Shown piece by piece: positions 1 through 64,000 of a DNA stretch of 64,000 nucleotides. A model generated the notes under the pieces. The model searched no databases and was not told the DNA's origin. It saw nothing but the letters and a program-made list of their open reading frames with translations. Source of the DNA: Candidatus Shapirobacteria bacterium UBA2283. Lineage in GTDB: Bacteria > Patescibacteriota > Microgenomatia > UBA12405. Each line of letters begins with the position of its first letter. Position 1 is the stretch's first letter. Location of the stretch: the NCBI GenBank assembly GCA_002345725.1, contig DDWP01000020.1, forward strand, positions 1,433 through 65,432. Direction: 5' to 3'. The translations under genes and the position numbers were made by a program.

Positions 1-399
1 AGCGTATGGTGTTTGGTGTCGGCCGTCACCCTCAATAGCAAATTTTGTACTGGATGCGGCGTAGACAAGTTTTTTTACTTTACGTTGTCGACAAAACTCA
101 ACTACATTGAAGGTTCCGATAATATTCATATCAAAAACTTTGTTTATATCATCAAAAGATGGAGTAATTCGAGCATATTCACCTAGGTGGAAGACAATGT
201 TGGGTGTTTCAGGGATTAACTTGTCAATGTCCTTGGTGTGGCCGTGGCGGTATTCTGCCCCACTAATATGGTTATTGGTACTACCATTAAAATAGTTATC
301 AAGAGAGATAACTCGATTGTCTGGGTCGGAGACTAGTTGTTCGATAATATGTGATCCAACGTGCCCGGCTCCGCCAGTTACCAGAATTACTTTTGACAT
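1..399 (-). CDS. NAD-dependent epimerase/dehydratase family protein (GalE/RfbB-like), N-terminal part; CDS runs off window start
   Basis: Minus-strand translation from ATG at 399: MSKVILVTGGAGHVGSHIIEQLVSDPDNRVISLDNYFNGS..., Rossmann GxxGxxG typical of extended SDR epimerases. Not in ORF track because it exits the window. Confidence 0.7.
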   Translation of the reverse strand, partial: MSKVILVTGGAGHVGSHIIEQLVSDPDNRVISLDNYFNGSTNNHISGAEYRHGHTKDIDKLIPETPNIVFHLGEYARITPSFDDINKVFDMNIIGTFNVVEFCRQRKVKKLVYAASSTKFAIEGDGRHQTPYA

Positions 400-1505
400 A
401 ATTGAGTATACACTGGCTGTAATTTTTCCATAAGTATCGAATAAAAACGTAAATTGTGAATGGTGGCTAGTCTGCCGGCGGTCATTTCTCCTATTTGGAA
501 AAGATGCCGAAGATAACTGCGGTCATAACGTTGACATAATAAACAGTCGCAAGCTGAGCTAACAGGAGAATGGTCGTGGTAGTATTTTTCTTTGTCGGGA
601 ACAAAATATTGGTAAAAGTCTTTTTGACGGAGGTCTATTTCGTTAATGGACTTGGCGGTGTATGTATACAGTCTTTTGTGTCGGGCATCTCTGGTGGGAA
701 GGACGCAATCAAATACGTTCCATCCCATTTTAACCATCTCGACAATTTCGTGGGGCTTACCAACACCTAGTCCGTAAAGGAGATAATCTGGTGGGGAATT
801 TTCTCCAATAACTCTGGGGATGTCGTAATTGAATTGGCCATCGTCTTTCATGGGCCATCCACCATAACCAAGACCATCAAATCCAATTTCAACTAATCTT
901 TCGGTACATTCTTTTCGTAGTTGTAAATTGTGACCACCCTGGACAACGCCAAGAAGGTAAGGCTTTTTTGTTGGATCTAATTTTCTTGATTCACAAGACT
1001 TTGTAAAGATTTTTTTACATTCTTTGGCCCATGAGATTGTTCTTTCTACGGTTTCTCTTTGACGAGATTCATTGGCATCAAGATCTGTAAAGTCATCGAG
1101 GACGACAATCATGTCTGTCTTTAAAAGCATTTGAAAATCGATGGACATTTTTGGTGTAAAGAGAATTTTTTTGCTTGTTCCGGGAATCTTGAACTTAACA
1201 CCAGCGTCAGAGACAGAATCTTTGCCGTTAAATTGTTTGGCTAGTGACATAACTTGAAATCCTCCAGAGTCGGAGATGACTCCTCCACTCCACGACATGA
1301 AATTTCTAACACCTTTGTGTTCTTTTATGACTGAGCCTCCAGGGAAGTTGTTAAGATGAAAAGTATTAACTAATATTCCGGCAGTTTTTGTACTTTCTAT
1401 GTCACTTGAGTCAAGCGTCTTAAGTACTGCTCTAGTAGCGTCAGGGAAAAAAACTGGTAAGGGTATCGATTTGCCAGTAATGGTTTTAAAGTCGGTAGGT
1501 TTCAT
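387..1505 (-). CDS. tgt: queuine tRNA-ribosyltransferase (tRNA-guanine transglycosylase)
   Basis: Protein MKPTDFKTITGKSIPLPVFFPDATRAV...GGFQVMSLA...LLGVVQGG...CDCLLCQRYDRSYLRHL (Zn site) matches Tgt. The internal Met at aa 132 of the 503-aa track ORF is the real start; the upstream part of that ORF is antisense to tRNA genes. Stop TAA at 387-389. Confidence 0.85.
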   Translation of the reverse strand: MKPTDFKTITGKSIPLPVFFPDATRAVLKTLDSSDIESTKTAGILVNTFHLNNFPGGSVIKEHKGVRNFMSWSGGVISDSGGFQVMSLAKQFNGKDSVSDAGVKFKIPGTSKKILFTPKMSIDFQMLLKTDMIVVLDDFTDLDANESRQRETVERTISWAKECKKIFTKSCESRKLDPTKKPYLLGVVQGGHNLQLRKECTERLVEIGFDGLGYGGWPMKDDGQFNYDIPRVIGENSPPDYLLYGLGVGKPHEIVEMVKMGWNVFDCVLPTRDARHKRLYTYTAKSINEIDLRQKDFYQYFVPDKEKYYHDHSPVSSACDCLLCQRYDRSYLRHLFQIGEMTAGRLATIHNLRFYSILMEKLQPVYTQLCQK

Positions 1506-1553
1506 AAGAAAATGGTCGCCTTTGTTATTTTTCTTAACTCCGGCGACCGACGT

Positions 1554-1628
1554 TGTCGGGGATACTGGATTCGAACCAGCAACCTCACGGTCCCAAACCG
1601 TGCGCGCTAGCCAATTGCGCCAATCCCC
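1554..1628 (-). tRNA. tRNA-Pro (anticodon TGG)
   Basis: Reverse complement GGGGATTGGCGCAATTGGCTAGCGCGCACGGTTTGGGACCGTGAGGTTGCTGGTTCGAATCC...; anticodon stem CACGG/CCGTG, loop TTTGGGA. Exact 3' end +/-3 nt. Confidence 0.8.
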
Positions 1629-1654
1629 GATAAAGTAAATGTATTTTACACTAC

Positions 1655-1742
1655 TGGTGCCGCCAGAGGGGATCGAACCCCCACGCTTGTTGAGAGCACA
1701 AGATTTTAAGTCTTGCGTGTATACCAGTTTCACCATGGCGGC
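1655..1742 (-). tRNA. tRNA-Leu (anticodon TAA), long variable arm, CCA encoded
   Basis: Reverse complement GCCGCCATGGTGAAACTGGTATACACGCAAGACTTAAAATCTTG...GGGGGTTCGATCCCCTCTGGCGGCACCA; anticodon loop CTTAAAA. Confidence 0.8.
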
Positions 1743-1785
1743 AACAAAGGTATTATAGCAATTTTTTTGATAAAATATGTTCATT

Positions 1786-1859
1786 GCGGGATTAGTTAAT
1801 CGGTATAACTTCAGTTTTCCAAACTGATATGAGGGGTTCGATTCCCCTATCCCGCTCCA
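1786..1859 (+). tRNA. tRNA-Gly (anticodon TCC), CCA encoded
   Basis: GCGGGATTAGTTAATCGGTATAACTTCAGTTTTCCAAACTGATATGAGGGGTTCGATTCCCCTATCCCGCTCCA; acceptor GCGGGAT/ATCCCGC, anticodon loop TTTCCAA. Confidence 0.85.
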
Positions 1860-3408
1860 GATGTGAATAATTTTCCGACAGAAGGGGTTTATCCCCATCT
1901 ATCGGGCTATTTACAGGTTCGAGCCGAGCAATTTCACCCTTTTGCAATTTATCTACCTGTTTGAGGAAGATAAACGTATTTAGAGCCTTGATTCGGACTA
2001 ATCCGTCTTTTAGCTCGAGGTTCGAGCCAAGAATCCTCAGTATCATCCTTCTGGCTTCTGGGTCCTCTTTAGCATCATCAAATAGTTGAATTATTTTTGA
2101 GGCAAAGGCTAAAACCTCTTCCATGGTTTTGGTCCATGAATCCAATCCATCCTGGGCAATAGCACCCTTAGTTTGCGTCTCCTCTTCGAGTATTCTGCTT
2201 TTCTCCTTTTGGTATTGGGCTTCATCAATCATGCCGTCAATTTTCATTCCATACAGGTTTTTCTTTTCGGTAAGGATGGCCTCAAGTCGTTTCGTTAATT
2301 TTCCTTTTTGATTCTTTTCAAATTCAAATTCTTTTTCGTTTCTTCTTTTGAGGTTACCCCTGATCCAAGTTATTAGATCGGGAGAGATTTGCAGGTTGGC
2401 AACGAACGCCAGAACCTGTTCTTCTAGCTTTATGGCATTAAGATACGGCTGACTACAGTGGCCACCTTTTTTGGTACAGCGAGCATAGATAAAGTTTTGT
2501 GACTTGCCAGTAGTTTTATAGTGCTTGGTTTTGTTTTCAGCTGTGATGGATGCACCACACTCTCCACATTTAAGTACTCTCATGAAGTAGAAATCATTAA
2601 AGTTTTTGAAAATTCTTTTCCGACCGTCGATGATATCCTGAACACGGTGAAATTCACTGAGAGTAATCATTGGTTTTTGCTTACCTTCATACCGTTCGCC
2701 ATTGTAGTCGAATTGGCCGGTATAGAACACACGTCGAAAGAACCGAAAGGCTTCGGTCTTGCTTATTGGTTTACCAGTCCGCTTACTCCGAAGTCCCAAG
2801 GCAGTGACTTTTGCTAGAGAGCTTATAACCGTCTCTGTCCCAGTGAGCATTAATTCCCACCACTTTCGGCATAGGTCGAAACGATCAGGATCAGGGTAAA
2901 CGTCCTTTTGACCCTTAGGCTTAGTTTGGTCGTTGAGATATCCAAGCGGCGCTTCTCCAGGCATCCAACCCATCGTGAGCTTGGTGTGCATGCCTCTCTT
3001 AACATTGTCAGACAAATCCTTACTAAACTTGGTGGCCATACCAAACTCAATGAAAAGGAAGGTTGAATTATTTCTATCATAATCCATGGTAGGCGTAACG
3101 ATTTGCATTCCCTCATAATCAACCTTATCAATGAGCGTACCTCCTTCTTTGGCATTTCGACATAATCGATCAGCCTTCCAGCAAAGGATGTGTTTTGCTT
3201 CATTTCGAAGCATTCTGGACAGTAAAGCAGTAAACTCTGGTCGCCTATCGGGTCTTTTGGCTGATTTGCTTTCTCTATAGACACCAAGAATTGTAAAGCC
3301 CTTATCTTCGGCTAATTCGGTACATGTTCTTTGTTGGTCATCTAGAGAAAGGATTTGGCGGTCTTTATCCTCAGAGGATTTTCTACAGTAAATAAAACAA
3401 GTATTCAT
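1792..3408 (-). CDS. large serine recombinase (phage-type serine integrase)
   Basis: N-terminus IYCRKSSEDKDRQILSLDDQQR (serine-recombinase catalytic motif), recombinase domain, zinc-ribbon CGECG...C...HC, C-terminal coiled-coil. The last ~23 codons are antisense to tRNA-Gly(TCC). Confidence 0.8.
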   Translation of the reverse strand: MNTCFIYCRKSSEDKDRQILSLDDQQRTCTELAEDKGFTILGVYRESKSAKRPDRRPEFTALLSRMLRNEAKHILCWKADRLCRNAKEGGTLIDKVDYEGMQIVTPTMDYDRNNSTFLFIEFGMATKFSKDLSDNVKRGMHTKLTMGWMPGEAPLGYLNDQTKPKGQKDVYPDPDRFDLCRKWWELMLTGTETVISSLAKVTALGLRSKRTGKPISKTEAFRFFRRVFYTGQFDYNGERYEGKQKPMITLSEFHRVQDIIDGRKRIFKNFNDFYFMRVLKCGECGASITAENKTKHYKTTGKSQNFIYARCTKKGGHCSQPYLNAIKLEEQVLAFVANLQISPDLITWIRGNLKRRNEKEFEFEKNQKGKLTKRLEAILTEKKNLYGMKIDGMIDEAQYQKEKSRILEEETQTKGAIAQDGLDSWTKTMEEVLAFASKIIQLFDDAKEDPEARRMILRILGSNLELKDGLVRIKALNTFIFLKQVDKLQKGEIARLEPVNSPIDGDKPLLSENYSHLERDRGIEPLISVWKTEVIPIN

Positions 3409-3686
3409 AGTTTAGTAGCCATATCGGGTAAATGGCTGTTGGTGTTGATGTTAACTCGTTGCCGTGTTTTATCAAGTTTATTTTCGATCAGATAGTCAAA
3501 GAGGTTGAGAAGAGCGGTAGCTTGCTCGAATGCTTGTTCGTCGGTTAATTTAACTCCGTAGTCTTTGAGAGCAATTTCTTTGAAGCGATCCAACTCTTCT
3601 CTGGTAACTAACGAATTTGTTAGTATTAATTGGTTTCCGTCCGCTACTGGTGGCTGTGCTACAGTTTCTGTCATTGTATATAACAA
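3405..3686 (-). CDS. hypothetical small protein upstream of the integrase (possible directionality factor, unproven)
   Basis: 93-aa ORF co-oriented and overlapping the integrase start by 4 bp; no recognisable motif. Confidence 0.4.
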   Translation of the reverse strand: MLYTMTETVAQPPVADGNQLILTNSLVTREELDRFKEIALKDYGVKLTDEQAFEQATALLNLFDYLIENKLDKTRQRVNINTNSHLPDMATKL

Positions 3687-3789
3687 ACGTACAGAAACTG
3701 GTGGTTTATCTCAATAAACTTTGTGGATTTTTATGTCCACACAAGTAGACTAATGTAAGTTTCTCTCCAATTTAGCCTGGGAGGTTTGA

Positions 3790-3819
3790 TTGACAGAAAG
3801 GGGTCAAATTTGGTATATT
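3790..3819 (+). promoter_or_regulatory. sigma70-like promoter TTGACA-N18-(TGg)TATATT with extended -10
   Basis: TTGACA at 3790-3795, TGGTATATT at 3811-3819, inside a ~230-bp ORF-free stretch; a T-run lies at 3911-3917. Confidence 0.3.
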
Positions 3820-3917
3820 ACTAGTACCGAATGATCTCGGTGGTGAAAGTACCTTTTAAGGGAGCGAATGTCGGCACAGAAATGTGATCCGTCTTGGCCA
3901 CAGAGATCGAACTTTTT

Positions 3918-4547
3918 TCAGTAAGGCTTCCACAAATCTTCTTCCCTCTTTTTGATCAGCTTATAGAACGAGTCGTCGTTACGGTTATATTTCCTGTAAA
4001 TTGCCCCACAAACCATATCCGCCAGCTGTAGTAGATTGTTACTTTTGGAGTCTTTGTGCCTGATCTGGCCCAAGAGCTTCTCCATATCGGTATTGAGCTT
4101 TTTTCTCAAGTACCCGTTAAACTCCCGGATAAAGTGTTTACTGGTCAAATCGACGAACAATGATGCGTGGTTAATCCGATTCTGAGCTCTCATAAAGAGC
4201 TGGTCGGCCACCAACATGTACAGGCTGTCGGTGGGATTGAGTGGCTCTCTTTTTAGAAGCTTGGTCTTATCGATAATCACGGAGCGATAATGGAAATCAA
4301 AGCGGGACAACTTTCGCAAAAACACTTCCTTCTCATGGCTTGAAGTACCGGTGCTGAATTTAAATTCTCTACCTGGATGAAACTTCAATTCCTTCTTCAG
4401 ATCGTTAATCGCCTCGTTTGCTTTCTCGGCCGCTTCTAGGTCATCGAAAATAACGATGGTCAAGACAAAATAGGAACTAGCGACTCTCTTAAAGTTAAAT
4501 CCGGTGTCACCCGACTCATCCATAAAGATGAGCATGGCTAGTGACAT
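3918..4547 (-). CDS. DUF3800 family protein
   Basis: N-terminus MLIFMDESGDTG is the DUF3800 hallmark; overlaps the downstream ImmA-like gene by 10 bp. Confidence 0.6.
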   Translation of the reverse strand: MSLAMLIFMDESGDTGFNFKRVASSYFVLTIVIFDDLEAAEKANEAINDLKKELKFHPGREFKFSTGTSSHEKEVFLRKLSRFDFHYRSVIIDKTKLLKREPLNPTDSLYMLVADQLFMRAQNRINHASLFVDLTSKHFIREFNGYLRKKLNTDMEKLLGQIRHKDSKSNNLLQLADMVCGAIYRKYNRNDDSFYKLIKKREEDLWKPY

Positions 4548-4990
4548 AGATCCCCCTTTTGAGTTGTTCCAAACCCCAATTTCAAAAAATTTTTAGTAAC
4601 CAGGAAATAGTCAGCTGCCGTTGAAAGAGGTAGTTGTTTTGTTTTATTGAGTAATTCTCGTGGCATTAGTAGTTCGGTGGCAAAACACTGCGCTTCATGT
4701 TCCTGTTTGAAAGTAACGAATTGATCACAACCCTCGAAATAGAATTGATTTCCAGTGTGGAGAAAATGGTGACCTAAGGCGTGGGCAATAAGCTCGCGTC
4801 TTTTTCGTTTATCGGTGTGTGAGCGAATAGCAATACTATCGCCGACATAGACTTCTTTTACTCGGCCGCGAAATGACCACTCGTCCAAGGTTATCCCTTC
4901 GGCGGTAACAATTTTATGTAAATCTATTGGGGCAGTAGAAAGATTGTACTTGCGTAAAATCTGTCTAGCCCTTTTTTGGGCCTTTATCAT
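4538..4990 (-). CDS. ImmA/IrrE family (DUF955) metallopeptidase-like protein, HExxH replaced by HAxxH
   Basis: RELIAHALGHHFLH aligns with the ImmA AHELGHxxLH motif with Glu->Ala; gene is translationally coupled to the upstream XRE repressor gene. Confidence 0.6.
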   Translation of the reverse strand: MIKAQKRARQILRKYNLSTAPIDLHKIVTAEGITLDEWSFRGRVKEVYVGDSIAIRSHTDKRKRRELIAHALGHHFLHTGNQFYFEGCDQFVTFKQEHEAQCFATELLMPRELLNKTKQLPLSTAADYFLVTKNFLKLGFGTTQKGDLCH

Positions 4991-5441
4991 ATTTTTTTCG
5001 GCGTCGAGTTTTTACATACCCGATGTAGTCCATGACCGACTCCTTCTCGCTATTGGTCATGTCCTGAACTTCTTTAAGCATTAACGTAAATGAAGAATCC
5101 TGCTTAAGCTTATTGCTGGTTTTGTCCAAATACCCGGCTTTGTTTAAAAGCATCTCGTTGGGAATTTGATAGACAAACGCCAGTGCTTTCAACTTTAATG
5201 GCGAGGGATGTAAATATTTTCCTGATTCAAGATTAGATAAATACCCTCGCGAAACAGCTGACTGGGGATCTAGTTTCCCATTTTTAATTGCCTCCTTGGT
5301 TGACTCAACCACCGAACGGAGAGTGAGATCTTTTGCTTCTCGTAACTTGCACAAATACTCACCAACGGTAGCAAAATCGTCAGGTCCTTTTAATGTGGTT
5401 TCTTTGTTTGTTCTTATCTTCATATAGGTCAATAAACTCAT
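4965..5441 (-). CDS. XRE-family HTH transcriptional regulator (ImmR/cI-like prophage repressor)
   Basis: HTH-like region LCKLREAKDLTLRSVVEST...SRGYLSNLESG; divergent from a Cro-like gene and upstream of the ImmA-like gene. Confidence 0.55.
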   Translation of the reverse strand: MSLLTYMKIRTNKETTLKGPDDFATVGEYLCKLREAKDLTLRSVVESTKEAIKNGKLDPQSAVSRGYLSNLESGKYLHPSPLKLKALAFVYQIPNEMLLNKAGYLDKTSNKLKQDSSFTLMLKEVQDMTNSEKESVMDYIGYVKTRRRKKYDKGPKKG

Positions 5442-5465
5442 CGATTTTTATTGTAACAGAAAAAG

Positions 5466-5479
5466 TAAGTAATTACTTA
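5466..5479. promoter_or_regulatory. 14-bp perfect palindrome TAAGTAATTACTTA in the divergent repressor/Cro intergenic region (candidate operator)
   Basis: Sequence is self-complementary and lies between divergent HTH genes (5441 and 5578). Confidence 0.4.
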
Positions 5480-5577
5480 TTATTCATATTATAATGATAG
5501 TTGTCTACATAAATGGACACAAACAATCATAAAGTTTATTGAAGTAAATTGCAAGAATTTGTACCTTTGTATATAAC

Positions 5578-5847
5578 ATGACAAAAACGAAATCTAAAAA
5601 AACAATATTCATCAATAAGGACAAGAGAGTTAATAACGAGTTGTTCGATGAAGTGAGACTCACCAAAGGACTATCTCGATTTCAATTGGCTGTCGAGGTT
5701 GAACTTTCTCCCCAAACCGTTAGACGAGTTTTAGTTTCTGATGAAGACCCACGACCATCAACTGTTAAAAAAGTTGGTGACTTTTTAGGAATACCAGCAA
5801 AAGAGTGGTACTTAAAAAGAGAAAACAAGGAGGTGAATCATGGATAA
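5578..5847 (+). CDS. Cro/XRE-like small HTH regulator
   Basis: LTKGLSRFQLAVEVELSPQTVRRVL helix-turn-helix; divergent from the repressor. TTGCAA-N17-TATAAC ends 3 nt before the ATG with no SD (possibly leaderless). Confidence 0.6.
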   Translation: MTKTKSKKTIFINKDKRVNNELFDEVRLTKGLSRFQLAVEVELSPQTVRRVLVSDEDPRPSTVKKVGDFLGIPAKEWYLKRENKEVNHG

Positions 5848-6053
5848 GGCAATGAAATCTAGGATCCGTGCCAGGAAGCGAAGATATTATCTCTACCGCC
5901 TAAAGATATTTATGTGGAAGTGGTTGGCGATATTACTTGGCATCTGGATTATTTACCAGCTTCTTGGGACATTTTTCCACCGATGCTGGTTGTGAATATA
6001 ACAACAATTAATACAGAACATGATTATGTCCAGCAAAAAGTTAAATCGAAACA

Positions 6054-6776
6054 ATGATGGCAAGAATCAACTACACCACAATCAATCACGAGGCTCGAGT
6101 CAGGTTGGGTTTAACCATTAATGAATATTGTGTGTACGATTTAATCCACAACTTGGCCAGTAACCCCAAAAATATTCAGATGGGCTGGTGTTATGCCAAA
6201 AAAGAAACGATAGCTGATTACTTAGATCTGAGTCGAGCAACAGTCTTTCGAGCCATTAAAAAGGGCTTGGAAATAAATCTCCTTGAAAAACATCCTGAGC
6301 AACCCGCGTTCTTAAAAGCCACTAGTGATTGGTACGACTCAGTGATGATTAAAGTCGAGTCTCAAAATGAGACGGCTAGTATCAATATGAGACGCACTCC
6401 GTCTCAAAGTGAGACAAAACCGCGTCTCAAAGTGAGATCAAACAAAGATATAGAGAACAATGAAAATGACAACACAGAAGTTGTCAATTTAAAAGGATCT
6501 TCAAAAGAGATCGTTTCTATTGGCCAAGTGATCGCTCATCACCAGCCCAGCTTATTAGAAGTAAATAACGAGTGGGAAGTGGAAGCCATTCGACTGTGGC
6601 GTGAGTTAAATTTGTCTGGCGATCCGAGCGAACCGTTTGTAAAACACATCCATCGATACATCAAAAAGAATTTACAGGTAAAGCTCTCTATTGCTCTTTC
6701 GTATTGCAAAGATGCAACTAAAGTTCGTGATCGAGAAAAGTTATTTTATTGGCGCTGTGCTAACGAGCCAGCATGA
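6054..6776 (+). CDS. phage replication-initiator-like protein (lambda O-like organisation) with iterons in its linker
   Basis: N-terminal winged-helix-like region (GWCYAKKETIADYLDLSRATVFRAIKKG); central low-complexity linker SQNETASINMRRTPSQSETKPRLKVRS encoded by repeated GTCTCAAARTGAGAC palindromes. Confidence 0.45.
   Translation: MMARINYTTINHEARVRLGLTINEYCVYDLIHNLASNPKNIQMGWCYAKKETIADYLDLSRATVFRAIKKGLEINLLEKHPEQPAFLKATSDWYDSVMIKVESQNETASINMRRTPSQSETKPRLKVRSNKDIENNENDNTEVVNLKGSSKEIVSIGQVIAHHQPSLLEVNNEWEVEAIRLWRELNLSGDPSEPFVKHIHRYIKKNLQVKLSIALSYCKDATKVRDREKLFYWRCANEPA
6359..6438. repeat. iteron array: three copies of 15-bp palindrome GTCTCAAA(A/G)TGAGA(C/T) plus a TGAGAC half-site (candidate ori)
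   Basis: Copies at 6359-6373, 6401-6415 and 6424-6438; half-site 6388-6393; all inside the 6054..6776 CDS. Confidence 0.6.
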
Positions 6777-6785
6777 GCAAACATT

Positions 6786-7886
6786 ATGAAATTTATAGAT
6801 TTATTTGCAGGAATTGGAGGATTTAGATATGGACTTGAAAAAACAAAAAATTACAAATGCGTCTGGTCCAATGAATGGGATAAATTTGCCAACCAAATCT
6901 ATACTAAGCACTTTGGAGAGTGCGACTCCAGAGACATCAGAACTGTCGATACAAAAGACATCCCAGATCACGATCTCCTCTGTGCTGGCTTTCCTTGTCA
7001 ATCATTTAGTATTGCAGGAAAAAGATTGGGATTTGAAGACACCAGAGGGACGATGTTTTTTGAAATCGCTCGGATTATCCGAGACAAAAGACCGAGATAT
7101 TTTCTACTTGAAAATGTTAAGGGGTTACTTAGTCATGACGAAGGAAAAACTTTCCAGACAATACTTGGGGTACTCTCCGACCTGGGGTATGAGTATCAAT
7201 GGCAAGTTCTTAACAGCAAGAATTTTGGAGTTCCACAAAACAGGGAAAGAATATTCATTGTCGGACATCTTAGAGAAACAAGTCGACCAGAAATATTTCC
7301 TATCGGCGAAAGCTACTCAGTTCTTAATAAGAAGAAGCATTCTGAACAAGAAGGAGGGTCGAGGGTTTCGAGCACGATTGATTCCCGTTATGGATCCCTC
7401 AGAAACTCTGGAGAAACCTACTTGCAATACATCGGAGGTATCAAAGGAAAACGAGATATGTGGATAAAAGACGATAAGCAAAACAGTCGAAACTTTAGCC
7501 AAGGTCAAAGGGTTTATTCGACCAATGGTATTGCCTCAACCTTAGCTGGCAATGCCGGTGGCTTAGGTGGAAAGACTGGGCTATATGCAATTCCGGTTCT
7601 AACACCTGACAGGCAAGAAAAACGACAGAATGGGCGTCGGTTTAAAAACGATGGTGAGCCAGCCTTTACTTTGACGAGTCAAGATCGTCATGGTGTTTAT
7701 GATGGCATTAATATTAGGCGCCTTACCCCTCTTGAGTGTGAGCGCTTGCAGGGATTTCCAGACAATTGGACTGAAGGGATTAGCGATACACAAAGATATA
7801 AATGTCTGGGGAACGCGGTGACAACAAACGTTATTGCTGAAATAGGAAAAAGATTAATTTTTATTAAAGGAGGTGAAAATATATGA
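6786..7886 (+). CDS. dcm: DNA (cytosine-5)-methyltransferase
   Basis: Motif I FAGIGGF, motif IV PCQ (GFPCQSFS), motif VI ENV, QNRERIF (motif VIII). Confidence 0.85.
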   Translation: MKFIDLFAGIGGFRYGLEKTKNYKCVWSNEWDKFANQIYTKHFGECDSRDIRTVDTKDIPDHDLLCAGFPCQSFSIAGKRLGFEDTRGTMFFEIARIIRDKRPRYFLLENVKGLLSHDEGKTFQTILGVLSDLGYEYQWQVLNSKNFGVPQNRERIFIVGHLRETSRPEIFPIGESYSVLNKKKHSEQEGGSRVSSTIDSRYGSLRNSGETYLQYIGGIKGKRDMWIKDDKQNSRNFSQGQRVYSTNGIASTLAGNAGGLGGKTGLYAIPVLTPDRQEKRQNGRRFKNDGEPAFTLTSQDRHGVYDGINIRRLTPLECERLQGFPDNWTEGISDTQRYKCLGNAVTTNVIAEIGKRLIFIKGGENI

Positions 7887-8029
7887 CAACCAAGAAATAC
7901 CATTTCGAGGGAAGCAAAAAAGATACTAAGGGCAACACGGTGTATGTCGTTAGTGATTTAAAAACCGGCGAACTTCTGGAGTGGGTCCAGAAAACCTACG
8001 ATGCCCATAAAGGAGAAATTGAATATTAA
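7883..8029 (+). CDS. small hypothetical protein (48 aa), ATGA-coupled to dcm stop
   Basis: ATG overlaps the dcm TGA; MTTKKYHFEGSKKDTKGNTVYVVSDLKTGELLEWVQKTYDAHKGEIEY; below the track length cutoff. Confidence 0.3.
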   Translation: MTTKKYHFEGSKKDTKGNTVYVVSDLKTGELLEWVQKTYDAHKGEIEY

Positions 8030-8034
8030 AACCT

Positions 8035-8298
8035 ATGACTAAAACACGTAATCAATTACTAGAAGAAATTTATAACTCTGTTCATGAGGAAAAACTTCGG
8101 ATGGAAGTTGCCATTGAAACACTGGCAGATGTTGCTGATGACAAAATCATTGAAACGGTGACTCATCGGTCCCCTTTGGGGGCTAGAGAAGAAAACCTCA
8201 CCAAAAAAGATGTGATTGCCAAATATATCCAGGATATCGAAAAGCGAGAAAAAGTATTGGTAATTATTGAAAGATTATTAAAACAAAATGAAAAATAA
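8035..8298 (+). CDS. hypothetical phage protein
   Basis: 87-aa ORF co-oriented within the early gene string, overlapping the next gene start. Confidence 0.4.
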   Translation: MTKTRNQLLEEIYNSVHEEKLRMEVAIETLADVADDKIIETVTHRSPLGAREENLTKKDVIAKYIQDIEKREKVLVIIERLLKQNEK

Positions 8299-9547
8299 AG
8301 ATTACCCAACCATCGCCATAAGCTCTCTGCGATTTGCAGAGTATAACCCACGAAAAGTTACTCGAAGTGTGGTCGACCAATTGAAGCAATCATTGACCGA
8401 GTTTGGTTGTCCGGTGCCGATTGTGGTGAATAGTTATAAAGGTCGAGAGAATGTGGTTGTGGGCGGTGAGAAGCGAGTCCGGGCAGCAACCGAGCTCGGA
8501 TGGACTGAAATTCCTTACAGTCTCGTTAATATTCCACTACAAAAAGAGAAGGCACTCAATCTGGCGCTCAATAAAATCGAGGATCAATGGGACGATGAAA
8601 AACTAGCTCAGGTAATAACTGAACTTACTAAATCCGACTTCGATTTATCGCTGACTGGATTTAATGAAGTAGAAATTAGCAATCTCCTGGATACCACCAT
8701 GCTTCTGCCAGAGAACGAATCAGAGGAGGAATGGGATACTCAAAAAGAACTCGACGAGATCTCTAAACCGATATCCAAATATGGCGAAGTGTACCAACTG
8801 GGTCCACACCGACTGATGTGTGGGGATGCTACCAAGCCAGAAGATATCCAAAAGTTGATGGACGGCAAAGTGGCAGACATAGTGTTCTCTGATCCACCCT
8901 ACAACGTCGCTCACAAAAGCATGGAGAAAGCGGGTAAATTTCATACCAAGGAAGGGATTATACTAAACGACGATATGAGTGATGAAGCTTTTATCAAGTT
9001 CACTCAGGGCTTCTTCACCAGCTTTAACAATGTCCTAAAACCGGGTGGAACTATTTATGTTTGTACCGGCTATTCCTCCTACCCTTTGTTTTATTACCAG
9101 ATGTTAAATAACGGTTTTGTTTTCAGTTCCACGATTGTTTGGGTGAAGCCTTCCTTTGCCATTGGCTGGGGTGACTATAAAAAACAGTACGAACAAGTAA
9201 TGAAAGGTAAACGTGGTCCAGGCAAATCAAAGGCAGAGCCAATCTTATATGGCTGGCGACAAGGAGAGAATCATAAGTTTGAAGGTGATGCTAACGAAAG
9301 TGATGTCTGGGAAATGCCTAGAAAAGCTGTTACTGAAATGGTCCATCCAACCGAGAAGCCTGAATGGTTAATTATGAAAGCAATAAAAGGTGGGAGCCGT
9401 GTCGGACAGTTGGCGGTGGATTTATTCGGTGGATCCGGTAGCACTTTGATGGCAGCGCACAAATTAGGGCGCATTTGTTACCTTATGGAACTTGACCCAA
9501 AATTCTGTGATTTGATCAGAAAACGGGCACAAAGGCTCAAAATTTAG
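8288..9547 (+). CDS. ParB-like nuclease domain fused to DNA N6-adenine/N4-cytosine methyltransferase
   Basis: N-terminal ParB-N-like region (IVVNSYKGRENVVVGGEKRVRAA), MTase motif IV FSDPPYNV; phage-typical ParB-MTase architecture. Confidence 0.75.
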   Translation: MKNKDYPTIAISSLRFAEYNPRKVTRSVVDQLKQSLTEFGCPVPIVVNSYKGRENVVVGGEKRVRAATELGWTEIPYSLVNIPLQKEKALNLALNKIEDQWDDEKLAQVITELTKSDFDLSLTGFNEVEISNLLDTTMLLPENESEEEWDTQKELDEISKPISKYGEVYQLGPHRLMCGDATKPEDIQKLMDGKVADIVFSDPPYNVAHKSMEKAGKFHTKEGIILNDDMSDEAFIKFTQGFFTSFNNVLKPGGTIYVCTGYSSYPLFYYQMLNNGFVFSSTIVWVKPSFAIGWGDYKKQYEQVMKGKRGPGKSKAEPILYGWRQGENHKFEGDANESDVWEMPRKAVTEMVHPTEKPEWLIMKAIKGGSRVGQLAVDLFGGSGSTLMAAHKLGRICYLMELDPKFCDLIRKRAQRLKI

Positions 9548-9562
9548 GCTTTAGCTCAAGTA

Positions 9563-10204
9563 ATGAGCCCGCGTAATGCCCTGTGTGGGCAGATTCAAAT
9601 CAAGGTGGACCAGTTACACCTGCTAAAACATATGATAAAACCTAAACCAAAAAAACTACTAACACTGACAGTTTCAAAGATGCAAGACGAGACAGAACAG
9701 CAATATGCGGCATGGCTTCTTTATTGTGAGGCGGGCAGTATTGATAAGACCCAATTGGTGTGGGATAAGGTTGGACAAAACCTGGATGAAAGTTGGATGG
9801 TTTTAGCCAATCGGCTGGGCAAAAAGCCTAGTCATACAACCCTTGGTCTGTGGTCGAAGAAATATCGTTGGCCGGAGCGTCGTGATCTGAGATTGGAAGA
9901 AGAAATTGTTGAATTAAAGGATAAAGCAGACCGCTTCCGCAAGAAAAGAAAGTACCTGGTGACAGAACTACTTATCCAATCAGTGGCGAAGGTGCAGAAA
10001 CAAATCAAACAAACTCCCATATCAATCCTAGAGCTGAAATACCTTTGGGAGATGCATAGAACTGAGTACGACGAATCAATTGGAAAGAACGAGATCTCAC
10101 ACCGGATAGATGAGAGTGAGCAGGTACCACCCACTGATGAGGAAAAAGAGCTTGGTGTGGAGATTGATACAGCCATAAAAAAATATTATGACAAACAAAG
10201 ATAA
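9563..10204 (+). CDS. putative terminase small subunit
   Basis: Position immediately upstream of and overlapping terL; basic/coiled-coil protein; true start probably an internal Met (MIKPKPKK or MQDETEQ). Assigned by position only. Confidence 0.4.
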   Translation: MSPRNALCGQIQIKVDQLHLLKHMIKPKPKKLLTLTVSKMQDETEQQYAAWLLYCEAGSIDKTQLVWDKVGQNLDESWMVLANRLGKKPSHTTLGLWSKKYRWPERRDLRLEEEIVELKDKADRFRKKRKYLVTELLIQSVAKVQKQIKQTPISILELKYLWEMHRTEYDESIGKNEISHRIDESEQVPPTDEEKELGVEIDTAIKKYYDKQR

Positions 10205-11735
10205 AAACAGTGTTCTACACTGGATACTAAACAATAAAATTAAGAATGAGAACGGTGAACCCATCGAATTCGAGGACCACCGCTTCATGTTGGACATATA
10301 TGCAGATAAGTCGTCAGTACAGGTTATAAGGAAAGCGTCTCAGGTAGGAGCCAGCACAATGGAGATCCTCAAGGTTATTCACGACTCACGCTTCTGGGGC
10401 ATTAACCAAATCTACACGCTACCCACCGGGGATGATGTCCAACAGTTCGTACAAAGCAAAGTAAACCGGATAATAAACATTAATCCCTGCATGCTGGATG
10501 GCATTAACCCCAAGAGTGTGGACTCCATAGAGCAGAAGCAGATAGGCAAGGCCTTCACTTACTTTAAGGGTACGTTTACCGAGCGTGAGGCCATCATGCT
10601 GTCCTCTGACCGGAATATCCATGACGAGCTGGATAAATCTAAGCCAGAGGTGGTCCGTGACTACACCTCGCGTATGGGTTATTCCAAAATAAGAAGCCAG
10701 CACTTCTTCTCTACTCCAACCATCCCTGATTTTGGAGTGGATAAGATATTTGAACAATCAGACCAGAAATACTGGCGATTCAACTGCCCAAGCTGTCAGT
10801 ACAGGCAACACATGGAGTGGGAGAAGAACGTCGACGAGGCTCGAGGCATTTATATCTGTCAGAACTGTCAGGCAGAGATAAGCCCCAAACAAATAAATGA
10901 TGGTGGCAGCTGGGAGGCCAAGTACCCAGGTAGAGCAACCTCTGGCTACTGGATAAGCCAGTTGCACTGCCCATGGAAGACAGCGGCCGACTTAATCAAA
11001 GAGAAGGCAGATGCTGATGATGATGCCTATTTTTATAATTTTGTCTTAGGCCTACCATACTTAGCTGCCGACCAGAAAATACCAGCCAGCTTATTCCTAC
11101 GCAACGTTGTGGATAAAGAGGTGGATAACTTTGATGAATATAACGTCATGGGCATAGATACAGGGAAAGGAACCGGTAAGGGCAACCACGCCATCGTAGG
11201 CAACCAGAAGGGCATCTTTTGGGTTGGGATACTGCAAGATCATGAAGGGCATGATCGCTGGCAACAAGCGGCCGAGTTAATTACATTTTTCAATGTCAGA
11301 GTCGTGGTTATTGATGGCCAACCTTATACCGAGGAAGCTTTCCTCCTAGCCAAGCAATTCCCCTACAGGGTGTACTTATCCTGGTTTAAAGACGACCCCA
11401 AGATGCTAGAGGTAATACGCTTCTTTGATGAGAAGGAAAATAAGGACGCTGATTTTGAAGATGAGGTCAAAGTTTATTCCTCCCGGACCCGAATCATGGA
11501 TGACACCATTTCTGCCCTGCGCCGAGGAGAGATTCGATTTGCCATGCCATCCGACAGCCCAACCTTCAAACTGCTTATCACCCACGCCCAGACCATGTAC
11601 GCCAGGACAGTCACCGACAAGCTGGGACAGGCGAAACGAGAGTGGGCCAACACCGGTCCAAATGATTTTTGGTTAGCACTTATATATTGGCACATTGCCC
11701 TACGCAAAAGACTTAAATATGAACCAAACAAATAA
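10188..11735 (+). CDS. phage terminase large subunit (GpA-like)
   Basis: Deviant Walker A KASQVGAST, zinc-ribbon CPSCQY...CQNCQ, 515 aa, nuclease-like C-terminal half. Confidence 0.7.
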   Translation: MTNKDKNSVLHWILNNKIKNENGEPIEFEDHRFMLDIYADKSSVQVIRKASQVGASTMEILKVIHDSRFWGINQIYTLPTGDDVQQFVQSKVNRIININPCMLDGINPKSVDSIEQKQIGKAFTYFKGTFTEREAIMLSSDRNIHDELDKSKPEVVRDYTSRMGYSKIRSQHFFSTPTIPDFGVDKIFEQSDQKYWRFNCPSCQYRQHMEWEKNVDEARGIYICQNCQAEISPKQINDGGSWEAKYPGRATSGYWISQLHCPWKTAADLIKEKADADDDAYFYNFVLGLPYLAADQKIPASLFLRNVVDKEVDNFDEYNVMGIDTGKGTGKGNHAIVGNQKGIFWVGILQDHEGHDRWQQAAELITFFNVRVVVIDGQPYTEEAFLLAKQFPYRVYLSWFKDDPKMLEVIRFFDEKENKDADFEDEVKVYSSRTRIMDDTISALRRGEIRFAMPSDSPTFKLLITHAQTMYARTVTDKLGQAKREWANTGPNDFWLALIYWHIALRKRLKYEPNK

Positions 11736-11943
11736 CACACCAAAAGTAATAACAACTCCAGTGACAGAGGCGGAAGCCAAGATCCTGGAGGACATCCGCC
11801 GGGTGAAGTACGGACGAGTGGATGTTTATATCCAGGATGGCAAACCTTACCGTAAGGAAATCATGGAGCAAGAACGTATAACACCAGAGGAAGGTGGTAG
11901 CGCGGGACAATTCCCACGGAAACAATCTGGTATAGAGATTTAA
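11695..11943 (+). CDS. small protein, DUF2292/YezD-like (tentative)
   Basis: YGRVDVYIQDGKPYRKEIMEQE resembles the YezD core (v.iqdGk...e); probable start at MNQTNN (11719). Confidence 0.3.
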   Translation: MPYAKDLNMNQTNNTPKVITTPVTEAEAKILEDIRRVKYGRVDVYIQDGKPYRKEIMEQERITPEEGGSAGQFPRKQSGIEI

Positions 11944-12054
11944 TTACTCTCCGGACATAGGGATAAATTCACATAACCCCCAGCAATTCTTATATACTTA
12001 GAGCAGGAGAAATGTTACTTTTCCCTAACTCAACCGTTTACTTTAATAGAAGCG

Positions 12055-12579
12055 GTGGAGAATGGATTTATTAGTATGACGAAACCACCGTTTGAAGAGG
12101 TAGTTAAAAACTATATAAAACTAGTTTATTTCTTTGCCAAGAAATCCTTGTCTGATCAGGCAGACGTAGATGACATGGTACAAGAAACCTTTTTGAAGTC
12201 TATGAAAACATACGATAAATTTAACTTTAAAAGCGAGGGTGAGTTGAAAAGCTGGTTATTAACCATCTGCCGACACCTAATCATTGATCACTTCCGGTCA
12301 CAGAAGCACACAGTGACGATGGATGACGAAAAAATTGATCTGTTTGGCAATGGTGAGACAGAAGAATTGCTGGAAGCCCAAATTGATAAAGAAGATAGTG
12401 TCAAGAAAATACAGAAGGCTCTTTCCTCGTTAAAGCCCACTGAAAAACAAATAGTGAACCTGCGGGTATGTGAGGAGATGGAGTTTAAAGAGATCGCCAC
12501 CGCCCTATGTTCCAAAGAAGCTGCCGTTAAAATGCGGTTTTATCGTACGTTAATTAAGCTTAAAGAATCACTCGTATGA
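12055..12579 (+). CDS. ECF-type RNA polymerase sigma-70 family factor
   Basis: Region 2 DVDDMVQETFLKSMK...SWLLTICRHLIIDHFR; region 4 EKQIVNLRVCEEMEFKEIATALCSKEAAVKMRFYRTLIKLK; ATGA-coupled to the following gene. Confidence 0.8.
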   Translation: MENGFISMTKPPFEEVVKNYIKLVYFFAKKSLSDQADVDDMVQETFLKSMKTYDKFNFKSEGELKSWLLTICRHLIIDHFRSQKHTVTMDDEKIDLFGNGETEELLEAQIDKEDSVKKIQKALSSLKPTEKQIVNLRVCEEMEFKEIATALCSKEAAVKMRFYRTLIKLKESLV

Positions 12580-13484
12580 AATTCAAAAGTGCTATCAAAC
12601 AAGCATTCGAACAAGAGGAGCTAAAAGAAGCTAGGCATATTGATGACCTGGAGAATCAGATATTAATGAAGGTCCGCATGGAGAAGGCAGAAGAAGCTGA
12701 ACTCAAGAAATATTTTAGGCCAATAGAATCATTTTGGAACTTTAAGATTCCTTATGCATTCGCGGTGGCAGTGCTGGCGGTTATATTTATCACCTTCACT
12801 ACCTCATCTGCTTTGGCAAAAGGTTCGGTTCTGGAAATGCTGATAAACCTAAGGAATGCCTTACAACAGGAATTATCACAACTATTGAATACTGATCCAA
12901 CTTATAAAGACAAAGGGACCCAAAAATACCAGCAAGCCCAAAAGGAGTGGTGCTTGGTCAGCGCACGACCAGCAGAGGCGCGTGAGCAGGCGGTAGAAGC
13001 CGTCAGAGACTTCCTGGACCGACCTGATGCTAACGTAGAATACGAATGTGTAAGGAATCCGAGCAATGACACTGGCGAGCTACCACAAACCGAAAGTTAT
13101 ATTGTAGATTTTGACCGCTTTACCGTTGATACAAAAACAAATCAAATCATTGAAATGGCTCCCACCGGCGGTCGATGGGGAGAAAATAAAGACGGAACTA
13201 GGTGGTTTAGCCCGCAGAAGGAATATGACTACACGCCTCGTTATAGCCAAGCAGAGGCAGAACAACTAGCCAGAAGCTTTGTCGCCGATCATGAAAAATC
13301 ATTAGGTAAGATTGACCTAAATAAACTGACGTTGGAGAGCGGAAAGAAAGACGATGGATCCGGCAAAGTAAACTACTTCTTTATCTGGAAAACTGATGGA
13401 CAAGGCGAGAACATACCCCAGCTAAATATCTCCTATACCCAAGGTGGACAGTTAATAAGCTATCTTAACGAATTGGGCAAATAA
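12576..13484 (+). CDS. putative membrane-anchored anti-sigma factor with extracytoplasmic domain
   Basis: Translationally coupled to the sigma gene; single TM helix (PYAFAVAVLAVIFITFTTSSALA); C-terminal domain paralogous to the secreted protein 14795..15598. Confidence 0.55.
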   Translation: MKFKSAIKQAFEQEELKEARHIDDLENQILMKVRMEKAEEAELKKYFRPIESFWNFKIPYAFAVAVLAVIFITFTTSSALAKGSVLEMLINLRNALQQELSQLLNTDPTYKDKGTQKYQQAQKEWCLVSARPAEAREQAVEAVRDFLDRPDANVEYECVRNPSNDTGELPQTESYIVDFDRFTVDTKTNQIIEMAPTGGRWGENKDGTRWFSPQKEYDYTPRYSQAEAEQLARSFVADHEKSLGKIDLNKLTLESGKKDDGSGKVNYFFIWKTDGQGENIPQLNISYTQGGQLISYLNELGK

Positions 13485-13551
13485 CCGTCTTTACGGGCAA
13501 AGATGAAGAAAATGTCAAAAAGGGTGGATATTACAGTGATTATGGGTATAC

Positions 13552-14556
13552 TTGGGGTACCAGATCATTAATGTAGCTAGCAAATATATGAAAAGTCCAA
13601 AAATAGTATTTATAACAATAACACTACTGACACTTCTAGCTTCATCATTTTTTGTAACAAGTGCACCCCAGAAAGAGTCGACAACCACAATTTTTACTGT
13701 TTCCAAGGCTAACCAAAAACAAACAACCGAGAGACTTGTCGAAAGTGGATATCTAAGATTTTCACTTTCTCTACCTATTGCCAGGATCATGATGTTCCGG
13801 TTTGGAACAATTGACCCAGGGGGATATAAAATTTCCAAGGGAATGAATGCTCGAGAGCTAATTGTTAAACTGACATCAGAACCTCAATTGAAGTGGATTA
13901 CTATACCCGAAGGTCTTCGTAAAGAAGAAATAGGTGAACGTCTAGCAAAAGAACTTCATTGGACCAGCGAAGAATTAGATAAATGGAATACTACCTATAC
14001 AGCCATGCAATACGATTATAGGGAGGGAGTGTACTTTCCCGATACTTATCTCATACCTGTGAATGAAAATGGACTTGATACTGCTAAGCGGATGATTAAT
14101 CGTTTTAACGAAAGATTCCTAGGATACCCAGAAAAATTCACAGCAAAAAACATTAAGTGGACCACGGCTCTCACCCTTGCCTCAATTGTCCAACGTGAGG
14201 CTGCAGGATCCCACGACATGCCACTAATTGCAGGAATATTGTGGAATAGGCTTGACCAAAATAAACAACTGGAAATTGATGCTACAGTGCAATACGCGAG
14301 AGGTAAAACAGATAAAGGCTGGTGGTCACCAATTAAAGGCAGTGACACTAGAACAATAGAGTCACCTTTTAACACATATCTTAACAAAGGTTTGCCGCCA
14401 CACCCAATTTCAAATCCTGGTATGGATGCTATTGATGCGGTATTAAATCCAGAAGAAACGGACTGTATCTACTATTTGCATGACAATGATAGGATAATTC
14501 ACTGTAGCGCCTCATTCGCAGAGCATCAACTGAATATTGACCAATACCTTCGCTGA
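13552..14556 (+). CDS. mltG: endolytic murein transglycosylase MltG (YceG family)
   Basis: YFPDTYLIP, ASIVQREA, LEIDATVQYA, SPFNTYLNKGLPPHPISNPG motifs; N-terminal TM helix. Likely start at MKSPKIV. Confidence 0.85.
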   Translation: MGYQIINVASKYMKSPKIVFITITLLTLLASSFFVTSAPQKESTTTIFTVSKANQKQTTERLVESGYLRFSLSLPIARIMMFRFGTIDPGGYKISKGMNARELIVKLTSEPQLKWITIPEGLRKEEIGERLAKELHWTSEELDKWNTTYTAMQYDYREGVYFPDTYLIPVNENGLDTAKRMINRFNERFLGYPEKFTAKNIKWTTALTLASIVQREAAGSHDMPLIAGILWNRLDQNKQLEIDATVQYARGKTDKGWWSPIKGSDTRTIESPFNTYLNKGLPPHPISNPGMDAIDAVLNPEETDCIYYLHDNDRIIHCSASFAEHQLNIDQYLR

Positions 14557-14738
14557 TTTCCTGACTGTAGAAGCTAATAGTCACCACTAACAAACAGCAC
14601 TTGACATTCTCAAACTAATTTGTAATAGTTGAAGTATGAGAAGTAAGAATAGTAAGTATTTACTTATACTACACACGCTTCGTTATCTCCCCCATAAGAC
14701 ATCCAATGATTGTTCTCAAAACTCCCTTCCTTCGACAA

Positions 14739-14773
14739 CCCAGGTTATTAGTAATAACTGGGTTTATTTATAA
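14739..14773 (+). terminator. imperfect inverted repeat CCCAGGTTATTA-G-TAATAACTGGG followed by a T-run (terminator or operator)
   Basis: 11/12-bp arms around 14751 followed by TTTATTTAT; sits ~45 bp upstream of the 14795 ATG. Confidence 0.3.
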
Positions 14774-14794
14774 ATTAGTGCTTATAGAAAGGAG

Positions 14795-15598
14795 GTGAAA
14801 AATAAAAAAGCTATGAAGTATCCAAAAAGAATGTTAGTAATTCTTCCCCTACTTGCTGTCTCCGCATTTGTCGGATTCGGTCTCGCAAAGACTGATACCG
14901 TCGGCGCACAACAAGACCCAAAACAGGAGAGGATAGAAACTCTGCAAAAGAAGTATCTAGACGCTGTCGAAAATGCTAAGACAAATGGTGAGTTCACCAC
15001 GAACCAATTCGGCGAAAAAGTCTACGCTGGTAAAACAGCTGACGACCTAAAGAGTTTAGAGAAAGAGGTTGGTACCGAGATACGAGAACTGACAGCGCGT
15101 CCCGCTGAGGATAGAGCTAAGGCAGTTGAAGCCGTCAATGGATGGAATGATAAATTCCTCTATACGATAGACAAACAGCCAAAGCAAACTCTCCAATATG
15201 CTGGTCGGTCAGGACAAGTTCAAGGCAGCAAACTCATTGGCGCAGAGCAGTACTTTTCGGAAGACTATCAATTTACGATCGACCCGCAAACCAATAAAGT
15301 CGTTGAGATGTATTTACGTCCCAAAGAAGTTGGCGAACCGGCAGCGTTCGAAGACATGACCCCACGCTTTACTGAAGCTCAGTTAGAGCAAAAAGCCCGA
15401 CAATTGATCGAGGCGCAGAACTTAGGCGTGGATCTAAACTCTTTGAAGTTCGAGAAAAACCATAAGGTAGGAACCTTTTTCTACACATGGGAAGGTGAAA
15501 AGATAGCAGACGGAGTACAACCCTCTCTTTACGTGGCATTCACGCAAGGTGGGCAACTGATCGGCTACATCAATGCAGGCTTTTTTGACAAACTATGA
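14795..15598 (+). CDS. secreted protein, paralog of the anti-sigma extracytoplasmic domain
   Basis: Signal peptide MKYPKRMLVILPLLAVSAFVGFGLA. ARPAEDRAKAVEAV and FTQGGQLIGYIN match ARPAEAREQAVEAV and YTQGGQLISYLN in 12576..13484. Confidence 0.6.
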   Translation: MKNKKAMKYPKRMLVILPLLAVSAFVGFGLAKTDTVGAQQDPKQERIETLQKKYLDAVENAKTNGEFTTNQFGEKVYAGKTADDLKSLEKEVGTEIRELTARPAEDRAKAVEAVNGWNDKFLYTIDKQPKQTLQYAGRSGQVQGSKLIGAEQYFSEDYQFTIDPQTNKVVEMYLRPKEVGEPAAFEDMTPRFTEAQLEQKARQLIEAQNLGVDLNSLKFEKNHKVGTFFYTWEGEKIADGVQPSLYVAFTQGGQLIGYINAGFFDKL

Positions 15599-16218
15599 AA
15601 AACATATTTTCAAAAACCTTAATAGCATTGGCGGTGGTAGCAGTCATGGGCTTTACCAGCGTGAGTAGTGCATTGGCCTATGGCGATGCATCTATTTACT
15701 GCACGGGTGGTGGCTACTTTGACAAGTTCGGTCCAAGTCAATATTGGACTGAATTTACGAGTATGGGATGGTGTAACGCCCCAGCTGGCAACAACTGGTG
15801 CGAGAATGGGCAATGTGCCCAAAACTCACCCTACAATACTGTGACTCGCAGTATGTGGAGAACCTACTCAGGGAGTCAACAGAGTAACTACGCCCGTTGG
15901 AATATGGGTAACGATGGTGGTTGGTATTACTGGTTTGCCTTTATACCCAGTAACTATGCGACTACCTCGAGGGCGCCGTATACGATTACCTACGCGGGAG
16001 GAAGCTCGTACAACTTCACTGTTAACCAGAACGCTTATTCAAACATCTGGGTAACTCCTGGTTCAAGAACTGAGAATTTCAATCAGATCATGAACACATG
16101 GTTATCTGATGCGACGAGTGAGAGTCCGTCACAACAAATCGGTTTTGACGAAGTTCAGAAATGTTCTGAATCTGGCCAGTACAGTGCGAATTGTCCAGGC
16201 AACCATACCAGAAGGTAA
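15595..16218 (+). CDS. secreted Cys/Trp/Tyr-rich hypothetical protein
   Basis: Signal peptide then CTGGGYFDKFGPSQYWTEFTSMGWCNAPAGNNWCENGQCAQ...; ATGA-coupled to the previous gene. Confidence 0.5.
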   Translation: MKNIFSKTLIALAVVAVMGFTSVSSALAYGDASIYCTGGGYFDKFGPSQYWTEFTSMGWCNAPAGNNWCENGQCAQNSPYNTVTRSMWRTYSGSQQSNYARWNMGNDGGWYYWFAFIPSNYATTSRAPYTITYAGGSSYNFTVNQNAYSNIWVTPGSRTENFNQIMNTWLSDATSESPSQQIGFDEVQKCSESGQYSANCPGNHTRR

Positions 16219-16224
16219 TGGAGG

Positions 16225-16262
16225 AAGGTCAAGGCCAGCCCGTCAAAAGGCTGGCCTGACCC
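16225..16262 (+). terminator. GC-rich hairpin downstream of 15595..16218 (putative terminator)
   Basis: GGTCAAGGCCAGCC-loop-GGCTGGCCTGACC immediately after the stop codon; weak T-tract. Confidence 0.35.
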
Positions 16263-16301
16263 AGCAGAGAAAGAATATTTAAACTAAAATAAAAAAGCAA
16301 T

Positions 16302-16844
16302 ATGAGAAACAAAGAGATAAACACTAAGGAGATCATCCTGATCACTCTTGCCTGCCTAGCAATGGCAGTCGGCTCATATACCTTCTTTACCCACAAAGAC
16401 ACTAGATTCGAAGCAGTCGACCTGACCAACCGAGCTGAAGGCAAGGAAGTTGAAGATTACTTTGTCGAGAAACTAGGTATGAACAGCACAGAAGCTAAGA
16501 AGATTGCTGATGAGGGTGTGTCGTTTTATATCACCGGGAACACCACACTTGATGCAATTGTAAGCAATTTACACTACTACGGCCTGGTAAAGGACGAGAA
16601 AGCTTTCAGAGAGGCATTGACGAAGACTGCCGACACGCTACCTGGTAAAGAGAATGCCATCAAGGTAGGGAATAACACTATCGACATCCACGCCTACTAC
16701 GGCCTAAAAAAAGGATTAACCGCTTGGCAAGTCGCAGATGTGCTACTTAATCACCCATCTTATCTGAGAGGTGAGGAATATAATTATATTTTTATGCCGG
16801 GAGAGTATTATTATGACGCTGCCCAGAAAACACCAGCACGATGA
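16302..16844 (+). CDS. membrane-anchored hypothetical protein
   Basis: N-terminal TM (IILITLACLAMAVGSYTFF), 180 aa; no diagnostic motif. Confidence 0.45.
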   Translation: MRNKEINTKEIILITLACLAMAVGSYTFFTHKDTRFEAVDLTNRAEGKEVEDYFVEKLGMNSTEAKKIADEGVSFYITGNTTLDAIVSNLHYYGLVKDEKAFREALTKTADTLPGKENAIKVGNNTIDIHAYYGLKKGLTAWQVADVLLNHPSYLRGEEYNYIFMPGEYYYDAAQKTPAR

Positions 16845-16869
16845 TGGCAAAATTTAGTAGAATACGCTT

Positions 16870-17442
16870 ATGAAGTTAAAAACATTATTAGTATTTATCG
16901 CAGTAATTATTGGCTTAGGATTTATTATCAAAAACTTCTCTAATGGCAATTCAAAACAGGTGGCCTCCCCCACGCCATTGGAGGCGGTTAAAACGACACC
17001 GGATCCGATCCTGAGCCCAACCAGAGCACTCAAGCCAAACGAGGAGTTTATCTCGCCCTTTGGTTTATATGTTATTGTCCCCCAGGATATGACTTTTAGA
17101 AAAGAGGTAGCAGACAATGATGGCATTATCCATAGTGTCGGGTTTTATATCGAAAATAGCAGTAAAGATAATCCCTATATGTTGTATGGCCTCTACGAAG
17201 CCAAAACTGTTGTCACTGATCAAACCATGACAAGTGCTAAAAAAGACATGGTCCCATCGACAATCAAAGACATTACGATTGGTGGGTATAAGGGAGTCGA
17301 GGGATTAATAACCGGCGACAAGACCAGGTACATGGCTGTCATTGTCAAAGATGGTAAAAAGATCACCTTCTCAACTATTCCCCCAACCGAAGCAAACAAA
17401 GTAATCACAGATCAGCTTCTCTCCACTTTTAGCTTTCAGTGA
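16870..17442 (+). CDS. membrane-anchored or secreted hypothetical protein
   Basis: N-terminal TM/signal (LLVFIAVIIGLGFII), 190 aa. Confidence 0.45.
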   Translation: MKLKTLLVFIAVIIGLGFIIKNFSNGNSKQVASPTPLEAVKTTPDPILSPTRALKPNEEFISPFGLYVIVPQDMTFRKEVADNDGIIHSVGFYIENSSKDNPYMLYGLYEAKTVVTDQTMTSAKKDMVPSTIKDITIGGYKGVEGLITGDKTRYMAVIVKDGKKITFSTIPPTEANKVITDQLLSTFSFQ

Positions 17443-17452
17443 GGTAGACAAA

Positions 17453-17992
17453 TCACTCTAATTGTCTAATCGACCACTTGCTACTATTTTCTGGTTGCCA
17501 GGTAATCCATATTTCCTGAAAATATCTATCAAAATAACCATCCATTTTGAATGGGGTGTATCTTGTAGAAAAGGATTCAACATCAGAGTTTGTTAGTAAG
17601 GGGCTATGAAGATTGCAAAGTAGAAGGATTTCTCCCGTAAAACCATCATAGCTTTTCTTATTTAACTTCTCTAATTTTTTTGCTATCTCAAGTTCTAAAT
17701 TTTCAAATGTTACTAGTTTAAACTCAGGTCTTTCATTATTTACTTTTCCTCGTGCATCATTCCACATTTTGCGAGCCTGGTATTGATTGTCGTAAGCACC
17801 AACTAATTCAATAGCGGTGTTGTCACTGCAAATACAATCAGGCTCTTTTTTACTAGGATCACCCAACCTTGTGAAGCATAGATCGCTTTTATTTAGATCG
17901 TTATATAAGGTCAAGAAGCGTATTGAAGCTGCTTCTTCATGAGCTGATTTGAGTTGTGTATTTATCATTACTCTATAAGCTAATTTATCCAT
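17453..17992 (-). CDS. hypothetical protein, last gene of the defence operon
   Basis: 179 aa, 3-bp gap to the upstream gene on the same strand; no recognisable domain. Confidence 0.45.
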   Translation of the reverse strand: MDKLAYRVMINTQLKSAHEEAASIRFLTLYNDLNKSDLCFTRLGDPSKKEPDCICSDNTAIELVGAYDNQYQARKMWNDARGKVNNERPEFKLVTFENLELEIAKKLEKLNKKSYDGFTGEILLLCNLHSPLLTNSDVESFSTRYTPFKMDGYFDRYFQEIWITWQPENSSKWSIRQLE

Positions 17993-17995
17993 ACT

Positions 17996-18277
17996 CTAAA
18001 ACTTCTTACTTAGCCAATATATGATTAATCCAACAATTGAAGCGGCAACAATCTCCTTAATGAATTTGCCGATCCACCCAATGACCACCCTGATTTTCTG
18101 AAAAAGGAACTGCTTGTGAATATATAGGATGTCCGCATATTGCATCCTTTGCCAGTTCGTCAAATAACTTCTTCTAGCTCTCAAAAATAAAACATCATGC
18201 TCGGGTAATTTTTCACCTGCATTTAGTCTTAACAGGATCTTATCAAAAATGGTTTGGGCTTCTGGATTCATTGTCAT
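17996..18277 (-). CDS. small protein with C-terminal transmembrane helix
   Basis: 93 aa, ...EIVAASIVGLIIYWLSKKF; 8-bp gap after the Cas4-like gene. Confidence 0.45.
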   Translation of the reverse strand: MTMNPEAQTIFDKILLRLNAGEKLPEHDVLFLRARRSYLTNWQRMQYADILYIHKQFLFQKIRVVIGWIGKFIKEIVAASIVGLIIYWLSKKF

Positions 18278-18284
18278 AATTGTT

Positions 18285-19046
18285 TCACTTATGTTGTCCT
18301 AAAGATTTGATCGCATTGTTATACAGGCAATAGTCACAGTCCTGTCCCTGCTCTGGGTATTCGTCTGATTGTAGGCACTTGTGAGCCTCTGTAATGACAC
18401 CTTCGACCCATGAATCATCACCAACGTAGGGAATTAAGGTAATATCAAATTCAAGCTTGCTGTCGAACGCTTTTCTGTCTAGCTGTCCATTACAATAAAC
18501 AAAATAGCCAGTAGAAGAAACCTTATAGCCATTTTTACGTAGTAGCCATTGATACACCTCCATTTGACGTTTATAGCCATCTTGCCACTCTTTATTTAAC
18601 TCAGTAATCTCTTCACTTTTTGAAGTCGACTTATAGTCAACAATAATATATTCGCCTTGAGAGTTTTGCCAAAGATCATCAATGGCTCCAAAAATCAGGA
18701 GGTTGGTGGGTTTATGTAAATACTGGATACCAGTAAAATTATGCCGCCATTTTTCTAGATCAGCATGAGCAACAGGTCTTGCATCAACTCCGTATTTTTC
18801 AATTAATGGGTGTTTAGTACCATTGGCACGGTGAATGTCGAACTCTAGCTTGAGTAAATGGTCCACTGCGGAGTTGAGAGCAAAAGGGAAGCCTGGTGGA
18901 CGTGCCACGCCTAAACGACGATCAAAATAAAAACAGCGTGGGCAATTTATAAAAAGATCAATTTTTGATCGGGACAGTTTAAACGGCTCGGATGAGTTTG
19001 GATCATATAGCCCTTTGGTTCGTTGTGAGTTATAGTATTGAGACAT
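18285..19046 (-). CDS. Cas4/RecB-like PD-(D/E)xK nuclease with Fe-S cysteine cluster
   Basis: GAIDD...EYIIVDYKSTSK (D...D/ExK core); Cys at CPRCFY and C-terminal C-x12-C-x2-C; directly follows the UvrD-like gene (15-bp gap). Confidence 0.65.
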   Translation of the reverse strand: MSQYYNSQRTKGLYDPNSSEPFKLSRSKIDLFINCPRCFYFDRRLGVARPPGFPFALNSAVDHLLKLEFDIHRANGTKHPLIEKYGVDARPVAHADLEKWRHNFTGIQYLHKPTNLLIFGAIDDLWQNSQGEYIIVDYKSTSKSEEITELNKEWQDGYKRQMEVYQWLLRKNGYKVSSTGYFVYCNGQLDRKAFDSKLEFDITLIPYVGDDSWVEGVITEAHKCLQSDEYPEQGQDCDYCLYNNAIKSLGQHK

Positions 19047-19060
19047 AATTAATCAATCAA

Positions 19061-21001
19061 TTATATTTTTAGGAACGGGTATTGTTTATTCTGATTCTTA
19101 ATTATATATAAATTCTTTCTAGGTCTCGTTATCATAACGTATAATTTATTCAGTTCCTGGATATAATCATAAATTTCACCTATGTTAGCCTGGTATGTTT
19201 TCCCCCAGAAAATTGCACTGTGTAGTCCATAATTCGATTTATGTGGCAAGTCTTCAATTTTTTGGACAATCACCTGTTCGTATTCTAACCCTTTAATTTT
19301 ATGTATATATTTGATCTCAAAAGTAAGTTTTTCTGTATTTGATCTGGTAATGTACTGCAGAAAGCCCTCGAGCTTTGGTTCTGTGATGCCAGTGAGCGAA
19401 TCCATTTTGTCTGATTCGGAAATTGAAACAAAAACAGATTGTTGATTTTGATTTAAACTCAAGTTTGATTTTAGACTTGACACTAACCGCTCACTGAATG
19501 AAACAAATTCGTCAAAAATAGGCTTGTCTACGTCCAACGAAATTGACAAATCCGTGGAGTCTACCGTGATGCGAAGCAAAGCATTATTGGATATTTCGTA
19601 GTTTAATTTATCGAATGTTAATGACTGGAGCGAATAAACATATTTCTCTAAGGCTTTGGGGTATTTTAAACGGTTGTTATAAAAGTCATATTTCAAGACT
19701 AGATATTTAATGAACAATGAAAAGTACTTAAACCCATATTTGTCTTCATAGTCTTTATAAATTTCTGAGTATAAGCTAAAGTTATTTCCACTATCAGTTG
19801 TGTCGTGTAGTTTATATTGTTTGTATACATCGATAGAATTGAACCTATTTATTCCGATACAGCATACCTCTTCGTTTAGTAGTTCATTAAATTTTAGATT
19901 AACAATTTCGCTGACTGAAGAAATTGTGGATTTGATAATGACCTTGCCATCACCACCACTTCCTTGTAAATCATCAGATATCTCTAGATCATCTAGATAT
20001 CCGACGATTTCCTGATTGTTCAGGTTTTGAATGGGTCCGGATCTTTTTATTTGGTTTAAAACTTCGTTATAGTTTTTTCTTGCGAAATTAAAAACTTCAT
20101 TTGAACATCTATGAGTTTTTTCTAACTTAATTTCACAGTCAGCATTTTTATGTAATTTGTTAAAGAATGCCTTCATATCATACATACTTCTCGGATTCGC
20201 TCCTGCGAAGCCATATATTGATTGATTTGGATCGCCAACCATGAACCACTTTACCTCATTTTTCTTTTCACCACGGCTTGCACTTAGTTCCTCAATTATC
20301 TTGCACTGTATCTCAGAAACGTCTTGAAACTCATCGATAAAAATCCAATCGATAGATCTATTAAGTGCCCTTCTGACAATACGGTTCTCTTGGATAATAA
20401 ACAGGGAGAGAAGGTTAATTAGGTTAAAATCAATTAGTTTTTGTGTGCTTAGGAAATTTAGATACGATGCGATAGTGGGTATTTCATGAGCATTGCTAAC
20501 TGGTTTCCAACTTCCATTAACCAATTTCAAGTTATAATAAATTTTTCCACTCTCAAGAATCTTATTAATTTCTGACTCCTCGATGTTGTGTTTTTTCAGG
20601 TGGTCAATCAATAATTGCCCATGCTCTTGAAAGTTAAAAATCGTTTTATAAGGTCTCAAACCTTTGCTACTTTTATACAAATAGGAAAATGGTTGTAAAA
20701 CGTATTGCAAACAGAAACTGTGAAACGTAAGAAACTCAACTTTAGTTAATAATTCAGGCTTAAGTATTTTAGAGCAACTATCTTCAAGATCCTCCACATT
20801 AACATTGGTATAAGAAATACAACAAATTTTATTAATATGGGGATTATCTAACAACAAATTCTTTATCTTTAAGGTGAGGATTGTAGTTTTTCCACTACCA
20901 GGTAGAGCTCTCACAAGAGTGTCTTGATCGCGTTCAATAATTTCGATTTGTTTTGGTGATAAATCAAAATCTATGCCAAGTTTTATTTTGTAATTAACCA
21001 T
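19061..21001 (-). CDS. UvrD/Rep-family SF1 helicase (GajB-like)
   Basis: Walker A LPGSGKTT, motif II IFIDEFQD, motif III GDPNQSIY, motif VI VMITRPRKNLYI. Confidence 0.8.
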   Translation of the reverse strand: MVNYKIKLGIDFDLSPKQIEIIERDQDTLVRALPGSGKTTILTLKIKNLLLDNPHINKICCISYTNVNVEDLEDSCSKILKPELLTKVEFLTFHSFCLQYVLQPFSYLYKSSKGLRPYKTIFNFQEHGQLLIDHLKKHNIEESEINKILESGKIYYNLKLVNGSWKPVSNAHEIPTIASYLNFLSTQKLIDFNLINLLSLFIIQENRIVRRALNRSIDWIFIDEFQDVSEIQCKIIEELSASRGEKKNEVKWFMVGDPNQSIYGFAGANPRSMYDMKAFFNKLHKNADCEIKLEKTHRCSNEVFNFARKNYNEVLNQIKRSGPIQNLNNQEIVGYLDDLEISDDLQGSGGDGKVIIKSTISSVSEIVNLKFNELLNEEVCCIGINRFNSIDVYKQYKLHDTTDSGNNFSLYSEIYKDYEDKYGFKYFSLFIKYLVLKYDFYNNRLKYPKALEKYVYSLQSLTFDKLNYEISNNALLRITVDSTDLSISLDVDKPIFDEFVSFSERLVSSLKSNLSLNQNQQSVFVSISESDKMDSLTGITEPKLEGFLQYITRSNTEKLTFEIKYIHKIKGLEYEQVIVQKIEDLPHKSNYGLHSAIFWGKTYQANIGEIYDYIQELNKLYVMITRPRKNLYIIKNQNKQYPFLKI

Positions 21002-23244
21002 GATAAACCATCTTCAATATACTTCGGAATAACAAAGTCCGGTAAATCATCGAAGGCAGTAACACTGCTGCTTTTATCCACAACAGAATCACCATTCCAG
21101 GTTTCGATTTCCGCCGGGTCTTGAAGTAATTTTGCTTTAAGTAAAGATGACAAATATAACGATATGGATGGTTTAGAGACTTCGTTGCCAAGGATAATGT
21201 CAAAAAAGCTGTCGAATTTGTCCTTGTCTATACTATTAGATTTGACTTCATCTGCAAACTTATTAATGGCGTCAATTCTTTTGGAGAAAGTTTCATCTTT
21301 CTTAAAATAATCACCGTCCCTCATAAACCTGTATAGGATTAACTTCAGATACTCGACGTTATTTGCATTTGGGTTGGTCGGATCTGGAATAAAAAAACAG
21401 TCAATTTCAAAGGTATAAATATTTCTTTTTGTTACTACTAATTCTTTTTCTTGATCGGCGATTTCCGCATTTAATTCTTCATATTTTGCTTTGTAATCAG
21501 GTATCTTTTGTTCCTCTAAGTGAGAGTCTCCGTCTCGAAGATTTAAACATTTGTTATTTAAGCCTCTGGTCAAATCATTATTGAACAAAGCATTGAATGG
21601 ATCAAATATCTTTCCTCCCACCTCCACTATCTCTATACCTTCACTATCAATATCAATATTTATATCTGGATTAATGCTCTTTAAATATGAGTTGACTAAT
21701 GTTCCTAGTGTATATTTCTCAGACAACCCTTCCACTAAGATAATTTTTCGAGCAAACAACAGAGAAGATCTGGTAGCGTCTAGATATTGTTTAAGGATTC
21801 TTCTGTTATGTCCATATGTTTCGGAATTTGCTTGTAACACACTATCGATGTTAATTGCTTTTGCTTGATGGATTCCTTTTTGTAACACCACTAAGTTTTT
21901 GAGATCTGATTTAGAAGCGAGATGTGTGGAATGAGAAGTTTGTATTACTTGAGTAAAAGCAAAAAATTGTTTATCTTCATCTTCGCTTTCTTCCCCATTC
22001 GACTTATTTAATTCCATTAATTTCTGTGTTTTGTTCTCTATTTGGGTGTGTAGGTATTTTTGATTTTGGACATCTAAGTGTGCCTCTGGCTCTTCTATCA
22101 AAAGCAAATTGTATACAATCTTAATTTTTTCATCTGAATCATTAAGAATTAATTCCTTTTTGAGTTCAAATAACGCGAATATTGCCGAGATGTACGCTAG
22201 ATTTTGGTAACCCAATCCGACAACATTCATATCTTGAGATGTCTTTAAATCTTCGTTTAAGTTAACAAGAAAGTTGAAGTATCTGCCAATATTTTCTAGG
22301 GTAACTTTTGGAGTTCCAATAACAAGGTCAGCTCTATTTGACAAAAGATTAATGTCTTTATCTTGAAGACGCTTTTCAATTTCATCCAATAAAATGCTTG
22401 CTTCTGGGATAGCGCCACTTGTTCGCAAATTTTTTAAGGCGGCAGAGACTTCTTTAGAAACACTGTTATTACTATTGTTCTTAGCGCACCCTCTAATTAA
22501 TTGTGAGACTAATGAGCGGTAACCAAAGTAAAAGTCATTTTTAACGTCTCGTAAAGCGTCAAGAGCCAGTAAATTTATGTGTTTTCTAACCTTATTGGCA
22601 TAGGATTGTTTTGATAATTGTTTTTCCAGAACGACTTTGGGATTCTCTCGGATTTTTTCAATATCTTCTTCACTAAGGTAAAAGTATTTATAAAAGTCTT
22701 TTTTATCTTTACATCCGTGCAATGTCGAAATGATCGTGTCGCCGTAGTCTTTTGTTGATCCATCAGGAAGGTAATAATAACCTGAAGGGTGATATCTACC
22801 TGCAACTAAAAATCCTATGTAGTCCTCTTCGATATCGTAGCCTCCTTCCTTGTTGATGGAAGAAGGAGCGAATACAAATGATATATTTGCCTCAAGATTA
22901 TCCTCCGAGGAGTCTAGATCAATTCCGTTATTTGTAGGCGCAATAGAATATAAAAGTGATTGAATTTCTTCTTTGTTCGAGACGCTGCTGAAGGTTATAG
23001 TTATAACTATTTCCTCACCAGCAACCCAGCAATTAGCTTCCTTACTCCAACAAAAATCGTCTTCCGATAGTCTCTTGTCCCAAGGCGGCATGCTTGAATC
23101 TAGAACTAGTCGAATTGCTTGTAAAAAATTAGTTTTACCGGAGTTGTTTCCTCCAATCAGCGTAAGTGGACTTCCATCAGGAATAAACAGATCAAACTCT
23201 TCAAAGTTACGGTAATTTTTTATGTAGACTCTAGAGATGTGCAT
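20983..23244 (-). CDS. OLD-family ATP-dependent endonuclease: ABC-type ATPase plus Toprim (GajA-like, extended C-terminus)
   Basis: IKNYRNFEEF...LIGGNNSGKTNFLQAIRLVL (Walker A), LLLIEEPEAHLD (Walker B/D-loop), Toprim ILVEGLSE...GIEIVEVGGK...RDGDS; 753 aa; 19-bp overlap with the helicase gene. Confidence 0.7.
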   Translation of the reverse strand: MHISRVYIKNYRNFEEFDLFIPDGSPLTLIGGNNSGKTNFLQAIRLVLDSSMPPWDKRLSEDDFCWSKEANCWVAGEEIVITITFSSVSNKEEIQSLLYSIAPTNNGIDLDSSEDNLEANISFVFAPSSINKEGGYDIEEDYIGFLVAGRYHPSGYYYLPDGSTKDYGDTIISTLHGCKDKKDFYKYFYLSEEDIEKIRENPKVVLEKQLSKQSYANKVRKHINLLALDALRDVKNDFYFGYRSLVSQLIRGCAKNNSNNSVSKEVSAALKNLRTSGAIPEASILLDEIEKRLQDKDINLLSNRADLVIGTPKVTLENIGRYFNFLVNLNEDLKTSQDMNVVGLGYQNLAYISAIFALFELKKELILNDSDEKIKIVYNLLLIEEPEAHLDVQNQKYLHTQIENKTQKLMELNKSNGEESEDEDKQFFAFTQVIQTSHSTHLASKSDLKNLVVLQKGIHQAKAINIDSVLQANSETYGHNRRILKQYLDATRSSLLFARKIILVEGLSEKYTLGTLVNSYLKSINPDINIDIDSEGIEIVEVGGKIFDPFNALFNNDLTRGLNNKCLNLRDGDSHLEEQKIPDYKAKYEELNAEIADQEKELVVTKRNIYTFEIDCFFIPDPTNPNANNVEYLKLILYRFMRDGDYFKKDETFSKRIDAINKFADEVKSNSIDKDKFDSFFDIILGNEVSKPSISLYLSSLLKAKLLQDPAEIETWNGDSVVDKSSSVTAFDDLPDFVIPKYIEDGLSWLITK

Positions 23245-23260
23245 AGTTTATTAATTCCAA

Positions 23261-26200
23261 TCATTCACCTGATATATTAAAAAATCTTTCAAAAAATCTT
23301 GTGAGTTTGTCAAGTACGCTTTCACGCTTTTTGGTACGCTCACCTGTAGGAGAGAATCGAGATACTGGTGGTAAGATTTTTGTAATTGCCGTACCAGTTG
23401 TGGCGACGTTACCGTTTCGGAAAGCGTTCTTAATAAACGTATATGTTGCGTCATGATCTAGACCTTCACTTGTAATGATTTGCTCAAGTTCTTCTACCTT
23501 CTTGCCCTCAATAAATTTTCTCCAATCATCGTCCACAATTGAATGGACATCAAGCGATTCAATAAATTGATTGATAAGGTCTTTCTTGTTTCGCAATTCA
23601 ACGCTCGAATCGATGGCTTTATTAATATCAAGTAGAATTTCACGATTTTTTGTGTGATCCTCGTGGTACTTTTTTATCAGTCCTAGAATGTAATCAATAT
23701 TGATATCTACCTGTTTAATAAGCTCCATCTCAAATACTACATCATCATTAACATTTTCCTTACTGTCTTCTGTGCCTTTGCGGAATTCGTTATAAATATC
23801 AATATAAGCACTGTGGTAATCTTGAACGTCGCGCTCAGATAAGATCTCATTGCCCACAAATTCATCGAAGGTAGTCAGAATATTGCGTACTCGCAAAATT
23901 GCCCCATATAGTTTGATAAAGTCTTTTTGGTTTTGCTCGCCGATAATTCTTTCACCGACAGGAAATCTCTCTTGCAATTCTTTTACTAAACTTTCGTATC
24001 CCCTAATTTCTTTGCTGCCGTCGTTGTAACCATGGTAATAATCAGCATATGCCTTCAAAAGAACAATGCCGCTGGCTTCTTTATCTCCAAATAGGGCAAT
24101 GGACTCATTTGTGGCTTTCTCAAGGTTGCGAAAACAGACGATGTTCCCAAACGTTTTTACGCTATTCAAAATACGATTTGTCCGAGAATACGCTTGTAAT
24201 AATCCATGCAATCTCAAATTTTTGTCTACCCATAAAGTATTGAGAGTTGTCGCGTCAAAACCAGTTAAAAACATATTGACCACAATTAAGATGTCAATTT
24301 CCCGATTTTTCACTCGTTCGCTTACATCCTTATAATAGTTTTGAAATTTATCAGAGGAAGTATCATAGGATGTACCAAACATTTTGTTGTAATCAACAAT
24401 GGCACTTTCCAAAAAATCTCGGGAGCTTACATCAAGACCACTAGTGTCCTCCGAGTTTTCATCTATCATTCCGTCTGCATCCTCATCATTTACACCAAAA
24501 CTATAAATAGTCGCTACTTTTAGTTGTTTGTCGCTTGGGAGATCAGACAATTGTTTTTTAAACTCAGCGTAATACTTTTTGGCGACATCAATAGAAGAGA
24601 CTGCGAAGATTGAGTTAAAGCCGGCTAGTCTTCGATCCTTTAATTTATAAAAGCTATTGCGTTTAGTTTTCTGATCGAAATGTTCACGGATGTATCGAAC
24701 AATATTCTCTAGGCGTTCAGACGCAGCTAGAATTGCCTCACGGTCAATATCACTAACTTTTTTGTCTTCTATGTTTTCCGCTTCACGAACTGTCGAAATA
24801 TAGTCAACTTTAAACGGTAAAACGTTTTTATCTGCAATTGCATCTACAATGGTATATGTATGTAGCTTTTCTCCGAACGCTTGTTCGGTCGTCTTCAAAT
24901 CTGGACGACCTCCTGATGAGGCATTGATTGCAAAAATCGGTGTACCAGTAAATCCGAAGATATGGTAATTCTTAAATGTTTTGGTAATGGCGGCATGCAT
25001 GTCGCCAAACTGCGAGCGGTGACATTCATCAAATATTAGGACTACATGGTCATCAAAAATGGTGTGACCGGTATTTCGACTGATAAAACGATCGAGTTTC
25101 TGGATTGTGGTAATAATAATACGAGCATTTGAATTCTCGAGCTGTCGTGTCAAAATCGCTGTACTTGTATTACTGTTAGCAGCACCTTTTTCGAATTTGT
25201 CGTACTCTCGCATCGTCTGATAGTCCAAATCCTTGCGATCAACAATAAAAATAACCTTATCAATATAAGACAATTTGCTCGCCAATTGAGCTGTCTTGAA
25301 GCTGGTCAGGGTCTTTCCTGATCCAGTAGTATGCCAAATGTATCCACCAGCTTCTGCTGTCCCTAGTTTCTTATAGTTTGTACTAACTTCAATTCTGTTA
25401 AGAATTCTCTCTGTGGCGACTATCTGATAGGGGCGCATCACTAGAAGTAATTTGTCAGTAGTAAATACACAGTACCGAGTAAGGATATTCAAAATCGTAT
25501 GTTTTGCAAAAAAAGTCTTTGCAAAATCCATTAAGTCTGTAATAGGTCGATTGGTGGCATCCGCCCACCAACTGGTGAATTCGTAACTATTACTGGTTCG
25601 TTTGCCATTTTTAACAGAGCCTTCGTTTGAATCCTTTACATGCTGGTATCTGGTAGTGTTACTGTAATACTTGGTATGTGTGCCATTTGAAATGATAAAT
25701 ATCTGGACATATTCAAAAAGACCAGACGAAGCCCAAAAACTTTCTCGGTTATATCGATTAATCTGGTTAAACGCTTCTTGAATCGCTACTCCACGACGTT
25801 TTAGCTCGATGTGGACTAAAGGCAGCCCATTAACAAGAACTGTGACGTCATAACGATTAGCACGCTGGCCGTCTTCTGTTGCGTATTGGTTAATAACTTG
25901 CAGGCTATTGTCGTGAATTGAGTCTTTTTTAATGAGATAGATATTTTTTACTGTGCCGTCGTCACGGGTGAGATTTTTAATATGATCTTCTTGAATCGTT
26001 GCTGTTTTTTCAGTAATACTCTGATTTGGATTTGCAAGTTCACTTACAAAAAATCGTTCCCATTCGAGGTCTGAAAATGTAAATGCGTTTAGCTTTTCTA
26101 ATTGCTTACGTAAGTTCGCTATCAAATTAGCCTCTGAGCTAATAGTCACATATTCATAAGCCTGCAATTCCAGTTGCTTAATAAAAGCTCGTTCGAGTTC

Positions 26201-26308
26201 TGCCTCACTTTGATAGTTTGTCGCGCGAACACTTTCCGGTGTGTACTCGGAAACAACAGTGCTCTGCGTATTCTTAGCGACTAGATTGTATTTGTTATTA
26301 ATTGGCAT
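23261..26308 (-). CDS. hsdR: type I restriction enzyme R subunit
   Basis: SF2 helicase motifs HTTGSGKTLTSF, LIFDECHRSQ; 1015 aa; adjacent to hsdS and hsdM. Confidence 0.85.
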   Translation of the reverse strand: MPINNKYNLVAKNTQSTVVSEYTPESVRATNYQSEAELERAFIKQLELQAYEYVTISSEANLIANLRKQLEKLNAFTFSDLEWERFFVSELANPNQSITEKTATIQEDHIKNLTRDDGTVKNIYLIKKDSIHDNSLQVINQYATEDGQRANRYDVTVLVNGLPLVHIELKRRGVAIQEAFNQINRYNRESFWASSGLFEYVQIFIISNGTHTKYYSNTTRYQHVKDSNEGSVKNGKRTSNSYEFTSWWADATNRPITDLMDFAKTFFAKHTILNILTRYCVFTTDKLLLVMRPYQIVATERILNRIEVSTNYKKLGTAEAGGYIWHTTGSGKTLTSFKTAQLASKLSYIDKVIFIVDRKDLDYQTMREYDKFEKGAANSNTSTAILTRQLENSNARIIITTIQKLDRFISRNTGHTIFDDHVVLIFDECHRSQFGDMHAAITKTFKNYHIFGFTGTPIFAINASSGGRPDLKTTEQAFGEKLHTYTIVDAIADKNVLPFKVDYISTVREAENIEDKKVSDIDREAILAASERLENIVRYIREHFDQKTKRNSFYKLKDRRLAGFNSIFAVSSIDVAKKYYAEFKKQLSDLPSDKQLKVATIYSFGVNDEDADGMIDENSEDTSGLDVSSRDFLESAIVDYNKMFGTSYDTSSDKFQNYYKDVSERVKNREIDILIVVNMFLTGFDATTLNTLWVDKNLRLHGLLQAYSRTNRILNSVKTFGNIVCFRNLEKATNESIALFGDKEASGIVLLKAYADYYHGYNDGSKEIRGYESLVKELQERFPVGERIIGEQNQKDFIKLYGAILRVRNILTTFDEFVGNEILSERDVQDYHSAYIDIYNEFRKGTEDSKENVNDDVVFEMELIKQVDINIDYILGLIKKYHEDHTKNREILLDINKAIDSSVELRNKKDLINQFIESLDVHSIVDDDWRKFIEGKKVEELEQIITSEGLDHDATYTFIKNAFRNGNVATTGTAITKILPPVSRFSPTGERTKKRESVLDKLTRFFERFFNISGE

Positions 26309-27482
26309 ATTCTTTGAAACTTAACAATTTATTTCGATAGTATTCATATTGAGATCTTCTAGCGGCAAGCTCAGCAGGTAAACCTATTGAGATGTCGTTC
26401 ACTAATTTTTCAAACTTATCAAGAATAATAACGATATTTTCCTGTTGGGTTATGGTAGGAATAGGAAGTAATAACGATTTAACTATCTCAGCATTTAAAT
26501 TTTGTACAGTTCCATTCGATGCTTTTTGCGTCATTGTTTGATAGACGGCGTCTGAGCTTAAAAGGTGGTATAAAAAATCTGATATATATGTTTTGTTGAA
26601 ATCACTTATGGATAACCAACCGTCATGTATGCACCCATCGATTTTTAAAATATATGGTCGACCAAAACTCATTGAGTTTGATAATACAAAATCACCTTTT
26701 TTAACAAATCTCGATTTCTGAGCACCTTCTGGTTTAATTTTTTGCAAAGTTTGCGTTATATATTTACTTCCCTTTTCAACATCACCAATTTTTATCCAGT
26801 TGATACCGTTTTCTTCCTTAGTAAAATAATTATTAATTGGCCGTGGAGAACCACCCCTGACAATCTTTGCACTTTCTCCAAACTTCGCCCACTTTATGTC
26901 TTTGCCAAACTCCAAGAACTTTGAACGATAGTGATTGTATTGCTTCTTCCTTGCTTCCAGCTCCGCTTCCAGCTCCGCTTCCAGCTCTGTGAAATTATTA
27001 AGAATTTTGACTATTTCATTTTGTATTGCAAGCGGTGGCAATGGGATTTTAAATTTGGAATACTGGGAAATCCAATGACGAGCATGGTCTGTTGGAGTGT
27101 AGTTAATACACTTCATTGCGTAATACAAAAATCTAAAATTCACACCAGCGTTTTGTTTCGGTCTTAACATTTTCATTGCTGAAGACTTAACTTTAAATTT
27201 AAAATCAACCCAATGAAATGAAGTAGTAAAATCATCAAAGATAATTACAGGCTTATCTTTACTTGCTTCGTATATTCCTTCTGTTTCGTCTGTGTAGCCG
27301 AGGACAAAGCTTTGTCCTGCAGTCAAAACTGGAGTTGCGAAATCATTGCTATATTCTATTGAATTAACTATGTAATCCCCAGGTTGCTCATAGTCCAAGA
27401 GATCATCCAATTCTTTGAAATCAACCCCTTTGGGGCACAACTGTGTAATTAATTTTTCTATTTTGCCTTGTTTGTTAGTCAT
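26298..27482 (-). CDS. hsdS: type I restriction-modification specificity subunit
   Basis: Two TRDs separated by a central conserved coiled-coil (ELEA)x3-RKKQYNHYRSKF, and C-terminal AELAARRSQYEYYRNKLLSF. Confidence 0.8.
   Translation of the reverse strand: MTNKQGKIEKLITQLCPKGVDFKELDDLLDYEQPGDYIVNSIEYSNDFATPVLTAGQSFVLGYTDETEGIYEASKDKPVIIFDDFTTSFHWVDFKFKVKSSAMKMLRPKQNAGVNFRFLYYAMKCINYTPTDHARHWISQYSKFKIPLPPLAIQNEIVKILNNFTELEAELEAELEARKKQYNHYRSKFLEFGKDIKWAKFGESAKIVRGGSPRPINNYFTKEENGINWIKIGDVEKGSKYITQTLQKIKPEGAQKSRFVKKGDFVLSNSMSFGRPYILKIDGCIHDGWLSISDFNKTYISDFLYHLLSSDAVYQTMTQKASNGTVQNLNAEIVKSLLLPIPTITQQENIVIILDKFEKLVNDISIGLPAELAARRSQYEYYRNKLLSFKEYAN
26953..26988. repeat. 12-bp tandem repeat x3 (GCTTCCAGCTCC) encoding (ELEA)3 in the hsdS central conserved region
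   Basis: Three consecutive copies at 26953-26964, 26965-26976 and 26977-26988 (last with 1 mismatch). Confidence 0.8.
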
Positions 27483-27486
27483 ACTT

Positions 27487-29070
27487 TTATGTTGAACCTT
27501 CGATATCGTTTACAATCTCGTCGATGGCTGTTCGGAGTTCGTTTTGTCTCGCCACAATCTGGGTTATCTTTGCATTAAGCTTAGTTATATCCACTGCCTC
27601 ACGAGTATCTTCTGCTACCACATAACTTGACACCGCAACGTTGTAATCGTTATCAGCAATGGTTTTGTTGTCTATAAGTTTGGCAAAATACTCAGAGTCT
27701 TGACGGTCACAAAATGCATTCAAAATTTTTAGACGATTGGCCTCGCTAAGTTTGTTTTTATTTCCACCCCTCACAAACTCTGCAGAAGCATCAATAAAGA
27801 GAGTCTTATTGTCCTTTTTGCTCTTTTTGAGAACAATGATGCATGTTGCTATACCTGTTCCAAAAAAAAGATCTGGGGGTAGCTGAATAACAGTGTCTAC
27901 GTAGTTGTTATCGATAAGGTATTTACGAATCTTTTGTTCTGCACCGTTACGATAGAGAACTCCTGGAAATTCAACAATCGCTGCCGTGCCGCTTGTTGAG
28001 AGCCATGAAAGCATGTGCATGGTAAAAGCAAGATCGGCTTTGCTTTTCGGGGCCAAAACACCCGCTGGAGAGTAGCGTGGATCGTTTATAAGAAGTGGAT
28101 TAGCGTCACCATCCCATTTTATTGAATAGGGTGGATTAGAAACTATCGCATCAAAGGGTTCTTCGTCCCAATGTTTTGGATCAGTGAGAGTATCGCCAAG
28201 GGCAATGTCAAAGTTGTTGTAGTTAATGTCGTGCAAAAACATATTGATACGGCAGAGGTTGTAGGTAGTTAGGTTGATTTCTTGTCCAAAAAAACCTTGA
28301 CGCACATTTTCTCTTCCAAGAACCTTGGCAAATTTGAGAAGAAGCGACCCAGAACCACAAGCCGGATCATATACTTTATTAACTTCTTTCTTGCCTACTG
28401 TAGTAATCTCAGCAAGCAGCTCACTAACTTCTTGTGGAGTATAAAATTCACCACCAGATTTGCCTGCATTCGAGGCATACATGGTCATCAGAAACTCATA
28501 TGCATCCCCGAAAGCATCAATGGTGTTGTCGGAATAATTTCCAAGGCCAAGATTACCAATTGCCTCCAAAAGTTTAACGAGTTTCTGATTCCTTTTTTCT
28601 ACAGTATTGCCTAATTTGTTGGAATTCACGTCAAGATCGTCAAACAGTCCCTTAAGATCATCCTCGCTGCTTGCGCCTTTTGCTGAGTTTTCTATCTTAT
28701 TAAAAACAGTTGATAAAGTCTCGTTGAGATTTGCATCATTGCGTGCATTTTTACAAACATTTGTAAAAAGCTCGCTCGGCAAAATATAGAACCCTTTTTC
28801 CTTAACAGTATCTGTCCGACCAAATTCTGCCTCTTTATCCGATAGATTTGCGTAATCAAAACCTTTTTTGTCTGCACGACGTTCATCATCGTTAATGTAG
28901 TTAGCTAAATTCTCGCTGATAAAACGATAAAAAAGCATTCCCAGTACATACGATTTAAAATCCCAGCCATCAACGCTTCCTCTTAAATCATTAGCAATTT
29001 GCCAAATAGCACGATGCAACTCTGTACGTTCTTGTTCTTTGGTTCTATCTTGAGAATCTGTTTTTTTCAT
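27487..29070 (-). CDS. hsdM: type I restriction-modification N6-adenine methyltransferase subunit
   Basis: HsdM N-domain (IWQIANDLRG...YVLGMLFYRFIS), motif I DPACGSGSLL, motif IV SNPPYS. Confidence 0.85.
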   Translation of the reverse strand: MKKTDSQDRTKEQERTELHRAIWQIANDLRGSVDGWDFKSYVLGMLFYRFISENLANYINDDERRADKKGFDYANLSDKEAEFGRTDTVKEKGFYILPSELFTNVCKNARNDANLNETLSTVFNKIENSAKGASSEDDLKGLFDDLDVNSNKLGNTVEKRNQKLVKLLEAIGNLGLGNYSDNTIDAFGDAYEFLMTMYASNAGKSGGEFYTPQEVSELLAEITTVGKKEVNKVYDPACGSGSLLLKFAKVLGRENVRQGFFGQEINLTTYNLCRINMFLHDINYNNFDIALGDTLTDPKHWDEEPFDAIVSNPPYSIKWDGDANPLLINDPRYSPAGVLAPKSKADLAFTMHMLSWLSTSGTAAIVEFPGVLYRNGAEQKIRKYLIDNNYVDTVIQLPPDLFFGTGIATCIIVLKKSKKDNKTLFIDASAEFVRGGNKNKLSEANRLKILNAFCDRQDSEYFAKLIDNKTIADNDYNVAVSSYVVAEDTREAVDITKLNAKITQIVARQNELRTAIDEIVNDIEGST

Positions 29071-29072
29071 AA

Positions 29073-29249
29073 TTATTTTCCATTTTTATGACTAATAAAT
29101 TTTTCGATATCTTCCTTTTTGTATCTGCGAACCTTTTTAATCCCAATTCGTATGGCTTTTAGTACACCTTTCTTGTCCCATAATCTAAGAGTGTTAGGGT
29201 GTACTTTTAGTATCTGAGCTGCTTCACTTAGTGTTAATAGTTCTTCCAT
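29073..29249 (-). CDS. small HTH_17 (excisionase/AlpA/MerR-like) DNA-binding protein, 58 aa
   Basis: Minus-strand translation MEELLTLSEAAQILKVHPNTLRLWDKKGVLKAIRIGIKKVRRYKKEDIEKFISHKNGK; stop is 2 bp before the hsdM start; below the track length cutoff. Confidence 0.55.
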   Translation of the reverse strand: MEELLTLSEAAQILKVHPNTLRLWDKKGVLKAIRIGIKKVRRYKKEDIEKFISHKNGK

Positions 29250-29370
29250 ATGATTTACCTACCAATTTATACTAATAGCATACAAAAAAAACTGATATTT
29301 TTCAACAGTTGTCACCAGAAACGAGCTAGCATTTGACACTTTAATTTTATAACCTGAGATTGTAACTAAT

Positions 29371-29440
29371 TTGCCTAACGAACCTGTCGGGGCTTAGGTT
29401 TGTCTATTTCAACCGAGTAGATGAACCTAAGCCCCTTTTT
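29371..29440 (+). promoter_or_regulatory. conserved box TTGCCTAACGAACCTGTCGGGG plus 12-bp-stem hairpin and T5 (copy A), 11 bp before the portal ATG
   Basis: Stem GGGGCTTAGGTT (29389-29400) pairs with AACCTAAGCCCC (29424-29435), then TTTTT; box is repeated at 34448. Confidence 0.55.
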
Positions 29441-29451
29441 GTTATCCACAT

Positions 29452-31296
29452 ATGTCAGAGATCAAAGAAGAAAAAATAACTCAGGATAGACACTACGAGC
29501 CCACGCCAGAAGAAGAAAAGCTTCTAACTAAGTGGAAAGCGAGATTCCGACGTGCTAAAGAATTTCGTGACCCGTATCAAGCGAAATGGCTCAGGATGTA
29601 TCAGCTCTATCGTGCCTATCAGAATAAGCAAAATTACGCTTACAACACGCGCTTAATGCCCCCCATTGCCTTTGAGATAGTGAAGACTGTAGTTTCCCGA
29701 CTGGCTACTGCCAAACGGAAAACACAAATCATTCCGCGCCACAGAGATGACGTTGAATCTCCGTCGCTGGGATCTTGGGATGACCTGGTTAACTATGACT
29801 TTGACATTATTGACCTGATCAAGAAGCTTCCAAGTTGGATCGAATCATCGGTCCTGTACGGTAACGGTGTGGTTAAGCTTGCTTGGAAAGTAATTACCAG
29901 GAAGAAGAAAACTGTATACGACGACCCAACCATGGGTCTGATTGACCTTTGGGAATTGCTCCCGGCGCCGGAAACTATTGATGACCTTCAGGACGGTTGC
30001 CCGTGGCTCATTCAACGCATTGTTAAAGGAAAAGAGAAAATAGAAAAGGAAGAAGAAAGCAGGGGTGATGATAAGATTTATAAGAATTTGGAGTTTTGTG
30101 AGCCAAAAATAGTTGAAGACTGGAAAAAGGAAAGATACGAGATTAACAGTAAGAAGATGTCTCAGGTAGATGGTGGAACTAAAAAGGAAGCTGATGGGGA
30201 AAAGGTTCTTCCGGCAAAACTCGATAAGGAAAAACAACTTGAACTCTGGGAGTGTTGGGATTATGAGGAAGATAAGCTGGTAGTGATCTGCAATGGTGAG
30301 GTGGTAATAAGAGATGACGATAATCCCTATCTTGAAGTCAACAATGGTCATATCTATGTTGATTTACCAGATATGCCCCTGCTATGGGAATTCTGGGCGA
30401 CCGGTCATATCGAACCCGTAGAAACGACAATCCATGAAATTGCGGATCTGAGAAATCAGCGTATGGATGATGTCATCCTGATGTTGGACCCGGTAGTCAA
30501 AATTCGTAAGGATTCTGGAATTACCAAAAACGATATTATCTTTTCTCCAGGTGCGACTTGGGAGTTGAGAAAGATGGATGATGTGGTTATCGAACGGCCA
30601 CCAGAAATAAGCCTCATGGGTGTTAATGAAGATAAATTAATGAGGGATGAAATTTCTCGCACTCTTGCCCTTGGCGAATATATGAGTGGCCAACCACAAT
30701 CTCCCGATGAACCCCTTGGAAAAGTGGCAACACTTATTGGCCAAAGTAATCTACGGCTTAGCATGAATGCTCAAAATATCGCTGTTGCCTTGACCCAGGT
30801 GGCCAACATTCTCATTCAACTTAATCAAGAGTTTATAAGCGAGGACAAGCTATATCGATTAATAGGTAAGGATGTAGATTTCAAAGAATTCAAGAAGGAA
30901 GATAAAAAAGTAGTAGTTGATGCGATTGTTGAAATTGAGCCGATAATCCCCCCAGATAAAACTACAAAACTAAATCAGGTCCTACTCATGTATGACAAGT
31001 TCATTGCTCAGGACAAGCCGGATCCAAATAATCCCGAGGAGGTAAGGCGATGGTTGAAACGTAAGCGAGAATTGCAAAAGATGATTTTGGAAGAGTTAGA
31101 TAAAGAAGAATACATAGAGCTTTTGTTGGGTCCCGATTCAGAAGCCAAGGAGCTACCACAAAATAATGATGCACAAGCCCCCATAACACCCGCTGAGGGG
31201 CAAACTCCACCAGCAGAGCCAACTACACCCGGTCCAAACAAAATTCAACAACTTATGGGTAAGATACCAATTTTAGGGAAGATGTTGGGAGGTTAA
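29452..31296 (+). CDS. putative phage portal protein
   Basis: 614 aa, first gene of the structural string, acidic C-terminus; assignment by size and position. Confidence 0.4.
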   Translation: MSEIKEEKITQDRHYEPTPEEEKLLTKWKARFRRAKEFRDPYQAKWLRMYQLYRAYQNKQNYAYNTRLMPPIAFEIVKTVVSRLATAKRKTQIIPRHRDDVESPSLGSWDDLVNYDFDIIDLIKKLPSWIESSVLYGNGVVKLAWKVITRKKKTVYDDPTMGLIDLWELLPAPETIDDLQDGCPWLIQRIVKGKEKIEKEEESRGDDKIYKNLEFCEPKIVEDWKKERYEINSKKMSQVDGGTKKEADGEKVLPAKLDKEKQLELWECWDYEEDKLVVICNGEVVIRDDDNPYLEVNNGHIYVDLPDMPLLWEFWATGHIEPVETTIHEIADLRNQRMDDVILMLDPVVKIRKDSGITKNDIIFSPGATWELRKMDDVVIERPPEISLMGVNEDKLMRDEISRTLALGEYMSGQPQSPDEPLGKVATLIGQSNLRLSMNAQNIAVALTQVANILIQLNQEFISEDKLYRLIGKDVDFKEFKKEDKKVVVDAIVEIEPIIPPDKTTKLNQVLLMYDKFIAQDKPDPNNPEEVRRWLKRKRELQKMILEELDKEEYIELLLGPDSEAKELPQNNDAQAPITPAEGQTPPAEPTTPGPNKIQQLMGKIPILGKMLGG

Positions 31297-31904
31297 TTTG
31301 CTCCCTTGAGGAAAAGAATTATTGGACGTGAGAAAACTGTTAATGCTGCCCCAATACTAAGCATGTGTTCAGGAGTCGGCACTTTTGTATTTAATGCCCC
31401 TTGTAAAATGGTTGTCTCAGAAGGGACGAGCTCGTCCCCAAACATTGGGCGGACAGTCATTACCTTTTTCAAATCTACCTCTGATAATGAATTAAGTCTT
31501 CTCTCGCAAAGTCTCACCGAATCGGCAAAAGCCATGCTCGAACGTGTCTTTGATGCGAAAGAACGGAACCCGGAAATGGGGCCAACTCTTAATCGTCCAC
31601 ATATATTGATGACTTTATTTATAGAACCCTTACGTTCAATAAAAGCATTAAGTACGGCACTTCCACCAGCACTTGTTCCAACTAAAGAAACTGAGTCTCC
31701 ATTTTCCGTAAACCCATCAATCATCTCAATAAGTCTATGTAGTTTTGGTTCAAATGAATTTTCTCCATCACGCCACCCAACGGAATAAACTACTGGTTTC
31801 AGGCCGTAGTTCTTCCAGCTTCTTATTGCCCATTCAAGTTTTTTAGTATCATCACCTAGACCTGGAATAACAATGACTTTATGTTCTTTTGGCATAGATG
31901 ACAA
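31293..31904 (-). CDS. alpha/beta-hydrolase fold protein
   Basis: GxSxG nucleophile elbow VSLVGTSAGGSAVL; convergent with the portal gene. Confidence 0.55.
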   Translation of the reverse strand: MSSMPKEHKVIVIPGLGDDTKKLEWAIRSWKNYGLKPVVYSVGWRDGENSFEPKLHRLIEMIDGFTENGDSVSLVGTSAGGSAVLNAFIERKGSINKVINICGRLRVGPISGFRSFASKTRSSMAFADSVRLCERRLNSLSEVDLKKVMTVRPMFGDELVPSETTILQGALNTKVPTPEHMLSIGAALTVFSRPIILFLKGAN

Positions 31905-31939
31905 AAATTAGTTTACTGGCTTATATATCTAAATTATTT

Positions 31940-32866
31940 TTATCCGCTAATTTGTTTAGCATATTCTTCATCAAATACATTACTGACCTGGTCAATTCGG
32001 AATCCCTGCCCTGTTTTATCCCAATCAATTGGTAACGTTTTGTATCCAGGTGGGATAAAGTCGTTTAACTTTTGGATATCACTTGGATCCAATTTGTGTC
32101 CAATTGCTGCCAGGTGTTCGTCGATATGTGCTTTATTTTCAGACTTGGTAAGAGGTAATAAGCCTTTAGATATAATCCAACTGAGGACCACTTGGTTTTG
32201 AGTTATTCCGTACTTTTTGGAAAGCTCGACTAAAATTGGCCAATTCCTGTTTGCGGTTCGGTTCCTTCTTAAAGGCTGATAAATGGCAGTCACGATTCCA
32301 TTATTCTGGGCGTACTCAATGGTTCCTTCCGCCTCATTAGCACGAACTTCAAAGTTGAAACACACTTCATGGGAGAATAATTTGTCGCCAAATCTTTGAT
32401 GATATTTTTTGAGTAGTTCTAAGTTTTCATTGGTAATACTTGTATATCTGGATTTACCGGCAGTTACAACCTTATCGGCCATACTGCAAACCTCATCAAA
32501 TTCATAATCTAGGAAAGCACTTTGAGTGTACTGAAGGGTATCAATATAGTCAGTATCGAATATTTTTAATAATCTATCGATTTCTGCTTCGGTATCTTGG
32601 AGTTTGTTATCCTTCAGATAAACTGCCTGAACAATAAATATCTCCTCACGGTTTTTACCTGACTTTCTGAAAGCTTCGGCAAGAATCTCAGCAGAGTAAC
32701 CCTGAGAATACCAAAGATTGGCTTCGACATAATTCATGCCTTTTTGAAACATGTAGGCAATAGCGTCAACTTGTTTATTCTTATCTAGGGTCTGATCTTT
32801 TTCTGCAAATCCACCAACACCCCAGGTTCCTATACCAATTGGAAATAAATCATTTTTGGTTATCAT
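31940..32866 (-). CDS. aldo/keto reductase family oxidoreductase
   Basis: N-terminal GIGTWGVGG, YVEANLWYSQGYSAE (AKR active-site region), 308 aa. Confidence 0.65.
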   Translation of the reverse strand: MITKNDLFPIGIGTWGVGGFAEKDQTLDKNKQVDAIAYMFQKGMNYVEANLWYSQGYSAEILAEAFRKSGKNREEIFIVQAVYLKDNKLQDTEAEIDRLLKIFDTDYIDTLQYTQSAFLDYEFDEVCSMADKVVTAGKSRYTSITNENLELLKKYHQRFGDKLFSHEVCFNFEVRANEAEGTIEYAQNNGIVTAIYQPLRRNRTANRNWPILVELSKKYGITQNQVVLSWIISKGLLPLTKSENKAHIDEHLAAIGHKLDPSDIQKLNDFIPPGYKTLPIDWDKTGQGFRIDQVSNVFDEEYAKQISG

Positions 32867-32871
32867 AATTT

Positions 32872-33840
32872 CTATACCACCACGTTTTGTGGAGCTCCAT
32901 TTATAAATGCCTTAACATTGGCAATAGCTAAAGTGTACGACTTAGTATTGGCGTCTTCGGTGTTGAAGGCATTGTGTGGAGTAACCACAATACGGTGATG
33001 TTTCAAATAAGGACTATCCGTAGGAACTGGCTTCATAATTTCAGTCTCAATTCCAAAACCAAAGATTTTGCCACTCTCAAGTCCCTTCAGAACAGCCTCT
33101 TTATTTGTAATTGGCTCCATTGCAGGATTAATCAAGATGACACCATCTTTCATGAGAGTTACTTCTTTTTCAGAGATCATATCTGTGGTTTCTTCTGTTA
33201 GTGGAACTGTGGTGACAATAACGTCGCTTTCTTTGAGAAGTGTTTCCAAATCGACTTGCTTGATGCCTTCGATTGTCTTTTGGCTACGGTTATAACCAAG
33301 AATTCGCATGTCAAAGCCAGAGGCAATTCGTGCCACTTTGGTTCCAATATCACCTAGACCAATGATTCCGATCGTTTTTCCATATACCTCTTTACCCACA
33401 TAGTCAGCAAACTTAAATGCTCCTTTATTTCGAACGTCGCGATCGAACTCAGTAATCCGCTTTGCAATGTCTAGGATTAAACCCCAAGCATGCTCTGCAA
33501 CTGATTCAGCATTAGCACCCTTGATGTTGCAAATCGTAATGCCTAGTTCTTTAGCTGCTTCAATGTCTACCCAAGCAACACCGACTGTTAGAGTGGCTAT
33601 CATTTTCAAGTGCTTCATTCCAGACAACAACTCTCTTGATATTTTTTCAATACCAGAGGAACCGGCAATCAAAATCTCTGCATCTCCTGCCCTGGATATA
33701 ACCTCATCTGCGGTCATTTTTTGAGCGTTTATGACAATCAATTCACCTAAACTCTTTAACTCACCCTCCATTGCCCCAGAAATTATTGGATTAGATGTGA
33801 TTAAGTAAATTTTCATATTAAACGCCTCGTCTTTGATCAA
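32872..33840 (-). CDS. D-isomer-specific 2-hydroxyacid dehydrogenase (glyoxylate/hydroxypyruvate reductase-like)
   Basis: NAD-binding GKTIGIIGLGDIGTKVARI, catalytic region VVTPHNAFNTED. Confidence 0.8.
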   Translation of the reverse strand: MIKDEAFNMKIYLITSNPIISGAMEGELKSLGELIVINAQKMTADEVISRAGDAEILIAGSSGIEKISRELLSGMKHLKMIATLTVGVAWVDIEAAKELGITICNIKGANAESVAEHAWGLILDIAKRITEFDRDVRNKGAFKFADYVGKEVYGKTIGIIGLGDIGTKVARIASGFDMRILGYNRSQKTIEGIKQVDLETLLKESDVIVTTVPLTEETTDMISEKEVTLMKDGVILINPAMEPITNKEAVLKGLESGKIFGFGIETEIMKPVPTDSPYLKHHRIVVTPHNAFNTEDANTKSYTLAIANVKAFINGAPQNVVV

Positions 33841-34288
33841 CTAGACCACCCATATAATTAGCTTTGTATATCAACTTTTCACCTTGGGTAATTTGTTCTT
33901 CTCCTGAATATCTTTCAACGTCTCCTGTCCAAGAATTGCGATATGTAAGTTCACCAACAACTAGCTCTTTTGGTCCACGGAAAGGAGCCTCTTCTGGCAT
34001 AGCTTTTAAAGCACCTCTCAAAGTGGCGTAGACTGGATCAGTCTCCACACCTTCGGCTACCCACCCGTAGTAAACCATCATCCAAATTGGTTTATCTTCA
34101 TTAAAGACGACGACTCTACCACCATAAGGTTCACCACCAAAGAAGTTATCATGAGATCGCCATTTGCCTTGAGTATAAGGAATTGTGGTAGATCCATCTG
34201 GCTCTTTTATCCACTTTTTCTCTTCACCACCAGCGTAACCGGCTTTATTTGAATCGATTAAAAACTGTCTTAAAGTTTCTTTATTCAT
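33818..34288 (-). CDS. hypothetical protein (156 aa), first gene of the reverse-strand cassette
   Basis: Overlaps the dehydrogenase start by 23 bp; no diagnostic motif. Confidence 0.45.
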   Translation of the reverse strand: MNKETLRQFLIDSNKAGYAGGEEKKWIKEPDGSTTIPYTQGKWRSHDNFFGGEPYGGRVVVFNEDKPIWMMVYYGWVAEGVETDPVYATLRGALKAMPEEAPFRGPKELVVGELTYRNSWTGDVERYSGEEQITQGEKLIYKANYMGGLVDQRRGV

Positions 34289-34447
34289 AGGTGCTCCTGA
34301 TTACAATTGTACATTTCTTTAATTTCTTACATTGTAGCAAAACTCCCACCTCTTTACCAACCATTTTCTCGGTATAAACACCAGAAACGGACAGAAAGAT
34401 TATTGAAGATATCCGCCATCTTTGTTTACTATTAAACCATTAGGAAG

Positions 34448-34526
34448 TTAGCCTAACGAAACTATCGGGGCTGTGGCTTCTGAATATACGCAAATAGCGT
34501 GTGTTTAGAAGTTACAGCCCCTTTTT
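34448..34526 (+). promoter_or_regulatory. conserved box TTAGCCTAACGAAACTATCGGGG plus interrupted hairpin and T5 (copy B), 12 bp before the 34539 ATG
   Basis: GGGGCTGTGGCTTCT...AGAAGTTACAGCCCC then TTTTT; box shares ~19/22 nt with copy A. Confidence 0.55.
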
Positions 34527-34538
34527 ATTTACAAAGCT

Positions 34539-34859
34539 ATGCAAAAAACTGAACCCGAATTAAATAATAAAAATCAGAGCGTGCCATCCCTCGATGCAAA
34601 TAACGACCAGAATTCGACCACTCAAGATCAAGACCAAAAGCAAATTGTCTGGGGAAAAGTCGATGTGGTGTACAACGTGGCTAAAGAAGCGTTTCTTCAG
34701 GGAACTTCATCCATTGACGATGTGTTGTCCAGTCTAATTGCCACATTACAGGAGATAAAGAATGACGAGATTCAAAACTTAGGGGGTTTGGGAACAGTTC
34801 CAGCAAACGGTAATTTATTAGGTAATGAGTTAGATCAACAACCACCAGAACAACCATGA
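34539..34859 (+). CDS. hypothetical phage protein
   Basis: 106 aa, first gene after regulatory copy B. Confidence 0.45.
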   Translation: MQKTEPELNNKNQSVPSLDANNDQNSTTQDQDQKQIVWGKVDVVYNVAKEAFLQGTSSIDDVLSSLIATLQEIKNDEIQNLGGLGTVPANGNLLGNELDQQPPEQP

Positions 34860-35110
34860 CAAACACACCAGAGGAAAATTTTGAACCAGGACGAGAAATA
34901 TGGGAAATGACCCAGACAGCAGGTTGGCAAATTCTTTGTCAGCAAATAGCGCAAGAAATTGAGCTAGAGACCAATGAATTGCTTGATTGTCCACTGTCTG
35001 AGGATGTTGAACACAAACAAATGATTAAAGCATATAAAAAAGTTCTAAGCATTGTTGAAAGTTCTTTGAATAAACGTAACGAAAATACTCAGGTTAATAC
35101 AAAAATTTAA
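34856..35110 (+). CDS. hypothetical phage protein
   Basis: 84 aa, ATGA-coupled to the previous gene. Confidence 0.45.
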   Translation: MTNTPEENFEPGREIWEMTQTAGWQILCQQIAQEIELETNELLDCPLSEDVEHKQMIKAYKKVLSIVESSLNKRNENTQVNTKI

Positions 35111-35119
35111 AGGAAAAAT

Positions 35120-35911
35120 ATGGACGAAAATAAACTAAAAGAACAAGAAGAGCTTAAAAACCTACTTAATTCAGACGATACTGCTGATACTCCAGATGGG
35201 GGTGGTGATGAGGATAAAAACAAACCGGACGATTCAAACAATGATAACGAGGATGATAAGAACGATCCCGATAAGAAAACTTTGAAAGATGATCCTGATA
35301 AGGATGCTACGAGCACTGACAACAAAAAGGAAAATAAACCCGCTGATCGGTGGAGTGGTAAAAGTCGAGAGGAAGTAATTAAAGAATTTGAGACTCTCGA
35401 GACTAAAACGACTATTCCAAATAATGACAAAAAAGATGATGACCTGAAACTTCCCCCTCAGGAAGAACTTCAAAAAATGACCCCAACTGATTTTGCTAAG
35501 TGGGTATTAACCAGAATAAATGAAGGTGTCAAACAGACTCTTGAAACTCAAGAAAAAGTACGAGGTGCTGTCCGTCGGGAAATCGATGAAGCAAAAAAGA
35601 ATCATCCATTGGACGATCCTGACTATAGAAAAATGGTATTAGCCATTATTGATGCGGCGAGTGCAAAAGGGTCAAACGTACCTTTGAAAGAAGCGTGTGA
35701 ACAGGTGGATGCATTTTTGGGAAAACATACTGGGCAATCTGAAGATATATCAGATGACGAGCGTAGCCGACTTAAAAAGGCTAAGGCTCAAGTCGAGAGT
35801 GGAGCGGGCGCTCCGACTCAACCCGAGAACTCGGATGCTGAAACTCAACGCATCCAGAAAGCTCTTGGACATGGTGGGTCAAAAGGCTCCTTAGGAGGGT
35901 TGGGATTATGA
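35120..35911 (+). CDS. putative scaffolding protein (acidic, coiled-coil)
   Basis: Highly acidic D/E/K-rich N-terminal half; sits immediately upstream of the putative major capsid gene. Confidence 0.45.
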   Translation: MDENKLKEQEELKNLLNSDDTADTPDGGGDEDKNKPDDSNNDNEDDKNDPDKKTLKDDPDKDATSTDNKKENKPADRWSGKSREEVIKEFETLETKTTIPNNDKKDDDLKLPPQEELQKMTPTDFAKWVLTRINEGVKQTLETQEKVRGAVRREIDEAKKNHPLDDPDYRKMVLAIIDAASAKGSNVPLKEACEQVDAFLGKHTGQSEDISDDERSRLKKAKAQVESGAGAPTQPENSDAETQRIQKALGHGGSKGSLGGLGL

Positions 35912-35960
35912 CCTTCCTGTCTAATTATCATTTTATAAGGAAAGGGGGTGAATAAAAATT

Positions 35961-37127
35961 ATGCCATCAACAACAGGAATTAGAGGAACAGGAAATCAAG
36001 GAGTTACCAGAAAGTATGATGTCGCTGACGTTGTTTCGCTTTTGGATGTTAATAGATATCCATTGTTGGCGATTTTAACTAATGCTGGGAAAGATCCCGT
36101 TACTGGTGAGGGTAAGGCGATGAAGAAAAAAGAGTCGATGGACCCAGAATTTAAATGGTTTGAAGATGAATTCGGACGAAGACAGCTTACGGGAACGTCA
36201 ACAATTGACCCTGACGGTGGAAATCTAACGCTTACGAGCCAAGCTCAATACCTCCAGGTTGGAGATATAGTATTGGTCGCGAAGCAAAAGTGGGTTTTCC
36301 AAGTTAGTGCAATTGTCGATGCAAACACTATTTCGGTGGGACCGGAACTTGGAGGTGCGACTGGCGCCGCGGCTGATGCTTCAGGAGATGTTTGGCTTAT
36401 TGGTAACGCCAATGAAGAAGGATCTGGATTGAGAGAAATTAGATCTACAGTCATTCAAGAAATAGCTAACTACTGTCAAATTTTCAGAACTCCAGTTGGT
36501 ATCACTGAATCAGCAAAGAATACTAAGGGATGGACCAAAGAAAGCGATTTTGACTACCAGAGACGGAAAAAAGGAATTGAACACATGGTCGATATTGAAC
36601 GTTCATTTCTCTTCGGTAAAAAAGGAATTATTACTACTGGCTCACATCCAAAACGGTTTACTGGCGGTATCTTAGCTAGAATTGCAACATACGCTTCGGC
36701 GAGTGTTGATACTGAATCTGAATTCGAAGCATGGTTGGAAAGTCTATTTGCTTTTGGAAACACCGAGAAGTATCTTTTTGCGTCCGCATCTGTGGTCTCA
36801 ATGATCAACAGCTGGGCAAAAGGGAAAGTCCAGATAGTTAATCCGACAAAAACATATGGTCTTCGTATCGTAACTTATGATTCTCCGCACGGAACTTTGC
36901 ATATTATCAAGCACCCACTCTTAGCGGGTGTGACTTATGGTAACTATGCGGTCGGATTGGATATGGAAGCGTTGACTTACCGTTACTTAAGTAATCGTGA
37001 TACGAAACTATTAACTAACAGACAGGACCCTGGCGAAGATAGTCAGGTAGATGAGTATTTAACTGAATGTGGTCTGCAAATGGAGCAAGAAAAACGCCAT
37101 GCCATCATGAGCATCGGTGCTCTCTAA
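35961..37127 (+). CDS. putative major capsid protein
   Basis: 388 aa with SD AAGGGGGTGAA; position after the scaffold-like gene; assignment by size and synteny. Confidence 0.45.
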   Translation: MPSTTGIRGTGNQGVTRKYDVADVVSLLDVNRYPLLAILTNAGKDPVTGEGKAMKKKESMDPEFKWFEDEFGRRQLTGTSTIDPDGGNLTLTSQAQYLQVGDIVLVAKQKWVFQVSAIVDANTISVGPELGGATGAAADASGDVWLIGNANEEGSGLREIRSTVIQEIANYCQIFRTPVGITESAKNTKGWTKESDFDYQRRKKGIEHMVDIERSFLFGKKGIITTGSHPKRFTGGILARIATYASASVDTESEFEAWLESLFAFGNTEKYLFASASVVSMINSWAKGKVQIVNPTKTYGLRIVTYDSPHGTLHIIKHPLLAGVTYGNYAVGLDMEALTYRYLSNRDTKLLTNRQDPGEDSQVDEYLTECGLQMEQEKRHAIMSIGAL

Positions 37128-37222
37128 AAATACAGAAACGATATGAAACAGATTAGTAAATTGAAAAAAATGAAGTCACTGCACACTTTGTTACTCAGTG
37201 CAGTCGTTTAAGCCAAGGGTGA

Positions 37223-37855
37223 ATGTTATCACCCTTGCAAACTTTATTAAAGATAGGAGGTGAAAAACAAATGACAGAAATAAACGATAAAACATTAGAA
37301 GAAATGTCCATGGCAGAGCTATGGGGTGAAGCAAAACGCTTAGGAATATCGAAAGAAGGGAAAAAGGAAGACCTGATTGCTCGTATTAGAGAGGCGAAAG
37401 TAGGTGGCGCATCATCAGACAGTAACGATGATCAAGATCAGGAAAGAAAGGTAAGCAAGGAGGTTATCTATATCTCGAGATATCACGAACTTAAATTGGT
37501 CGTTGATCCATCTTACTTGAAAGAGGTTGGTGTCCGAGTGTTGACAATTAAGGGCAAGTGCATTCAGTTCCATGAGGGAATTTACAGAACCTCAGATCCT
37601 GAAGAAATTGCTTTTCTTAATAACCATCCTAATTATGGCAATGTTTTCCGCAAAATCGAACAGGTTGAAATTAAAGGAAAAAATCTTGAGCAAGTTTATA
37701 AGGATAAATTTAAAACGCTTGAAGAAAGAGAGCGGGACATTGCTATTAGAGAAGAATCCATAAAACGCAAAGAGATGGTGTCAAAAGGTCACCAAGAAGG
37801 TGCGTCTTCAGTTACTAGTGGAATTGAAGACACAACCAATCAGCCTAAATTTTAA
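37223..37855 (+). CDS. phage protein with Rho-N/SAP-like motif
   Basis: LEEMSMAELWGEAKRLGISKEGKKEDLIARIREA resembles a Rho_N/SAP motif; likely start MTEINDK (37271) after SD AGGAGGTGAAAAAC. Confidence 0.4.
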   Translation: MLSPLQTLLKIGGEKQMTEINDKTLEEMSMAELWGEAKRLGISKEGKKEDLIARIREAKVGGASSDSNDDQDQERKVSKEVIYISRYHELKLVVDPSYLKEVGVRVLTIKGKCIQFHEGIYRTSDPEEIAFLNNHPNYGNVFRKIEQVEIKGKNLEQVYKDKFKTLEERERDIAIREESIKRKEMVSKGHQEGASSVTSGIEDTTNQPKF

Positions 37856-37868
37856 AAGCTAAAAAAAT

Positions 37869-38159
37869 ATGGAAAGCAGACCTAAATTTACAACGGCCAA
37901 TGTCACATTGACCAACGCCGACACTTGGTATCCCCTGCCAGATATTGCGGTCGGCGAAGGATGTGACGTGGTGATTAAGTCGAAGACTGGGAATACTGGT
38001 GCAATAAAGGTCGCCCATGATGATGCTACCAGCAAAGCATCGCCGTTTTTACTGGATAATCCTGGAGACAGTGTGAGCTTGAGAATTAAGGGAACGACTC
38101 AAATCGTTCTCTCTTCCAGTGTCGTTGGACAAGTTGTGGAGGTTGTTGCTGAACAATAA
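37869..38159 (+). CDS. hypothetical phage structural protein
   Basis: 96 aa ORF within the structural string. Confidence 0.4.
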   Translation: MESRPKFTTANVTLTNADTWYPLPDIAVGEGCDVVIKSKTGNTGAIKVAHDDATSKASPFLLDNPGDSVSLRIKGTTQIVLSSSVVGQVVEVVAEQ

Positions 38160-38161
38160 AT

Positions 38162-38749
38162 ATGGCCAAATTTAAACCATCATTAGTAAATATTCGAAGA
38201 ATGTTCTCGAAGATGAGAATCATCGTCAATACTGATGATGGCGAAGAAGATTACGACACAACCTTCTATCCCAACGGTTTTACCGCTAACCAAATTTCAA
38301 TCGGTAACGACAACACTGGCAGTAATGATGCTGGATTGAGATTCTTAAGACCACTACTGCCTAACAACGTCAAAATAACTAAAGCCATTCTGCGAGTCAA
38401 GTCGGCCGTTAATTCCACTAAGCGCCCCATCTGGGTAATTAAGGGGATTAAGCAAGCCAGTACCTTGAGCTTTGATTCCACTCACCGACCATCACAGCAA
38501 CCTAAAACGACTACCACAGTTGCCTGGGTCCCTGGAGCGGATTGGGTAATTAATAACTGGTATGAAAGTCCAGATATCAAAACGATTATCCAAGAAATCA
38601 TTGACCAAACAGAATTTACCAATAAAGCGATTGGCTTGGTGATTGAAGACAATGCCAGTCCAGCCAATAACTACGAGAACATCTGGGACTTTAACAGTGG
38701 AGCGGCTAACGCTGCTCAGCTTGTATTAACACTTGAACCAGATTTGTAA
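38162..38749 (+). CDS. single-copy paralog of the ~170-aa repeat domain found in 39000..40685
   Basis: DDGEEDYDTTFYPNGFTANQISIGNDNTGSNDAGLRF...PSQQPKTTTTVAW...YESPDIKTIIQEIIDQ parallels both repeats of the next large gene. Confidence 0.55.
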   Translation: MAKFKPSLVNIRRMFSKMRIIVNTDDGEEDYDTTFYPNGFTANQISIGNDNTGSNDAGLRFLRPLLPNNVKITKAILRVKSAVNSTKRPIWVIKGIKQASTLSFDSTHRPSQQPKTTTTVAWVPGADWVINNWYESPDIKTIIQEIIDQTEFTNKAIGLVIEDNASPANNYENIWDFNSGAANAAQLVLTLEPDL

Positions 38750-38764
38750 GGAGGTGAAAAAAAT

Positions 38765-39079
38765 ATGCAAACAAATGATGCTGCGCTATTACAAACGATT
38801 TTAGAAGCCATAGTTGTCAGTCCCGACAAAGTGGCAGTTGAGCGAACAGTCGACGAGATGGGAGTTTTACTTAAAGTCAAAGTCGATGAAAAAGATGCTG
38901 GAGCAGTGATTGGAAAAGAAGGTGCCACTATTGCTGCGATCCGAAAATTGATGGGCGTTTTCGGAAGAAAAAATAACGCTCGAATAAACATCAAGTTAGA
39001 TGTTCCGCCCAGAAAGAAATTACAAAAGTATGAAAAACCAAGTATTGAAGATCAAAACCACGATACAGGAAAACTCTGA
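38765..39079 (+). CDS. KH-domain protein (KhpA/UPF0109-like)
   Basis: GAVIGKEGATIAAIRKLMG (GxxG KH motif); SD AGGAGGTGAAAAAAAT; 3' end overlaps the next ORF. Confidence 0.5.
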   Translation: MQTNDAALLQTILEAIVVSPDKVAVERTVDEMGVLLKVKVDEKDAGAVIGKEGATIAAIRKLMGVFGRKNNARINIKLDVPPRKKLQKYEKPSIEDQNHDTGKL

Positions 39080-40685
39080 TGATGGCCGAGAGGTGGGCGT
39101 TTCGACTTGGTATGCAGATGGTAATGCCGGTAAGGTAATCACCTTCGGCAATTTTGACGGATTAAACCAAGCAGCAGCTCTTCGTTTTCGCGGAGTTAAC
39201 ATCCCCAAATTCGCCAAAGTCTTATTTGCCAGACTTAGACTAAAAGTGGCTTCGACTGATGATGTTGACTTTCCGGTGTTATTAAAAATCAAAGGTATTA
39301 AGGAAGCTGATCCTCAACCATTTAAACAAGTAAGTAGACCGTCAACACGCACTGCGACAATCAATGGTGTCGACTGGGATATTCTCAAAAAATGGAACGC
39401 CAATGAGTGGGTTCAAACTCCAAATTTGAAACTAATCATTGACGAGCTTGTCCAACAAGCTGACTGGAAACCAGGCAACGCTATGGCGTTTGTAATCAGC
39501 GATGACGGCAGCACAACCGGGAATGCTAAAACCTGCTGGGATTCAAGTAAAGGTAAAGGTTACGAAGCGGAGCTGGAAGTTTATTACATTACTCCAGGTA
39601 TCCATGAAGAAATCTCAATCATTAGTTTATCCGGTAACGACCGTGATGGTGAAGAAGATTATGACACCACCTGGTTTTCTAGTGGCTATGCCAGTAATCG
39701 TATAAGCATTGGCAATGACAGTACAGGTAGCTGTGATGCTGGGCTGATATTCAGTCCGGTCAACATTCCTCAAGGCGCTGAAATACTTTCGGCTCGATTA
39801 CTCCTAACGAGCGAAGCCCAATGGAATGCGATGCTGAACCTGCTGATTAAAGGCTTTGCCGAAGACAATGCTCCAGTATTTGCCTCAAATGGCTCAAACC
39901 GCCCCTCTACTCGAACTAAAACAACAACCCAAGCCCAATGGACATTGGGATTTGGTCAGGGTGGAGTTTTGGTGGGTGAACATTGGGCTGCCCAAAGTGT
40001 CTATGAATCGCCAGAGTTAAAAGAAATAATTCAAGAAATTCTTGATCGACCAGATTGGGCAAAAAATAGATTAGGGTTGGTGATTGAGGATTATGACTCC
40101 CAAGCTGGAGCGGTTAAAAACATTTTCGATTCAAATCAAGATGGTGGTAAATATGGAGCAAAACTTGTTATTGCTTGGACTTGTGAGCGACGAGTGACAT
40201 CAAGAGATAAAGACACTAAGGGTTATGACAAAGCAAATTACCCAGAATATATTGTGGTCCACCACTCTGCAACTCCTCGGGATAATACCCACTTTGCCAC
40301 CATAAAAAAATCACATATTGGTTATGGCTGGGATGACATCGGCTATCACAAATGGATTGCAGGAGGACTTGATGGTCTAGGGACTTTGATTCCTGGCCGA
40401 CCAGAAAACAAAATCGGCTCCCATAACGACAGCAACAAAATGAACTACCGTTCCATTGGTATTTGTGTCTGTGGTAGCTTCCACTCGACCGGTGGTAACG
40501 AGCAACCATCAGCCGAGCAGTTGGCCACCTTACAGACACTTCTGGATGATATCCGGATGAAGCGCAGGATTCCCAAAGAACGAGTCATGGGACACGGTGA
40601 GACACCGGAATCGACGACTGATTGCCCTGGTGATCACTTACTGGCTTATATCAAAAATTACCGGAAAACCGGGTCATTAACTTAA
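39000..40685 (+). CDS. N-acetylmuramoyl-L-alanine amidase (Amidase_2/PGRP) with two N-terminal copies of a novel repeat domain
   Basis: C-terminus YIVVHHSATPRD...GYHKWI...IGSHNDSNKMNYRSIGICVCG...TDCPGDH (amidase_2 zinc site); two ~170-aa repeats with S/GIGNDxTGSxDAGL and PSTRTxT motifs. Probable start MKNQVL (39030). Confidence 0.7.
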   Translation: MFRPERNYKSMKNQVLKIKTTIQENSDDGREVGVSTWYADGNAGKVITFGNFDGLNQAAALRFRGVNIPKFAKVLFARLRLKVASTDDVDFPVLLKIKGIKEADPQPFKQVSRPSTRTATINGVDWDILKKWNANEWVQTPNLKLIIDELVQQADWKPGNAMAFVISDDGSTTGNAKTCWDSSKGKGYEAELEVYYITPGIHEEISIISLSGNDRDGEEDYDTTWFSSGYASNRISIGNDSTGSCDAGLIFSPVNIPQGAEILSARLLLTSEAQWNAMLNLLIKGFAEDNAPVFASNGSNRPSTRTKTTTQAQWTLGFGQGGVLVGEHWAAQSVYESPELKEIIQEILDRPDWAKNRLGLVIEDYDSQAGAVKNIFDSNQDGGKYGAKLVIAWTCERRVTSRDKDTKGYDKANYPEYIVVHHSATPRDNTHFATIKKSHIGYGWDDIGYHKWIAGGLDGLGTLIPGRPENKIGSHNDSNKMNYRSIGICVCGSFHSTGGNEQPSAEQLATLQTLLDDIRMKRRIPKERVMGHGETPESTTDCPGDHLLAYIKNYRKTGSLT

Positions 40686-40689
40686 AAAT

Positions 40690-41334
40690 ATGCAATTACA
40701 AGAATTTAGACAAGATCTCGATGCCAGAATGTCGGCCGCTAAAATAAACGGATTCTGGAAGCAGCCGGACAAAGATCGCTGGATTAACAAAGGTATTGTC
40801 CGGGCGTGTAACTATGCCCGTTGGAAATTCTTGAGTAAACATGCCACTCAACTGGTTGAGAAAAACCCTAACGGAACTCTCAAAGAGAATTATTTTCTAC
40901 CGTTTGACTTCAAACCAGGTGGATTCATAACAATCAAAGTTGGTGGAATTCCCCATCATAAAATCAGTGAAGACGAATATACCCAACAGACCTATTCCTA
41001 TGAGCGAGTGGTGGCCATTATTGGTGACGAGTATCACCTTAATTTAAGTGAACTCACGGATGTTGCTGAAGGAGCGATCATCGACATTTATTACAAACGA
41101 CGTCCAGTGAGATTGGTCGAGGATGATGACGAGCCAATTACTCCTGAAGAAATGGATGAACCGGTCGTCAAGTTAGCACTTTCCGTTTGTTTAACCAAAA
41201 CCCCTGGTAAACAATCTGACTCCCAAAAAGAAGTAGTAGAGGCTCATACCATCCTGCAACAAATTAAAGATAGAGAGGATGAGGAACCAACCAGTGTCTA
41301 TAAAGGACAAGCTGGTAGTTCCCGGTGGGAATAA
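40690..41334 (+). CDS. hypothetical phage structural protein
   Basis: 214 aa, co-linear in the structural string. Confidence 0.4.
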   Translation: MQLQEFRQDLDARMSAAKINGFWKQPDKDRWINKGIVRACNYARWKFLSKHATQLVEKNPNGTLKENYFLPFDFKPGGFITIKVGGIPHHKISEDEYTQQTYSYERVVAIIGDEYHLNLSELTDVAEGAIIDIYYKRRPVRLVEDDDEPITPEEMDEPVVKLALSVCLTKTPGKQSDSQKEVVEAHTILQQIKDREDEEPTSVYKGQAGSSRWE

Positions 41335-42800
41335 AAACTATGGCATTAAACGCATATAAAATACAAGGTTTTCGAGGAGGGATCGCCGACGACCCCTATC
41401 AAGGAGTGCGTGAAGCATTCCGATTTGGCTATGGCTTAAATATCCGTGATGACGGCAACACCCTTAAATGCAACCAAGCTCTCAAAGAAGATCTAGGTAG
41501 TTTGGAAGTAATAACGGATTTGATTCTGTTTTATGTCCCGGCATCCAACGGCAAACTCTATGGCTTTGGCGACTCTGGAAATATTTATTGTAAAGACACG
41601 GTCGATGATGCCTGGGCCCTGGTTTATCACGATGCTAATGGAAAAATAACCGGAGCTGCTGAGTACACCAATAATGATGGTTCTGATAACTACATTCCCT
41701 ACCTCTACTGGGCAACAGAAACCAAAGTCAGTCGAATCAAACTCTCTGGCACTTGGACTACTGATGTTGAGCATGACTGGGGTGCCTTAAACGGTGATCC
41801 CGCTTGGCACACGATGGTCGAAGCTCTAGGAGTGCTTCTTATTTGCGATGCTAAAGATCTGGCCATGGTTGATTACGAAGGAGCCTTTGCCGGTGGTATC
41901 TCTCCAGCACTTGATCTGCCTAAAGGACATCGTAATAAATGTTTGCTTGGACAAGATCAGTTGGTGATTTTTGGCTCAACTAAAGGTGACAAAGTCGAAG
42001 AAGGCTGGCTCTGGACTTGGGACAAAATTCAACCCTCTTGGATTCAACGCCGAATGGTGGCAGAACGCGGTATCAACGCCATGATTCAAGGCGAATATCT
42101 TCTAATACAAGCTGGGGTCTATGGTGGGCTCTATTTCTGGGATACCGCCACCTTGATGCGAATCAAAAAGTTCCCCGGAGAAAATGGCTGGGTTAATCCG
42201 GGAGCCGTTTGTAACATGCATGGGCTCCCCTTATTCGGGCTGAATGGCTCAGATAAATGTGGCGTCTATTCATACGGTCGACTGAGTAAAAACGATCCCT
42301 ATGCTCTCAATCTAGAATACGTTCCTTCGCATGGCAAGTTGGCAGATGTCTCGATCGGTGCCTTGACTATGTACACCGACCAATTGTTTGTTTCCTGGAA
42401 AGATGGAGCTACGTTTGGCGTCGATACCATCGATGTAACTAAAAAAGCTGAAGGTCGGTATGAAGGCTTGGTATTTGATGCCAATGAGATCTTTACTCAA
42501 AAAGGTTTTCGTCACATTAAGCTCGTCACTAAATCGCTTCCCAAAGATTCAAGTATCGAAGTGTTTTATAAAGTAAACGAACAAACTGACTGGCAAAAAG
42601 CCACCATGGAAAACGGCAATGAAGCCTTTGATCAGGAAGGTAAAACCAAAGCCATATTTACGATTGAAACCGGTGGAGACGAAGACGAACCAGATCGAGG
42701 TGAGGAATATGAAGTGGCACTCAACATTCACCCCGCTGATAACGAAACACCCGACATCAAATCAATTATTACCTATTTTGAACCGATGGGAATTTTATAA
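41325..42800 (+). CDS. hypothetical phage structural protein (491 aa)
   Basis: Overlaps the upstream gene; no diagnostic motif. Confidence 0.4.
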   Translation: MGIKTMALNAYKIQGFRGGIADDPYQGVREAFRFGYGLNIRDDGNTLKCNQALKEDLGSLEVITDLILFYVPASNGKLYGFGDSGNIYCKDTVDDAWALVYHDANGKITGAAEYTNNDGSDNYIPYLYWATETKVSRIKLSGTWTTDVEHDWGALNGDPAWHTMVEALGVLLICDAKDLAMVDYEGAFAGGISPALDLPKGHRNKCLLGQDQLVIFGSTKGDKVEEGWLWTWDKIQPSWIQRRMVAERGINAMIQGEYLLIQAGVYGGLYFWDTATLMRIKKFPGENGWVNPGAVCNMHGLPLFGLNGSDKCGVYSYGRLSKNDPYALNLEYVPSHGKLADVSIGALTMYTDQLFVSWKDGATFGVDTIDVTKKAEGRYEGLVFDANEIFTQKGFRHIKLVTKSLPKDSSIEVFYKVNEQTDWQKATMENGNEAFDQEGKTKAIFTIETGGDEDEPDRGEEYEVALNIHPADNETPDIKSIITYFEPMGIL

Positions 42801-42802
42801 CT

Positions 42803-44104
42803 ATGTTGACTGATTTAATACAAAAAGTATTTGGAAATAAGGAGGTTACCGATACTCCGTTTCCAGTCGTGCCAACTCACACTCATAACAGCATTGACTC
42901 ACCAGCCCTAGCTCCTGGATCTGTTAGTACAGTCAATATTAAACCTAATGCAGTTGATGAAAGTAAGCTCATGGATTTATCGGTAACTGAGGAAAAGTTG
43001 GCTGAAGCAGCTGTCGCCACCCAAAAAATAAAAGATGATGCGATTACTGCCGCCAAAGTCTGGAAAGGAGGGTCAGTAATTACCCTCTCTGCCCAAATTG
43101 CAGAAGCGATTATCTTAACGGCACATATTCAAGACTTAGCGGTGAAATGGGCCAAGATTGGAAATCTTGAGGTTGGCAATAGCAAAATTATGGATGCAGC
43201 AATAAGCAATGCCAAGATTCAGGACTTATCAGTCACCAATGGCAAAATCGGACTTTTGGAAGTTGGTAACTCTCGAATAATGAATGCTGCCATCAGTACC
43301 GCAAAAATACAAGAATTGGCCGTTGAGTGGGCTCAGATTGCAACGCTCGCAGTTGGCAACTCAAAAATTATGGATGCCGCTATTAGTACGGCCAAGATTC
43401 AAAACTTAGCTGTCACTGATGCTGAAGTAAATGATTTGAATGCAGCCAAAATATCGGCAGGACTGATGACCGCTGACAGGATTTGGGGTGGTGCTGGGTA
43501 TTTTGATTACATCCAAGTTCGTGAATGTGGTACTCAAGCGGTTAATGTTGCTGGAAATATTAATAAAACAGGAACCTGCAACTTTGCTATCCCTCACCCA
43601 CTGAAACCTGGCAAGCAGTTAGTTTATACCGGAATTGAATCGGCCGAGGTAATGCTCGTCGAGCGCGGGAGTAGCCAACTCCAAAACGGTCAAAAACGAA
43701 TTGATTTCTCTGATCACTACAAAGCAGTCAGTGATCCCAGAAAAGCGACAGCCTATCTCACCCCTCGAGAAGATTGCAAAGGATTACTACTCCTAGAAAC
43801 CGCTGAAGACCACATCACTGTTAAAGAAATGAGTAATGGTAGATCAAACGCCAAATTTGATTACATTATTTTTACGGTCCGTAAAGGTTTCTATGGATTT
43901 GATTTTGAACCAGAGGATCTCTCACTTCTCCAAAATGACGGTGAAGATGAAGAATCGTTCAAACAACGCTATCACGATCACCGGATCAAATTAATTCGTA
44001 AAAAAGGCGGTCCAGATATTGATACCAAAGTCGCTGAATTTCACCAAGCGTGGATCTCAACTCAAGGAAATAAAAAAGTTAATCAAAAGGAGGTGAACAC
44101 ATAA
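42803..44104 (+). CDS. tail-fibre-like protein with 22-aa tandem repeats
   Basis: Four consecutive ~22-aa units AKIQ(D/E/N)LAVxWAxIxxLEVGNSKIMDAAIS(N/T); 66-bp DNA periodicity. Confidence 0.5.
   Translation: MLTDLIQKVFGNKEVTDTPFPVVPTHTHNSIDSPALAPGSVSTVNIKPNAVDESKLMDLSVTEEKLAEAAVATQKIKDDAITAAKVWKGGSVITLSAQIAEAIILTAHIQDLAVKWAKIGNLEVGNSKIMDAAISNAKIQDLSVTNGKIGLLEVGNSRIMNAAISTAKIQELAVEWAQIATLAVGNSKIMDAAISTAKIQNLAVTDAEVNDLNAAKISAGLMTADRIWGGAGYFDYIQVRECGTQAVNVAGNINKTGTCNFAIPHPLKPGKQLVYTGIESAEVMLVERGSSQLQNGQKRIDFSDHYKAVSDPRKATAYLTPREDCKGLLLLETAEDHITVKEMSNGRSNAKFDYIIFTVRKGFYGFDFEPEDLSLLQNDGEDEESFKQRYHDHRIKLIRKKGGPDIDTKVAEFHQAWISTQGNKKVNQKEVNT
43125..43450. repeat. ~66-bp tandem coding repeats (about 4 units) inside the tail-fibre-like gene
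   Basis: Repeated GCCAAGATTCA(G/A)GA(C/A)TTA...GTTGGCAA(T/C)(AGC/TCA)AAAATTATGGATGC(A/C)GC units. Confidence 0.6.
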
Positions 44105-45168
44105 TGGCAACAAAACAATTAGGCGGTTGGTATTGGCAACCAGAACAAAATAAAGCTCTCCGGTGGTGGGGTACTGACTCTGCTGGAAAAGATATTTATA
44201 CCGAAGGCGACGAACCAAGTAAGCCCCAAACTGTATCCAATTTAAGCACGGGGTTAAGTACAATCGGATCCGGAAACGTTTTGGGCTTTGACATGGGAAC
44301 TCTCAACACTAAATTTCAAGATACCTATGGCCAGATTCAAGGGCTATCGACCGAACTAGAAGACTACTCAACCCGTCGATATGATGAGGAATACAGCAAG
44401 GCAGGCTTGAGTAAAACTAAAGATGAAATTGCAGCATTAGACGCTAGTATCGCCAGTGAGAAAAATGTCCGAGATGAATCAGTAAGCAAGGTTAGGAAAA
44501 ATCCTGGCTACTCAGCTGCAACCATTACGGGCGAAACTGGAGAGGTCCAAAAACTGGCTGGCTCTAAAATTGGTAATTTAATTGAAGAGCGAAACGCCAA
44601 AGCCCAAACCTACAATGCGACACTGGGTGAAATCACCCAAAAAGTAGCGACGGAAACTCAAGGTAAACAAAGTAAGCTCAACAACTTGCGTTCTGATTTG
44701 CAGCTTATAAGCGGACTGGTTGATTCCTACAACAAAACCAGATCGACCGAGCTTTCGAGTCAAACCGATGAAACACATTGGGAAAAAGAGTTTGAACTCA
44801 AACTCTATGGTGCCCAAACCGATCGAATGAAAACTGGTGATGGTGGTGGCACGTACGCTAAACAACAGGTTAAGGATGCCTTTGGTAATGTGACTGGTTT
44901 TTTTGATCCAGTATCAGGCCAAACAACACCTTATCAAACTGATTCTCAAAAACAACAAACCACGACCGTAAACGAAGGCGAACTGCGAAATGAAATTCGA
45001 TCAGCCTGGAAAACTGGGCTATCAGCCGATCAACTAAAAACGAATCTGGCCAACGTCACGACCGATAAAGGCAAAAACGCCTCACAGGTCATTGATGAAG
45101 AATGGCAGTTAAAAACACAACCGGGAGTTATGGGCTTTCTAAGAAGGCTCTTTACTCCGGGGGTTTAA
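44104..45168 (+). CDS. hypothetical phage structural protein (354 aa)
   Basis: SD AAGGAGGTGAACACATA; Ser/Thr/Gln-rich with a coiled-coil-like region. Confidence 0.4.
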   Translation: MATKQLGGWYWQPEQNKALRWWGTDSAGKDIYTEGDEPSKPQTVSNLSTGLSTIGSGNVLGFDMGTLNTKFQDTYGQIQGLSTELEDYSTRRYDEEYSKAGLSKTKDEIAALDASIASEKNVRDESVSKVRKNPGYSAATITGETGEVQKLAGSKIGNLIEERNAKAQTYNATLGEITQKVATETQGKQSKLNNLRSDLQLISGLVDSYNKTRSTELSSQTDETHWEKEFELKLYGAQTDRMKTGDGGGTYAKQQVKDAFGNVTGFFDPVSGQTTPYQTDSQKQQTTTVNEGELRNEIRSAWKTGLSADQLKTNLANVTTDKGKNASQVIDEEWQLKTQPGVMGFLRRLFTPGV

Positions 45169-45172
45169 ATTT

Positions 45173-48100
45173 ATGGACAACTTTTTAGAACAACTAAAGA
45201 AAAACATTACCTCGTCGTTTGCCAATACCAAACAGTCAGTGGGTGATATTTTTGGTAAGGCTCAAACAAGTCTGACTAGTCTGGTGCGTGGTGGTCAACA
45301 AAAAGTTGATGAGGTTATTAAACCACTGCAATACGATATCGCAATCTCTGGCCCAACAAGTGGAAGCTACAAACCGTTCAAGAATTTATATTTGGAGACG
45401 GCAGCCCAAGCGTTAGGAGTTGGAGCTCGGGACACTGATGTTTTGGAGAGATTGCCCAGTGCAACTTTTGGTGCACTTAAGGGTGCTGGCAATGGATTAG
45501 GTGAAGCGTTGTCGTTTGGTTGGTGGAAACCAGAAATAAAGTATGCCGATGATATAGAAAAACAAGCTGGTGACATGACTGAGATTGAGTTCAACGTCTT
45601 GGGAACCATTGGAACGTTTTTGGTTGGTGGCGAATTGGTCCAAGGAGCTTTGCGCGGTGTGCCCCTTCTGGCACGGGTAGCAACTGTCGCTCCTAGAACT
45701 TTCAATGTGTTATCTACTGGGCTGACGTTTGCTGGACTCACTCAAATTCAAAAAGATGAAGCGCAAAAGAATGCATTACAGCGAGCAAAAGATTTTATGG
45801 GTGATTTTGCTCTCGGTGGAGCCTTCTCAATTGCCGGAATGAAAACATCATTTCTGAAGTCATCAGCCATTATCGGTCCAGCAACTTATGTCACCTCACT
45901 TCTAAAAGGAGAGTCAAACGGTGATGCGCTTAAAGATACAGCAGCCATGATGGGGCTCCACTCCCTTAATTTCGCGGTGGCTAAGTTTCTACCTAATGGA
46001 TCAGAAATAGAAAATCGAATAGAAAAAGCGGCCAGTGAGCAGCTCAAAATAACAAAGGCTGAAGCCATGGAGTATCTGGGCATTAGTGACAAAGCTACTG
46101 CTCAGGAGATGAAACAAGCCTGGAAGAATAAGGTGGTTGATATTACTAAGCGCTTCCCAGCTCAGGCCAATCAAACACCACAAGAAATGGGAGTATTTAA
46201 TCAAGCTTGGAATACTGCCAACAGAGCCTATGAGTTTTTAGCTAAAGTCAGTAACCCAGAGGGTTATACAGGGAAATCATTCGCTCAAGAGTTTCAAGAT
46301 CTATATTACCAACTCTGGAGAGATGTTCCCGATAAGCGTTCTGCGATTGTCAAAGCCGTCCGTAGTTTACCTGCGGGACTGTCAGTTCGGGCTACTCTTA
46401 ATGATGGCCAGCGTAATGAAATTGTTTCGGCGCTTGGTGGTGAAGGGGCACAAACGAGACTGGGGAAAGTGGCGGAACTGACTGATGCAGATTTGGTGTC
46501 AGTGGCCATGGAAAACAAAATAAAAGTGACTCCTTCAAAACCCGCAGTCACTGAAGAGTTGGATATAAGCACTGAAACATATAAGCATGGCACACCTGTG
46601 CCAGATAAAATTTTGAAGGAAGGTTTTAGTTTAGTAAAAACAGGTGAAACGAGCGGTTATGGAGGTGTTATGGGTAGAGGTATTTACCTTGATCTCACTC
46701 CCGAAGGCGAAGGGGCAAAACTGTACGGTACAGTTGTTGATGCAAAGATTAAAAAGGGGCTGAATTTATTCGAGTGGTCAGGAAAACTTGATGAATTGTA
46801 CACAGAAGCTACAAAGTATGGAGATCCAGAAACAATAACCGATGTTTTACTTAAGAAGGGATATGACGGAGTAAAGGGATTGAATCAAATGGTGATTTTT
46901 GACCCAAAAAATGTCGTACCAGTTGTAGACGGAAAACCTACTGTCACCTCAAAAATATCTTTGTCACCACAAGAACAAAAAGCTGTCAAAGCGGCCGAGA
47001 TCCGAGATAAATATATAACACCAGAAGAAAAAGAATTGGCAGATGCGGAAAAGATTCCTAGTATCGGGGACATTCTCCAGTCATCAAGCTTTCAGGACAG
47101 ATTACAAGGAAAAGTAATTGCGCCGACCACCCCGAGAGCTGATCAATTGAGAGAACCACCTTCCGGTAAACCGCCTCGTTCACCTCAGGAGATCTCCTTA
47201 AACGACGCCCCACCTTCACCTGAAGGCAGTGCCTTGGATGAGATCGATAAAATGGTTGGCAAGATCTCAACCGCAAAGTCGATTCTGGGAAATGTAAAGG
47301 ATGCAATTCAATCTTTCCCACGAATGTTTACTGACCGCTTTGCTCCCATTAAACAATTTGAGGATCAAATTACCAAACTTCAAGGACAGCCAATTGATAT
47401 TGATTCCAGTCCATATGTGGCAGCCAGAATGTATGCTGGTCGCTTTGGAATTGTTGAGGGAAGCTTCAAAGATTTATATAACATCATACAGCCGGTTCGA
47501 AAGCTTCGAGCTGACTTTACTCGATTTGTTTTGTCCGAACGCGCTATTGAACGAGGAGAGCGAGGGTTTGATAACCCAAATGGAGTTACAAAGGAAACTG
47601 CAGAGCAAGCACTCGTCGAGCTAAAAGATAAAGTAGGTGACAAGGCCTTCAAAGCCTTCGAGCAGGTCGGCCAGGGAATTCAAAATTGGTCCATTAAATC
47701 AATTCTCCAGCCGATGAAAGATGCCGGAATCCTGGGTAAAGAAGCTTTTACTTCAATTATTGAGAACAATAAAAAATGGATGCCATTCCATGTTTTGGAA
47801 TATATGCCCTCAATTGAGCAAGCCGATCACATGGCGGTAGGAAGCGAAACGTTTTCAGTAAGTAAACAAGGCATCGTTAAATCTCTAGAAGGAACTGAGA
47901 AAATCATCCGTGATCCATTTATGTCGATCGTGGATAACCTGACAAAGTCGGTAAGTCTGATAGAACGTAATAAAGTAGCCCAGAAACTCATTGAACTGAG
48001 AAATAGCCATCCAGATACAGCTAAAGAGTTTATAAAGTTTTTACCGGATGGTCTGCGACCACCACCAGAATGGGAAGCGATTAGTGTCTTTATTGATGGC

Positions 48101-49798
48101 AAAGTAACCAAGTGGGCGGTTCCCAAAGATCTCTCAGAAGCCATGCATGCCCTGTCACCGGCTGAAACCGGTTTAATGGGTAAAATGATCCTAGCTTCTT
48201 CGAAAGTCTTCAAAGCCGGAACCACCTCACTCTATTTCCCTTTTACTCTTTCAAACGCCATTCGGGATTACCAAACTGCCACAATCGTTTCCAAATGGGG
48301 TTTCAATCCGGCCAACTGGCTGTCGGGATTTAAGGATGGTCTAAAAGCTGCCTTTAAGTTTGACTCCAAAGCCTACGACGAATTTATGACTAACAAAGGT
48401 GGTTATGGTGGTTACATCGAATCAGCCAAGGGGCTAGCTGTTGCCTCTGAACAACTTTTCACCCCTGAGTGGATGAATCGAGCAAAAATTGTCGTCAATC
48501 CATTTCAACTGATTAGTACCTTCTCGGAAGCGATCGAGCTGGCTCCACGACTCGGAGTTTATAAAAAAGGAATCGCTCAGGGTGCAACCCAACTAGAAGC
48601 TGCCTATGAAGCTCGGAATGTGACGGTAGATTTTGCTAAAGCCGGAATTGAGGGTCGACTCATCAATATGTGGATTCCTTTCGTGAATGCCCGTTGGCAA
48701 GGGCTTCTCACCATCGGCCGAGTAATGAAAGAGAATCCAATCAGAACGACGGCTCGTGCTTTGGCATTGACGGTCCTACCTGGTGTGGCTACTTACTTTT
48801 ATAACGTCATGACCCATGAAGATCTTTGGGACGATATTCCTCAATGGGCTAAAGATACTTATTTTATTATGATCGTAGGTGAAGGCCAGGATAGTCAGGG
48901 CAATCGGGTACCAAAAGTGGTTCAGATTCCCAAGGGCGATATGGGAACGATTTTCTTCAACCCGTTAATGTATGCGTTGGAGTATGTCCGAAAACAAGAG
49001 CCAACCAACCTCTTCAAACTAGGTCTGGAGTGGATGAGCCAATTATCGCCGGTTGCGTTTACCAGAGATGGAGAATTGTCGGCTCAGTCCTTCCTTGGTA
49101 GCGCCCTGCCTCCAGCATTAAAGGTGCCGTTGGAACTAGCGACAAACACTAATCTTTTCACCGGATTCCCAATTGTCCCACAACGTCTCGAGAAAGTGGC
49201 TCCAACGGAACAATATGACGAAAAAACGCCACAAGTCGCCGTTACGGTTGGACGAGCTTTGGGCATCAGCCCGATGAAGCTGACCCATGCTATTTCCGGA
49301 CTTGCCGGAAGCTTCTCTCGCCAAGTGATGAACCCGGCCGATATCATCAACCTCACCACTCAGCGCTTCTATCGGCTTCAGGGTGGGCAAAAACAACAAG
49401 CTGCCTGGGATATTAAGTACGATGCCGAAGTCGGTTATAACACCACACGGCTACAGATGAAACGATTGATCGAGCAAGGCAAGCTGCAGGAAGCTCAACA
49501 GATGGCCCTCAAATGGAACCAGGAGGCAGGAAAGCTCATTCCCGAGGTTGTACCACTCTTAATGAAAGATGACCCCAAGGAAGCGGCGTTATTCCAAAGT
49601 AGCATCACCTTTGATGCTGCAGATTTACAGCGACTCTTAAAAACAACTCTCCCTGGTGGAGTTCCGGAAAATACTGGAACTGATCAAACACTAATCCCGC
49701 TTCAACCTGGACTTAATACTAATTCGACCATGGGACAACTATTCCAGGGTGGTCAACAAAATAGTGGTGACACTATAAGGAGGTTAATTTACAAATGA
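45173..49798 (+). CDS. giant (1541 aa) virion/ejection-type polyvalent protein with embedded ADP-ribosyltransferase-like domain
   Basis: Hydrophobic Gly/Ala-rich N-terminal segments; internal KHGTPVP...GYGGVMGRGIYLDL...GLNQMVIFDPKNV resembles the H-Y-[EDQ] ART motif triad. Confidence 0.45.
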   Translation: MDNFLEQLKKNITSSFANTKQSVGDIFGKAQTSLTSLVRGGQQKVDEVIKPLQYDIAISGPTSGSYKPFKNLYLETAAQALGVGARDTDVLERLPSATFGALKGAGNGLGEALSFGWWKPEIKYADDIEKQAGDMTEIEFNVLGTIGTFLVGGELVQGALRGVPLLARVATVAPRTFNVLSTGLTFAGLTQIQKDEAQKNALQRAKDFMGDFALGGAFSIAGMKTSFLKSSAIIGPATYVTSLLKGESNGDALKDTAAMMGLHSLNFAVAKFLPNGSEIENRIEKAASEQLKITKAEAMEYLGISDKATAQEMKQAWKNKVVDITKRFPAQANQTPQEMGVFNQAWNTANRAYEFLAKVSNPEGYTGKSFAQEFQDLYYQLWRDVPDKRSAIVKAVRSLPAGLSVRATLNDGQRNEIVSALGGEGAQTRLGKVAELTDADLVSVAMENKIKVTPSKPAVTEELDISTETYKHGTPVPDKILKEGFSLVKTGETSGYGGVMGRGIYLDLTPEGEGAKLYGTVVDAKIKKGLNLFEWSGKLDELYTEATKYGDPETITDVLLKKGYDGVKGLNQMVIFDPKNVVPVVDGKPTVTSKISLSPQEQKAVKAAEIRDKYITPEEKELADAEKIPSIGDILQSSSFQDRLQGKVIAPTTPRADQLREPPSGKPPRSPQEISLNDAPPSPEGSALDEIDKMVGKISTAKSILGNVKDAIQSFPRMFTDRFAPIKQFEDQITKLQGQPIDIDSSPYVAARMYAGRFGIVEGSFKDLYNIIQPVRKLRADFTRFVLSERAIERGERGFDNPNGVTKETAEQALVELKDKVGDKAFKAFEQVGQGIQNWSIKSILQPMKDAGILGKEAFTSIIENNKKWMPFHVLEYMPSIEQADHMAVGSETFSVSKQGIVKSLEGTEKIIRDPFMSIVDNLTKSVSLIERNKVAQKLIELRNSHPDTAKEFIKFLPDGLRPPPEWEAISVFIDGKVTKWAVPKDLSEAMHALSPAETGLMGKMILASSKVFKAGTTSLYFPFTLSNAIRDYQTATIVSKWGFNPANWLSGFKDGLKAAFKFDSKAYDEFMTNKGGYGGYIESAKGLAVASEQLFTPEWMNRAKIVVNPFQLISTFSEAIELAPRLGVYKKGIAQGATQLEAAYEARNVTVDFAKAGIEGRLINMWIPFVNARWQGLLTIGRVMKENPIRTTARALALTVLPGVATYFYNVMTHEDLWDDIPQWAKDTYFIMIVGEGQDSQGNRVPKVVQIPKGDMGTIFFNPLMYALEYVRKQEPTNLFKLGLEWMSQLSPVAFTRDGELSAQSFLGSALPPALKVPLELATNTNLFTGFPIVPQRLEKVAPTEQYDEKTPQVAVTVGRALGISPMKLTHAISGLAGSFSRQVMNPADIINLTTQRFYRLQGGQKQQAAWDIKYDAEVGYNTTRLQMKRLIEQGKLQEAQQMALKWNQEAGKLIPEVVPLLMKDDPKEAALFQSSITFDAADLQRLLKTTLPGGVPENTGTDQTLIPLQPGLNTNSTMGQLFQGGQQNSGDTIRRLIYK

Positions 49799-50898
49799 AA
49801 CAACTAACACTGCCCGTAACTTTTAGTCAAAACGACAGTCGATGGAAAACTAGTCCTTTAGGAACCAGAGGCACGATTGGCTCATATGGTTGCTTGGAGA
49901 ACGATGCAACTATGGTAGCCAATTATTATGGCTTTCAAGAGACTCCACTTACCTTAAACGAGAAACTGACCAACAATGCCGGATATCAGGATGGCAATAA
50001 ATTCGTCTGGAGTGTATTTGCTCGATTATTTGGTCTGAAGTATTCTGGTCAATGGTCCAATGCGGGAGCACTAACTCAAACCCAGATGGATCAAATCAGA
50101 AAAGCCATTGATAATGGATATCCCGTTTTTCTACAGATCGACACAATTCCTTTAACATCTGCCCTTGATGAACACTGGATCCTAGCAATTGGCTATGAGG
50201 GTGACGACTTTCTGGTTCAGGATCCTTGGGATGGAGCGACTAAACGAATCACCAGCTGGGGTGTCACTCCTCAAAAACTGATCTATGCCTGGTGTTGGTT
50301 TGAAGGGAAACCAGCTCAGGTCGATGTGGCCGTAGGATGTCTGGTCCCAAATACTCCGGAGTGGCGTACCAAGTATGAGCAAATTGTGGCTTTAGCTACC
50401 AAGTGGGCTGATACCCTTAAGGTTTTGGAGATTACCGACGACCCTAACACTACCCCTACCGACAAAATTAAGAGCATCCTGGCAGGGTATAAAAGTCGTG
50501 AAACTGACCTATCTAACAAGCTAAATGATAAACAGGGCTTGCTCGACAATGCCAATAAGGAGATTGAGAACAGAACCGAACAGGTAAGCAGACTCGAGGG
50601 TGATCTGCTAGAGAAGGATAAATACTATAAATCCCTAGTTGACGCACTAAATAAGCAGGTCAAAAACGGCTCAGATGCCCTACCCTTGGCTCAGGCTAGA
50701 GTTGGGGTGCTTGAGGGGGAACTGGATGAAGCCAATAAAGCCAAGGGCCGTGCCTTGTTGGATGCCCAGCAAAACAAAAGCCAGCTGGAAGCCTGTCAAA
50801 AGGGAATCATTACGCCCACTCCTCAACTAATTATGAAGATGACCATTCAATACATTACAAATTTAGTAACCAAAAAAGGAGGTGAGAATAATGGATAA
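49795..50898 (+). CDS. peptidase C39-like (papain-fold) cell-wall hydrolase, putative endolysin
   Basis: FSQNDSRW...GSYGCLENDATMVANYYG (Cys motif), DEHWILAIGYEGDDFLVQDPWDG (His/Asp); followed by holin genes; C-terminal coiled-coil. Confidence 0.5.
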   Translation: MKQLTLPVTFSQNDSRWKTSPLGTRGTIGSYGCLENDATMVANYYGFQETPLTLNEKLTNNAGYQDGNKFVWSVFARLFGLKYSGQWSNAGALTQTQMDQIRKAIDNGYPVFLQIDTIPLTSALDEHWILAIGYEGDDFLVQDPWDGATKRITSWGVTPQKLIYAWCWFEGKPAQVDVAVGCLVPNTPEWRTKYEQIVALATKWADTLKVLEITDDPNTTPTDKIKSILAGYKSRETDLSNKLNDKQGLLDNANKEIENRTEQVSRLEGDLLEKDKYYKSLVDALNKQVKNGSDALPLAQARVGVLEGELDEANKAKGRALLDAQQNKSQLEACQKGIITPTPQLIMKMTIQYITNLVTKKGGENNG

Positions 50899-51154
50899 CA
50901 TATATCCCGAATGGAAGAAAGTCGCTTGGAGGTTTCTCCGAGTGTTTATATCAGCCTTTTTATTCACCGGATCGATGGTGTTGATAAACGCCCAGCCAGT
51001 AGCACTGAGTAGTTGGGACAAATTTCTCAATACTCTGATATTGCCATTTTTATTGGCAGGTGGGGTGGCTGGCTTAAATGCAGTAGGAAAACTTTTGAGA
51101 GATTTGTTTGGCACTGAGGATCAAACAGGCCTCGTCGACAAATTACCATTCTAA
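50882..51154 (+). CDS. holin (two TM helices)
   Basis: TM1 FLRVFISAFLFTGSMVLI, TM2 FLNTLILPFLLAGGVAGLNAV; SD AAAGGAGGTGAGAATA; overlaps the endolysin gene end. Confidence 0.6.
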   Translation: MRIMDNIYPEWKKVAWRFLRVFISAFLFTGSMVLINAQPVALSSWDKFLNTLILPFLLAGGVAGLNAVGKLLRDLFGTEDQTGLVDKLPF

Positions 51155-51159
51155 GCACT

Positions 51160-51411
51160 ATGAATAACAATAGCCAATCCACTGACACAAATATGAGAGA
51201 AAGAATTGCCAAGCTCGAGGAACGAGTGGACGGTGGATTGGGTTATATCAATAAAGAGCTGGTGGAAATTAAAGAGAACCATCTCTATCACCTACAAGCC
51301 GATGTAACGGATTTGAAAATGAAGGTTAATACTCTAGCGGTGAAAGTAAGTGTGGGAGTAGCAATTGCGACAATTCTAATCGATTTAGTTTTTCGCTTCC
51401 TACTGAAGTAG
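51160..51411 (+). CDS. XhlA-like lysis-associated protein
   Basis: N-terminal coiled-coil RIAKLEERVDG plus C-terminal TM VSVGVAIATILIDLVF. Confidence 0.45.
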   Translation: MNNNSQSTDTNMRERIAKLEERVDGGLGYINKELVEIKENHLYHLQADVTDLKMKVNTLAVKVSVGVAIATILIDLVFRFLLK

Positions 51412-51412
51412 T

Positions 51413-51715
51413 TTATTGGCCTTTTTTCTCTTTCTTGGTATCTGGCTCAAGTAAATTGTGGAGATCCTTAGTGAAGCCATCAAAGGCATTGGCATTTAAA
51501 ACGGTGAAATAGGTGGATCCAGGAACACCAGTAAAGACTAAAGTATCACCAGGCTGAATGTTCTGGGCTTTTCTTAGTTTGGCAGGTATAACGAGCTGAC
51601 CGCGTGAACTTACCGGCGACGTACCGAATACAACGGTCTTAGCTGACTTTTTATCTTTTGGCTTACTTTTATCGTTCATATTTGAAATCAACTTGCTTTG
51701 AGACAGGTAAAGCAA
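51413..51715 (-). CDS. AbrB/MazE/SpoVT-type DNA-binding domain protein
   Basis: SSRGQLVIPAKLRKAQNIQPGDTLVF swapped-hairpin motif; probable start MNDKSKP. Confidence 0.55.
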   Translation of the reverse strand: MLYLSQSKLISNMNDKSKPKDKKSAKTVVFGTSPVSSRGQLVIPAKLRKAQNIQPGDTLVFTGVPGSTYFTVLNANAFDGFTKDLHNLLEPDTKKEKKGQ

Positions 51716-52015
51716 TTCCCTATAATTAAGAATATTCTTTAATTACAGTAGTCGTATTATACAATAAATCAGTGTCGAGAAGCACGAAGACTGGAAAATG
51801 ACAGAAAGATACAGTAACAACCTTGTACAGACAGGGGTTAAGAAGTAGAATATACACAGGGTCGACGGTATGTAATGAAAGAATCGATACCCATTCGTTC
51901 TTTAAGCACATTAAGTTTGAGTTCCAAATCAGGAGTGATTAAGGAACGGAGGTTCGAGCTGAGTACCGTCCCCAGCTCACTTATGAGAAGCGACTTATTC
52001 TTTGTGAATTTCTAA

Positions 52016-52453
52016 GTGGTAGAAAATGTGTTAATTAAAGTAATGAAAAATGAGTCTAGTGTCAGTTCTGGAGGAGTGGTAATAAATAGTCTTGGCCAGA
52101 TCCTGGTTGTTAAACAACTGGGTGATACGTGGTCTTTACCCAAAGGACATGTGAACGAGGATGAAGACATTTTGGTGGCTGCTCAGAGAGAGGTATCTGA
52201 AGAGTCAGGTGTTTCTGACTTGGAGTTGGTTAAGGGTTTGGGTTTTTACTATAGACCAAGAATTGATAAGCCGGAAGAAATAAAAAAGATCTATATGTTT
52301 TTGTTTATAACCTATTGCAGTGAGTTGTTGCCTAAAGATGATGACAACAAAGAAGCAGTGTGGTTGAATATGGCTGAGGCTGTGGATAGGTTGTCAGCAA
52401 AAAAAGATAAAGAGTTTTTGATGAAGGTGGCTAGAGAGAACAATTTAGGTTAA
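52016..52453 (+). CDS. NUDIX hydrolase
   Basis: Nudix box [23 protein letters not shown]. Confidence 0.8.
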
Positions 52454-52467
52454 AATAAGAGGAAATT

Positions 52468-52549
52468 GTCGCTGTGGTGAAATTGGTATACACGTACGTC
52501 TCAGAAGCGTATGGAGCAATCCGTGGAGGTTCGATTCCTCTCAGCGACA
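52468..52549 (+). tRNA. tRNA-Leu (anticodon CAG)
   Basis: GTCGCTGTGGTGAAATTGGTATACACGTACGTCTCAGAAGCGTA...GGTTCGATTCCTCTCAGCGACA; loop CTCAGAA; long variable arm. Confidence 0.75.
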
Positions 52550-52610
52550 CATTTAGTTAATAACTACGAATTAACAATTATAAATTAATTGGTATAATAA
52601 CTTTACTTCC

Positions 52611-52682
52611 GCCGAAGTAGCCAAGATGGTCACGGCACTGGTCTGAAAAACCTGGGATGTTGGTCCGAGTCCAACCTTCGGC
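52611..52682 (+). tRNA. tRNA-Phe (anticodon GAA), imperfect anticodon stem
   Basis: GCCGAAGTAGCCAAGATGGTCACGGCACTGGTCTGAAAACCTGG...GTTGGTCCGAGTCCAACCTTCGGCA; loop CTGAAAA is the canonical Phe loop; the anticodon stem has one mismatch and two wobbles. Confidence 0.55.
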
Positions 52683-52708
52683 ACATTGTATTGAAATATT
52701 AATAATTT

Positions 52709-52781
52709 GCGAGAGTAGCTCAATTGGTTGAGCATCTCCTTGCCAAGGAGAAGGTTGCGGGTTCGAGTCCCGTCTCTCGCT
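52709..52781 (+). tRNA. tRNA-Gly (anticodon GCC)
   Basis: GCGAGAGTAGCTCAATTGGTTGAGCATCTCCTTGCCAAGGAGAAGGTTGCGGGTTCGAGTCCCGTCTCTCGCT. Confidence 0.8.
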
Positions 52782-52844
52782 CAAAATAATCCTCCTTTTG
52801 ATATGTTTAGGGGGATTTTTGTTGGTATAATAGCCTTAGCTTAA

Positions 52845-52917
52845 GGCTGTTTAGCTCAGTTGGTAGAGCATCCCGTTTACATCGGGGCGGTCGGGAGTTC
52901 GAGTCTCTCAACAGCCA
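52845..52917 (+). tRNA. tRNA-Val (anticodon TAC)
   Basis: GGCTGTTTAGCTCAGTTGGTAGAGCATCCCGTTTACATCGGGGCGGTCGGGAGTTCGAGTCTCTCAACAGCCA. Confidence 0.8.
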
Positions 52918-52954
52918 CTTGGCTTGATATAATAAGCCTGTCCTTTGACAATCT

Positions 52955-53039
52955 GCCGTCGTGGTGAAATTGGTATACACGTACGCTTGAGGTGCGTATG
53001 CCGCAAGGTGTGGAGGTTCAAGTCCTCTCGACGGCACCA
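52955..53039 (+). tRNA. tRNA-Leu (anticodon GAG), CCA encoded
   Basis: GCCGTCGTGGTGAAATTGGTATACACGTACGCTTGAGGTGCGTATGCCGCAAGGTGTGGAGGTTCAAGTCCTCTCGACGGCACCA. Confidence 0.8.
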
Positions 53040-53089
53040 GTATCTACTGAACAGAAATTTTATTCATAATAATGTTTTTGTTTATCTTT

Positions 53090-53158
53090 GCCCCGTCGTC
53101 TAATGGTAGGACAGCAGCCTTTGGAGCTGTTTATTGTGGTTCAAATCCATGCGGGGCA
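53090..53158 (+). tRNA. tRNA-Gln (anticodon TTG), compact
   Basis: GCCCCGTCGTCTAATGGTAGGACAGCAGCCTTTGGAGCTGTTTATTGTGGTTCAAATCCATGCGGGGCA; acceptor GCCCCGT/GCGGGGC. Confidence 0.7.
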
Positions 53159-53281
53159 ACAAAATAGAACACTGAGGTTTTGATGATGAATAATAATTGG
53201 ATATTTCCGATAGACTGTGCAGTTCGAAAGTCTTGTCCTTATTTTTGATTAGTTTTAGTTGTGTTGAGTTATAATTGAATA

Positions 53282-53881
53282 ATGACTCGATTTTCTAAAT
53301 ATAGGAATAGAATAATAGTGGTAATAATGTGCTTTTTGGTTGCTCCTTTTATTTATTGGTATTTTGGACCTAGAGTTTGCTCTATTAGCCGTCTTGGAGT
53401 GCAGTTCTTGTGTTCTAGGGGTACAGTTATCCAATATTGGCCAAATATATTTGAAAATGAATTTGTTCTAGTAAATCCTTCCACAGCTATTATTGATGAG
53501 TATCAGAATTCTGATGAGAACATGTATAAGACTGGAGTGGTTATTTCTCGCTATCACCTTTTGGATGACCAACTAAGTATAAAAACAGCAAGAGATTTGG
53601 TTGAATATGAATTGCTTCAGCAGACAATGGTGGAAAAGAATGGCCAACCGCCGGTTGTGCCTGGTTCAGGGAAGTTGTTGTTGAACGTATCTCCATCTTT
53701 GTCCCAATGGGATGGTGTGGTTGTTCAGGAAATTGTTGGTGGAGGTAACGTTTATATTAATGTTAAAGATGGTTATGTTTATAAGCTTCAAGTGAATCAA
53801 GGAAAATCTTTTTCAGATTTGGAACTGAATCAAATATTATCATCATTTAGATGGAGCATAAAAAATGAAAGAAAAGAATAA
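53282..53881 (+). CDS. membrane-anchored hypothetical protein
   Basis: N-terminal TM IIVVIMCFLVAPFIYWYF; 199 aa. Confidence 0.45.
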   Translation: MTRFSKYRNRIIVVIMCFLVAPFIYWYFGPRVCSISRLGVQFLCSRGTVIQYWPNIFENEFVLVNPSTAIIDEYQNSDENMYKTGVVISRYHLLDDQLSIKTARDLVEYELLQQTMVEKNGQPPVVPGSGKLLLNVSPSLSQWDGVVVQEIVGGGNVYINVKDGYVYKLQVNQGKSFSDLELNQILSSFRWSIKNERKE

Positions 53882-54188
53882 GATGAATAATCATCGTCTA
53901 GTTGCTGGAATTATCGGGTGTATTCCGATTGTGGGTGTGGTTGGTTTTTTTACTCTTCTTATGTCTGCTTTTTCGACTGATGCCCCAGGACAAGATAATA
54001 GCTCTGCTGTTGCGATTTTATTTAGTATTTATCTATCTTTGAGTGCAGTTTATGTTTTTGTTTTTGGAATATCACCTGAAATACTTTGGTCTAAAAGTCA
54101 TAAGAATTGGGCACGATTGTTGTGGGTAATATCTTTACTTGTAAATTTGTGGTTAGTGTTATTTTTTAAAAATGGTTTTTATAATTGA
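53865..54188 (+). CDS. small integral membrane protein
   Basis: Three predicted hydrophobic helices; 107 aa. Confidence 0.45.
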   Translation: MKEKNKMNNHRLVAGIIGCIPIVGVVGFFTLLMSAFSTDAPGQDNSSAVAILFSIYLSLSAVYVFVFGISPEILWSKSHKNWARLLWVISLLVNLWLVLFFKNGFYN

Positions 54189-54224
54189 TTTAATGTTTAT
54201 GAAGAGACTGGAATAACATAGACT

Positions 54225-54557
54225 ATGTACGTAGTGTATATATTAAGAACTAATGGAAATACCTTATATACCGGACAGACAAATAATTTGGAAAAGAGAC
54301 TGATACAACATCGAGAAGGTAAGGGTGCTAAGTATATGAGAAAGTTTAAGTATTTTATACTTGTTTACACTGAAGAGGTTAGTTCTCTGTCGTTGGCGCT
54401 GAAGAGGGAGTGGGAGATAAAGAAGATGGTGAAGGTGAAGAAGGAGGATCTGGTAAGACAAGGGGCTGTGATTCGAGACGATCAAGGACAGTCCAGTCTA
54501 TACTTTGATGGGCTAAATAGCCAGCGTAAGAAAGAAGTGTTAAAAAAACAAAAATAA
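54225..54557 (+). CDS. GIY-YIG nuclease domain protein (UPF0213-like)
   Basis: YVVYILRTNGNTLYTGQTNNLEKRLIQHREG matches the GIY...YIG core. Confidence 0.7.
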   Translation: MYVVYILRTNGNTLYTGQTNNLEKRLIQHREGKGAKYMRKFKYFILVYTEEVSSLSLALKREWEIKKMVKVKKEDLVRQGAVIRDDQGQSSLYFDGLNSQRKKEVLKKQK

Positions 54558-54597
54558 TTAGGTACCCAAAAAAATCTAATTTTTCAATAGTCATTGT

Positions 54598-55935
54598 TTA
54601 TTTTAAACGAGAAATTGTATAAGTGGTAGGGAACTCTAAGAAAACAACCGGTGATTCTTCTAGTAAGAACCTTTGGAAATCATAATATATATTTTTTCGT
54701 TCTTGTTGATCAAATGATAATCTACCATCTTCAAGTAACTTATCTATTCTGGAGTTGTCGAAGTGGGTTATGTTGGTATTTTTTTGAGTTGAATGCCAGA
54801 AAATGTATTGGTCAGGGTCGACTGGTATCTGTCCAAATGCAAGTATCGTTTGATAATCTAGAAGGTTGGCTTGTTGATGTCGAAGCGTAATTTTGACGGA
54901 GATGTTGAATGTTTCTGACCAGCTTTTTTTTATTTCTTCTGCCATCCCCATTAATTGTCTGTCGGCAACCATTAACTCTAGTTGTTCGATTTCGTTTTTT
55001 TCAAACAACTCTTTTGCTCGAGTGACGTTAAATCTGTATTCTTTTACTTGGGGATTATATGCCCAAGAGTTGGGTGATATTGGACTTAGACACCTGGTGT
55101 TTTTGTCGGTAGTTTTAGGAGTGGCGTAAGCGATGGCTTGTCGTAGCTGCTTATTGTCTATCTTATCTGTATTTATAAATAAAGCAATGTATTGGTCGGT
55201 TGGGATCGAAGATGATAACTTGGTGTTTGGCCATTTTGAGAGTTCCTCGTTTAGTTGGTCGGTAGAAATCTGGTGCACTTCACCTAACTTAAAGGCATTA
55301 ATTAAATCGGTAGAATTGTTATAAAAATAATAAGTTAATCGGTCTTCCTTGGTGTCGATCGGTACGAGACTCAGAATTTTAATGTACCCATCTCGGTAGC
55401 TAATTTTGTCTACTTTGTATGACCCGAGACCGACATTTGTTTTTTTAAAAAATATGGGTTCATTAAGTTTTGATAGTAAGGGTGAAAAAACTTCAGGTGC
55501 TTTTATTTCTAATTGATGGGGGGAGATGGCTTTAGAGGTAGTCCCGGGGATATTGATCTCTATATCGTCTGCCTCCAGTTCTTTCTGATTGTGCCACAAT
55601 ATTCCTTTCTTAAGAGTGAACAAATAAGTCTTGTTATCATCTTTCATTTCTAGACTATCAACAATGGGAGAGATACTAGATCTTTCGTTTTCAGAGGTAA
55701 TAGACAGGCCATAGCTAATTTTGTGGCTAATGTCTTCAGGTAGTGTTTGAATGGTATAAAGACCTTCAATGCCAATTTTTTGTGTCCTTGGTTGAATTAT
55801 TGAGTAAATTTCGGACAGATTTTGTCTTTGGGTAAATATAATCGACCCAAATAGAATTCCACCAATAATGGCAAAGGCGTAGCTTTTTAGATAGTGAAAA
55901 CTGTATTCGAGAAAGAAACGAATTTTCTTGGGCAA
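54598..55935 (-). CDS. ABC transporter substrate-binding protein (family 5, peptide/nickel type), membrane-anchored
   Basis: N-terminal TM, SBP_bac_5-like segments (YRDGYIKILSLVP..., PVVFLEFPTTY). Confidence 0.6.
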   Translation of the reverse strand: MPKKIRFFLEYSFHYLKSYAFAIIGGILFGSIIFTQRQNLSEIYSIIQPRTQKIGIEGLYTIQTLPEDISHKISYGLSITSENERSSISPIVDSLEMKDDNKTYLFTLKKGILWHNQKELEADDIEINIPGTTSKAISPHQLEIKAPEVFSPLLSKLNEPIFFKKTNVGLGSYKVDKISYRDGYIKILSLVPIDTKEDRLTYYFYNNSTDLINAFKLGEVHQISTDQLNEELSKWPNTKLSSSIPTDQYIALFINTDKIDNKQLRQAIAYATPKTTDKNTRCLSPISPNSWAYNPQVKEYRFNVTRAKELFEKNEIEQLELMVADRQLMGMAEEIKKSWSETFNISVKITLRHQQANLLDYQTILAFGQIPVDPDQYIFWHSTQKNTNITHFDNSRIDKLLEDGRLSFDQQERKNIYYDFQRFLLEESPVVFLEFPTTYTISRLK

Positions 55936-55945
55936 GATGGTAGTT

Positions 55946-56155
55946 TTAAATAGTAGTTTGAATTATTGATGAGACTAGGAACAATATTAAGATAATTATA
56001 GTTATGTAAAACATAATTTTTTCCCAACCTCTTTTTTGAAAAGAGACGGAAGACATAATGTTTCCCCTGGAGTTGTCGTCACTAGCTTGTAAGAATATTA
56101 AAACACTTAAGCTGACAGAGAGTATGATTTGGAAAATGGTGAGAGCTGTTTTCAT
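55946..56155 (-). CDS. small membrane protein
   Basis: 69 aa with two hydrophobic helices. Confidence 0.35.
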   Translation of the reverse strand: MKTALTIFQIILSVSLSVLIFLQASDDNSRGNIMSSVSFQKRGWEKIMFYITIIILILFLVSSIIQTTI

Positions 56156-56613
56156 TTTTTTTCTTTTTTAGGTTTAATAATTGATTGAAAAAAGTATAGT
56201 AGGAAATTGGTAGAAGCGGAACTGATTACATACGTCCAGAATCCATAGAAACTAAGTTCTGGTATTGAAAACCCTTGCCAACTGGTGGCTGGTAAGTGGA
56301 TATTTTTGACAACAAAATCTGATAATAGAAAAACAGATAAATAGAATCCGACAGTATTAATAACTATCCTGAAAAAACCGAGGGTTAAGATGTTAATCGG
56401 AATTAGGAGGAGTTTGATAATGGGTTTAAGTAGGAGTTCAAACAGGGTTAGTACAAAAGCAACTTTAACAATAGTCCAGACACCATTTTCAAAAGTTAAA
56501 TTTTGCCAAAATTGGTTTTGGAGAGATAAGGCAAATGATATTAATAAGATAAATTTAAGAATTTTTTTCATGTTTTTTTGATATTTACTGTTAGTATTAT
56601 ACCGCTTATGCAA
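56152..56613 (-). CDS. integral membrane protein (4 TM)
   Basis: 153 aa, multiple hydrophobic helices. Confidence 0.45.
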   Translation of the reverse strand: MHKRYNTNSKYQKNMKKILKFILLISFALSLQNQFWQNLTFENGVWTIVKVAFVLTLFELLLKPIIKLLLIPINILTLGFFRIVINTVGFYLSVFLLSDFVVKNIHLPATSWQGFSIPELSFYGFWTYVISSASTNFLLYFFQSIIKPKKEKK

Positions 56614-58298
56614 AGTAAGAGTATGGTTGTGCCGACAAAAATACTCAGATTAAGATAATGATTTTTGTTTTCCAGGGTGAACTCCGTGTAAGGAACGGAA
56701 CCTTCTGAAGTAAGATAGATTTTTTTTGAAGACGGTAGAATTGACTGTAAGAATGATTGCTTGGGTATTTCTGTTTCAGTTGAACCGAAGGGTGGTAGCT
56801 GGATAACTGGTGACTGCCAACTGTTATCTTTGAGTTTTAGGGTGAAGTTATCGAGGCTGGTGGAATTTTGGTTATAAATATTTAAGGTCTGACCGTTTAA
56901 TTTTATTTTAGGAGGTACAATTTCAGATGTTAGATTTTTTGTGGCAAAATCTATAAAAACGGATTTGTTTGAATTACCATTTTTGTATGAGCCTGGTGGT
57001 GGTGGCAATTGGCTGTTTAAACCATGGATGACAAAGGTGACGTGGTTTAAGTCAAGCTCATTAAAGTAATCAATACCATTGGTAGTTTTTTCCCAAGTTG
57101 GGTCAATTGGTATCCATTGTTGAGTTTTGTTGTCGTAGTATTCTGGCCATGCATGCAAAACGTCAGAGTTTTGGTTAATAGGTTTTATTTTTAAGTCGTT
57201 GCTGTAGGCAAAACCCTCGATTTCTCGAGCAGGTATACCTTTGTTTCTGGCTAGTGTTATAAAAAGATCTGTGAACTCGGTACAGAGTGAGCTCGATGGA
57301 TTGTCTAGTGCACCAAGGGCGCCAACTCTCTTGGCATAGTTAATCCTGTTGTAGTCGTACTCTAAGTGATTTATGACGTAATTGTGAATGTCTTTGGGTC
57401 CAGACAAGCTTTGGCTGATAGAAGTTATCTTGGGGTGGTTCACGGGCCAGTAGGTTTGGTCAATTAAATATTCGGCAGGGTTTATGGAGTGCTGTCTTTT
57501 TATCGGTAAGTGAGTTTTTACCTGACCAGTGGCGGTAACGTCAATTTTTTCACCTGGGCTTAGGTTATAAGTGGCCAGCCAATTACCGTCCCCGTCGATA
57601 ATGACGTTTTGTGGTGCTGGCTCGATATTTCTATAAGTGACACTTTGGTTGTCTGTATTTGGTGGTATAGGAATTTGTCGAATAATTACCTTTGAGGTGT
57701 CGTTACCTAAATGGTAGTGTAGCTTGAAATCGAATAGTTGATGATCACCAAAAATTAAAAGTATTTTTTTTTCAAGTTGAGTTTGGTCAAATTTTATTTG
57801 AGTAGACTGGTTAAGTTGGTGTGTGCTATTGACTGGTGTTGAAGAAAAAGACAGATTGCCGAAATAAGAAGGTACCTCAACTGTTACTTGGATGATACTG
57901 TCGTTAAATGAATGTTTGTAAACTGGGAGCTGGACTTCCCAAGTATTACCCTTTTTCTTGGCAAATTCTGAAATGGTATATGTAAGGAAAAACTGGTTTG
58001 TCTGGTCTTTACCTATTATGGGTTTGTCAAACTTAACTAAAATTTTACTTAGGTTTTCTGCAGAAGAAGTAAGTTGTCCGCCAGCGATATTGTCTATCTT
58101 TGATCCGGATATGCTGAATTCATATTCTTTGGCGTATATTTGCGAAATGTTGTTTGTTAGATTGATTTCTTGTTTAACGCTGGCATTTCCACTTTGGTCA
58201 ACAAGATAATGAACTTTTTGATTAACTCTAAATTCTTCGAGTGCTCTTGCGGGAGAGATAAAGAGAAGGAATAAAGTTAAGAAAAAGAAAATAAACAT
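56568..58298 (-). CDS. transglutaminase-like domain protein (secreted, C-terminal TM anchor)
   Basis: Cys-His-Asp core SLCTEFTDLFITLARNKGIPAREIEGFAY...VLHAWPEYYD; signal peptide and C-terminal TM. Confidence 0.65.
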   Translation of the reverse strand: MFIFFFLTLFLLFISPARALEEFRVNQKVHYLVDQSGNASVKQEINLTNNISQIYAKEYEFSISGSKIDNIAGGQLTSSAENLSKILVKFDKPIIGKDQTNQFFLTYTISEFAKKKGNTWEVQLPVYKHSFNDSIIQVTVEVPSYFGNLSFSSTPVNSTHQLNQSTQIKFDQTQLEKKILLIFGDHQLFDFKLHYHLGNDTSKVIIRQIPIPPNTDNQSVTYRNIEPAPQNVIIDGDGNWLATYNLSPGEKIDVTATGQVKTHLPIKRQHSINPAEYLIDQTYWPVNHPKITSISQSLSGPKDIHNYVINHLEYDYNRINYAKRVGALGALDNPSSSLCTEFTDLFITLARNKGIPAREIEGFAYSNDLKIKPINQNSDVLHAWPEYYDNKTQQWIPIDPTWEKTTNGIDYFNELDLNHVTFVIHGLNSQLPPPPGSYKNGNSNKSVFIDFATKNLTSEIVPPKIKLNGQTLNIYNQNSTSLDNFTLKLKDNSWQSPVIQLPPFGSTETEIPKQSFLQSILPSSKKIYLTSEGSVPYTEFTLENKNHYLNLSIFVGTTILLLCISGIILTVNIKKT

Positions 58299-58986
58299 GA
58301 TAGTACTACTATATCAAATAGACAAATATCTTGACTTCGGGTATTGTTCGTGTCATGCTACTAACATGACAGCAACTTTATATAAACGACAAAAGCAGAT
58401 ACTTGAATATATTAATAATAATATTGATAAATTTGGATGTGCTCCGACATTAACTGAGATTGCTTCTCATTTGGGATTGTCGTCTCTGGCAACTGTGCAT
58501 GAACACTTGGGGGTATTGGAGAAAAAAGGTTTGATAAGACGTTATCGAGGTGCAGTGAGGGGTATCGAAGTGTTGGGGCAGAAAATAAAAAGTAAGGTGT
58601 CTCAACTTGTAGAGTTGCCGGTATTAGGTTTTATTGCTTGCGGAGCTCCTTTGGAGCCATATACTGATCCAAATGCAACTTTGGCGGTTAATTCTAGTTT
58701 TGTTAAAGAGGGTGATGATTCTTATGTTCTACAAGCAAAGGGTGATTCGATGATGGACGACGGTATTTTGAGCGGTGACTATCTAGTTATTAAAAAACAA
58801 AAAAGTGCTAATAATGGAGATATCGTGGTAGCAGTGTTGTCAAATGGGTTTGCTACTTTAAAGAGATTTTATCGAGAAGCAGATAGAGTCAGGTTGCAGC
58901 CAGCCAATTCAACGATGTCCCCTATTTATGTTAAAAACGTAGAGATACAGGGTAAGGTTGTGGCGGTTATTAGACAATTTAATTAA
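58297..58986 (+). CDS. lexA: LexA repressor (S24 peptidase)
   Basis: N-terminal LexA DNA-binding wHTH (KRQKQILEYI...LTEIASHLGLSS...VHEHLGVLEKKGLIRR), C-terminal S24 domain with GDSM and Lys (VVAVLSNGFATLKRF). Probable start MTATLYK (58366). Confidence 0.8.
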   Translation: MIVLLYQIDKYLDFGYCSCHATNMTATLYKRQKQILEYINNNIDKFGCAPTLTEIASHLGLSSLATVHEHLGVLEKKGLIRRYRGAVRGIEVLGQKIKSKVSQLVELPVLGFIACGAPLEPYTDPNATLAVNSSFVKEGDDSYVLQAKGDSMMDDGILSGDYLVIKKQKSANNGDIVVAVLSNGFATLKRFYREADRVRLQPANSTMSPIYVKNVEIQGKVVAVIRQFN

Positions 58987-58994
58987 AAACTAGA

Positions 58995-59624
58995 ATGTTG
59001 TATATAATTGCGACACCTATTGGAAATTTGAAAGATATTACTTTGAGGGCAGTGGAAACATTGGAGCAGATTGATGTGTTGTTGTGTGAGGACACTAGAA
59101 AGACTGGTTTGTTGTTGCAGAATTTGAAGATTGGTAACAAGCCAAAGTTATTGTCTTTTTATGATGAGGTTGAACAACAAAAAATACCTCAGATTATAGA
59201 AATGTTAAAAGAAGGGTTGGAAATTGGGCTGGTGACAGATGCAGGTACCCCTTTGATTTCAGATCCTGGATGGCTTCTAGTCAAAAAGTGCCAAGAACTA
59301 GGTTTAAGTTACACGGCTTTGCCTGGAGCTTGTGCTGTGGTTAATGCTGCTGTTTTGTCTGGGTTACCAATACAGAGGTTCTGTTTTCTTGGCTTTATGC
59401 CAAAGAAAGAAGGTGATATTAGAAAAGTCTTGGAAAAATACAAAGGTTTTGATGGTGCAAAAATAATTTACGAATCCCCTCTTCGAACTGAGAAAACTGT
59501 CAAAATAGTACAAGAAATGGGTGGAGAAGTTCGAATAATTCGAGAAATGACAAAAAAATTTGAAGAGGTAAAGACGAATCTTGATGGTGATACTAGAGGT
59601 GAGGTGGTGATTGTTTTTACTTAG
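58995..59624 (+). CDS. rsmI: 16S rRNA (cytidine1402-2'-O)-methyltransferase
   Basis: MLYIIATPIGNLKDITLRAVETLEQIDVLLCEDTRKTGLLL, tetrapyrrole-methylase-like RsmI signature. Confidence 0.8.
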   Translation: MLYIIATPIGNLKDITLRAVETLEQIDVLLCEDTRKTGLLLQNLKIGNKPKLLSFYDEVEQQKIPQIIEMLKEGLEIGLVTDAGTPLISDPGWLLVKKCQELGLSYTALPGACAVVNAAVLSGLPIQRFCFLGFMPKKEGDIRKVLEKYKGFDGAKIIYESPLRTEKTVKIVQEMGGEVRIIREMTKKFEEVKTNLDGDTRGEVVIVFT

Positions 59625-61887
59625 ATACCTTCCTTTTTTCTGCCCAGGAGACAACTTCCCGAGTTCGATCGATAGCATCGGGACTAACAGATATACTGGT
59701 GACTCCCCAACGAACAAGTTTTTCGACAAGGTCAGGATGATTGCTGGGTGCTTGTCCGCAAATTGAAGAAGTTATTCCACGCTTTTTTGCCTTAGTAACG
59801 GCTCTTTTAAGACTCCAAAGTACTGCTGGATCCATTTCGTTGAAATCTTTAGCTACTTCACCATTGTCACGATCTAGGCCAAGCGTGAGCATGGTTAAGT
59901 CGTTGCTGCCGATACTGATACCATCAATTCCGACATCAATGAATTTATCGAGCAGGATAACGTTGCTGGGAATCTCGACCATCATAAATAATTTGAAGGT
60001 AGGTGATCGGAGTAGCCCATGGTCAGTGATGATTTGTTTCACCCGGGCCATTTCTTGCGGTGTTCTGACAAAAGGAATCATTAACCAGAGGTTTTTTAAA
60101 TTAAATTTGTTACGAACCATTTTGATAGCCTCAAGTTCCATACTAAAAACATCTGGAGAGTTGATATAACGTGTAGCACCGCGAAAACCTAGAAGTGGAT
60201 TTGGTTCTTCAGGCTCATAGAGTTTGCCCCATTTCAGAAAGCGATACTCGTTTGTTTTGAAGTCAGTGGCCCGGTAAATTACTGGACGGGGGTTGAAGTT
60301 TTTACAAAACTGAGATAGTCCGAGTGCTAGTTTTTCTATATATTCTTTTTGTTTACCGTCAGCAATCATTTTTTTTGGGTGGATGCCGATATTAGCAATC
60401 ATAAATTCGGCTCGGAGGAGACCGACACCGTCGACATGACGCTTACTGACGGTCTTTGCTAGTTCTGGCTCGCCAAGGTTGACATATATTTTAGTAGCAG
60501 TCTTGGTTGGAGTTTTAGAGCCGTGGTGTTTTGGAACGTTAGTGGAAGGGAGGCTTGACATAACGTTTCCGTGCCAGATTTCTCCGGTAGTACCATTTAT
60601 GGTGACGACTTCTCCTTCTTTAAAATTCTTGGTGGCAGTCTTAGCCCCAACAACACAAGGAACACCTAATTCGCGACTAACGATAGCAGCATGGGAGGTC
60701 TGTCCGCCTTTATCGGTGATTATGCCATTAACACGTTTCATAGCAGGGACAAAGTCTGGTGATGTCATTGAAGTGACAAGGATGTGTCCTTTTTTAACTT
60801 TGTTAATTTCTTTGGGGGATTTAATGAGAACAGCTATACCTGTGGCTGTACCTGGACTGGCGGGCTCTCCTTTAAGGTCTGCCTCTTTGCTGATGTCTAC
60901 TTGTTTGTCAATTGTTTTTTGATTGCTGGTGATGGTGGTGATTGGTCGGGTCTGGACAATATAAAGTTGATCTTTGTAAATAGCAAATTCTATGTCTTGT
61001 GGTTTGCCGTAATGATTGTGGAGTTTTTGACCTATTTTGGCAATTTTTTTGGCCATTTCGTCACTAATCTTAGCTTTTTTTTGCTTGGATTTAGGGACTG
61101 AAACCTCTCTTGTTTCTTGGTTTGATTTTACTAATTGAACATCTTGAGTTACGTGATTTTTAGAGATGATGCTCCAATTGCTTTTATCGAGAATTATCTG
61201 GTCAGGGGTCACTTGGCCTTGGACAATATATTCCCCGAGCCCCCAAATTGTCTCGACAATTATTTCATTTTTGTTGTTGTTTACTGGATTGACTGTAAAC
61301 ATTATTCCGGATACTTCGCTTTGAATTTGTTTTTGAACTGGGACGGCTACGCCAACTTTAAAATGGTTGTATCTTTTCTTAACTCGATAAAATATTGAAC
61401 GAGGGGTAAATAGGCTGGCCCAACAATCTCTAACTCTTTGAACAACGTTTGCTTCACCGATGACGTTAAGAAAGGTTTCTTGTTGTCCAGCAAAGGAGGC
61501 ATCGGCGGAATCTTCGGCAGTAGCAGATGAACGGACAGCTACTGGCATGTCTTGTAAACTGGCAAAACCAGAGAGTTTTTTATAGCCTTTCATAATATCG
61601 ATGGCAATATCGTTGGGCATTGGGCTAGTTTTAATAAGTTGTTTTATTTTGCGTGAAGCGGCAAGTAGTTGATCTGGCTGATCAACGTCGGTGGTTTCGA
61701 GTATGTCACTGATTTTTGGTTTTAGATTGTTTTCTTTGACGAAACGAAAATACGAGTTAGAAGTAACCACAAAGCCGTTGGGTACCGGAATACCCAGATT
61801 GTACATTTCTCCTAGATTTGCTCCTTTCCCCCCGACGAGAGGAACATCTTCAAAACTAATTTCTTTGAACCATAAGATGTTTGTCAT
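59617..61887 (-). CDS. ppsA: phosphoenolpyruvate synthase (pyruvate, water dikinase)
   Basis: N-terminal PPDK_N (VGGKGANLGEM), phospho-His domain GGQTSHAAIVSRELGVPCVVG, C-terminal PEP-utilising TIM barrel; 756 aa. Confidence 0.8.
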   Translation of the reverse strand: MTNILWFKEISFEDVPLVGGKGANLGEMYNLGIPVPNGFVVTSNSYFRFVKENNLKPKISDILETTDVDQPDQLLAASRKIKQLIKTSPMPNDIAIDIMKGYKKLSGFASLQDMPVAVRSSATAEDSADASFAGQQETFLNVIGEANVVQRVRDCWASLFTPRSIFYRVKKRYNHFKVGVAVPVQKQIQSEVSGIMFTVNPVNNNKNEIIVETIWGLGEYIVQGQVTPDQIILDKSNWSIISKNHVTQDVQLVKSNQETREVSVPKSKQKKAKISDEMAKKIAKIGQKLHNHYGKPQDIEFAIYKDQLYIVQTRPITTITSNQKTIDKQVDISKEADLKGEPASPGTATGIAVLIKSPKEINKVKKGHILVTSMTSPDFVPAMKRVNGIITDKGGQTSHAAIVSRELGVPCVVGAKTATKNFKEGEVVTINGTTGEIWHGNVMSSLPSTNVPKHHGSKTPTKTATKIYVNLGEPELAKTVSKRHVDGVGLLRAEFMIANIGIHPKKMIADGKQKEYIEKLALGLSQFCKNFNPRPVIYRATDFKTNEYRFLKWGKLYEPEEPNPLLGFRGATRYINSPDVFSMELEAIKMVRNKFNLKNLWLMIPFVRTPQEMARVKQIITDHGLLRSPTFKLFMMVEIPSNVILLDKFIDVGIDGISIGSNDLTMLTLGLDRDNGEVAKDFNEMDPAVLWSLKRAVTKAKKRGITSSICGQAPSNHPDLVEKLVRWGVTSISVSPDAIDRTREVVSWAEKRKVSK

Positions 61888-62264
61888 TGTTGGTAACCTC
61901 GATTGGGTGAATTTCTAATTGATTCGGTTTCTGTGGGGCGGGAGTAGTCGTCTTCGATTCTGATAGTGTTACCCACTTCTGGAGTTGAGGCTTCGATAGT
62001 GACACAGTCAGTGATGGCTTCAAAACGATGAATGGTATTGGTGGTAATTGTATAGCCAGTGTTGGGGATCATGTCAAAAATTGAATCTCCTATTCTGAAC
62101 TTGGCTTGACCAGAGAGGAGGGTGATGGTTTCAGTTTTTTGGTCGTGGCTTTGGAGAGACCAGCGTTGACCTGCTTTGGTAAAAGCAATCTTACTGGTAT
62201 ATGGCAGATTATCTTCGGTTAGTTTTATTTCAAAGCCCCAGGGCTTATTTATTTTTATAGACAC
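61884..62264 (-). CDS. cupin domain protein
   Basis: KPWGFE...WSLQSHDQKTETITLLSGQAKF cupin motifs. Confidence 0.6.
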   Translation of the reverse strand: MSIKINKPWGFEIKLTEDNLPYTSKIAFTKAGQRWSLQSHDQKTETITLLSGQAKFRIGDSIFDMIPNTGYTITTNTIHRFEAITDCVTIEASTPEVGNTIRIEDDYSRPTETESIRNSPNRGYQQ

Positions 62265-62286
62265 TATAAAAATAATAGCAGATTTA

Positions 62287-62904
62287 CTACTTTACTAGTG
62301 GGGTTAGTACACGAATTAAGGCTGTTTCTCGGGGTAAGGACAGTTGTCCTGTTTTGTATTGGAACTCCAATTCAATTACTTGGAGGTAAGCCTTTTTGAG
62401 TAGATTCTGATCAAATTTGGAACTAGTTTGGATTTGTTTGCGAAAACTACCTTTAAGTAAATAAACAAACAGATCAAATAAACCTGAAGAGACAACTTGT
62501 TCAAATAGTGGGGCAAAACTATTTAACTGATGAGGCCTAATGCTGTTGAGGCAAGCAAATAATTTGTTATCAAGTTTGAAGGAAAGTATTTTTGGTTGAG
62601 AAAATACTTTTTGTTGGGTAGGTGTAATTGTTTTGTCCTGCCAGATGAGTAGATCGGTTGAATTACTATTTATAATAGTGACTAATTTGTCTAGAATTGG
62701 TTTGGAGATAGAGAAGAGGTTATCGATAGCTAAAGTTTTTGAATCCTCAAATAAAGAGCCGCTACTGAGAAAGTTGTTGACTTGGTTGAGGTCGATGCCT
62801 TTGGCGTTAATCTGGAGGACAGAGCCGTTCTTTGCTTGAGAGATAGCCTCTAGATAAGCGCTACGTGATTGAGCAGTGTTGTCACCGTGAAATATTGTTA
62901 TCAC
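62287..62904 (-). CDS. putative DNA polymerase III delta subunit (HolA-like, short)
   Basis: MITIFHGDN...YLEAISQ N-terminus and overall layout resemble small HolA proteins; weak call. Confidence 0.35.
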   Translation of the reverse strand: MITIFHGDNTAQSRSAYLEAISQAKNGSVLQINAKGIDLNQVNNFLSSGSLFEDSKTLAIDNLFSISKPILDKLVTIINSNSTDLLIWQDKTITPTQQKVFSQPKILSFKLDNKLFACLNSIRPHQLNSFAPLFEQVVSSGLFDLFVYLLKGSFRKQIQTSSKFDQNLLKKAYLQVIELEFQYKTGQLSLPRETALIRVLTPLVK

Positions 62905-62908
62905 AAGG

Positions 62909-62982
62909 TGACTCCGGAGGGAGTCGAACCCTCGATTGCCTGGATGAAAGCCAGGAGTCCTAGGCCACTAGACGACGGAGCC
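62909..62982 (-). tRNA. tRNA-Glu (anticodon TTC)
   Basis: Reverse complement GGCTCCGTCGTCTAGTGGCCTAGGACTCCTGGCTTTCATCCAGGCAATCGAGGGTTCGACTCCCTCCGGAGTCA. Confidence 0.8.
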
Positions 62983-63017
62983 GTTTAATAATGGAGTATT
63001 TTAACATCTGTAAAGTG

Positions 63018-64000
63018 CTAATTATAGCCTTTAGCCTGAAGAAGAAAAGATTTGGCGTAAAGACCATTAGCTTTAATTAAATCATCATGGCTCCCCTGCT
63101 CGACAATGCTGCCTTTATCGATCACGATAATTCTTTGGGCGTTTCTGACGGTAGAGAAGCGGTGAGACACGATAATTAAGGTGTTACCATGGATGTCTTG
63201 GTAAAGTTGATTAAAAATTTTGCTTTCAGAAACAGCATCGATACTGGCTGTGGGTTCGTCAAGAATAATTATAGGGCTGTTTCGATAAAAAATCCTTGCG
63301 ATAGCAATTTTTTGCATTTGACCCCATGAAGGTTCTTCACCGTCGTATCTCTGGCTAAGCATGGTATCTAGACCTTTAGAATATTTGTCTACAAAACTAG
63401 CATCGGCTTTTTTCAGGGCTGATAACACTTGTTTATCGTTGGGTTTGCCTAGTTTACCGATAGTGACATTGTCGCGTAAGCTTAAATTGCCATAGCGGTT
63501 GAATTCTTGGGATAGATATGACAACTGTGTGTGCCAAGATTCTATGTTGATATCTTTTAAGTTGATGTCATTTATAAATATATTACCGGAGGTTGGGTCA
63601 TAAAAACGACAGATTAACTTTACTAAAGTACTTTTGCCGGCGCCATTTTCACCGACAATGGCGATTTCTTCACTGGTGTTGATAGTTAAATTTAGGTTTT
63701 TGTAAACGTAACGTTTGCTGTTGGGATATTTAAAGCTGACATTGTCAAAACGGATAGTGGGAGGGACAGAGATGTTGATTTCTTGGGATCCACTAACAAC
63801 GACATTTTTTAAGTTCATAACTTGGCGAAAATTGCCGATGTGGTAGCTATTTTCGGTGATGCTAACCGAGTTGTAGACTAGACTGCTAAAAAAATCGCCA
63901 GCTTGGGTGATTGTTTGAAAATAGAAAGTAAACAGACCAATAGTAAGAAGACCATCATGGGTCTGTCCAACAAGCGTATAAAGGCAATAGGCTGTGATGG
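63018..64000 (-). CDS. ABC transporter permease/ATP-binding fusion protein (exporter type), 5' part beyond window end
   Basis: NBD motifs GENGAGKSTLVKL, LSGGQ-like QMQKIAIARI, ILDEPTASID. The same frame stays open upstream of the Met at 63818 and reads ...LVGQTHDGLLTIGLFTFYFQTITQAGDFFSSLVYNSVSITEN (TM helix), so the CDS continues past 64000. Confidence 0.75.
   Translation of the reverse strand, partial: ITAYCLYTLVGQTHDGLLTIGLFTFYFQTITQAGDFFSSLVYNSVSITENSYHIGNFRQVMNLKNVVVSGSQEINISVPPTIRFDNVSFKYPNSKRYVYKNLNLTINTSEEIAIVGENGAGKSTLVKLICRFYDPTSGNIFINDINLKDINIESWHTQLSYLSQEFNRYGNLSLRDNVTIGKLGKPNDKQVLSALKKADASFVDKYSKGLDTMLSQRYDGEEPSWGQMQKIAIARIFYRNSPIIILDEPTASIDAVSESKIFNQLYQDIHGNTLIIVSHRFSTVRNAQRIIVIDKGSIVEQGSHDDLIKANGLYAKSFLLQAKGYN

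Follow-up and report, generated by a model that had tools for sequence, protein, structure and literature searches.

In lambdoid phages accessory genes (morons) are found at the boundaries of late-region transcription units, and in lambda the PR'-qut-tR' arrangement has a terminator just after the late promoter, which is read through to express the structural genes. In phage SU10 (Kuravirus) a terminator is annotated between terL and the portal gene. P2-like phages carry a defence hotspot between gpA (replication) and gpQ (portal), next to cos, and a hotspot is also described in the P4 satellite (Rousset et al. 2022, PMC9122126). For CPR bacteria (Patescibacteria), one report describes tiny genomes in which CRISPR-Cas is rare, together with prophages of ∼27 kb in Roizmanbacteria (Microgenomates; Chen et al. 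2019, PMC6509639); another gives an average of ∼44 kb for Paceibacteria prophages (Patescibacteria prophages, PMC12455944).

The window analysed here is a stretch of 64,000 nucleotides from an uncultured, ultra-small, Shapirobacteria-like CPR bacterium. We conclude, with a probability of roughly 0.85, that positions ∼1858–51978 are one temperate prophage with a conserved sigma–MltG operon and variable slots flanking the portal gene, for which we propose insulation and recombination.

Extent and gene content of the prophage

The prophage part of the window (50.1 kb) runs from an attL crossover near the 3′ end of tRNA-Gly(TCC), at ∼1851–1859, to the terminus of the right phage arm (51413..51978), where attR reads ...GGTTCGAGCTGAGTACCGTCCCCAGCTC at ∼51978 and similarity to two relatives (L050 and L051) stops at ∼51979. 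These ends were set by comparison with relatives and empty sites instead of an att repeat. At one empty site (L043) the order is tgt, tRNA-Leu(TAA)/Pro, tRNA-Gly(TCC), a 10-bp spacer and then Leu(CAG)-Phe-Gly(GCC)-Val-Leu(GAG)-Gln; a second (L045) repeats this order, its spacer being 283 bp. Since tRNA-Gly(TCC) lies 10–283 bp from the six-tRNA array in these related Shapirobacteria, the window contains one insertion. It should be noted that both genomes belong to different species (tgt 75–80% identical to that of the window), and that a NUDIX gene of the window (52016–52453) is missing from them. A preliminary description of this DNA had bounded the region by the tRNA-Gly gene with its adjacent serine integrase on the left and by the six-tRNA array on the right. 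Both landmarks hold, while the right end, placed there at 51715, moves to ∼51978. The att search that it proposed, with the 3′ half of tRNA-Gly(TCC) as query near 51.7–53.2 kb, gave no repeat; this is a weak test because serine integrases, as a class, leave only a very short shared att core.

The integrase has the domain order Resolvase (residues 5–144), Recombinase (199–263, 0.6 bits under the Pfam cut-off) and Zn_ribbon_recom (278–336), and its final ∼22 codons overlap the tRNA-Gly gene in antisense orientation, as in relatives. This enzyme would have placed the phage at the 3′ end of tRNA-Gly(TCC). An integrase beside its attachment site, with the site empty in related genomes, marks the element as a prophage, and its gene set is complete: terS/terL, portal, scaffold-position gene, SU10-type capsid, adaptor, fibre, amidase and C39-like lysin, as well as an XRE/ImmA/cro-like lysogeny switch (Table 1). 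A paralogue search found TerL, TerS, integrase, portal and capsid in one copy each within the window. The left arm is kept in relatives at 60–85% amino acid identity, and its DUF3800 gene matches PADLOC PDC-M04A. Identification of the portal gene has weaker support than that of terL, yet it is consistent: a profile built from 13 sequences matches the solved portal proteins 9lbz (1.9e-5) and 9k09 (1.8e-4), the gene precedes the scaffold-position and SU10-type major capsid genes, and homologues 45–77% identical are present in all relatives.

Table 1. Features of the prophage and its surroundings, in window coordinates
Feature	Position	Strand	Matches and remarks
tRNA-Gly(TCC), integration target	1786..1859	+	ARAGORN, Rfam
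Large serine integrase	1792..3408	−	Pfam Resolvase 9.6e-21, Zn_ribbon_recom 4.7e-9, Recombinase 5.7e-4
Small ORF, start of left arm	3405–3686		No assigned function
Left arm: small ORF, DUF3800, ImmA/M78 peptidase, XRE repressor (minus), cro-like HTH, replication-initiator-like protein, C5 methylase, ParB-N6/N4 methylase	3405..9547		Pfam, PHROGs
terS	9563–10204	+	PHROG 6299 5.5e-6 (weak support)
terL	10188–11735	+	Pfam GpA_ATPase 1e-15; PHROG 675 'terminase large subunit' 3.5e-92
Post-terminase operon, small ORF at its head	11695..17442	+	
ECF-type promoter TGTTAC-N16-CGTT	12013–12038	+	Conserved in relatives; one copy in window
ECF sigma	12055–12579	+	Sigma70_r2 8.8e-16, r4_2 2.2e-7, PHROG 1740 3.9e-25
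Anti-sigma-like membrane protein	12576–13484	+	Central hydrophobic segment; overlaps sigma gene by 4 nt
YceG/MltG	13552–14556	+	Pfam 4e-63
Four exported/membrane proteins	14795–15598, 15595–16218, 16302–16844, 16870–17442	+	
Slot 1 (hotspot 1), variable defence island	17443..29072	−	∼11.6 kb
Two unknown ORFs	17453–18277	−	
Cas4-like PD-(D/E)XK nuclease	18285–19046	−	Pfam
GajB	19061–21001	−	UvrD-helicase 1.2e-37, PADLOC GajB 3.2e-50; 646 aa
GajA	20983–23244	−	AAA_15 2.9e-26, OLD-like_TOPRIM 2.1e-10, PADLOC GajA 8e-63; 753 aa
HsdR	23261–26308	−	PADLOC REase_I E=0 (1183 bits)
HsdS	26298–27482	−	PADLOC Specificity_I 3.2e-105
HsdM	27487–29070	−	PADLOC MTase_I 1.2e-131
HTH_17/MerR-type gene, conserved right edge of island	29073..29249	−	Pfam HTH_17 4.7e-12; 58 aa
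Leader GCCTAACGAACCTGTCGGGGC, 20-bp-stem hairpin, T-run	29373..29445	+	Stem ends 16 nt before portal ATG
Portal protein	29452..31296	+	SU10_portal 1.4e-4 (under Pfam cut-off), PHROG portal 1.6e-4
Slot 2 (hotspot 2) cargo: 203-aa ORF without family match, aldo/keto reductase, D-2-hydroxyacid dehydrogenase, DUF5680	31293..34288	−	Pfam
Leader copy 2 GCCTAACGAAACTATCGGGGC, 25-bp-stem hairpin, T-run	34451..34527	+	Stem ends 21 nt before first head-module gene
Virion and lysis module	34539..51411	+	Pfam, PHROGs; conserved in relatives
Two small ORFs, first in head module	from 34539	+	
Scaffold-position gene	35120–35911	+	
SU10-type major capsid	35961–37127	+	Pfam 4.9e-44
KH-domain protein	38765–39079	+	
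Virion amidase	39000–40685	+	
SU10-type adaptor	40690–41334	+	
Tail fibre	42803–44104	+	
LPD38 protein, 1541 aa	45173–49798	+	
C39-like lysin	49795–50898	+	
Two small membrane proteins	after C39-like lysin	+	
AbrB/MazE-fold gene	51413–51715	−	Pfam; within right phage arm
Host tRNA array Leu(CAG)-Phe-Gly(GCC)-Val-Leu(GAG)-Gln	52468..53160	+	Six tRNAs

It is unlikely, if not negligibly so, that this single prophage is now defective or domesticated, its cargo past packaging capacity, and kept as a host defence island; such a fate would be compatible with the origin proposed here. The range of prophage sizes in the lineage (∼40 to ∼58 kb) could be read this way, as could the lack of an attP junction in public assemblies: exact and degenerate patterns for an excision or circular junction, searched in viral and metagenome contigs, gave nothing relevant. 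However, missing junction contigs are weak evidence, the hallmark genes are all full-length ORFs with conserved homologues, and an SU10-type head holds 77 kb in SU10 itself.

Variable slots and leader/hairpin elements around the portal gene

In slot 1 the GajA and GajB genes, which overlap by 19 nt, put an ATPase with a TOPRIM/OLD domain beside a UvrD-like helicase, the composition of Gabija, and HsdR, HsdS and HsdM form a type I RM system in one cluster (23261–29070). These systems would protect the lysogen, and hence the prophage, against other phages. Ten relatives show at least six different arrangements of the slot between conserved flanks (a homologue of the 16870–17442 gene on the left, leader and portal on the right), the pattern of a hotspot; C25309, L005 and L007 have a slot of 0.14 kb, other relatives one of 9.6–23 kb. 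According to PADLOC, cargo of the relatives includes two different type III RM systems, SNF2/HKD with a type IIG/PglX-like methylase, and Ppl-like, IetA-like and LmuA/protease-like proteins, and the slot is enriched in known anti-phage systems. From the HTH_17 gene on, nucleotide homology to cargo-bearing relatives resumes whichever system is present; the gene is missing in the cargo-less C25309.

Insertion into the prophage of an element mobile on its own (a satellite, transposon or integrative island), in place of cargo exchange by recombination, would also account for some properties of the 11.6-kb island: its low GC (36.4% versus 41–46% in the phage core) and opposite strand, the HTH_17 gene with its excisionase-family fold at the edge, and the recurrence of GajA/GajB and PD-(D/E)XK genes in other relatives in different combinations. 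We consider this very unlikely, since Pfam and PADLOC revealed no recombinase, transposase or replication gene in 17443–29249, a direct-repeat search gave no flanking direct repeats, and relatives hold different cargo in this slot between unchanged boundaries. The second slot behaves alike: its size is 0.7–9.7 kb in relatives and its content differs. The 203-aa ORF found there in the window is, at a guess from its sequence, alpha/beta-hydrolase-like.

Both slots terminate at a leader, a long hairpin and a T-run directly before the next late gene. The window has such an element at the end of each slot, as do relatives whether or not they carry cargo, and a hairpin with a T-run precedes the portal gene in distant relatives too. 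The 21-nt leader occurs twice in the window against 0.01 copies expected. The two copies cannot both be cos. A promoter scan upstream of the leaders gave weak consensus matches only, and the portal copy of the window failed it. Sequence and predicted folding suggest that the hairpins may act as terminators or insulators. If so, the terL–portal junction would be a transcription-unit boundary, cargo upstream of the terminator-like element would be insulated from the late genes, and insertions would therefore be tolerated there. Related phages would swap cargo via homologous recombination in conserved flanks. Slot 1 is flanked by the last exported-protein gene to the left and by the HTH gene with leader and portal to the right.

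A bolder idea, which we regard as doubtful and something of a long shot, is that the leader/hairpin pair around the portal gene are dedicated cis elements that define the cargo slots. They might form an antitermination or processing switch from lysogen cargo to late genes, or serve as recombination sites that swap multi-kb islands, an integron-like platform in a morphogenesis operon. If true, temperate phages would be a chief source of innate immunity for CPR bacteria with their ∼1-Mb genomes.

The terL–portal gap in the window and across the lineage

The preliminary description had pointed out that terS/terL (9563–11735) lie far from the portal gene (29452–31296). The gap, given there as 17.5 kb, measures 17.7 kb and does hold an ECF sigma/anti-sigma-like pair, MltG, exported proteins and the defence island, then sized at 11.8 kb (Pfam, PADLOC). 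It had all been taken for cargo, which is right for the ∼11.6 kb that vary but not for the sigma–MltG–exported block, which is lineage-conserved. Gene order in the operon is kept in L001, L002, L004/L037, L005–L010 and L020, and the block retains 30–85% amino acid identity across relatives; judged by this conservation, it is part of the phage lineage and not cargo. The sigma factor has regions 2 and 4 only, its ORF starts 17 nt after the ECF-type promoter, and a membrane partner is predicted to be co-transcribed, as in ECF sigma/anti-sigma modules; this partner, which matches no family, would have the anti-sigma activity. A probable role of the operon is in remodelling or sensing the cell envelope. 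MltG and the exported proteins gave no match to PHROG families.

The order from integrase to lysis genes, including genes between terL and portal, is common to ∼20 IMG/VR relatives located at tRNA-Gly TCC, CCC or GCC genes. The gap is 0.2–0.66 kb in relatives with ∼50% TerL identity, 2.9–8.6 kb, with MltG always included, at 57–79%, and 4.6–28 kb in close relatives. In distant relatives and in SU10, terL, terminator and portal directly adjoin, and this is, by comparison, presumably the ancestral layout. The best identity to any cultured phage is 26% for TerL and 30.5% for the capsid; by these values the lineage is one without a cultured relative. Given a single capsid type, the estimated prophage sizes of the lineage span a wide range; copies rich in cargo may be too large to package.

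The gap had also been explained by two degraded or juxtaposed elements. These would be a left remnant from integrase to terL and a right remnant from portal to lysis genes, with unrelated DNA between them. A terL–portal distance of this size is indeed unusual in temperate tailed phages, and the intervening DNA differs in GC and strand. This scenario is nevertheless exceedingly unlikely. The integrase, terL, portal and capsid genes are single and make up exactly one full gene set, ∼10 relatives keep the left-to-right order at three different tRNA-Gly genes, and the left block joins the portal gene within 140 bp in the minimal relatives L037, L005 and L007. No second integrase, terminase or paralogue was found in the paralogue search of the window or among all ORFs scanned in 17.4–35 kb, and a search for internal att-like repeats that would delimit two elements was negative. 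The other option of the preliminary description, a single prophage that has an unusually large accessory hotspot where terL and portal meet, agrees with the single insertion seen from the empty sites and with the order shared at the three tRNA-Gly genes. That the terL–portal DNA is host chromosome caught between two prophage fragments by rearrangement is hardly credible: MltG/YceG and ECF sigma/anti-sigma pairs are typically chromosomal and housekeeping-like, and PHROG matches are lacking for MltG and the exported proteins, but none of these genes lies between tRNA-Gly(TCC) and the six-tRNA array at empty sites, the sigma–MltG block accompanies the phage to different integration sites, and an MltG gene stands between terL and portal even at 57–70% TerL identity.

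Significance and comparison with known systems

A Shapirobacteria-like host here obtains Gabija, type I RM and a Cas4-like nuclease from one prophage, and its relatives carry at least five other system types in the same slot, which suggests that temperate phages deliver immunity to CPR bacteria. The terL–portal junction is usually taken as an invariant annotation landmark; in this lineage it tolerates 10–23 kb of cargo, and such elements would be misjudged by callers that use terL–portal adjacency to divide or reject 'broken' prophages. The conserved flanks and leader provide a simple handle to mine new defence genes in CPR phages.

Like known Gabija systems, that of the window combines a GajA ATPase with an OLD-type TOPRIM domain and a UvrD-like GajB helicase alongside. 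The Bacillus cereus prototypes are shorter than its GajA and GajB, and unlike in the prototype a Cas4-like nuclease follows GajB and the carrier is a CPR prophage. By analogy with lambdoid morons and tR', accessory genes would lie at late transcription-unit boundaries with a terminator-like element before the structural genes. No Q-like antiterminator was identified in the prophage. Unlike in lambda, leader elements with a conserved 21-nt leader occur twice and bracket one gene, portal, and in contrast to the single genes of morons, cargo units are 3–23 kb. The capsid matches the SU10 type, portal and adaptor matches being weaker, and the SU10 order terL–terminator–portal–small ORF–scaffold–capsid is that of the window minus the cargo. 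However, SU10 is a 77-kb E. coli phage with terL and portal 61 bp apart and no integrase seen in its first 30 kb.

Described CPR phages are likewise temperate, tailed and integrated, some with C5 methylase cargo, in the available parts of their reports (PMC6509639, PMC12455944); those parts do not report defence hotspots, serine-integrase/tRNA-Gly targeting or a sigma–MltG operon. A close parallel is with the P2/P4 hotspots (PMC9122126): conserved core genes, portal among them, enclose a set position in a temperate phage genome that houses many alternative anti-phage systems, with exchange thought to proceed via flank recombination. Here, by contrast, the slot is inside the packaging/morphogenesis row, from the terL-linked operon to portal, and not beside a known cos site; two slots flank portal, each closed by a leader/hairpin, and the host is a CPR bacterium. 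The locus is thus a variation on the known theme of prophage defence hotspots, with slots flanking the portal gene in a lineage without a cultured relative.

One insertion between a tRNA-Gly gene and a six-tRNA array

The map of the window was built from tRNA scans, ORF lists and Pfam, PHROG and PADLOC scans. The tgt protein of the left flank matches Candidatus Shapirobacteria and Woesebacteria MAGs among the reference genomes at 75–81% identity, which places the host in the Microgenomates group of CPR bacteria. Two related genomes (L043 and L045) have an empty integration site. In L043, a spacer of 10 bp separates tRNA-Gly(TCC) from Leu(CAG)-Phe-Gly(GCC)-Val-Leu(GAG)-Gln, exactly the right-hand array of the window; in L045 the order is unchanged and the spacer measures 283 bp. 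Because tRNA-Gly(TCC) adjoins the six-tRNA array there, 1860–52467 is one insertion relative to these genomes. A paralogue search within the window finds TerL, TerS, integrase, portal and capsid in one copy each. The single insertion and the lack of a second terminase, integrase or portal in the window speak against two juxtaposed or degraded elements, one of the two readings that the preliminary description had offered for the distance between the terminase genes and portal. The other, one prophage with an accessory hotspot, is supported by the empty sites and by the order shared among relatives, and we hold it to be very probable (roughly 0.85).

Features of the window, with coordinates and strand where assigned
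Feature	Position	Strand	Remarks
tgt	387–1505	minus	left flank
tRNA-Pro, tRNA-Leu(TAA)		minus	left flank
tRNA-Gly(TCC)	1786–1859		left flank
Large serine recombinase (integrase)	1792–3408	minus	
Early arm			DUF3800, ImmA-like peptidase, XRE repressor, divergent cro-like HTH, replication-initiator-like protein, C5 methylase, ParB-N6 methylase
terS	9563–10204		packaging
terL	10188–11735		packaging
Small ORF			start of post-terminase block
TGTTAC-N16-CGTT	12013–12038		upstream of sigma gene
ECF sigma	12055–12579		post-terminase block
Anti-sigma-like protein	12576–13484		membrane protein
YceG/MltG	13552–14556		post-terminase block
Four exported/membrane proteins	to 17442		one at 14795–15598
Island	17453–29249	minus	two unknown ORFs, Cas4-like PD-(D/E)XK nuclease (18285–19046), GajB, GajA, HsdR, HsdS, HsdM
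58-aa HTH_17/MerR-type gene	29073–29249	minus	right edge of slot 1 island
Leader/hairpin, first copy	29373–29445		hairpin 20–25 bp and T-run
Portal	29452–31296		
Second minus-strand block	31293–34288	minus	203-aa ORF, aldo/keto reductase, 2-hydroxyacid dehydrogenase, DUF5680
Leader/hairpin, second copy	34451–34527		hairpin 20–25 bp and T-run
Virion and lysis genes	34539–51411		SU10-type capsid (4.9e-44), SU10-type adaptor, virion amidase, tail fibre, 1541-aa LPD38 protein, C39-like lysin, two small membrane proteins
KhpA-like KH-domain protein	38765–39079		RNA-binding; among virion genes
AbrB/MazE-fold gene	51413–51715		right end
NUDIX gene	52016–52453		right end
Six-tRNA array	52468–53160		right end

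IMG/VR yielded 21 loci with TerL and 21 with portal, and exact-protein look-up placed the window in JGI metagenome 3300040971 and two SRA assemblies (SRR1313259 and SRR1313261). Among cultured phages the closest TerL identity is 26% and the closest capsid identity 30.5%, with none nearer. By tblastn synteny, close relatives (TerL 77–81% identical) have the whole gene order in common with the window: integrase, terL, small ORF, sigma, anti-sigma, (MltG) and four exported proteins, then portal, head and tail genes and lysin. They are integrated at tRNA-Gly genes with anticodon TCC, CCC or GCC, and since the same order recurs at different sites, the genes after terL travel with the phage and are not host DNA. 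Portal is the weakest gene call: its Pfam and PHROG portal matches are sub-threshold, a profile of 13 homologues matches two solved portal proteins, and its position is as expected for a portal. The KhpA-like protein is an unusual find in a phage structural region; it lies near terL in distant relatives and is also present in L012, L016, L018 and L019.

The right arm resembles two relatives until ...GGTTCGAGCnnnGTACnGTnnCCAGCTC, at ~51978, and diverges beyond. As the similarity ends there, the prophage spans ~1858–51978 (50.1 kb). The bounds proposed earlier, tRNA-Gly with its integrase on the left and the tRNA array on the right, thus stand as landmarks, but the prophage stops short of the array and the NUDIX gene is outside it. 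This NUDIX hydrolase gene, located between the prophage end and tRNA-Leu(CAG), is missing from both empty-site genomes, where the spacer is 10 or 283 bp, and may be specific to this host or left over from an earlier insertion. The host DNA to the right (53000–59000) differs from the prophage in a very strongly positive GC skew (~+0.25) and a low GC content (35–38%).

The att search proposed earlier, with the 3' half of tRNA-Gly(TCC) as query near the right end, matched only the intact tRNA-Gly(GCC), and a repeat search found no long direct repeats at the prophage ends. This is expected for an integrase of the serine type, and the result is uninformative. The predicted attP, formed by joining the prophage ends, reads ...CCAGCTC followed directly by CAGATGTG... 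The exact junction had no match in metagenome and viral contigs, and a degenerate lineage-wide pattern had none in viral contigs; a looser pattern hit 120 metagenome loci, which we regard as noise because none has integrase or phage genes nearby. The integrase ORF runs antisense through the whole tRNA-Gly gene, so that host tRNA DNA supplies its last ~22 codons in the lysogen. In every relative examined the 3' end of the integrase gene likewise lies antisense to the tRNA, at tRNA-Gly TCC, CCC and GCC (overlap seen in L001, L008, L009, L010 and L040). The integrase read from the reconstructed attP would have 563 aa versus 538 aa when integrated, so its C-terminal tail may differ between the excised and integrated states.

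The terL–portal interval and its cargo

The wide separation of terL and portal, first put at 17.5 kb, is borne out at 17.7 kb. In the most distant relatives (L014–L019, ~50% TerL identity) the two genes are 0.2–0.66 kb apart; intermediate relatives (57–79%) have a gap of 2.9–8.6 kb with an MltG homologue in all, and close relatives carry the full block from sigma to the exported proteins. In three of the latter (C25309/L037, L005 and L007) portal begins within ~140 bp of the last exported-protein gene, while the remaining close relatives have 9.6–23 kb inserted exactly between the two, at what we call slot 1. Terminase–portal separation is clearly derived within this lineage. Terminase and portal also lie far apart in T7 and phi29. 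The gap had been taken as cargo, and this holds for the variable slot 1 island but not for one third of the gap, which is a conserved phage operon. Moreover, there are two cargo slots flanking portal, not one hotspot alone.

The window has Gabija, the Cas4-like nuclease and type I RM in slot 1. In relatives C38436 and C09690 the slot holds an SNF2/HKD helicase, a type IIG/PglX-like methylase, a Ppl-like protein, a Cas4-like nuclease and an LmuA/protease-like protein; C25010 and C01594 have type III RM systems different from each other, and C29288 and C37483 have GajA with the SNF2/methylase pair, to which C37483 adds an IetA-like ATPase. The Cas4-like nuclease of C38436/C09690 is the same as that of the window (84% aa identity). 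It adjoins Gabija in the window and the unrelated SNF2/methylase system in L008 (19370–20122) and L009 (19639–20391), and behaves as an independent module. By nucleotide comparison with relatives, the variable DNA ends on the right at ~29070. The HTH gene at this edge is common to cargo-bearing relatives, whichever defence system follows, and missing from the empty slot; its product may control the cargo operon that runs leftward. GC content is 36.4% in the island versus 41–46% in the phage core and 38% in the host flank.

Slot 2 starts at the portal stop codon and measures 3.2 kb in the window, 0.7–0.8 kb in L028 and L030 and 6.4–9.7 kb in others, where examples of the cargo are a HEPN protein, a P-type ATPase, a C5 methylase together with a HerA-like ATPase, an S26 peptidase and a VWA/AAA pair. 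The 203-aa ORF of the window slot matched no family in the Pfam, PHROG and PADLOC scans; our guess from its sequence is an alpha/beta-hydrolase-like protein. We infer the defence function of the cargo, from homology, and the route of its recombination. Prophage size estimates in the lineage run from ~40 to ~58 kb (C25309, C25010, C38436), with capsids 84–92% identical to that of the window. This is a wide range for one capsid type, and puts the packaging capacity or viability of cargo-rich copies in question.

The leader/hairpin element and the sigma–MltG operon

A terminator scan picked out two unusually long hairpins bracketing portal, each with a T-run, whose stems end 16 nt short of the portal ATG and 21 nt short of the gene that opens the head module. 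Both hairpins follow an identical 21-nt leader, GCCTAACGAAnCTnTCGGGGC (2 copies in the window versus 0.01 expected). The element occupies the same two positions in relatives, cargo present or not (L022–L029, L036, L037). The two hairpin classes have identical stem ends and wholly different interiors; stems are kept, with some compensatory changes inside each class. An Rfam scan of the window returned tRNAs only, the element matching no family at the gathering threshold. A sigma-70 scan gave fewer promoter-like sites in the window than in shuffled sequence, so promoter assignments near the leaders are weak. As the space between hairpin and ATG is too short for a promoter, any portal mRNA must include the hairpin, which points to read-through control, processing or stabilisation; the element may act in regulated termination, as a site of RNA processing, or to stabilise the mRNA.

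A strong hairpin and T-run also stand right before portal in more distant relatives, those with terL adjoining portal among them, and the GenBank record of SU10 annotates a terminator in the terL–portal interval, 25 nt upstream of the portal ATG. Taken together, these suggest that the order terL, terminator, portal is ancestral. The terL–portal junction would then be a transcription-unit boundary, and cargo upstream of the element would be insulated from the late genes.

The TGTTAC-N16-CGTT motif, which we take to resemble Bacillus-type ECF promoters, occurs once in the window and is kept in all close relatives, with a TATAAT box upstream of it. We considered late-gene transcription by the phage ECF sigma via the leaders and dropped the idea, as the motif is found only before the sigma gene; its lack at the leaders implies that sigma probably controls its own operon. 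The likeliest reading is a self-contained, envelope-directed operon of sigma, an anti-sigma-like sensor, the glycan-strand cleaving enzyme MltG and exported proteins, which could serve in lysogenic conversion or in cell-wall remodelling at lysis. MltG and the exported proteins matched no PHROG family. The anti-sigma-like protein and the exported protein at 14795–15598 have a common C-terminal domain (24–35% identity by tblastn) with no Pfam match, and this paralogous pair is kept across relatives.

Comparison with known systems

Reports of temperate phages from Microgenomates and other Patescibacteria already exist, and their available portions do not describe an architecture of the window type (PMC6509639, PMC12455944). 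The main bearing of our results, which we rate as moderate, is on CPR immunity and on prophage-annotation practice. SU10 is the structural prototype of the capsid family carried by the window prophage. The nearest known concept is the P2/P4 defence hotspot, which P2 carries beside cos, with gpA on one side and the portal gene gpQ on the other (PMC9122126). Both systems have a fixed slot with conserved flanks and many alternative defence systems among relatives. In contrast to P2/P4, the slot of the window lineage lies inside the packaging and morphogenesis row, there are two slots around portal, and the lineage combines a leader/hairpin boundary element with a CPR host.

Follow-up and report, generated by a model that had tools for sequence, protein, structure and literature searches.

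The predicted replication initiator gene described here (positions 6054 to 6776, plus strand) encodes a protein of 240 amino acids, holds a candidate origin within its own coding sequence, and lies in the early region of a temperate phage carried by the 64-kb window, by which we mean the whole stretch of DNA that was analyzed. To its left, a queuine tRNA-ribosyltransferase gene that is probably of host origin (387 to 1898) and a large serine recombinase gene (1792 to 3408) are followed by genes for a DUF3800 protein, an ImmA-like M78 peptidase, and an HTH repressor that extend up to 5441, all on the minus strand. The switch region between the repressor and the next gene (5441 to 5578) carries repeats unrelated to the dyads discussed below. 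A Cro-like HTH gene (5578 to 5847, plus strand) and a 51-amino-acid ORF come next, and the initiator gene is then followed by a C5 methylase gene (6786 to 7886), an 87-amino-acid ORF, a ParB-N6 methylase gene (8288 to 9547), and the genes for the small terminase (9563 to 10204) and the large terminase, the two terminase genes together spanning 9563 to 11735. The first-pass annotation, made from the sequence of the stretch, had placed the gene between the lysogeny switch and the DNA methylases, and that placement holds, as the gene follows the divergent repressor and Cro-like pair and precedes the C5 and ParB-N6 methylases. The order in which the initiator comes after the Cro-like gene is common to about 50 related loci. 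Within the block, the initiator has diverged more than most of its neighbors, with roughly 60 to 65% identity versus 75 to 85% for Cro, the methylases, and TerL, and TerS is the only block protein that is less conserved.

Rightward of the terminases lie a sigma factor gene, a YceG-like gene, and a defense island, after which a portal-like gene and genes for a major head protein, an amidase, a tail fiber, and a 1541-amino-acid protein continue to about 51 kb. Relatives of the head protein share IMG/VR contigs with relatives of the initiator, and thus the capsid and initiator genes belong to one phage of roughly 35 to 55 kb. The idea that the first 12 kb is a satellite-like element apart from the capsid genes was rejected on the same grounds. 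A scan of 48 ORFs of the phage region, some 15 smaller ones aside, turned up no replicative helicase, loader, primase, or polymerase, and the helicase-like proteins in that set were just GajB and HsdR of the defense island. Among those 48 ORFs, the 240-amino-acid protein appears to be the only recognizable replication gene product of the phage. Related prophages were found in large contigs of bins named Gottesmanbacteria (91% identity), Pacebacteria, and Daviesbacteria, and Saccharibacteria bins gave truncated matches. We note that some further bins carry gammaproteobacterial labels that are seemingly at odds with their isolate names.

Inside the initiator gene, starting 305 nucleotides into the coding sequence and within the stretch coding for a disordered linker, is an array of four copies of the 15-bp dyad GTCTCAAARTGAGAY, which begin at 6359, 6379, 6401, and 6424. 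The dyad consists of a 3-bp A-rich center flanked by 6-bp arms (6-3-6), and the start-to-start distances of 20, 22, and 23 bp amount to about two helical turns. Iteron 1 (6359 to 6373, GTCTCAAAATGAGAC), iteron 3 (6401 to 6415, GTCTCAAAGTGAGAC), and iteron 4 (6424 to 6438, GTCTCAAAGTGAGAT) are joined by iteron 2 (6379 to 6393, GTATCAATATGAGAC), in which the left arm is degenerate and two positions mismatch the pattern; none of the four is assigned to a strand. Three 15-bp palindromes plus an extra TGAGAC half-site had been claimed within 80 bp, and while the sites stand, the count does not, as the half-site belongs to a degenerate fourth copy, our iteron 2, of which it forms the right arm. Iteron 1 is unchanged in 24 of 34 unique homologues and differs at one or two positions in the remainder. 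Iteron 2 is the most variable copy among homologues, yet it is always found at that position.

The array is unique in the window. When up to two mismatches are allowed, the dyad pattern matches four times in 64 kb, every time within the same 80 bp, whereas 100 shuffles gave a mean of 0.60 ± 0.74 matches and none of them gave four. Moreover, when clusters of three or more similar 6-3-6 dyads were sought independently, a single one was found in the window, the array at 6359 to 6438. Tandem Repeats Finder reported nothing comparable in the window, DnaA boxes were neither enriched nor clustered near the array, and hits to consensus promoters and terminators were no more numerous than in shuffled sequence. 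The pentamer GTCTC is a type IIS restriction site. GTCTC occurs 74 times in the window where 90 ± 10 are expected, and because it is neither depleted nor enriched, a restriction-site explanation of the dyads was dropped.

What the array encodes differs from copy to copy. Copies 1 and 3 lie at offsets of 305 and 347 from the start codon and are read as SQNET and SQSET, and copies 2 and 4, at offsets of 325 and 370, are read in another frame as INMRR and RLKVRS. Thus, the dyads are read in two frames, and the array is not a protein repeat. The linker peptide ESQNETASINMRRTPSQSETKPRLKVRS that had been attributed to the dyad region was confirmed from the ORF at 6054 to 6776. A codon alignment was made of 34 unique homologous genes, the products of which are mostly 60 to 65% identical to the window protein. 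Conservation at third codon positions was 0.89 over 6359 to 6438 versus 0.66 in the rest of the gene, with values of 0.70 for the N-terminal domain, itself well conserved, and 0.59 for the C-terminal domain. The three-base periodicity of conservation vanished inside the array, where synonymous positions were held as tightly as the others. Finally, the 15-bp iteron cores were conserved at 0.92 versus 0.70 for the intervening spacers. The first-pass annotation had allowed that the repeats might merely reflect the protein; instead, the DNA itself is conserved, in two frames and at synonymous sites.

Directly after iteron 4 is a candidate DNA-unwinding element (6439 to 6520, no strand assigned), which is AT rich with A on the coding strand. 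The GC fraction is 0.275 to 0.30 in 40-nucleotide windows between 6440 and 6519 versus 0.40 for the whole window, and the AT skew reaches +0.72 in favor of A on the coding strand. An adjacent AT-rich element had been named earlier as a feature to look for, and one is present at 28 to 30% GC immediately 3' of the array. The motif AAACAAAGATATAGA at 6440 to 6454, immediately beyond copy 4, is shared by 30 of the 34 homologues. A palindrome at 6463 to 6490, also within the AT-rich stretch, is kept only in close relatives and for that reason was not scored as an origin element. Most of the distant relatives that have embedded dyads show an AT-rich stretch in the corresponding position, often one that codes for poly-Asn. 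More broadly, within the 75 residues after the N-terminal domain, 72 of 89 family representatives have a run of residues with AT-rich codons, 55 of the 89 have at least four Asn within eight residues, and many have short repeated peptides just ahead of the AT-rich-codon run.

How the sites vary among relatives was followed in homologous loci drawn from genomes, viral contigs, and metagenomes. Close relatives carry four RTMTCAA-N3-GAKAY dyads at the same positions. Distant relatives share the N-terminal domain only (28 to 48% identity) and carry other 6-3-6 dyads, in three to five copies, right after it. The dyad is GTGAACAAAGTTCAC in loci L012 and L064, GTAAACnnnGTTTAC in L024 and L075, GTTCAGAAAATGAAC in L025, GGGAAGAAACTTCCC in L065, GTCGCAAAATGCGAC in L060, GAGAAGAAACTTCTC in L078, GTAAAGAAACTTTAC in L062, and of the GTATCAAAATGATAC type in L023 and L079. 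When 22 sources (217 kb) were scanned without bias, 16 clusters of three or more similar 6-3-6 dyads emerged, and all but one of them sit 289 to 330 nucleotides inside the initiator gene. Despite the differing dyad sequences, spacing between neighbors in these clusters is nearly always 20 to 24 bp.

Across the family, the class of dyad tracks the recognition helix predicted from the protein sequence. The helix RATVFRAIKKG goes with dyads of the type GTmTC...GAkAC, the helices RRAVTTMIGK and KRSVTTMIAK go with GrGAAG...CTTCyC, the helix REGVNKIEAK goes with GTGAAC...GTTCAC, and the helices RQSIFTIVKK and RQSIHSMIKN go with GTAAAG-type sites. Moreover, in locus L078 a C-terminal domain of the window type is found together with another helix and another dyad. 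Thus, the N-terminal domain and the sites move as one module separately from the C-terminal domain, which is exchanged among relatives independently of the N-terminal domain and its iterons. The element also occurs outside of coding sequence. In loci L071 to L073, the ORF ends after the N-terminal domain, and the sites and AT-rich stretch lie just downstream in noncoding DNA, and in L081, two sites and an AT-rich stretch lie some 200 to 250 bp upstream of the gene. We conclude from these placements that the element exists independently of translation.

An AlphaFold model of the full protein, made with a 26-sequence alignment, predicts an N-terminal winged-helix DNA-binding domain (residues 8 to 100, pLDDT 80 to 93, encoded by 6075 to 6353 on the plus strand) with the topology helix-helix-helix-strand-strand. 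Residues 101 to 170 are predicted to be disordered (pLDDT below 50), and they coincide exactly with what the dyads and the AT-rich stretch encode. The C-terminal domain (residues 171 to 240, encoded by 6564 to 6773 on the plus strand) is predicted to have four helices and is presumed to be a recruitment module; when modeled alone, it again gave four helices with a mean pLDDT of 84.7. The model thus bears out the winged-helix-like N-terminal domain and the interdomain linker that had been proposed from the sequence.

To which family the protein belongs is indicated by profile matches. The window protein matched 10 PHROG families at an E value of 0.1 or less, the best being phrog_428 (1e-6) and phrog_270 (6.6e-6), with weak O-like matches to phrog_345 (2.5e-5) and phrog_678 (5e-4). 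The annotations of nine of the 10 families read replication initiation, O-like initiator, or, within the nucleotide-metabolism category, HTH DNA-binding protein; the remaining family, which is the weakest match, is without known function. The HTH_36-type phage initiators among the PHROG families are 270, 428, 186, and 678, and the N-terminal winged helix thus matches the profiles of two of them, 270 and 428, best. Ten distant relatives matched replication initiators, O-like initiators, and DnaD-like loaders with E values down to 7e-17, except that L074 also matched one family of unknown function and L063 gave one weak match to a transcriptional regulator. Pfam HTH_36 (PF13730) scored 15.3 bits on the window protein, below the cutoff of 25, and reached the threshold in the relatives L023, L061, L063, and L065 (25.1 to 26.2 bits). 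The protein belongs to the broader HTH_36-type phage initiators, and its own family matches are modest (E value of 1e-6). Membership of the N-terminal domain in a nonreplication family, which the first-pass annotation had said would count against its proposal, is not what we see, as the matches of the protein and its relatives are to replication families.

The family is large. The window protein has 70 homologues with 98 to 41% identity, and the N-terminal domain family comprises 1062 clusters at an E value of 1e-3 or less in a library of representatives at 50% identity, members being mostly 230 to 300 amino acids long with the domain at the N terminus. The C-terminal domain had no Pfam match, DnaB_2 of the DnaD-like replisome organizers included, and no significant Foldseek match in the PDB or BFVD; three named DnaD-like or replisome-organizer matches in BFVD, at E values of 5 to 9, are merely a hint. 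Several relatives with other C-terminal domains match phrog_186, "DnaD-like helicase loader." Against 50,697 deposited phage genomes, tblastn with the window protein and with the relative L023 found no match, and blastn with positions 5500 to 7000 found the start of the methylase gene only. A tblastn search with the relative L012 gave weak matches to Lactobacillus phages PL-1 and J-1.

We observe four sites that are unique in the window, constrained as DNA, conserved in geometry, varying together with the recognition helix, and next to an AT-rich stretch, in the gene of a protein that matches initiator families in a phage without other recognizable replication genes. We therefore think that 6359 to 6520 is probably the phage replication origin, of the lambda O/ori type, located inside the gene of its own predicted initiator.

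What else the dyads might be has to be weighed against the same data. The dyads could be an operator or roadblock for transcription of the early operon, with the protein acting as a transcription factor rather than an initiator. Indeed, the best Foldseek matches of the N-terminal domain are MarR-type winged helices (E value of about 0.02, not diagnostic), the full model matches generic winged helices only, and a profile of alignment A1 found only MarR-type matches among PDB sequences, with E values above 0.1. The MarR-type winged helix is a generic fold that is used by repressors and also by the centromere-binding protein TubR. Moreover, the sites of L081 lie upstream of the gene, as expected of an autoregulatory operator. 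The PHROG matches of the protein and its ten relatives, however, are to replication families, bar the one weak regulator match of L063, and an operator leaves unexplained both the AT-rich stretch that follows most arrays and the presence of three to five phased copies at an intragenic position about 300 nucleotides from the start. The region between the repressor and Cro, moreover, carries its own, unrelated repeats, and the phage would then possess no replication function at all. An operator in place of an origin is thus unlikely. Autoregulation, on the other hand, could coexist with origin function.

Alternatively, the array might be a centromere-like or pac site for the ParB-domain methylase or the small terminase and be unrelated to the protein encoded around it. 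Both genes lie about 2 to 3 kb downstream, and a TubR centromere-binding fragment was among the fold matches of the model. The sequence of the sites, however, covaries with the recognition helix of the encoding protein, and the flanks fetched for L012, L023, L025, and L078 gave no match to a ParB-methylase or a terminase. Because the sites follow the N-terminal domain into unrelated gene contexts, a centromere or pac role seems very unlikely, and because the phage integrates by means of a serine recombinase, it should not need a partition system.

The palindromes might also act as hairpins in mRNA or single-stranded DNA, for instance to pause translation between the domains, with compensatory changes in the arms keeping the stems. 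Single-strand folding of the segment is far better than that of shuffles (z = -5.3), and both arms do change together between families. Hairpins would not, however, require identical copies within one genome, a fixed spacing of about 21 to 23 bp, a conserved A-rich center, or a match to the recognition helix. Moreover, the stems would be merely 6 bp with a 3-nucleotide loop, the sites of L071 to L073 lie downstream of the stop codon, and no Rfam family matches the array segment; we give hairpins hardly any chance of being the explanation. Finally, that the repeats just mirror a low-complexity linker peptide and have no role as DNA, for which the predicted disorder of the linker and the recurrence of SQNET and SQSET might speak, is contradicted by the frame and synonymous-site analyses, as two of the four copies give unrelated peptides, third positions in the array are as conserved as first and second positions, and dyad symmetry is meaningless at the protein level, and this explanation can for practical purposes be discounted.

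The origin reading is best compared with the origin of phage lambda and other lambdoid phages, Stx phages included. In ori-lambda, four inverted-repeat iterons and an AT-rich tract lie in the middle of gene O, the O protein binds the iterons, and the AT tract is needed for unwinding (PMC7466680). According to the annotated lambda record, the iterons begin 348 nucleotides into gene O with a spacing of 20, 24, and 23 bp, compared with a start at 305 nucleotides and a spacing of 20, 22, and 23 bp here. In both phages, an A-rich or AT-rich tract follows the iterons on the same side, and what the iterons encode is a flexible linker that joins a DNA-binding domain at the N terminus to a recruitment domain at the C terminus, the latter function being presumed in the present case. 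In both, moreover, the iteron type switches together with the N-terminal domain from phage to phage. The iteron cores also share CTCAAAAyGAG, which may be a coincidence. The proteins, in contrast, are not detectably related in sequence: Pfam Phage_rep_O (PF04492) did not match the window protein at an E value of 1 or less, and hhalign of alignment A1 against lambda O gave a probability of 0.5%. Thus, the claim that the locus mirrors lambda ori inside gene O is right in layout, with dyads and an AT tract within the gene, and does not extend to detectable protein homology, so the likeness is architectural. Further differences are that the iterons are 15 bp here versus 18 to 19 bp in lambda, that the protein has 240 amino acids versus 299 for lambda O, and that relatives of the present phage lie in Patescibacteria genome bins. 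Finally, a C5 methylase, an 87-amino-acid ORF, a ParB-N6 methylase, and terminase are encoded downstream instead of a P- or DnaC-type loader.

Other replicons share parts of the arrangement. In phage SPP1, gp38 binds the repeats of oriL within gene 38, beside an AT-rich unwinding element (PMC6316719). SPP1 therefore resembles the window phage by layout, having repeats for an origin-binding protein inside the gene of that protein together with an AT-rich unwinding element, but it differs in that its repeats are direct, in that oriR serves it as a further origin, and in that it encodes the loader gp39 and the DnaB-type helicase gp40 itself, none of which is found here. In the cultured phage PL-1 and in phage J-1, the "replication initiation protein" PL1_36 is of the same superfamily, as judged by profile matches and the tblastn search with L012. 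PL1_36 has three phased 23-bp repeats 323 nucleotides into the gene and then an Asn-rich stretch. The PL-1 repeats, however, are direct 23-mers rather than 15-bp dyads, and PL1_36 has a DnaB-like helicase gene after it and SSB and Erf recombinase genes before it, all of which the window phage lacks. Iteron plasmids (RepA, RepE, pi, TrfA) likewise have phased iterons that lie beside an AT-rich unwinding element and are bound by the initiator, as is predicted here. In the Rep proteins of iteron plasmids, winged-helix domains come as a pair (WH1-WH2), and the direct repeats that these proteins bind are not within the rep gene, whereas AlphaFold predicts a single winged helix and a four-helix domain for the present protein, and its dyads are inside the gene. 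Lactococcal phages, among them TP901-1 and Tuc2009, have also been reported to carry origins within their rep genes.

How the proposed origin would work is suggested by analogy with lambda, from which we take binding, bending, unwinding, helicase recruitment, and replication mode; the arrangement in SPP1 is analogous as well. Upon induction or infection, the rightward early transcript, which would span the Cro-like gene, the 51-amino-acid ORF, and 6054 to 6776, would yield the 240-amino-acid initiator. Dimers of the initiator would then occupy the four dyads by means of the N-terminal winged helix, and as the sites are about two helical turns apart, all of the dimers would line up along the same face of the helix. 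Once bound, the initiators may form a nucleoprotein complex like the "O-some" of lambda, and the complex would strain and open the adjoining A-rich, low-GC stretch. The C-terminal four-helix domain would in turn recruit the replicative helicase of the host, either directly or via a host loader, and replication from 6359 to 6520 would be bidirectional (theta). We propose recruitment of a host helicase because no phage gene for a replicative helicase, loader, or primase turned up among the 48 ORFs scanned, and as the C-terminal domain has no recognizable relative, this step is proposed by analogy. The disordered linker peptide, in turn, would be a by-product of the DNA signal that encodes it. 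A bolder and more doubtful possibility is that the 723-bp gene is a self-contained replicon that dispenses with a phage helicase, loader, and primase, its fold-orphan C-terminal domain loading the host helicase by an undescribed route in Patescibacteria hosts.

Replication of phages in Patescibacteria is a subject on which, to our knowledge, nothing is known experimentally. The locus provides a concrete and testable candidate for an origin and its initiator in a widespread family of temperate phages with relatives in genomes of Patescibacteria (the candidate phyla radiation). Because the proposed mechanism is the textbook one, no concept is changed. What is of interest instead is the occurrence of relatives in Patescibacteria bins, the lack of a companion replication gene, and the family-wide covariation of site and recognition helix. 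The lambda layout, with an origin in the initiator gene and a linker dictated by DNA, appears to recur in a family that has no detectable homology to O and that numbers about 1,000 clusters at 50% identity. Moreover, the joint change of site and recognition helix is a natural data set from which the recognition code of winged helices might be read. Very few genetic tools exist for Patescibacteria. With an origin embedded in it, the gene is a candidate minimal replicon for use in organisms without such tools, and if it is indeed self-contained, it would be a ready-made minimal replicon on which tools for Patescibacteria could be built.

Does an initiator with a candidate origin embedded in its gene have a counterpart in a cultured phage? 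In Lactobacillus phage PL-1, the gene PL1_36, which is annotated as a replication initiation protein gene, carries three 23-bp direct repeats (GGTATACCsAAAAAyyGGACAGG; L083:2680-2748) beginning 323 nt into the gene, and the repeats are followed by an Asn-rich stretch. Judged from sequence, the layout of PL1_36 looks like the origin-in-gene layout of the window initiator.

Origin-like elements also lie outside the gene in some fetched loci with initiator relatives, namely, L071, L072 and L073 (about 1244-1900) and L081 (1900-2146). In the first three, the open reading frame runs for 137 codons and stops past the N-terminal winged-helix domain; the noncoding DNA downstream holds three or four GTAAAGAAnnTTGAC-type sites and an AT-rich stretch. 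In L081, two GTATCAAAATGATAC sites and an AT-rich stretch are located about 200 to 250 bp upstream of the initiator gene, and the linker contains no such sites. The locus L023 of another relative has a second array, in which four copies of GCATACCAAGTATGG are spaced exactly 21 bp apart (L023:10426-10503). This array is unrelated to the first array of L023, from whose initiator gene it is separated by about 4.4 kb on the downstream side, and was the only one of the 16 clusters found in the dyad scan of 22 sources to fall outside an initiator gene.

The AT-rich stretch 3' of the dyads has features of its own. In L023 it contains three AAGGATATAGAT units in tandem (L023:6376-6440), reminiscent of AT-rich repeats in bacterial unwinding elements, and the window has one AAAGATATAGAG at the equivalent position. 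The AT-rich stretch of the window also includes a palindrome at 6463-6490, with arms AAAATGACAAC and GTTGTCAATTT separated by 6 nt, that is conserved in the closest relatives only.

Some relatives are unusual in architecture. One initiator relative (L070:1420-2130) has, by eye, what looks like an HNH-endonuclease-like insert (motif CFYC...DH...N...CISCN) at the position of the dyad array of other relatives. Among the proteins retrieved by the N-terminal domain, P0072 (1,867 aa) has 19 separate stretches that match residues 32 to 64 of the domain, which suggests that a partial winged helix is repeated many times in tandem. Two matching stretches each occur in P0075 and P0111. Gene content next to the initiator varies as well. 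An extra gene encoding a 249-aa product with a hydrophobic N terminus (by eye) separates the initiator from the C5 methylase in most of the 60-65 % relatives (for example, L002:6708-7457) and is absent from the window, and the C5 methylase is missing in some close relatives (L001 and L027).

The prophage carries a defence island on the minus strand (18285-29070), with the terminase/sigma block on one side and the portal-like gene on the other. The island encodes a Cas4-like PD-(D/E)XK nuclease (18285-19046) and the Gabija proteins GajB (19061-21001; PADLOC, 3e-50) and GajA (20983-23244; 8e-63). Its type I restriction-modification system is complete, consisting of hsdR (23261-26308), hsdS (26298-27482) and hsdM (27487-29070). 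Genes resembling host housekeeping genes are also interspersed with phage genes (13552-14556 and 31940-33840). A YceG/MltG-like gene (Pfam, 8e-63) comes after the terminase block, and the region that separates the portal-like gene from the major head gene contains genes for an aldo-keto reductase and a D-2-hydroxyacid dehydrogenase. These three genes may be cargo or may be a sign of a composite element.

Among the genome records of L003 to L008, several bins with a prophage of this family bear the label Gammaproteobacteria or Pseudomonadales. One isolate name, however, includes "PATE", and other carriers are Patescibacteria. The conflict suggests either that the bins are mislabelled or that the host range of the prophage family is broader.

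Follow-up and report, generated by a model that had tools for sequence, protein, structure and literature searches.

A probable modular defence island in a CPR prophage, with a two-gene Gabija cassette and a solo Cas4-like nuclease

A modular island in a SU10-like prophage

The five co-directional genes found at 17453-23244 of the window (the whole stretch of DNA analysed, 64,000 nucleotides long) very probably form the 3′ half of a prophage-borne island of ~12 kb that is composed of independent modules, and not one defence system. They include an ordinary Gabija pair, a Cas4-like nuclease gene and two small genes. Comparison with related loci (designated by L numbers) directly supports the division into modules and their independence, as well as the site of insertion and the pattern of conservation. 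No new Gabija architecture emerges; the pair is a divergent two-gene Gabija beside a type I restriction-modification (R-M) system. Four modules would be represented in the island: a small HTH_17 regulator with the type I R-M genes hsdM, hsdS and hsdR; the canonical two-gene Gabija cassette; the solo Cas4-like nuclease with its cysteine cluster; and the rare small genes p93 and p179. The whole island may shield the lysogen from superinfecting phages. Its features are listed here in order of position.

17443..29344 (.), whole inserted defence island, relative to the empty-site phage genomes
17453..17992 (-), p179, 179 aa; probable start at 17968 giving 171 aa; predicted restriction-endonuclease-like fold
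17996..18277 (-), p93, 93 aa; hydrophobic C-terminal segment, probable membrane anchor
18285..19046 (-), solo Cas4-like PD-(D/E)xK nuclease with cysteine cluster, 253 aa
19061..21001 (-), gajB, UvrD-like SF1 helicase, 646 aa; 19-nt overlap with gajA
20983..23244 (-), gajA, OLD-family ABC ATPase and Toprim nuclease, 753 aa (PADLOC, Pfam)
23261..26308 (-), hsdR, type I R-M restriction subunit, 1015 aa (Pfam HSDR_N, SWI2_SNF2, T1R_D3-like, EcoR124_C)
26298..27482 (-), hsdS, type I R-M specificity subunit, 394 aa (Pfam Methylase_S 2.9e-24, two stretches)
27487..29070 (-), hsdM, type I R-M methyltransferase, 527 aa (Pfam N6_Mtase 1.1e-112, HsdM_N 2.7e-21)
29073..29249 (-), HTH_17/MerR-type DNA-binding protein, 58 aa; first gene of the island operon (Pfam HTH_17 4.7e-12, MerR_1 4e-9)
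29389..29435 (+), conserved G+C-rich hairpin with a T-run after it, immediately before the portal gene; flanks the insertion site on the right

The prophage begins at its left end with tRNAs and a large serine recombinase, carries genes for replication, a methyltransferase, terS, terL, the portal, a SU10-type capsid, an amidase and LPD38, and gives way to host genes from ~53 kb of the window. The 90% cluster of its terL contains a Candidatus Woesebacteria record, and the host is a candidate-phyla-radiation (CPR) bacterium, probably Woesebacteria-like. The insertion separates an accessory gene from the portal gene, and the island is transcribed in the direction opposite to the phage structural genes. 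Homology to phages L107 and L110 stops at 17438, the end of a 190-aa gene, and restarts at 29345-29368; in the empty-site phages, whose genomes are 34.6 kb long, the two flanks of the island lie ~140 nt apart. The hairpin at the right flank is terminator-like and has 20 pairs; L107, L108 and L110, which are empty-site phages, have it too, with compensatory changes. No att-like direct or inverted repeats of at least 9 nt were found when the two island ends were compared (17400-17520 against 29240-29400). The locus is a clean, sequence-resolved defence-island hotspot in a CPR prophage, whose relatives show the empty site or alternative cargo.

Organisation of the gene run

The five ORFs of the preliminary description are all found on the minus strand with the coordinates and lengths it gave, including the 19-nt overlap between gajA and gajB. 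Its intergenic gaps of 15, 8 and 3 nt need a small correction: the third is right, the first two are 14 and 7 nt long. The tight spacing of the five genes also stands, but the run is not limited to them, as it extends upstream through a 16-nt gap into hsdR, hsdS, hsdM and the HTH_17 gene, which ends 2 nt ahead of hsdM. HsdM, HsdS and HsdR, recognized by Pfam, are all present and adjacent. Because the co-directional run continues upstream past gajA, the transcription unit probably has nine genes, in the order HTH_17, hsdM, hsdS, hsdR, gajA, gajB, nuclease, p93, p179. Co-transcription of the nine is suggested by gaps of 2-27 nt or overlaps between neighbours, together with the lack of a convincing internal terminator. 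A promoter-like site (10/12 matches) is located at 19088-19060, just upstream of the nuclease ATG, and the nuclease gene may therefore have a promoter of its own here.

Homologues of the HTH_17 gene are also found at the head of the L015, L100 and L005 islands. This gene was considered as a general partner of the nuclease, which would make the islands two-ended, and rejected: it lies upstream on the same strand in only 6/93 loci, a count obtained with a 58-aa tblastn query that is insensitive.

The Gabija pair and its exchangeable slot

According to published work, GajA is an NTP-inhibited DNA-nicking OLD nuclease, and its partner GajB, a UvrD-like ATPase, is a sensor of DNA ends whose depletion of nucleotides releases GajA; anti-phage activity, NTP-regulated nicking and a GajA4-GajB4 complex are traits of Gabija. 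The earlier assignment of the first two genes to this system, as a class 2 OLD protein and a UvrD-like helicase, is confirmed by PADLOC (GajA 8e-63, GajB 3e-50). Pfam domains in GajA are AAA_15 (2.9e-26, residues 1-443) and OLD-like_TOPRIM (2.1e-10, residues 496-573), and in GajB UvrD-helicase (1.2e-37) and UvrD_C (1e-7), alongside the PADLOC GajB match at 3.2e-50. In phmmer searches GajB matched the solved B. cereus GajB chains at ~2e-12; GajA had no match to B. cereus GajA at 1e-3 and matched only Thermus and Xanthomonas OLD proteins. The C-terminal ~180 aa of GajA, initially seen as an added extension, are part of the GajA profiles themselves: PDLC00069 and PDLC00091 of PADLOC align through residues 751-752, and several GajA profiles of that collection reach the C-terminus.

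The three closest relatives of the pair (L089, L092 and L093, 68-77% identity) have the order hsdM-gajA-gajB-hsdS-hsdR with an hsdM 87% identical to that of the window, and in the two next ones (L090 and L091, 56-60% identity) unrelated genes adjoin gajAB. GajA and GajB are paired in L089, L090 and L091, that is, in three differing contexts all devoid of the nuclease, p93 and p179 (genes 3-5 of the original five). Tblastn detected none of these three genes in the five closest GajAB loci, L089-L093 (56-77% identity). By sequence, gajAB is a canonical, self-contained two-gene cassette, divergent but ordinary. Its position relative to the same type I R-M operon varies, the cassette lying within it in some loci and behind it in the window.

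The position of gajAB between hsdR and the nuclease gene is occupied differently elsewhere. L015 and L051 align with the window over hsdM and hsdR as far as 23250-23266, with 76-78% DNA identity, and homology is back from 19037-19052 onward, where the nuclease gene begins. Their hsdR, 87-89% identical to the one of the window, is then followed by other cargo, a Schlafen-AlbA_2 protein plus a 243-aa protein in L015 and a 991-aa Ppl-like ATPase in L051. As read from these alignments, the Gabija slot is exchangeable.

These observations bear on the proposal of the preliminary description that the five genes may be one expanded or novel Gabija variant, in which the products of genes 3-5 (an Fe-S nuclease, a membrane component and the 179-aa protein) would serve as dedicated accessory subunits. 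The genes are co-directional and tightly spaced, their order is unchanged in near-identical strains (contigs of 12318, 12308 and 10981 bp), and phage RecBCD antagonists, which sensitise phages to Gabija according to PMC12407980, tie Gabija to DNA-end biology. Other results speak against it. GajA/GajB adjoin the nuclease in 0/86 other nuclease loci, genes 3-5 are missing from 5/5 of the closest GajAB loci, the slot of L015 and L051 holds other genes, p93 and p179 can each be found elsewhere by themselves, and the G+C content is 33-35% in gajA and gajB versus 40% in the nuclease gene. Genes 3-5 are thus not co-conserved with gajAB and are conserved separately. A stand-alone gajAB and separate conservation of the downstream genes had been named beforehand as the two outcomes speaking against a novel variant, and both are found. 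We consider a single expanded system highly improbable and retain the modular island.

The Cas4-like nuclease

The third gene had been described as a PD-(D/E)xK nuclease with Cas4/AddB-style cysteines. The fold is supported (PDDEXK_1 3e-14, Pfam) and a cysteine cluster is present, but its spacing is not that of classic Cas4, in which the Fe-S cluster is bound by four cysteines, one N-terminal and three in a C-terminal CxxCx5C. Here the invariant cysteines are Cys35, 38, 224, 237 and 240, five in number and at the ends of the protein that correspond to those of Cas4, with the spacing C35xxC38 ... C224x12C237xxC240. The RecB/Cas4 motifs are D123/D124, D137-x-K139 and Q161..Y165, the latter conforming to QxxxY. 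The protein stays below the Cas4 family cut-offs (TIGR00372 37.4 versus 65; PF01930 14.2 versus 22.7) and its sequence gave no useful matches in the PDB. No cas genes are found among its neighbours in the window, nor Cas families among the 25 commonest in the Pfam summaries of its neighbours elsewhere.

The nuclease is strongly conserved, at 72-99% identity over >300 species. The 80 species loci compared here are its closest relatives, with at least 72% identity, and were found via exact peptide words. In all, its homologues amount to more than 8000 clusters, plus 323 clusters at 50% identity with E below 1e-30. The dN/dS ratio is 0.047 relative to L001, dS being saturated in the other nine pairs tested, and the nuclease is 78-84% identical in genome pairs whose terL, portal and major capsid protein are 52-78% identical. 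The nuclease genes of L036, L039 and L044 are intact on translation. Two copies (L033 and L047) are found in one metagenome-assembled genome. A pattern scan detected the nuclease in 310/185,579 species representatives; it is therefore not a universal core gene. Its assignment to the core genome of the phage was also rejected: the phages with an empty site (L107, L108 and L110) lack the gene, their island-bearing relatives L100 and L101 have it, and it is for this reason assigned to the islands.

Gene neighbourhoods were described with a simple ORF caller and Pfam summaries of the 25 commonest families. Upstream of the nuclease are R-M systems of types I, IIG and III, Ppl-like ATPases, reverse transcriptases, HerA and toxin-antitoxin genes (families RVT_1, AAA_21, HerA, SMC_N, ResIII/HsdR/MmeI/Eco57I, PemK, SocA and AbiV); downstream are mostly ordinary genes. 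In CPR islands the defence genes are typically bordered at their 3′ edge by the nuclease gene, which shares its strand with the gene upstream in 67/79 loci; the gap between the two has a median of 7 nt. DNA homology among the loci begins exactly at the nuclease ATG and the upstream side differs; likewise, within lineages (window/L001/L002 and L024/L028/L033/L041/L048) the downstream side is kept and the upstream side is variable. The stretch ahead of the ATG is only A/T-rich in the 80 loci, with no conserved motif for a promoter, ribosome binding or recombination. All-against-all clustering yielded no conserved partner: the largest co-occurring cluster, of ~483 aa, is present in 15/83 loci and, by its size and position, probably consists of serine recombinases. 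An obligate helicase-nuclease pairing of the AddAB kind, to which the gene pair of the window had been likened, is not supported by these data, with a UvrD-like helicase upstream in only 2/54 scanned loci and no helicase cluster co-occurring.

What the nuclease does may be approached from its fold and context, by which it would most likely be a 5′-end-resecting exonuclease on DNA ends left by the DNA-cutting systems encoded upstream. It would act independently of whichever system precedes it and would fill an island-supplied clean-up or resection role of the RecBCD/AddAB kind. To our knowledge, reduced CPR genomes lack RecBCD/AddAB activity. A tentative extension of this idea, possible though in our judgement less likely than not, is that the nuclease is the dedicated, near-universal last gene of CPR and prophage defence islands, a shared DNA-end-processing helper or island-maintenance factor for any upstream DNA-targeting system (R-M, Gabija, Ppl, reverse transcriptase, HerA) that stands in for RecBCD/AddAB. 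The extreme conservation of the nuclease would then follow from its having DNA ends, instead of phage proteins, as its target.

The same data can be read without any defence role. The nuclease would be a constrained DNA-repair or recombination gene serving as a homology arm beside which cassettes swap, a passive anchor of the hotspot. Extreme purifying selection and old divergence, unlike those of arms-race genes, fit this idea, as do the exact start of inter-locus homology at the ATG, the constancy of the downstream side within lineages and the ordinary nature of most downstream neighbours; a conserved recombination anchor would by itself also yield tight linkage to defence genes. According to Hudaiberdiev et al. 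2017 (PMC5704561), solo-cas4 genes evolve like regular cellular genes, with purifying selection of moderate strength that lies near the genomic median. The passive role accords less well with a gene that travels with the island, being found only where there is an island and missing from empty-site phages, and that can have two copies in a genome; it is also found in only a small fraction of species representatives and almost always shares the orientation of the last defence gene, from which it lies a few nt away. We hold it to be rather unlikely. Should the nuclease be a functional partner of the defence systems instead of a passive anchor, this would point to a shared downstream defence step in organisms that mostly lack CRISPR, and the gene could serve as a generic marker, a guilt-by-association beacon, for new CPR defence genes.

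The small genes p93 and p179

The hydrophobic C-terminal stretch attributed to p93 is present (Kyte-Doolittle maximum 1.75, residues 72-90) and the protein is probably membrane-anchored. No HMM matches were obtained for it in Pfam, PADLOC and other profile searches, and it is rare, with only 17 homologue clusters. The p179 homologues have 166-174 aa and align from Met9, and for this reason the start of p179 is probably at 17968, so that the gap between p93 and p179 would be 27 nt. A profile of p179 gave no useful matches in the PDB, and a fold search in BFVD nothing significant. Because of its predicted PD-(D/E)xK fold, p179 is possibly a small nuclease.

The window, L001 and L002 all have the order nuclease-p93-p179, at 72-96% identity and behind different upstream systems. 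Taken with the nuclease-like fold predicted for p179, this could mean that two nucleases and a membrane protein make up a defence or exclusion module proper to this phage lineage and separate from Gabija. The distribution of the two small genes makes such a module improbable. L096 and L097, of the same lineage, have a p93 86% identical and no p179; p93 follows a type III R-M system in L095, where the nuclease is absent; p179 follows unrelated genes, including a trypsin-like peptidase, in L007 and L098, without nuclease, p93 or Gabija; the related phage L100 has a trypsin-like peptidase at the corresponding position; and neither p93 nor p179 is found in the other 80+ nuclease loci. Within the lineage of the window, L001 and L002, a local functional link among the three genes is a minor possibility.

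Comparison with known systems

In the literature, no described CPR defence-island nuclease or CPR prophage hotspot was found beyond Hudaiberdiev et al. 2017 (PMC5704561). The sections of that paper used here place solo-Cas4 in many CPR genomes and, in DPANN archaea, beside R-M genes. The window nuclease resembles these solo-Cas4/pfam12705 proteins as a stand-alone Cas4-family PD-(D/E)xK enzyme with conserved cysteines and no CRISPR-cas neighbours; it differs from the Cas4 family in its sub-threshold scores and in a cysteine spacing unlike C...CxxCx5C. A 3′-edge position in diverse islands, 72-99% identity over >300 species and carriage by prophages are not described in those sections.

The prototype Gabija of B. 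cereus VD045 has the same arrangement of an OLD ABC ATPase with Toprim followed by an overlapping gene for a UvrD-like SF1 helicase, and the pair found here moves among contexts as a two-gene unit. The proteins are larger than in the prototype (753 and 646 aa versus roughly 580 and 495 aa), have low sequence similarity to the solved ones and are encoded in a CPR prophage, where their genes lie within or next to a type I R-M operon. Unlike in AddAB, AdnAB and RecBCD, the nuclease is neither fused to a helicase nor tied to an obligate helicase partner, the helicase of the island belonging to Gabija.

Type I R-M operons can carry embedded defence genes, such as prrC within an hsd operon. The closest GajAB relatives similarly interrupt an operon of the same R-M family, between hsdM and hsdS, whereas in the window gajAB comes after hsdR and the operon is uninterrupted. 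Defence hotspots of P2 phages and P4 satellites were reportedly described by Rousset et al. 2022. The locus studied here is like P2/P4 prophage and satellite hotspots in having variable defence cargo at a fixed site of a syntenic phage genome, with relatives that have an empty site or other cargo. It differs from them in its CPR host and SU10-like phage, in the location of the site between terminase-side accessory genes and the portal gene, and in islands that end with a conserved Cas4-like nuclease gene.

Gene Organization and the Gabija Pair

The five minus-strand ORFs previously described as a Gabija-like operon were found at exactly the positions assigned to them. They are listed here with mapped genes upstream in the same run.

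Mapped genes of the defence run
29249..29073, minus strand: HTH_17/MerR-type gene (58 aa), first gene of the run
26308..23261, minus strand: hsdR, part of the type I R-M system
23244..20983, minus strand: gajA-like ORF (753 aa)
21001..19061, minus strand: gajB-like ORF (646 aa), overlapping gajA by 19 nt
19046..18285, minus strand: PD-(D/E)xK nuclease ORF (253 aa)
18277..17996, minus strand: p93 ORF (93 aa)
17992..17453, minus strand: p179 ORF (179 aa)

The gaps gajB/nuclease, nuclease/p93 and p93/p179 measure 14, 7 and 3 nt. The true start of p179 is probably at 17968, because its homologues are ~170 aa long and align from Met9. Upstream of gajA, after a 16-nt gap, the same-strand run goes on with hsdR, hsdS and hsdM, which form a complete type I R-M system. 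No convincing terminator was found across the run. The GC content is 32–40% in the genes of this island versus 41–47% in the neighbouring phage genes.

The assignment of the first two ORFs to a Gabija pair is upheld by domain and PADLOC matches. The gajA product carries AAA_15 (2.9e-26) and OLD-like Toprim (2.1e-10) domains, and its PADLOC GajA matches reach 8e-63. Two of the matching profiles align as far as residues 751–752; the C-terminal extension, regarded before as extra, therefore belongs to a known GajA subfamily. This protein is too divergent to match the solved B. cereus GajA in phmmer searches, where it matched only Thermus and Xanthomonas OLD proteins. The gajB product matches UvrD-like helicases (1.2e-37), PADLOC GajB (3.2e-50) and the solved B. 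cereus GajB chains (~2e-12).

A metagenome scan with GajB yielded five close loci (L089–L093). In the nearest relatives (metagenome contigs L089, L092, L093), GajAB is embedded in an operon of the same type I R-M family, with hsdM on one side and hsdS on the other. The order in L089 is hsdM, gajA, gajB, hsdS (GajA 77%, GajB 73% and hsdM 87% identical to the window), gajB is followed by hsdS and hsdR in L092 and L093 (hsdR 71–79% identical), and the GajAB neighbours are unrelated in L090 and L091 (56–60%). None of the five (0/5) carries the nuclease, p93 or p179 as searched by tblastn. Because the close loci vary in context and lack these three genes, GajAB is a two-gene cassette that can either interrupt the same type I R-M operon or follow it.

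The preliminary description had proposed an expanded, five-gene Gabija with the nuclease, p93 and p179 as added components. Besides their absence from the close GajAB loci, GajA or GajB adjoins the nuclease in none of 86 other nuclease loci (80 from a species scan, at 72–86% identity, and 6 from contig look-ups), and p93 and p179 recur without Gabija. The downstream genes are separately conserved and the OLD/UvrD pair is not co-conserved with them, the two outcomes that this description had named as refuting its proposal. With co-conservation absent from both sides, the expanded-Gabija interpretation is not supported.

The Cas4-Like Nuclease and Its Neighbourhoods

The 253-aa protein matches PDDEXK_1 (3e-14), yet falls under the curated Cas4 cut-offs. 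Its earlier reading as a Cas4/AddB-style nuclease is correct at fold level, because the motifs D123/D124, D137-Y-K139 and Q161..Y165, as well as Cys35, 38, 185, 224, 237 and 240, are invariant in an alignment of 42 homologues. Homologues form more than 8000 clusters, the best 120 of which (77–99% identity) are assigned by name to Paceibacterota, Magasanikbacteria, Taylorbacteria, Azambacteria, Andersenbacteria and further CPR groups. Among 50%-identity representatives, 323 clusters have E < 1e-30, some from marine Chloroflexota, and in the one-genome-per-species scan a close relative turned up in 310 species. Purifying selection is very strong (dN/dS 0.047 versus L001, a near relative), synonymous sites being saturated in the remaining nine pairs tested. 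Between the same genome pairs the nuclease is 78–84% identical, against 52–78% for the terL, portal and capsid proteins. One Parcubacteria MAG (ADurb.Bin326) carries two copies on two contigs (L033, L047) with differing upstream genes.

DNA homology between the window and four nuclease loci (L001, L002, L003, L005) ends exactly at the nuclease ATG (19046/19047). Two other loci, L015 and L051, share with the window hsdM and hsdR (DNA homology to 23250–23266) and the nuclease (from 19037–19052). In place of GajAB, L015 holds a Schlafen-AlbA_2 protein and a 243-aa protein, and L051 a 991-aa Ppl-like ATPase. Gabija thus sits in an exchangeable slot between hsdR and the nuclease.

The two genes 5′ of the nuclease, surveyed in other species, include type I, IIG and III R-M enzymes, DrmD-like HKD-Snf2 helicases, reverse transcriptases, AAA_21/Ppl-like ATPases, HerA and SMC-like ATPases, PemK, SocA and CopG toxin-antitoxin components and AbiV; UvrD helicases occur in only 2 of 54 loci. 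The adjacent 5′ gene is co-oriented in 67/79 loci (median gap 7 nt), and no conserved motif was found before the ATG. Genes on the 3′ side are heterogeneous and mostly ordinary. With defence genes upstream and ordinary genes downstream, the typical position of the nuclease is the 3′ edge of defence genes. Clustering of neighbours revealed no protein family co-occurring with it, the largest other cluster (~483 aa, 15/83 loci) probably being, by size and position, serine recombinases as in the contig look-up loci. The data fit either of two tentative readings: the nuclease may be a functional companion of the upstream defence systems or, with nearly the same low probability, a passive conserved anchor.

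An ATPase of 900–990 aa recurs directly 5′ of the nuclease (L001, L002, L051, L052, L100), the 936-aa gene of L002 being counted, unscanned, by size alone. It matches the PADLOC Ppl model (E 1e-27 to 1e-43) in its C-terminal part only, the N-terminal two-thirds being unannotated. A DUF3800 gene is found among the upstream neighbours in another locus, and one lies beside the prophage integrase of the window.

p93 and p179

Neither protein matched Pfam, PADLOC or NCBIfam, nor did p179 match PHROGs. The C-terminal segment of p93 is hydrophobic. In p179, E11, E42-P-D44, E54, K98 and K101 are invariant (numbering of the 171-aa form, from Met9), and a small PD-(D/E)xK-type nuclease is plausible. Both follow the nuclease solely in its two nearest relatives (L001, L002) among the 86 loci. 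The 17 homologue clusters of p93 include genes placed after a type III R-M system without the nuclease (L095) or directly followed by a conserved phage gene without p179 (L096, L097). Homologues of p179 (55 clusters) are preceded by three unrelated genes in L007 and L008 and by a trypsin-like peptidase gene in L098 and L099; neither Gabija, nuclease nor p93 adjoins p179 in these four loci. Trypsin_2 peptidases hint at another small defence-like module: one lies directly 5′ of p179 in L098, and one takes the position following the nuclease in L100 (10759–12042).

Prophage Context and Insertion Site

Most of the window is a single prophage of ~50 kb (1555–52000).

Prophage and flanking features
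Left end: three tRNA genes
3408..1792, left end: large serine recombinase
3918–4547: DUF3800 protein, then HTH_19 protein, replication initiator, Dcm and ParB-methyltransferase genes
10188–11735: terS and terL, then sigma factor and YceG
29452–31296: portal, after the island
31940–32866, minus strand: aldo/keto reductase
32872–33840, minus strand: D-2-hydroxyacid dehydrogenase
35961–37127: SU10-type major capsid protein, then amidase
45173–49798: LPD38 (large-polyvalent-protein domain) protein, 1541 aa, structural or injection region; C39-like peptidase gene next
52468–53160: six-tRNA array (Leu, Phe, Gly, Val, Leu, Gln), at the right end or immediately past it
From ~53 kb: host genes for solute-binding protein, LexA, PEP synthase and ABC ATPase

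GC skew is strongly positive from ~51 kb on. The terL 90% cluster includes a Candidatus Woesebacteria record and is found on contigs up to 808 kb; related terminases are present on 21 IMG/VR viral contigs. Related IMG/VR genomes measure 34.6 kb without islands and 55–62 kb with them. The empty site, seen in the genome L107 (34.6 kb) and in two shorter related contigs, L108 and L110, consists of a 190-aa gene, ~140 nt and the portal gene; the window has here an insertion of 11.9 kb (17443 to ~29344), homology resuming just before a conserved hairpin (29389–29435). This hairpin, a 20-bp stem with a T-run 5′ of portal, is kept with compensatory substitutions in the three empty-site phages; it probably either terminates the accessory operon before it or has a regulatory role. 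At the same position L100 and L101 (55–59 kb) carry a different island: HTH_17, HKD-Snf2 helicase, type IIG-like methyltransferase, Ppl-like ATPase, nuclease and trypsin-like peptidase. No att-like repeats were found flanking the island. A second opposite-strand block (31293–34288), between portal and capsid genes, contains the reductase and dehydrogenase genes and looks like metabolic “moron” cargo.

Proposed Function and Relation to Known Systems

The island is probably a single operon expressed from the lysogen, which it would shield from superinfection. The type I R-M system would restrict unmodified DNA. GajA nicking is described for Gabija as NTP-inhibited and released by GajB-driven nucleotide hydrolysis on DNA-end sensing, and the pair would act here in the same way. 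The nuclease would act whatever system lies upstream, most likely as an exonuclease resecting ends at the breaks these systems make. More tentatively, p179 could serve as a small nuclease effector, and p93 might be an exclusion factor anchored in the membrane.

The locus brings together type I R-M, Gabija and a solo Cas4-like nuclease within a hotspot for defence islands in a prophage; all three are new, divergent representatives of kinds already known. What remains notable is the conserved nuclease with which the islands end on their 3′ side. Hudaiberdiev et al. 2017 (PMC5704561) describe solo-Cas4, with unknown function, as common in CPR genomes and as a neighbour of R-M genes in DPANN archaea.
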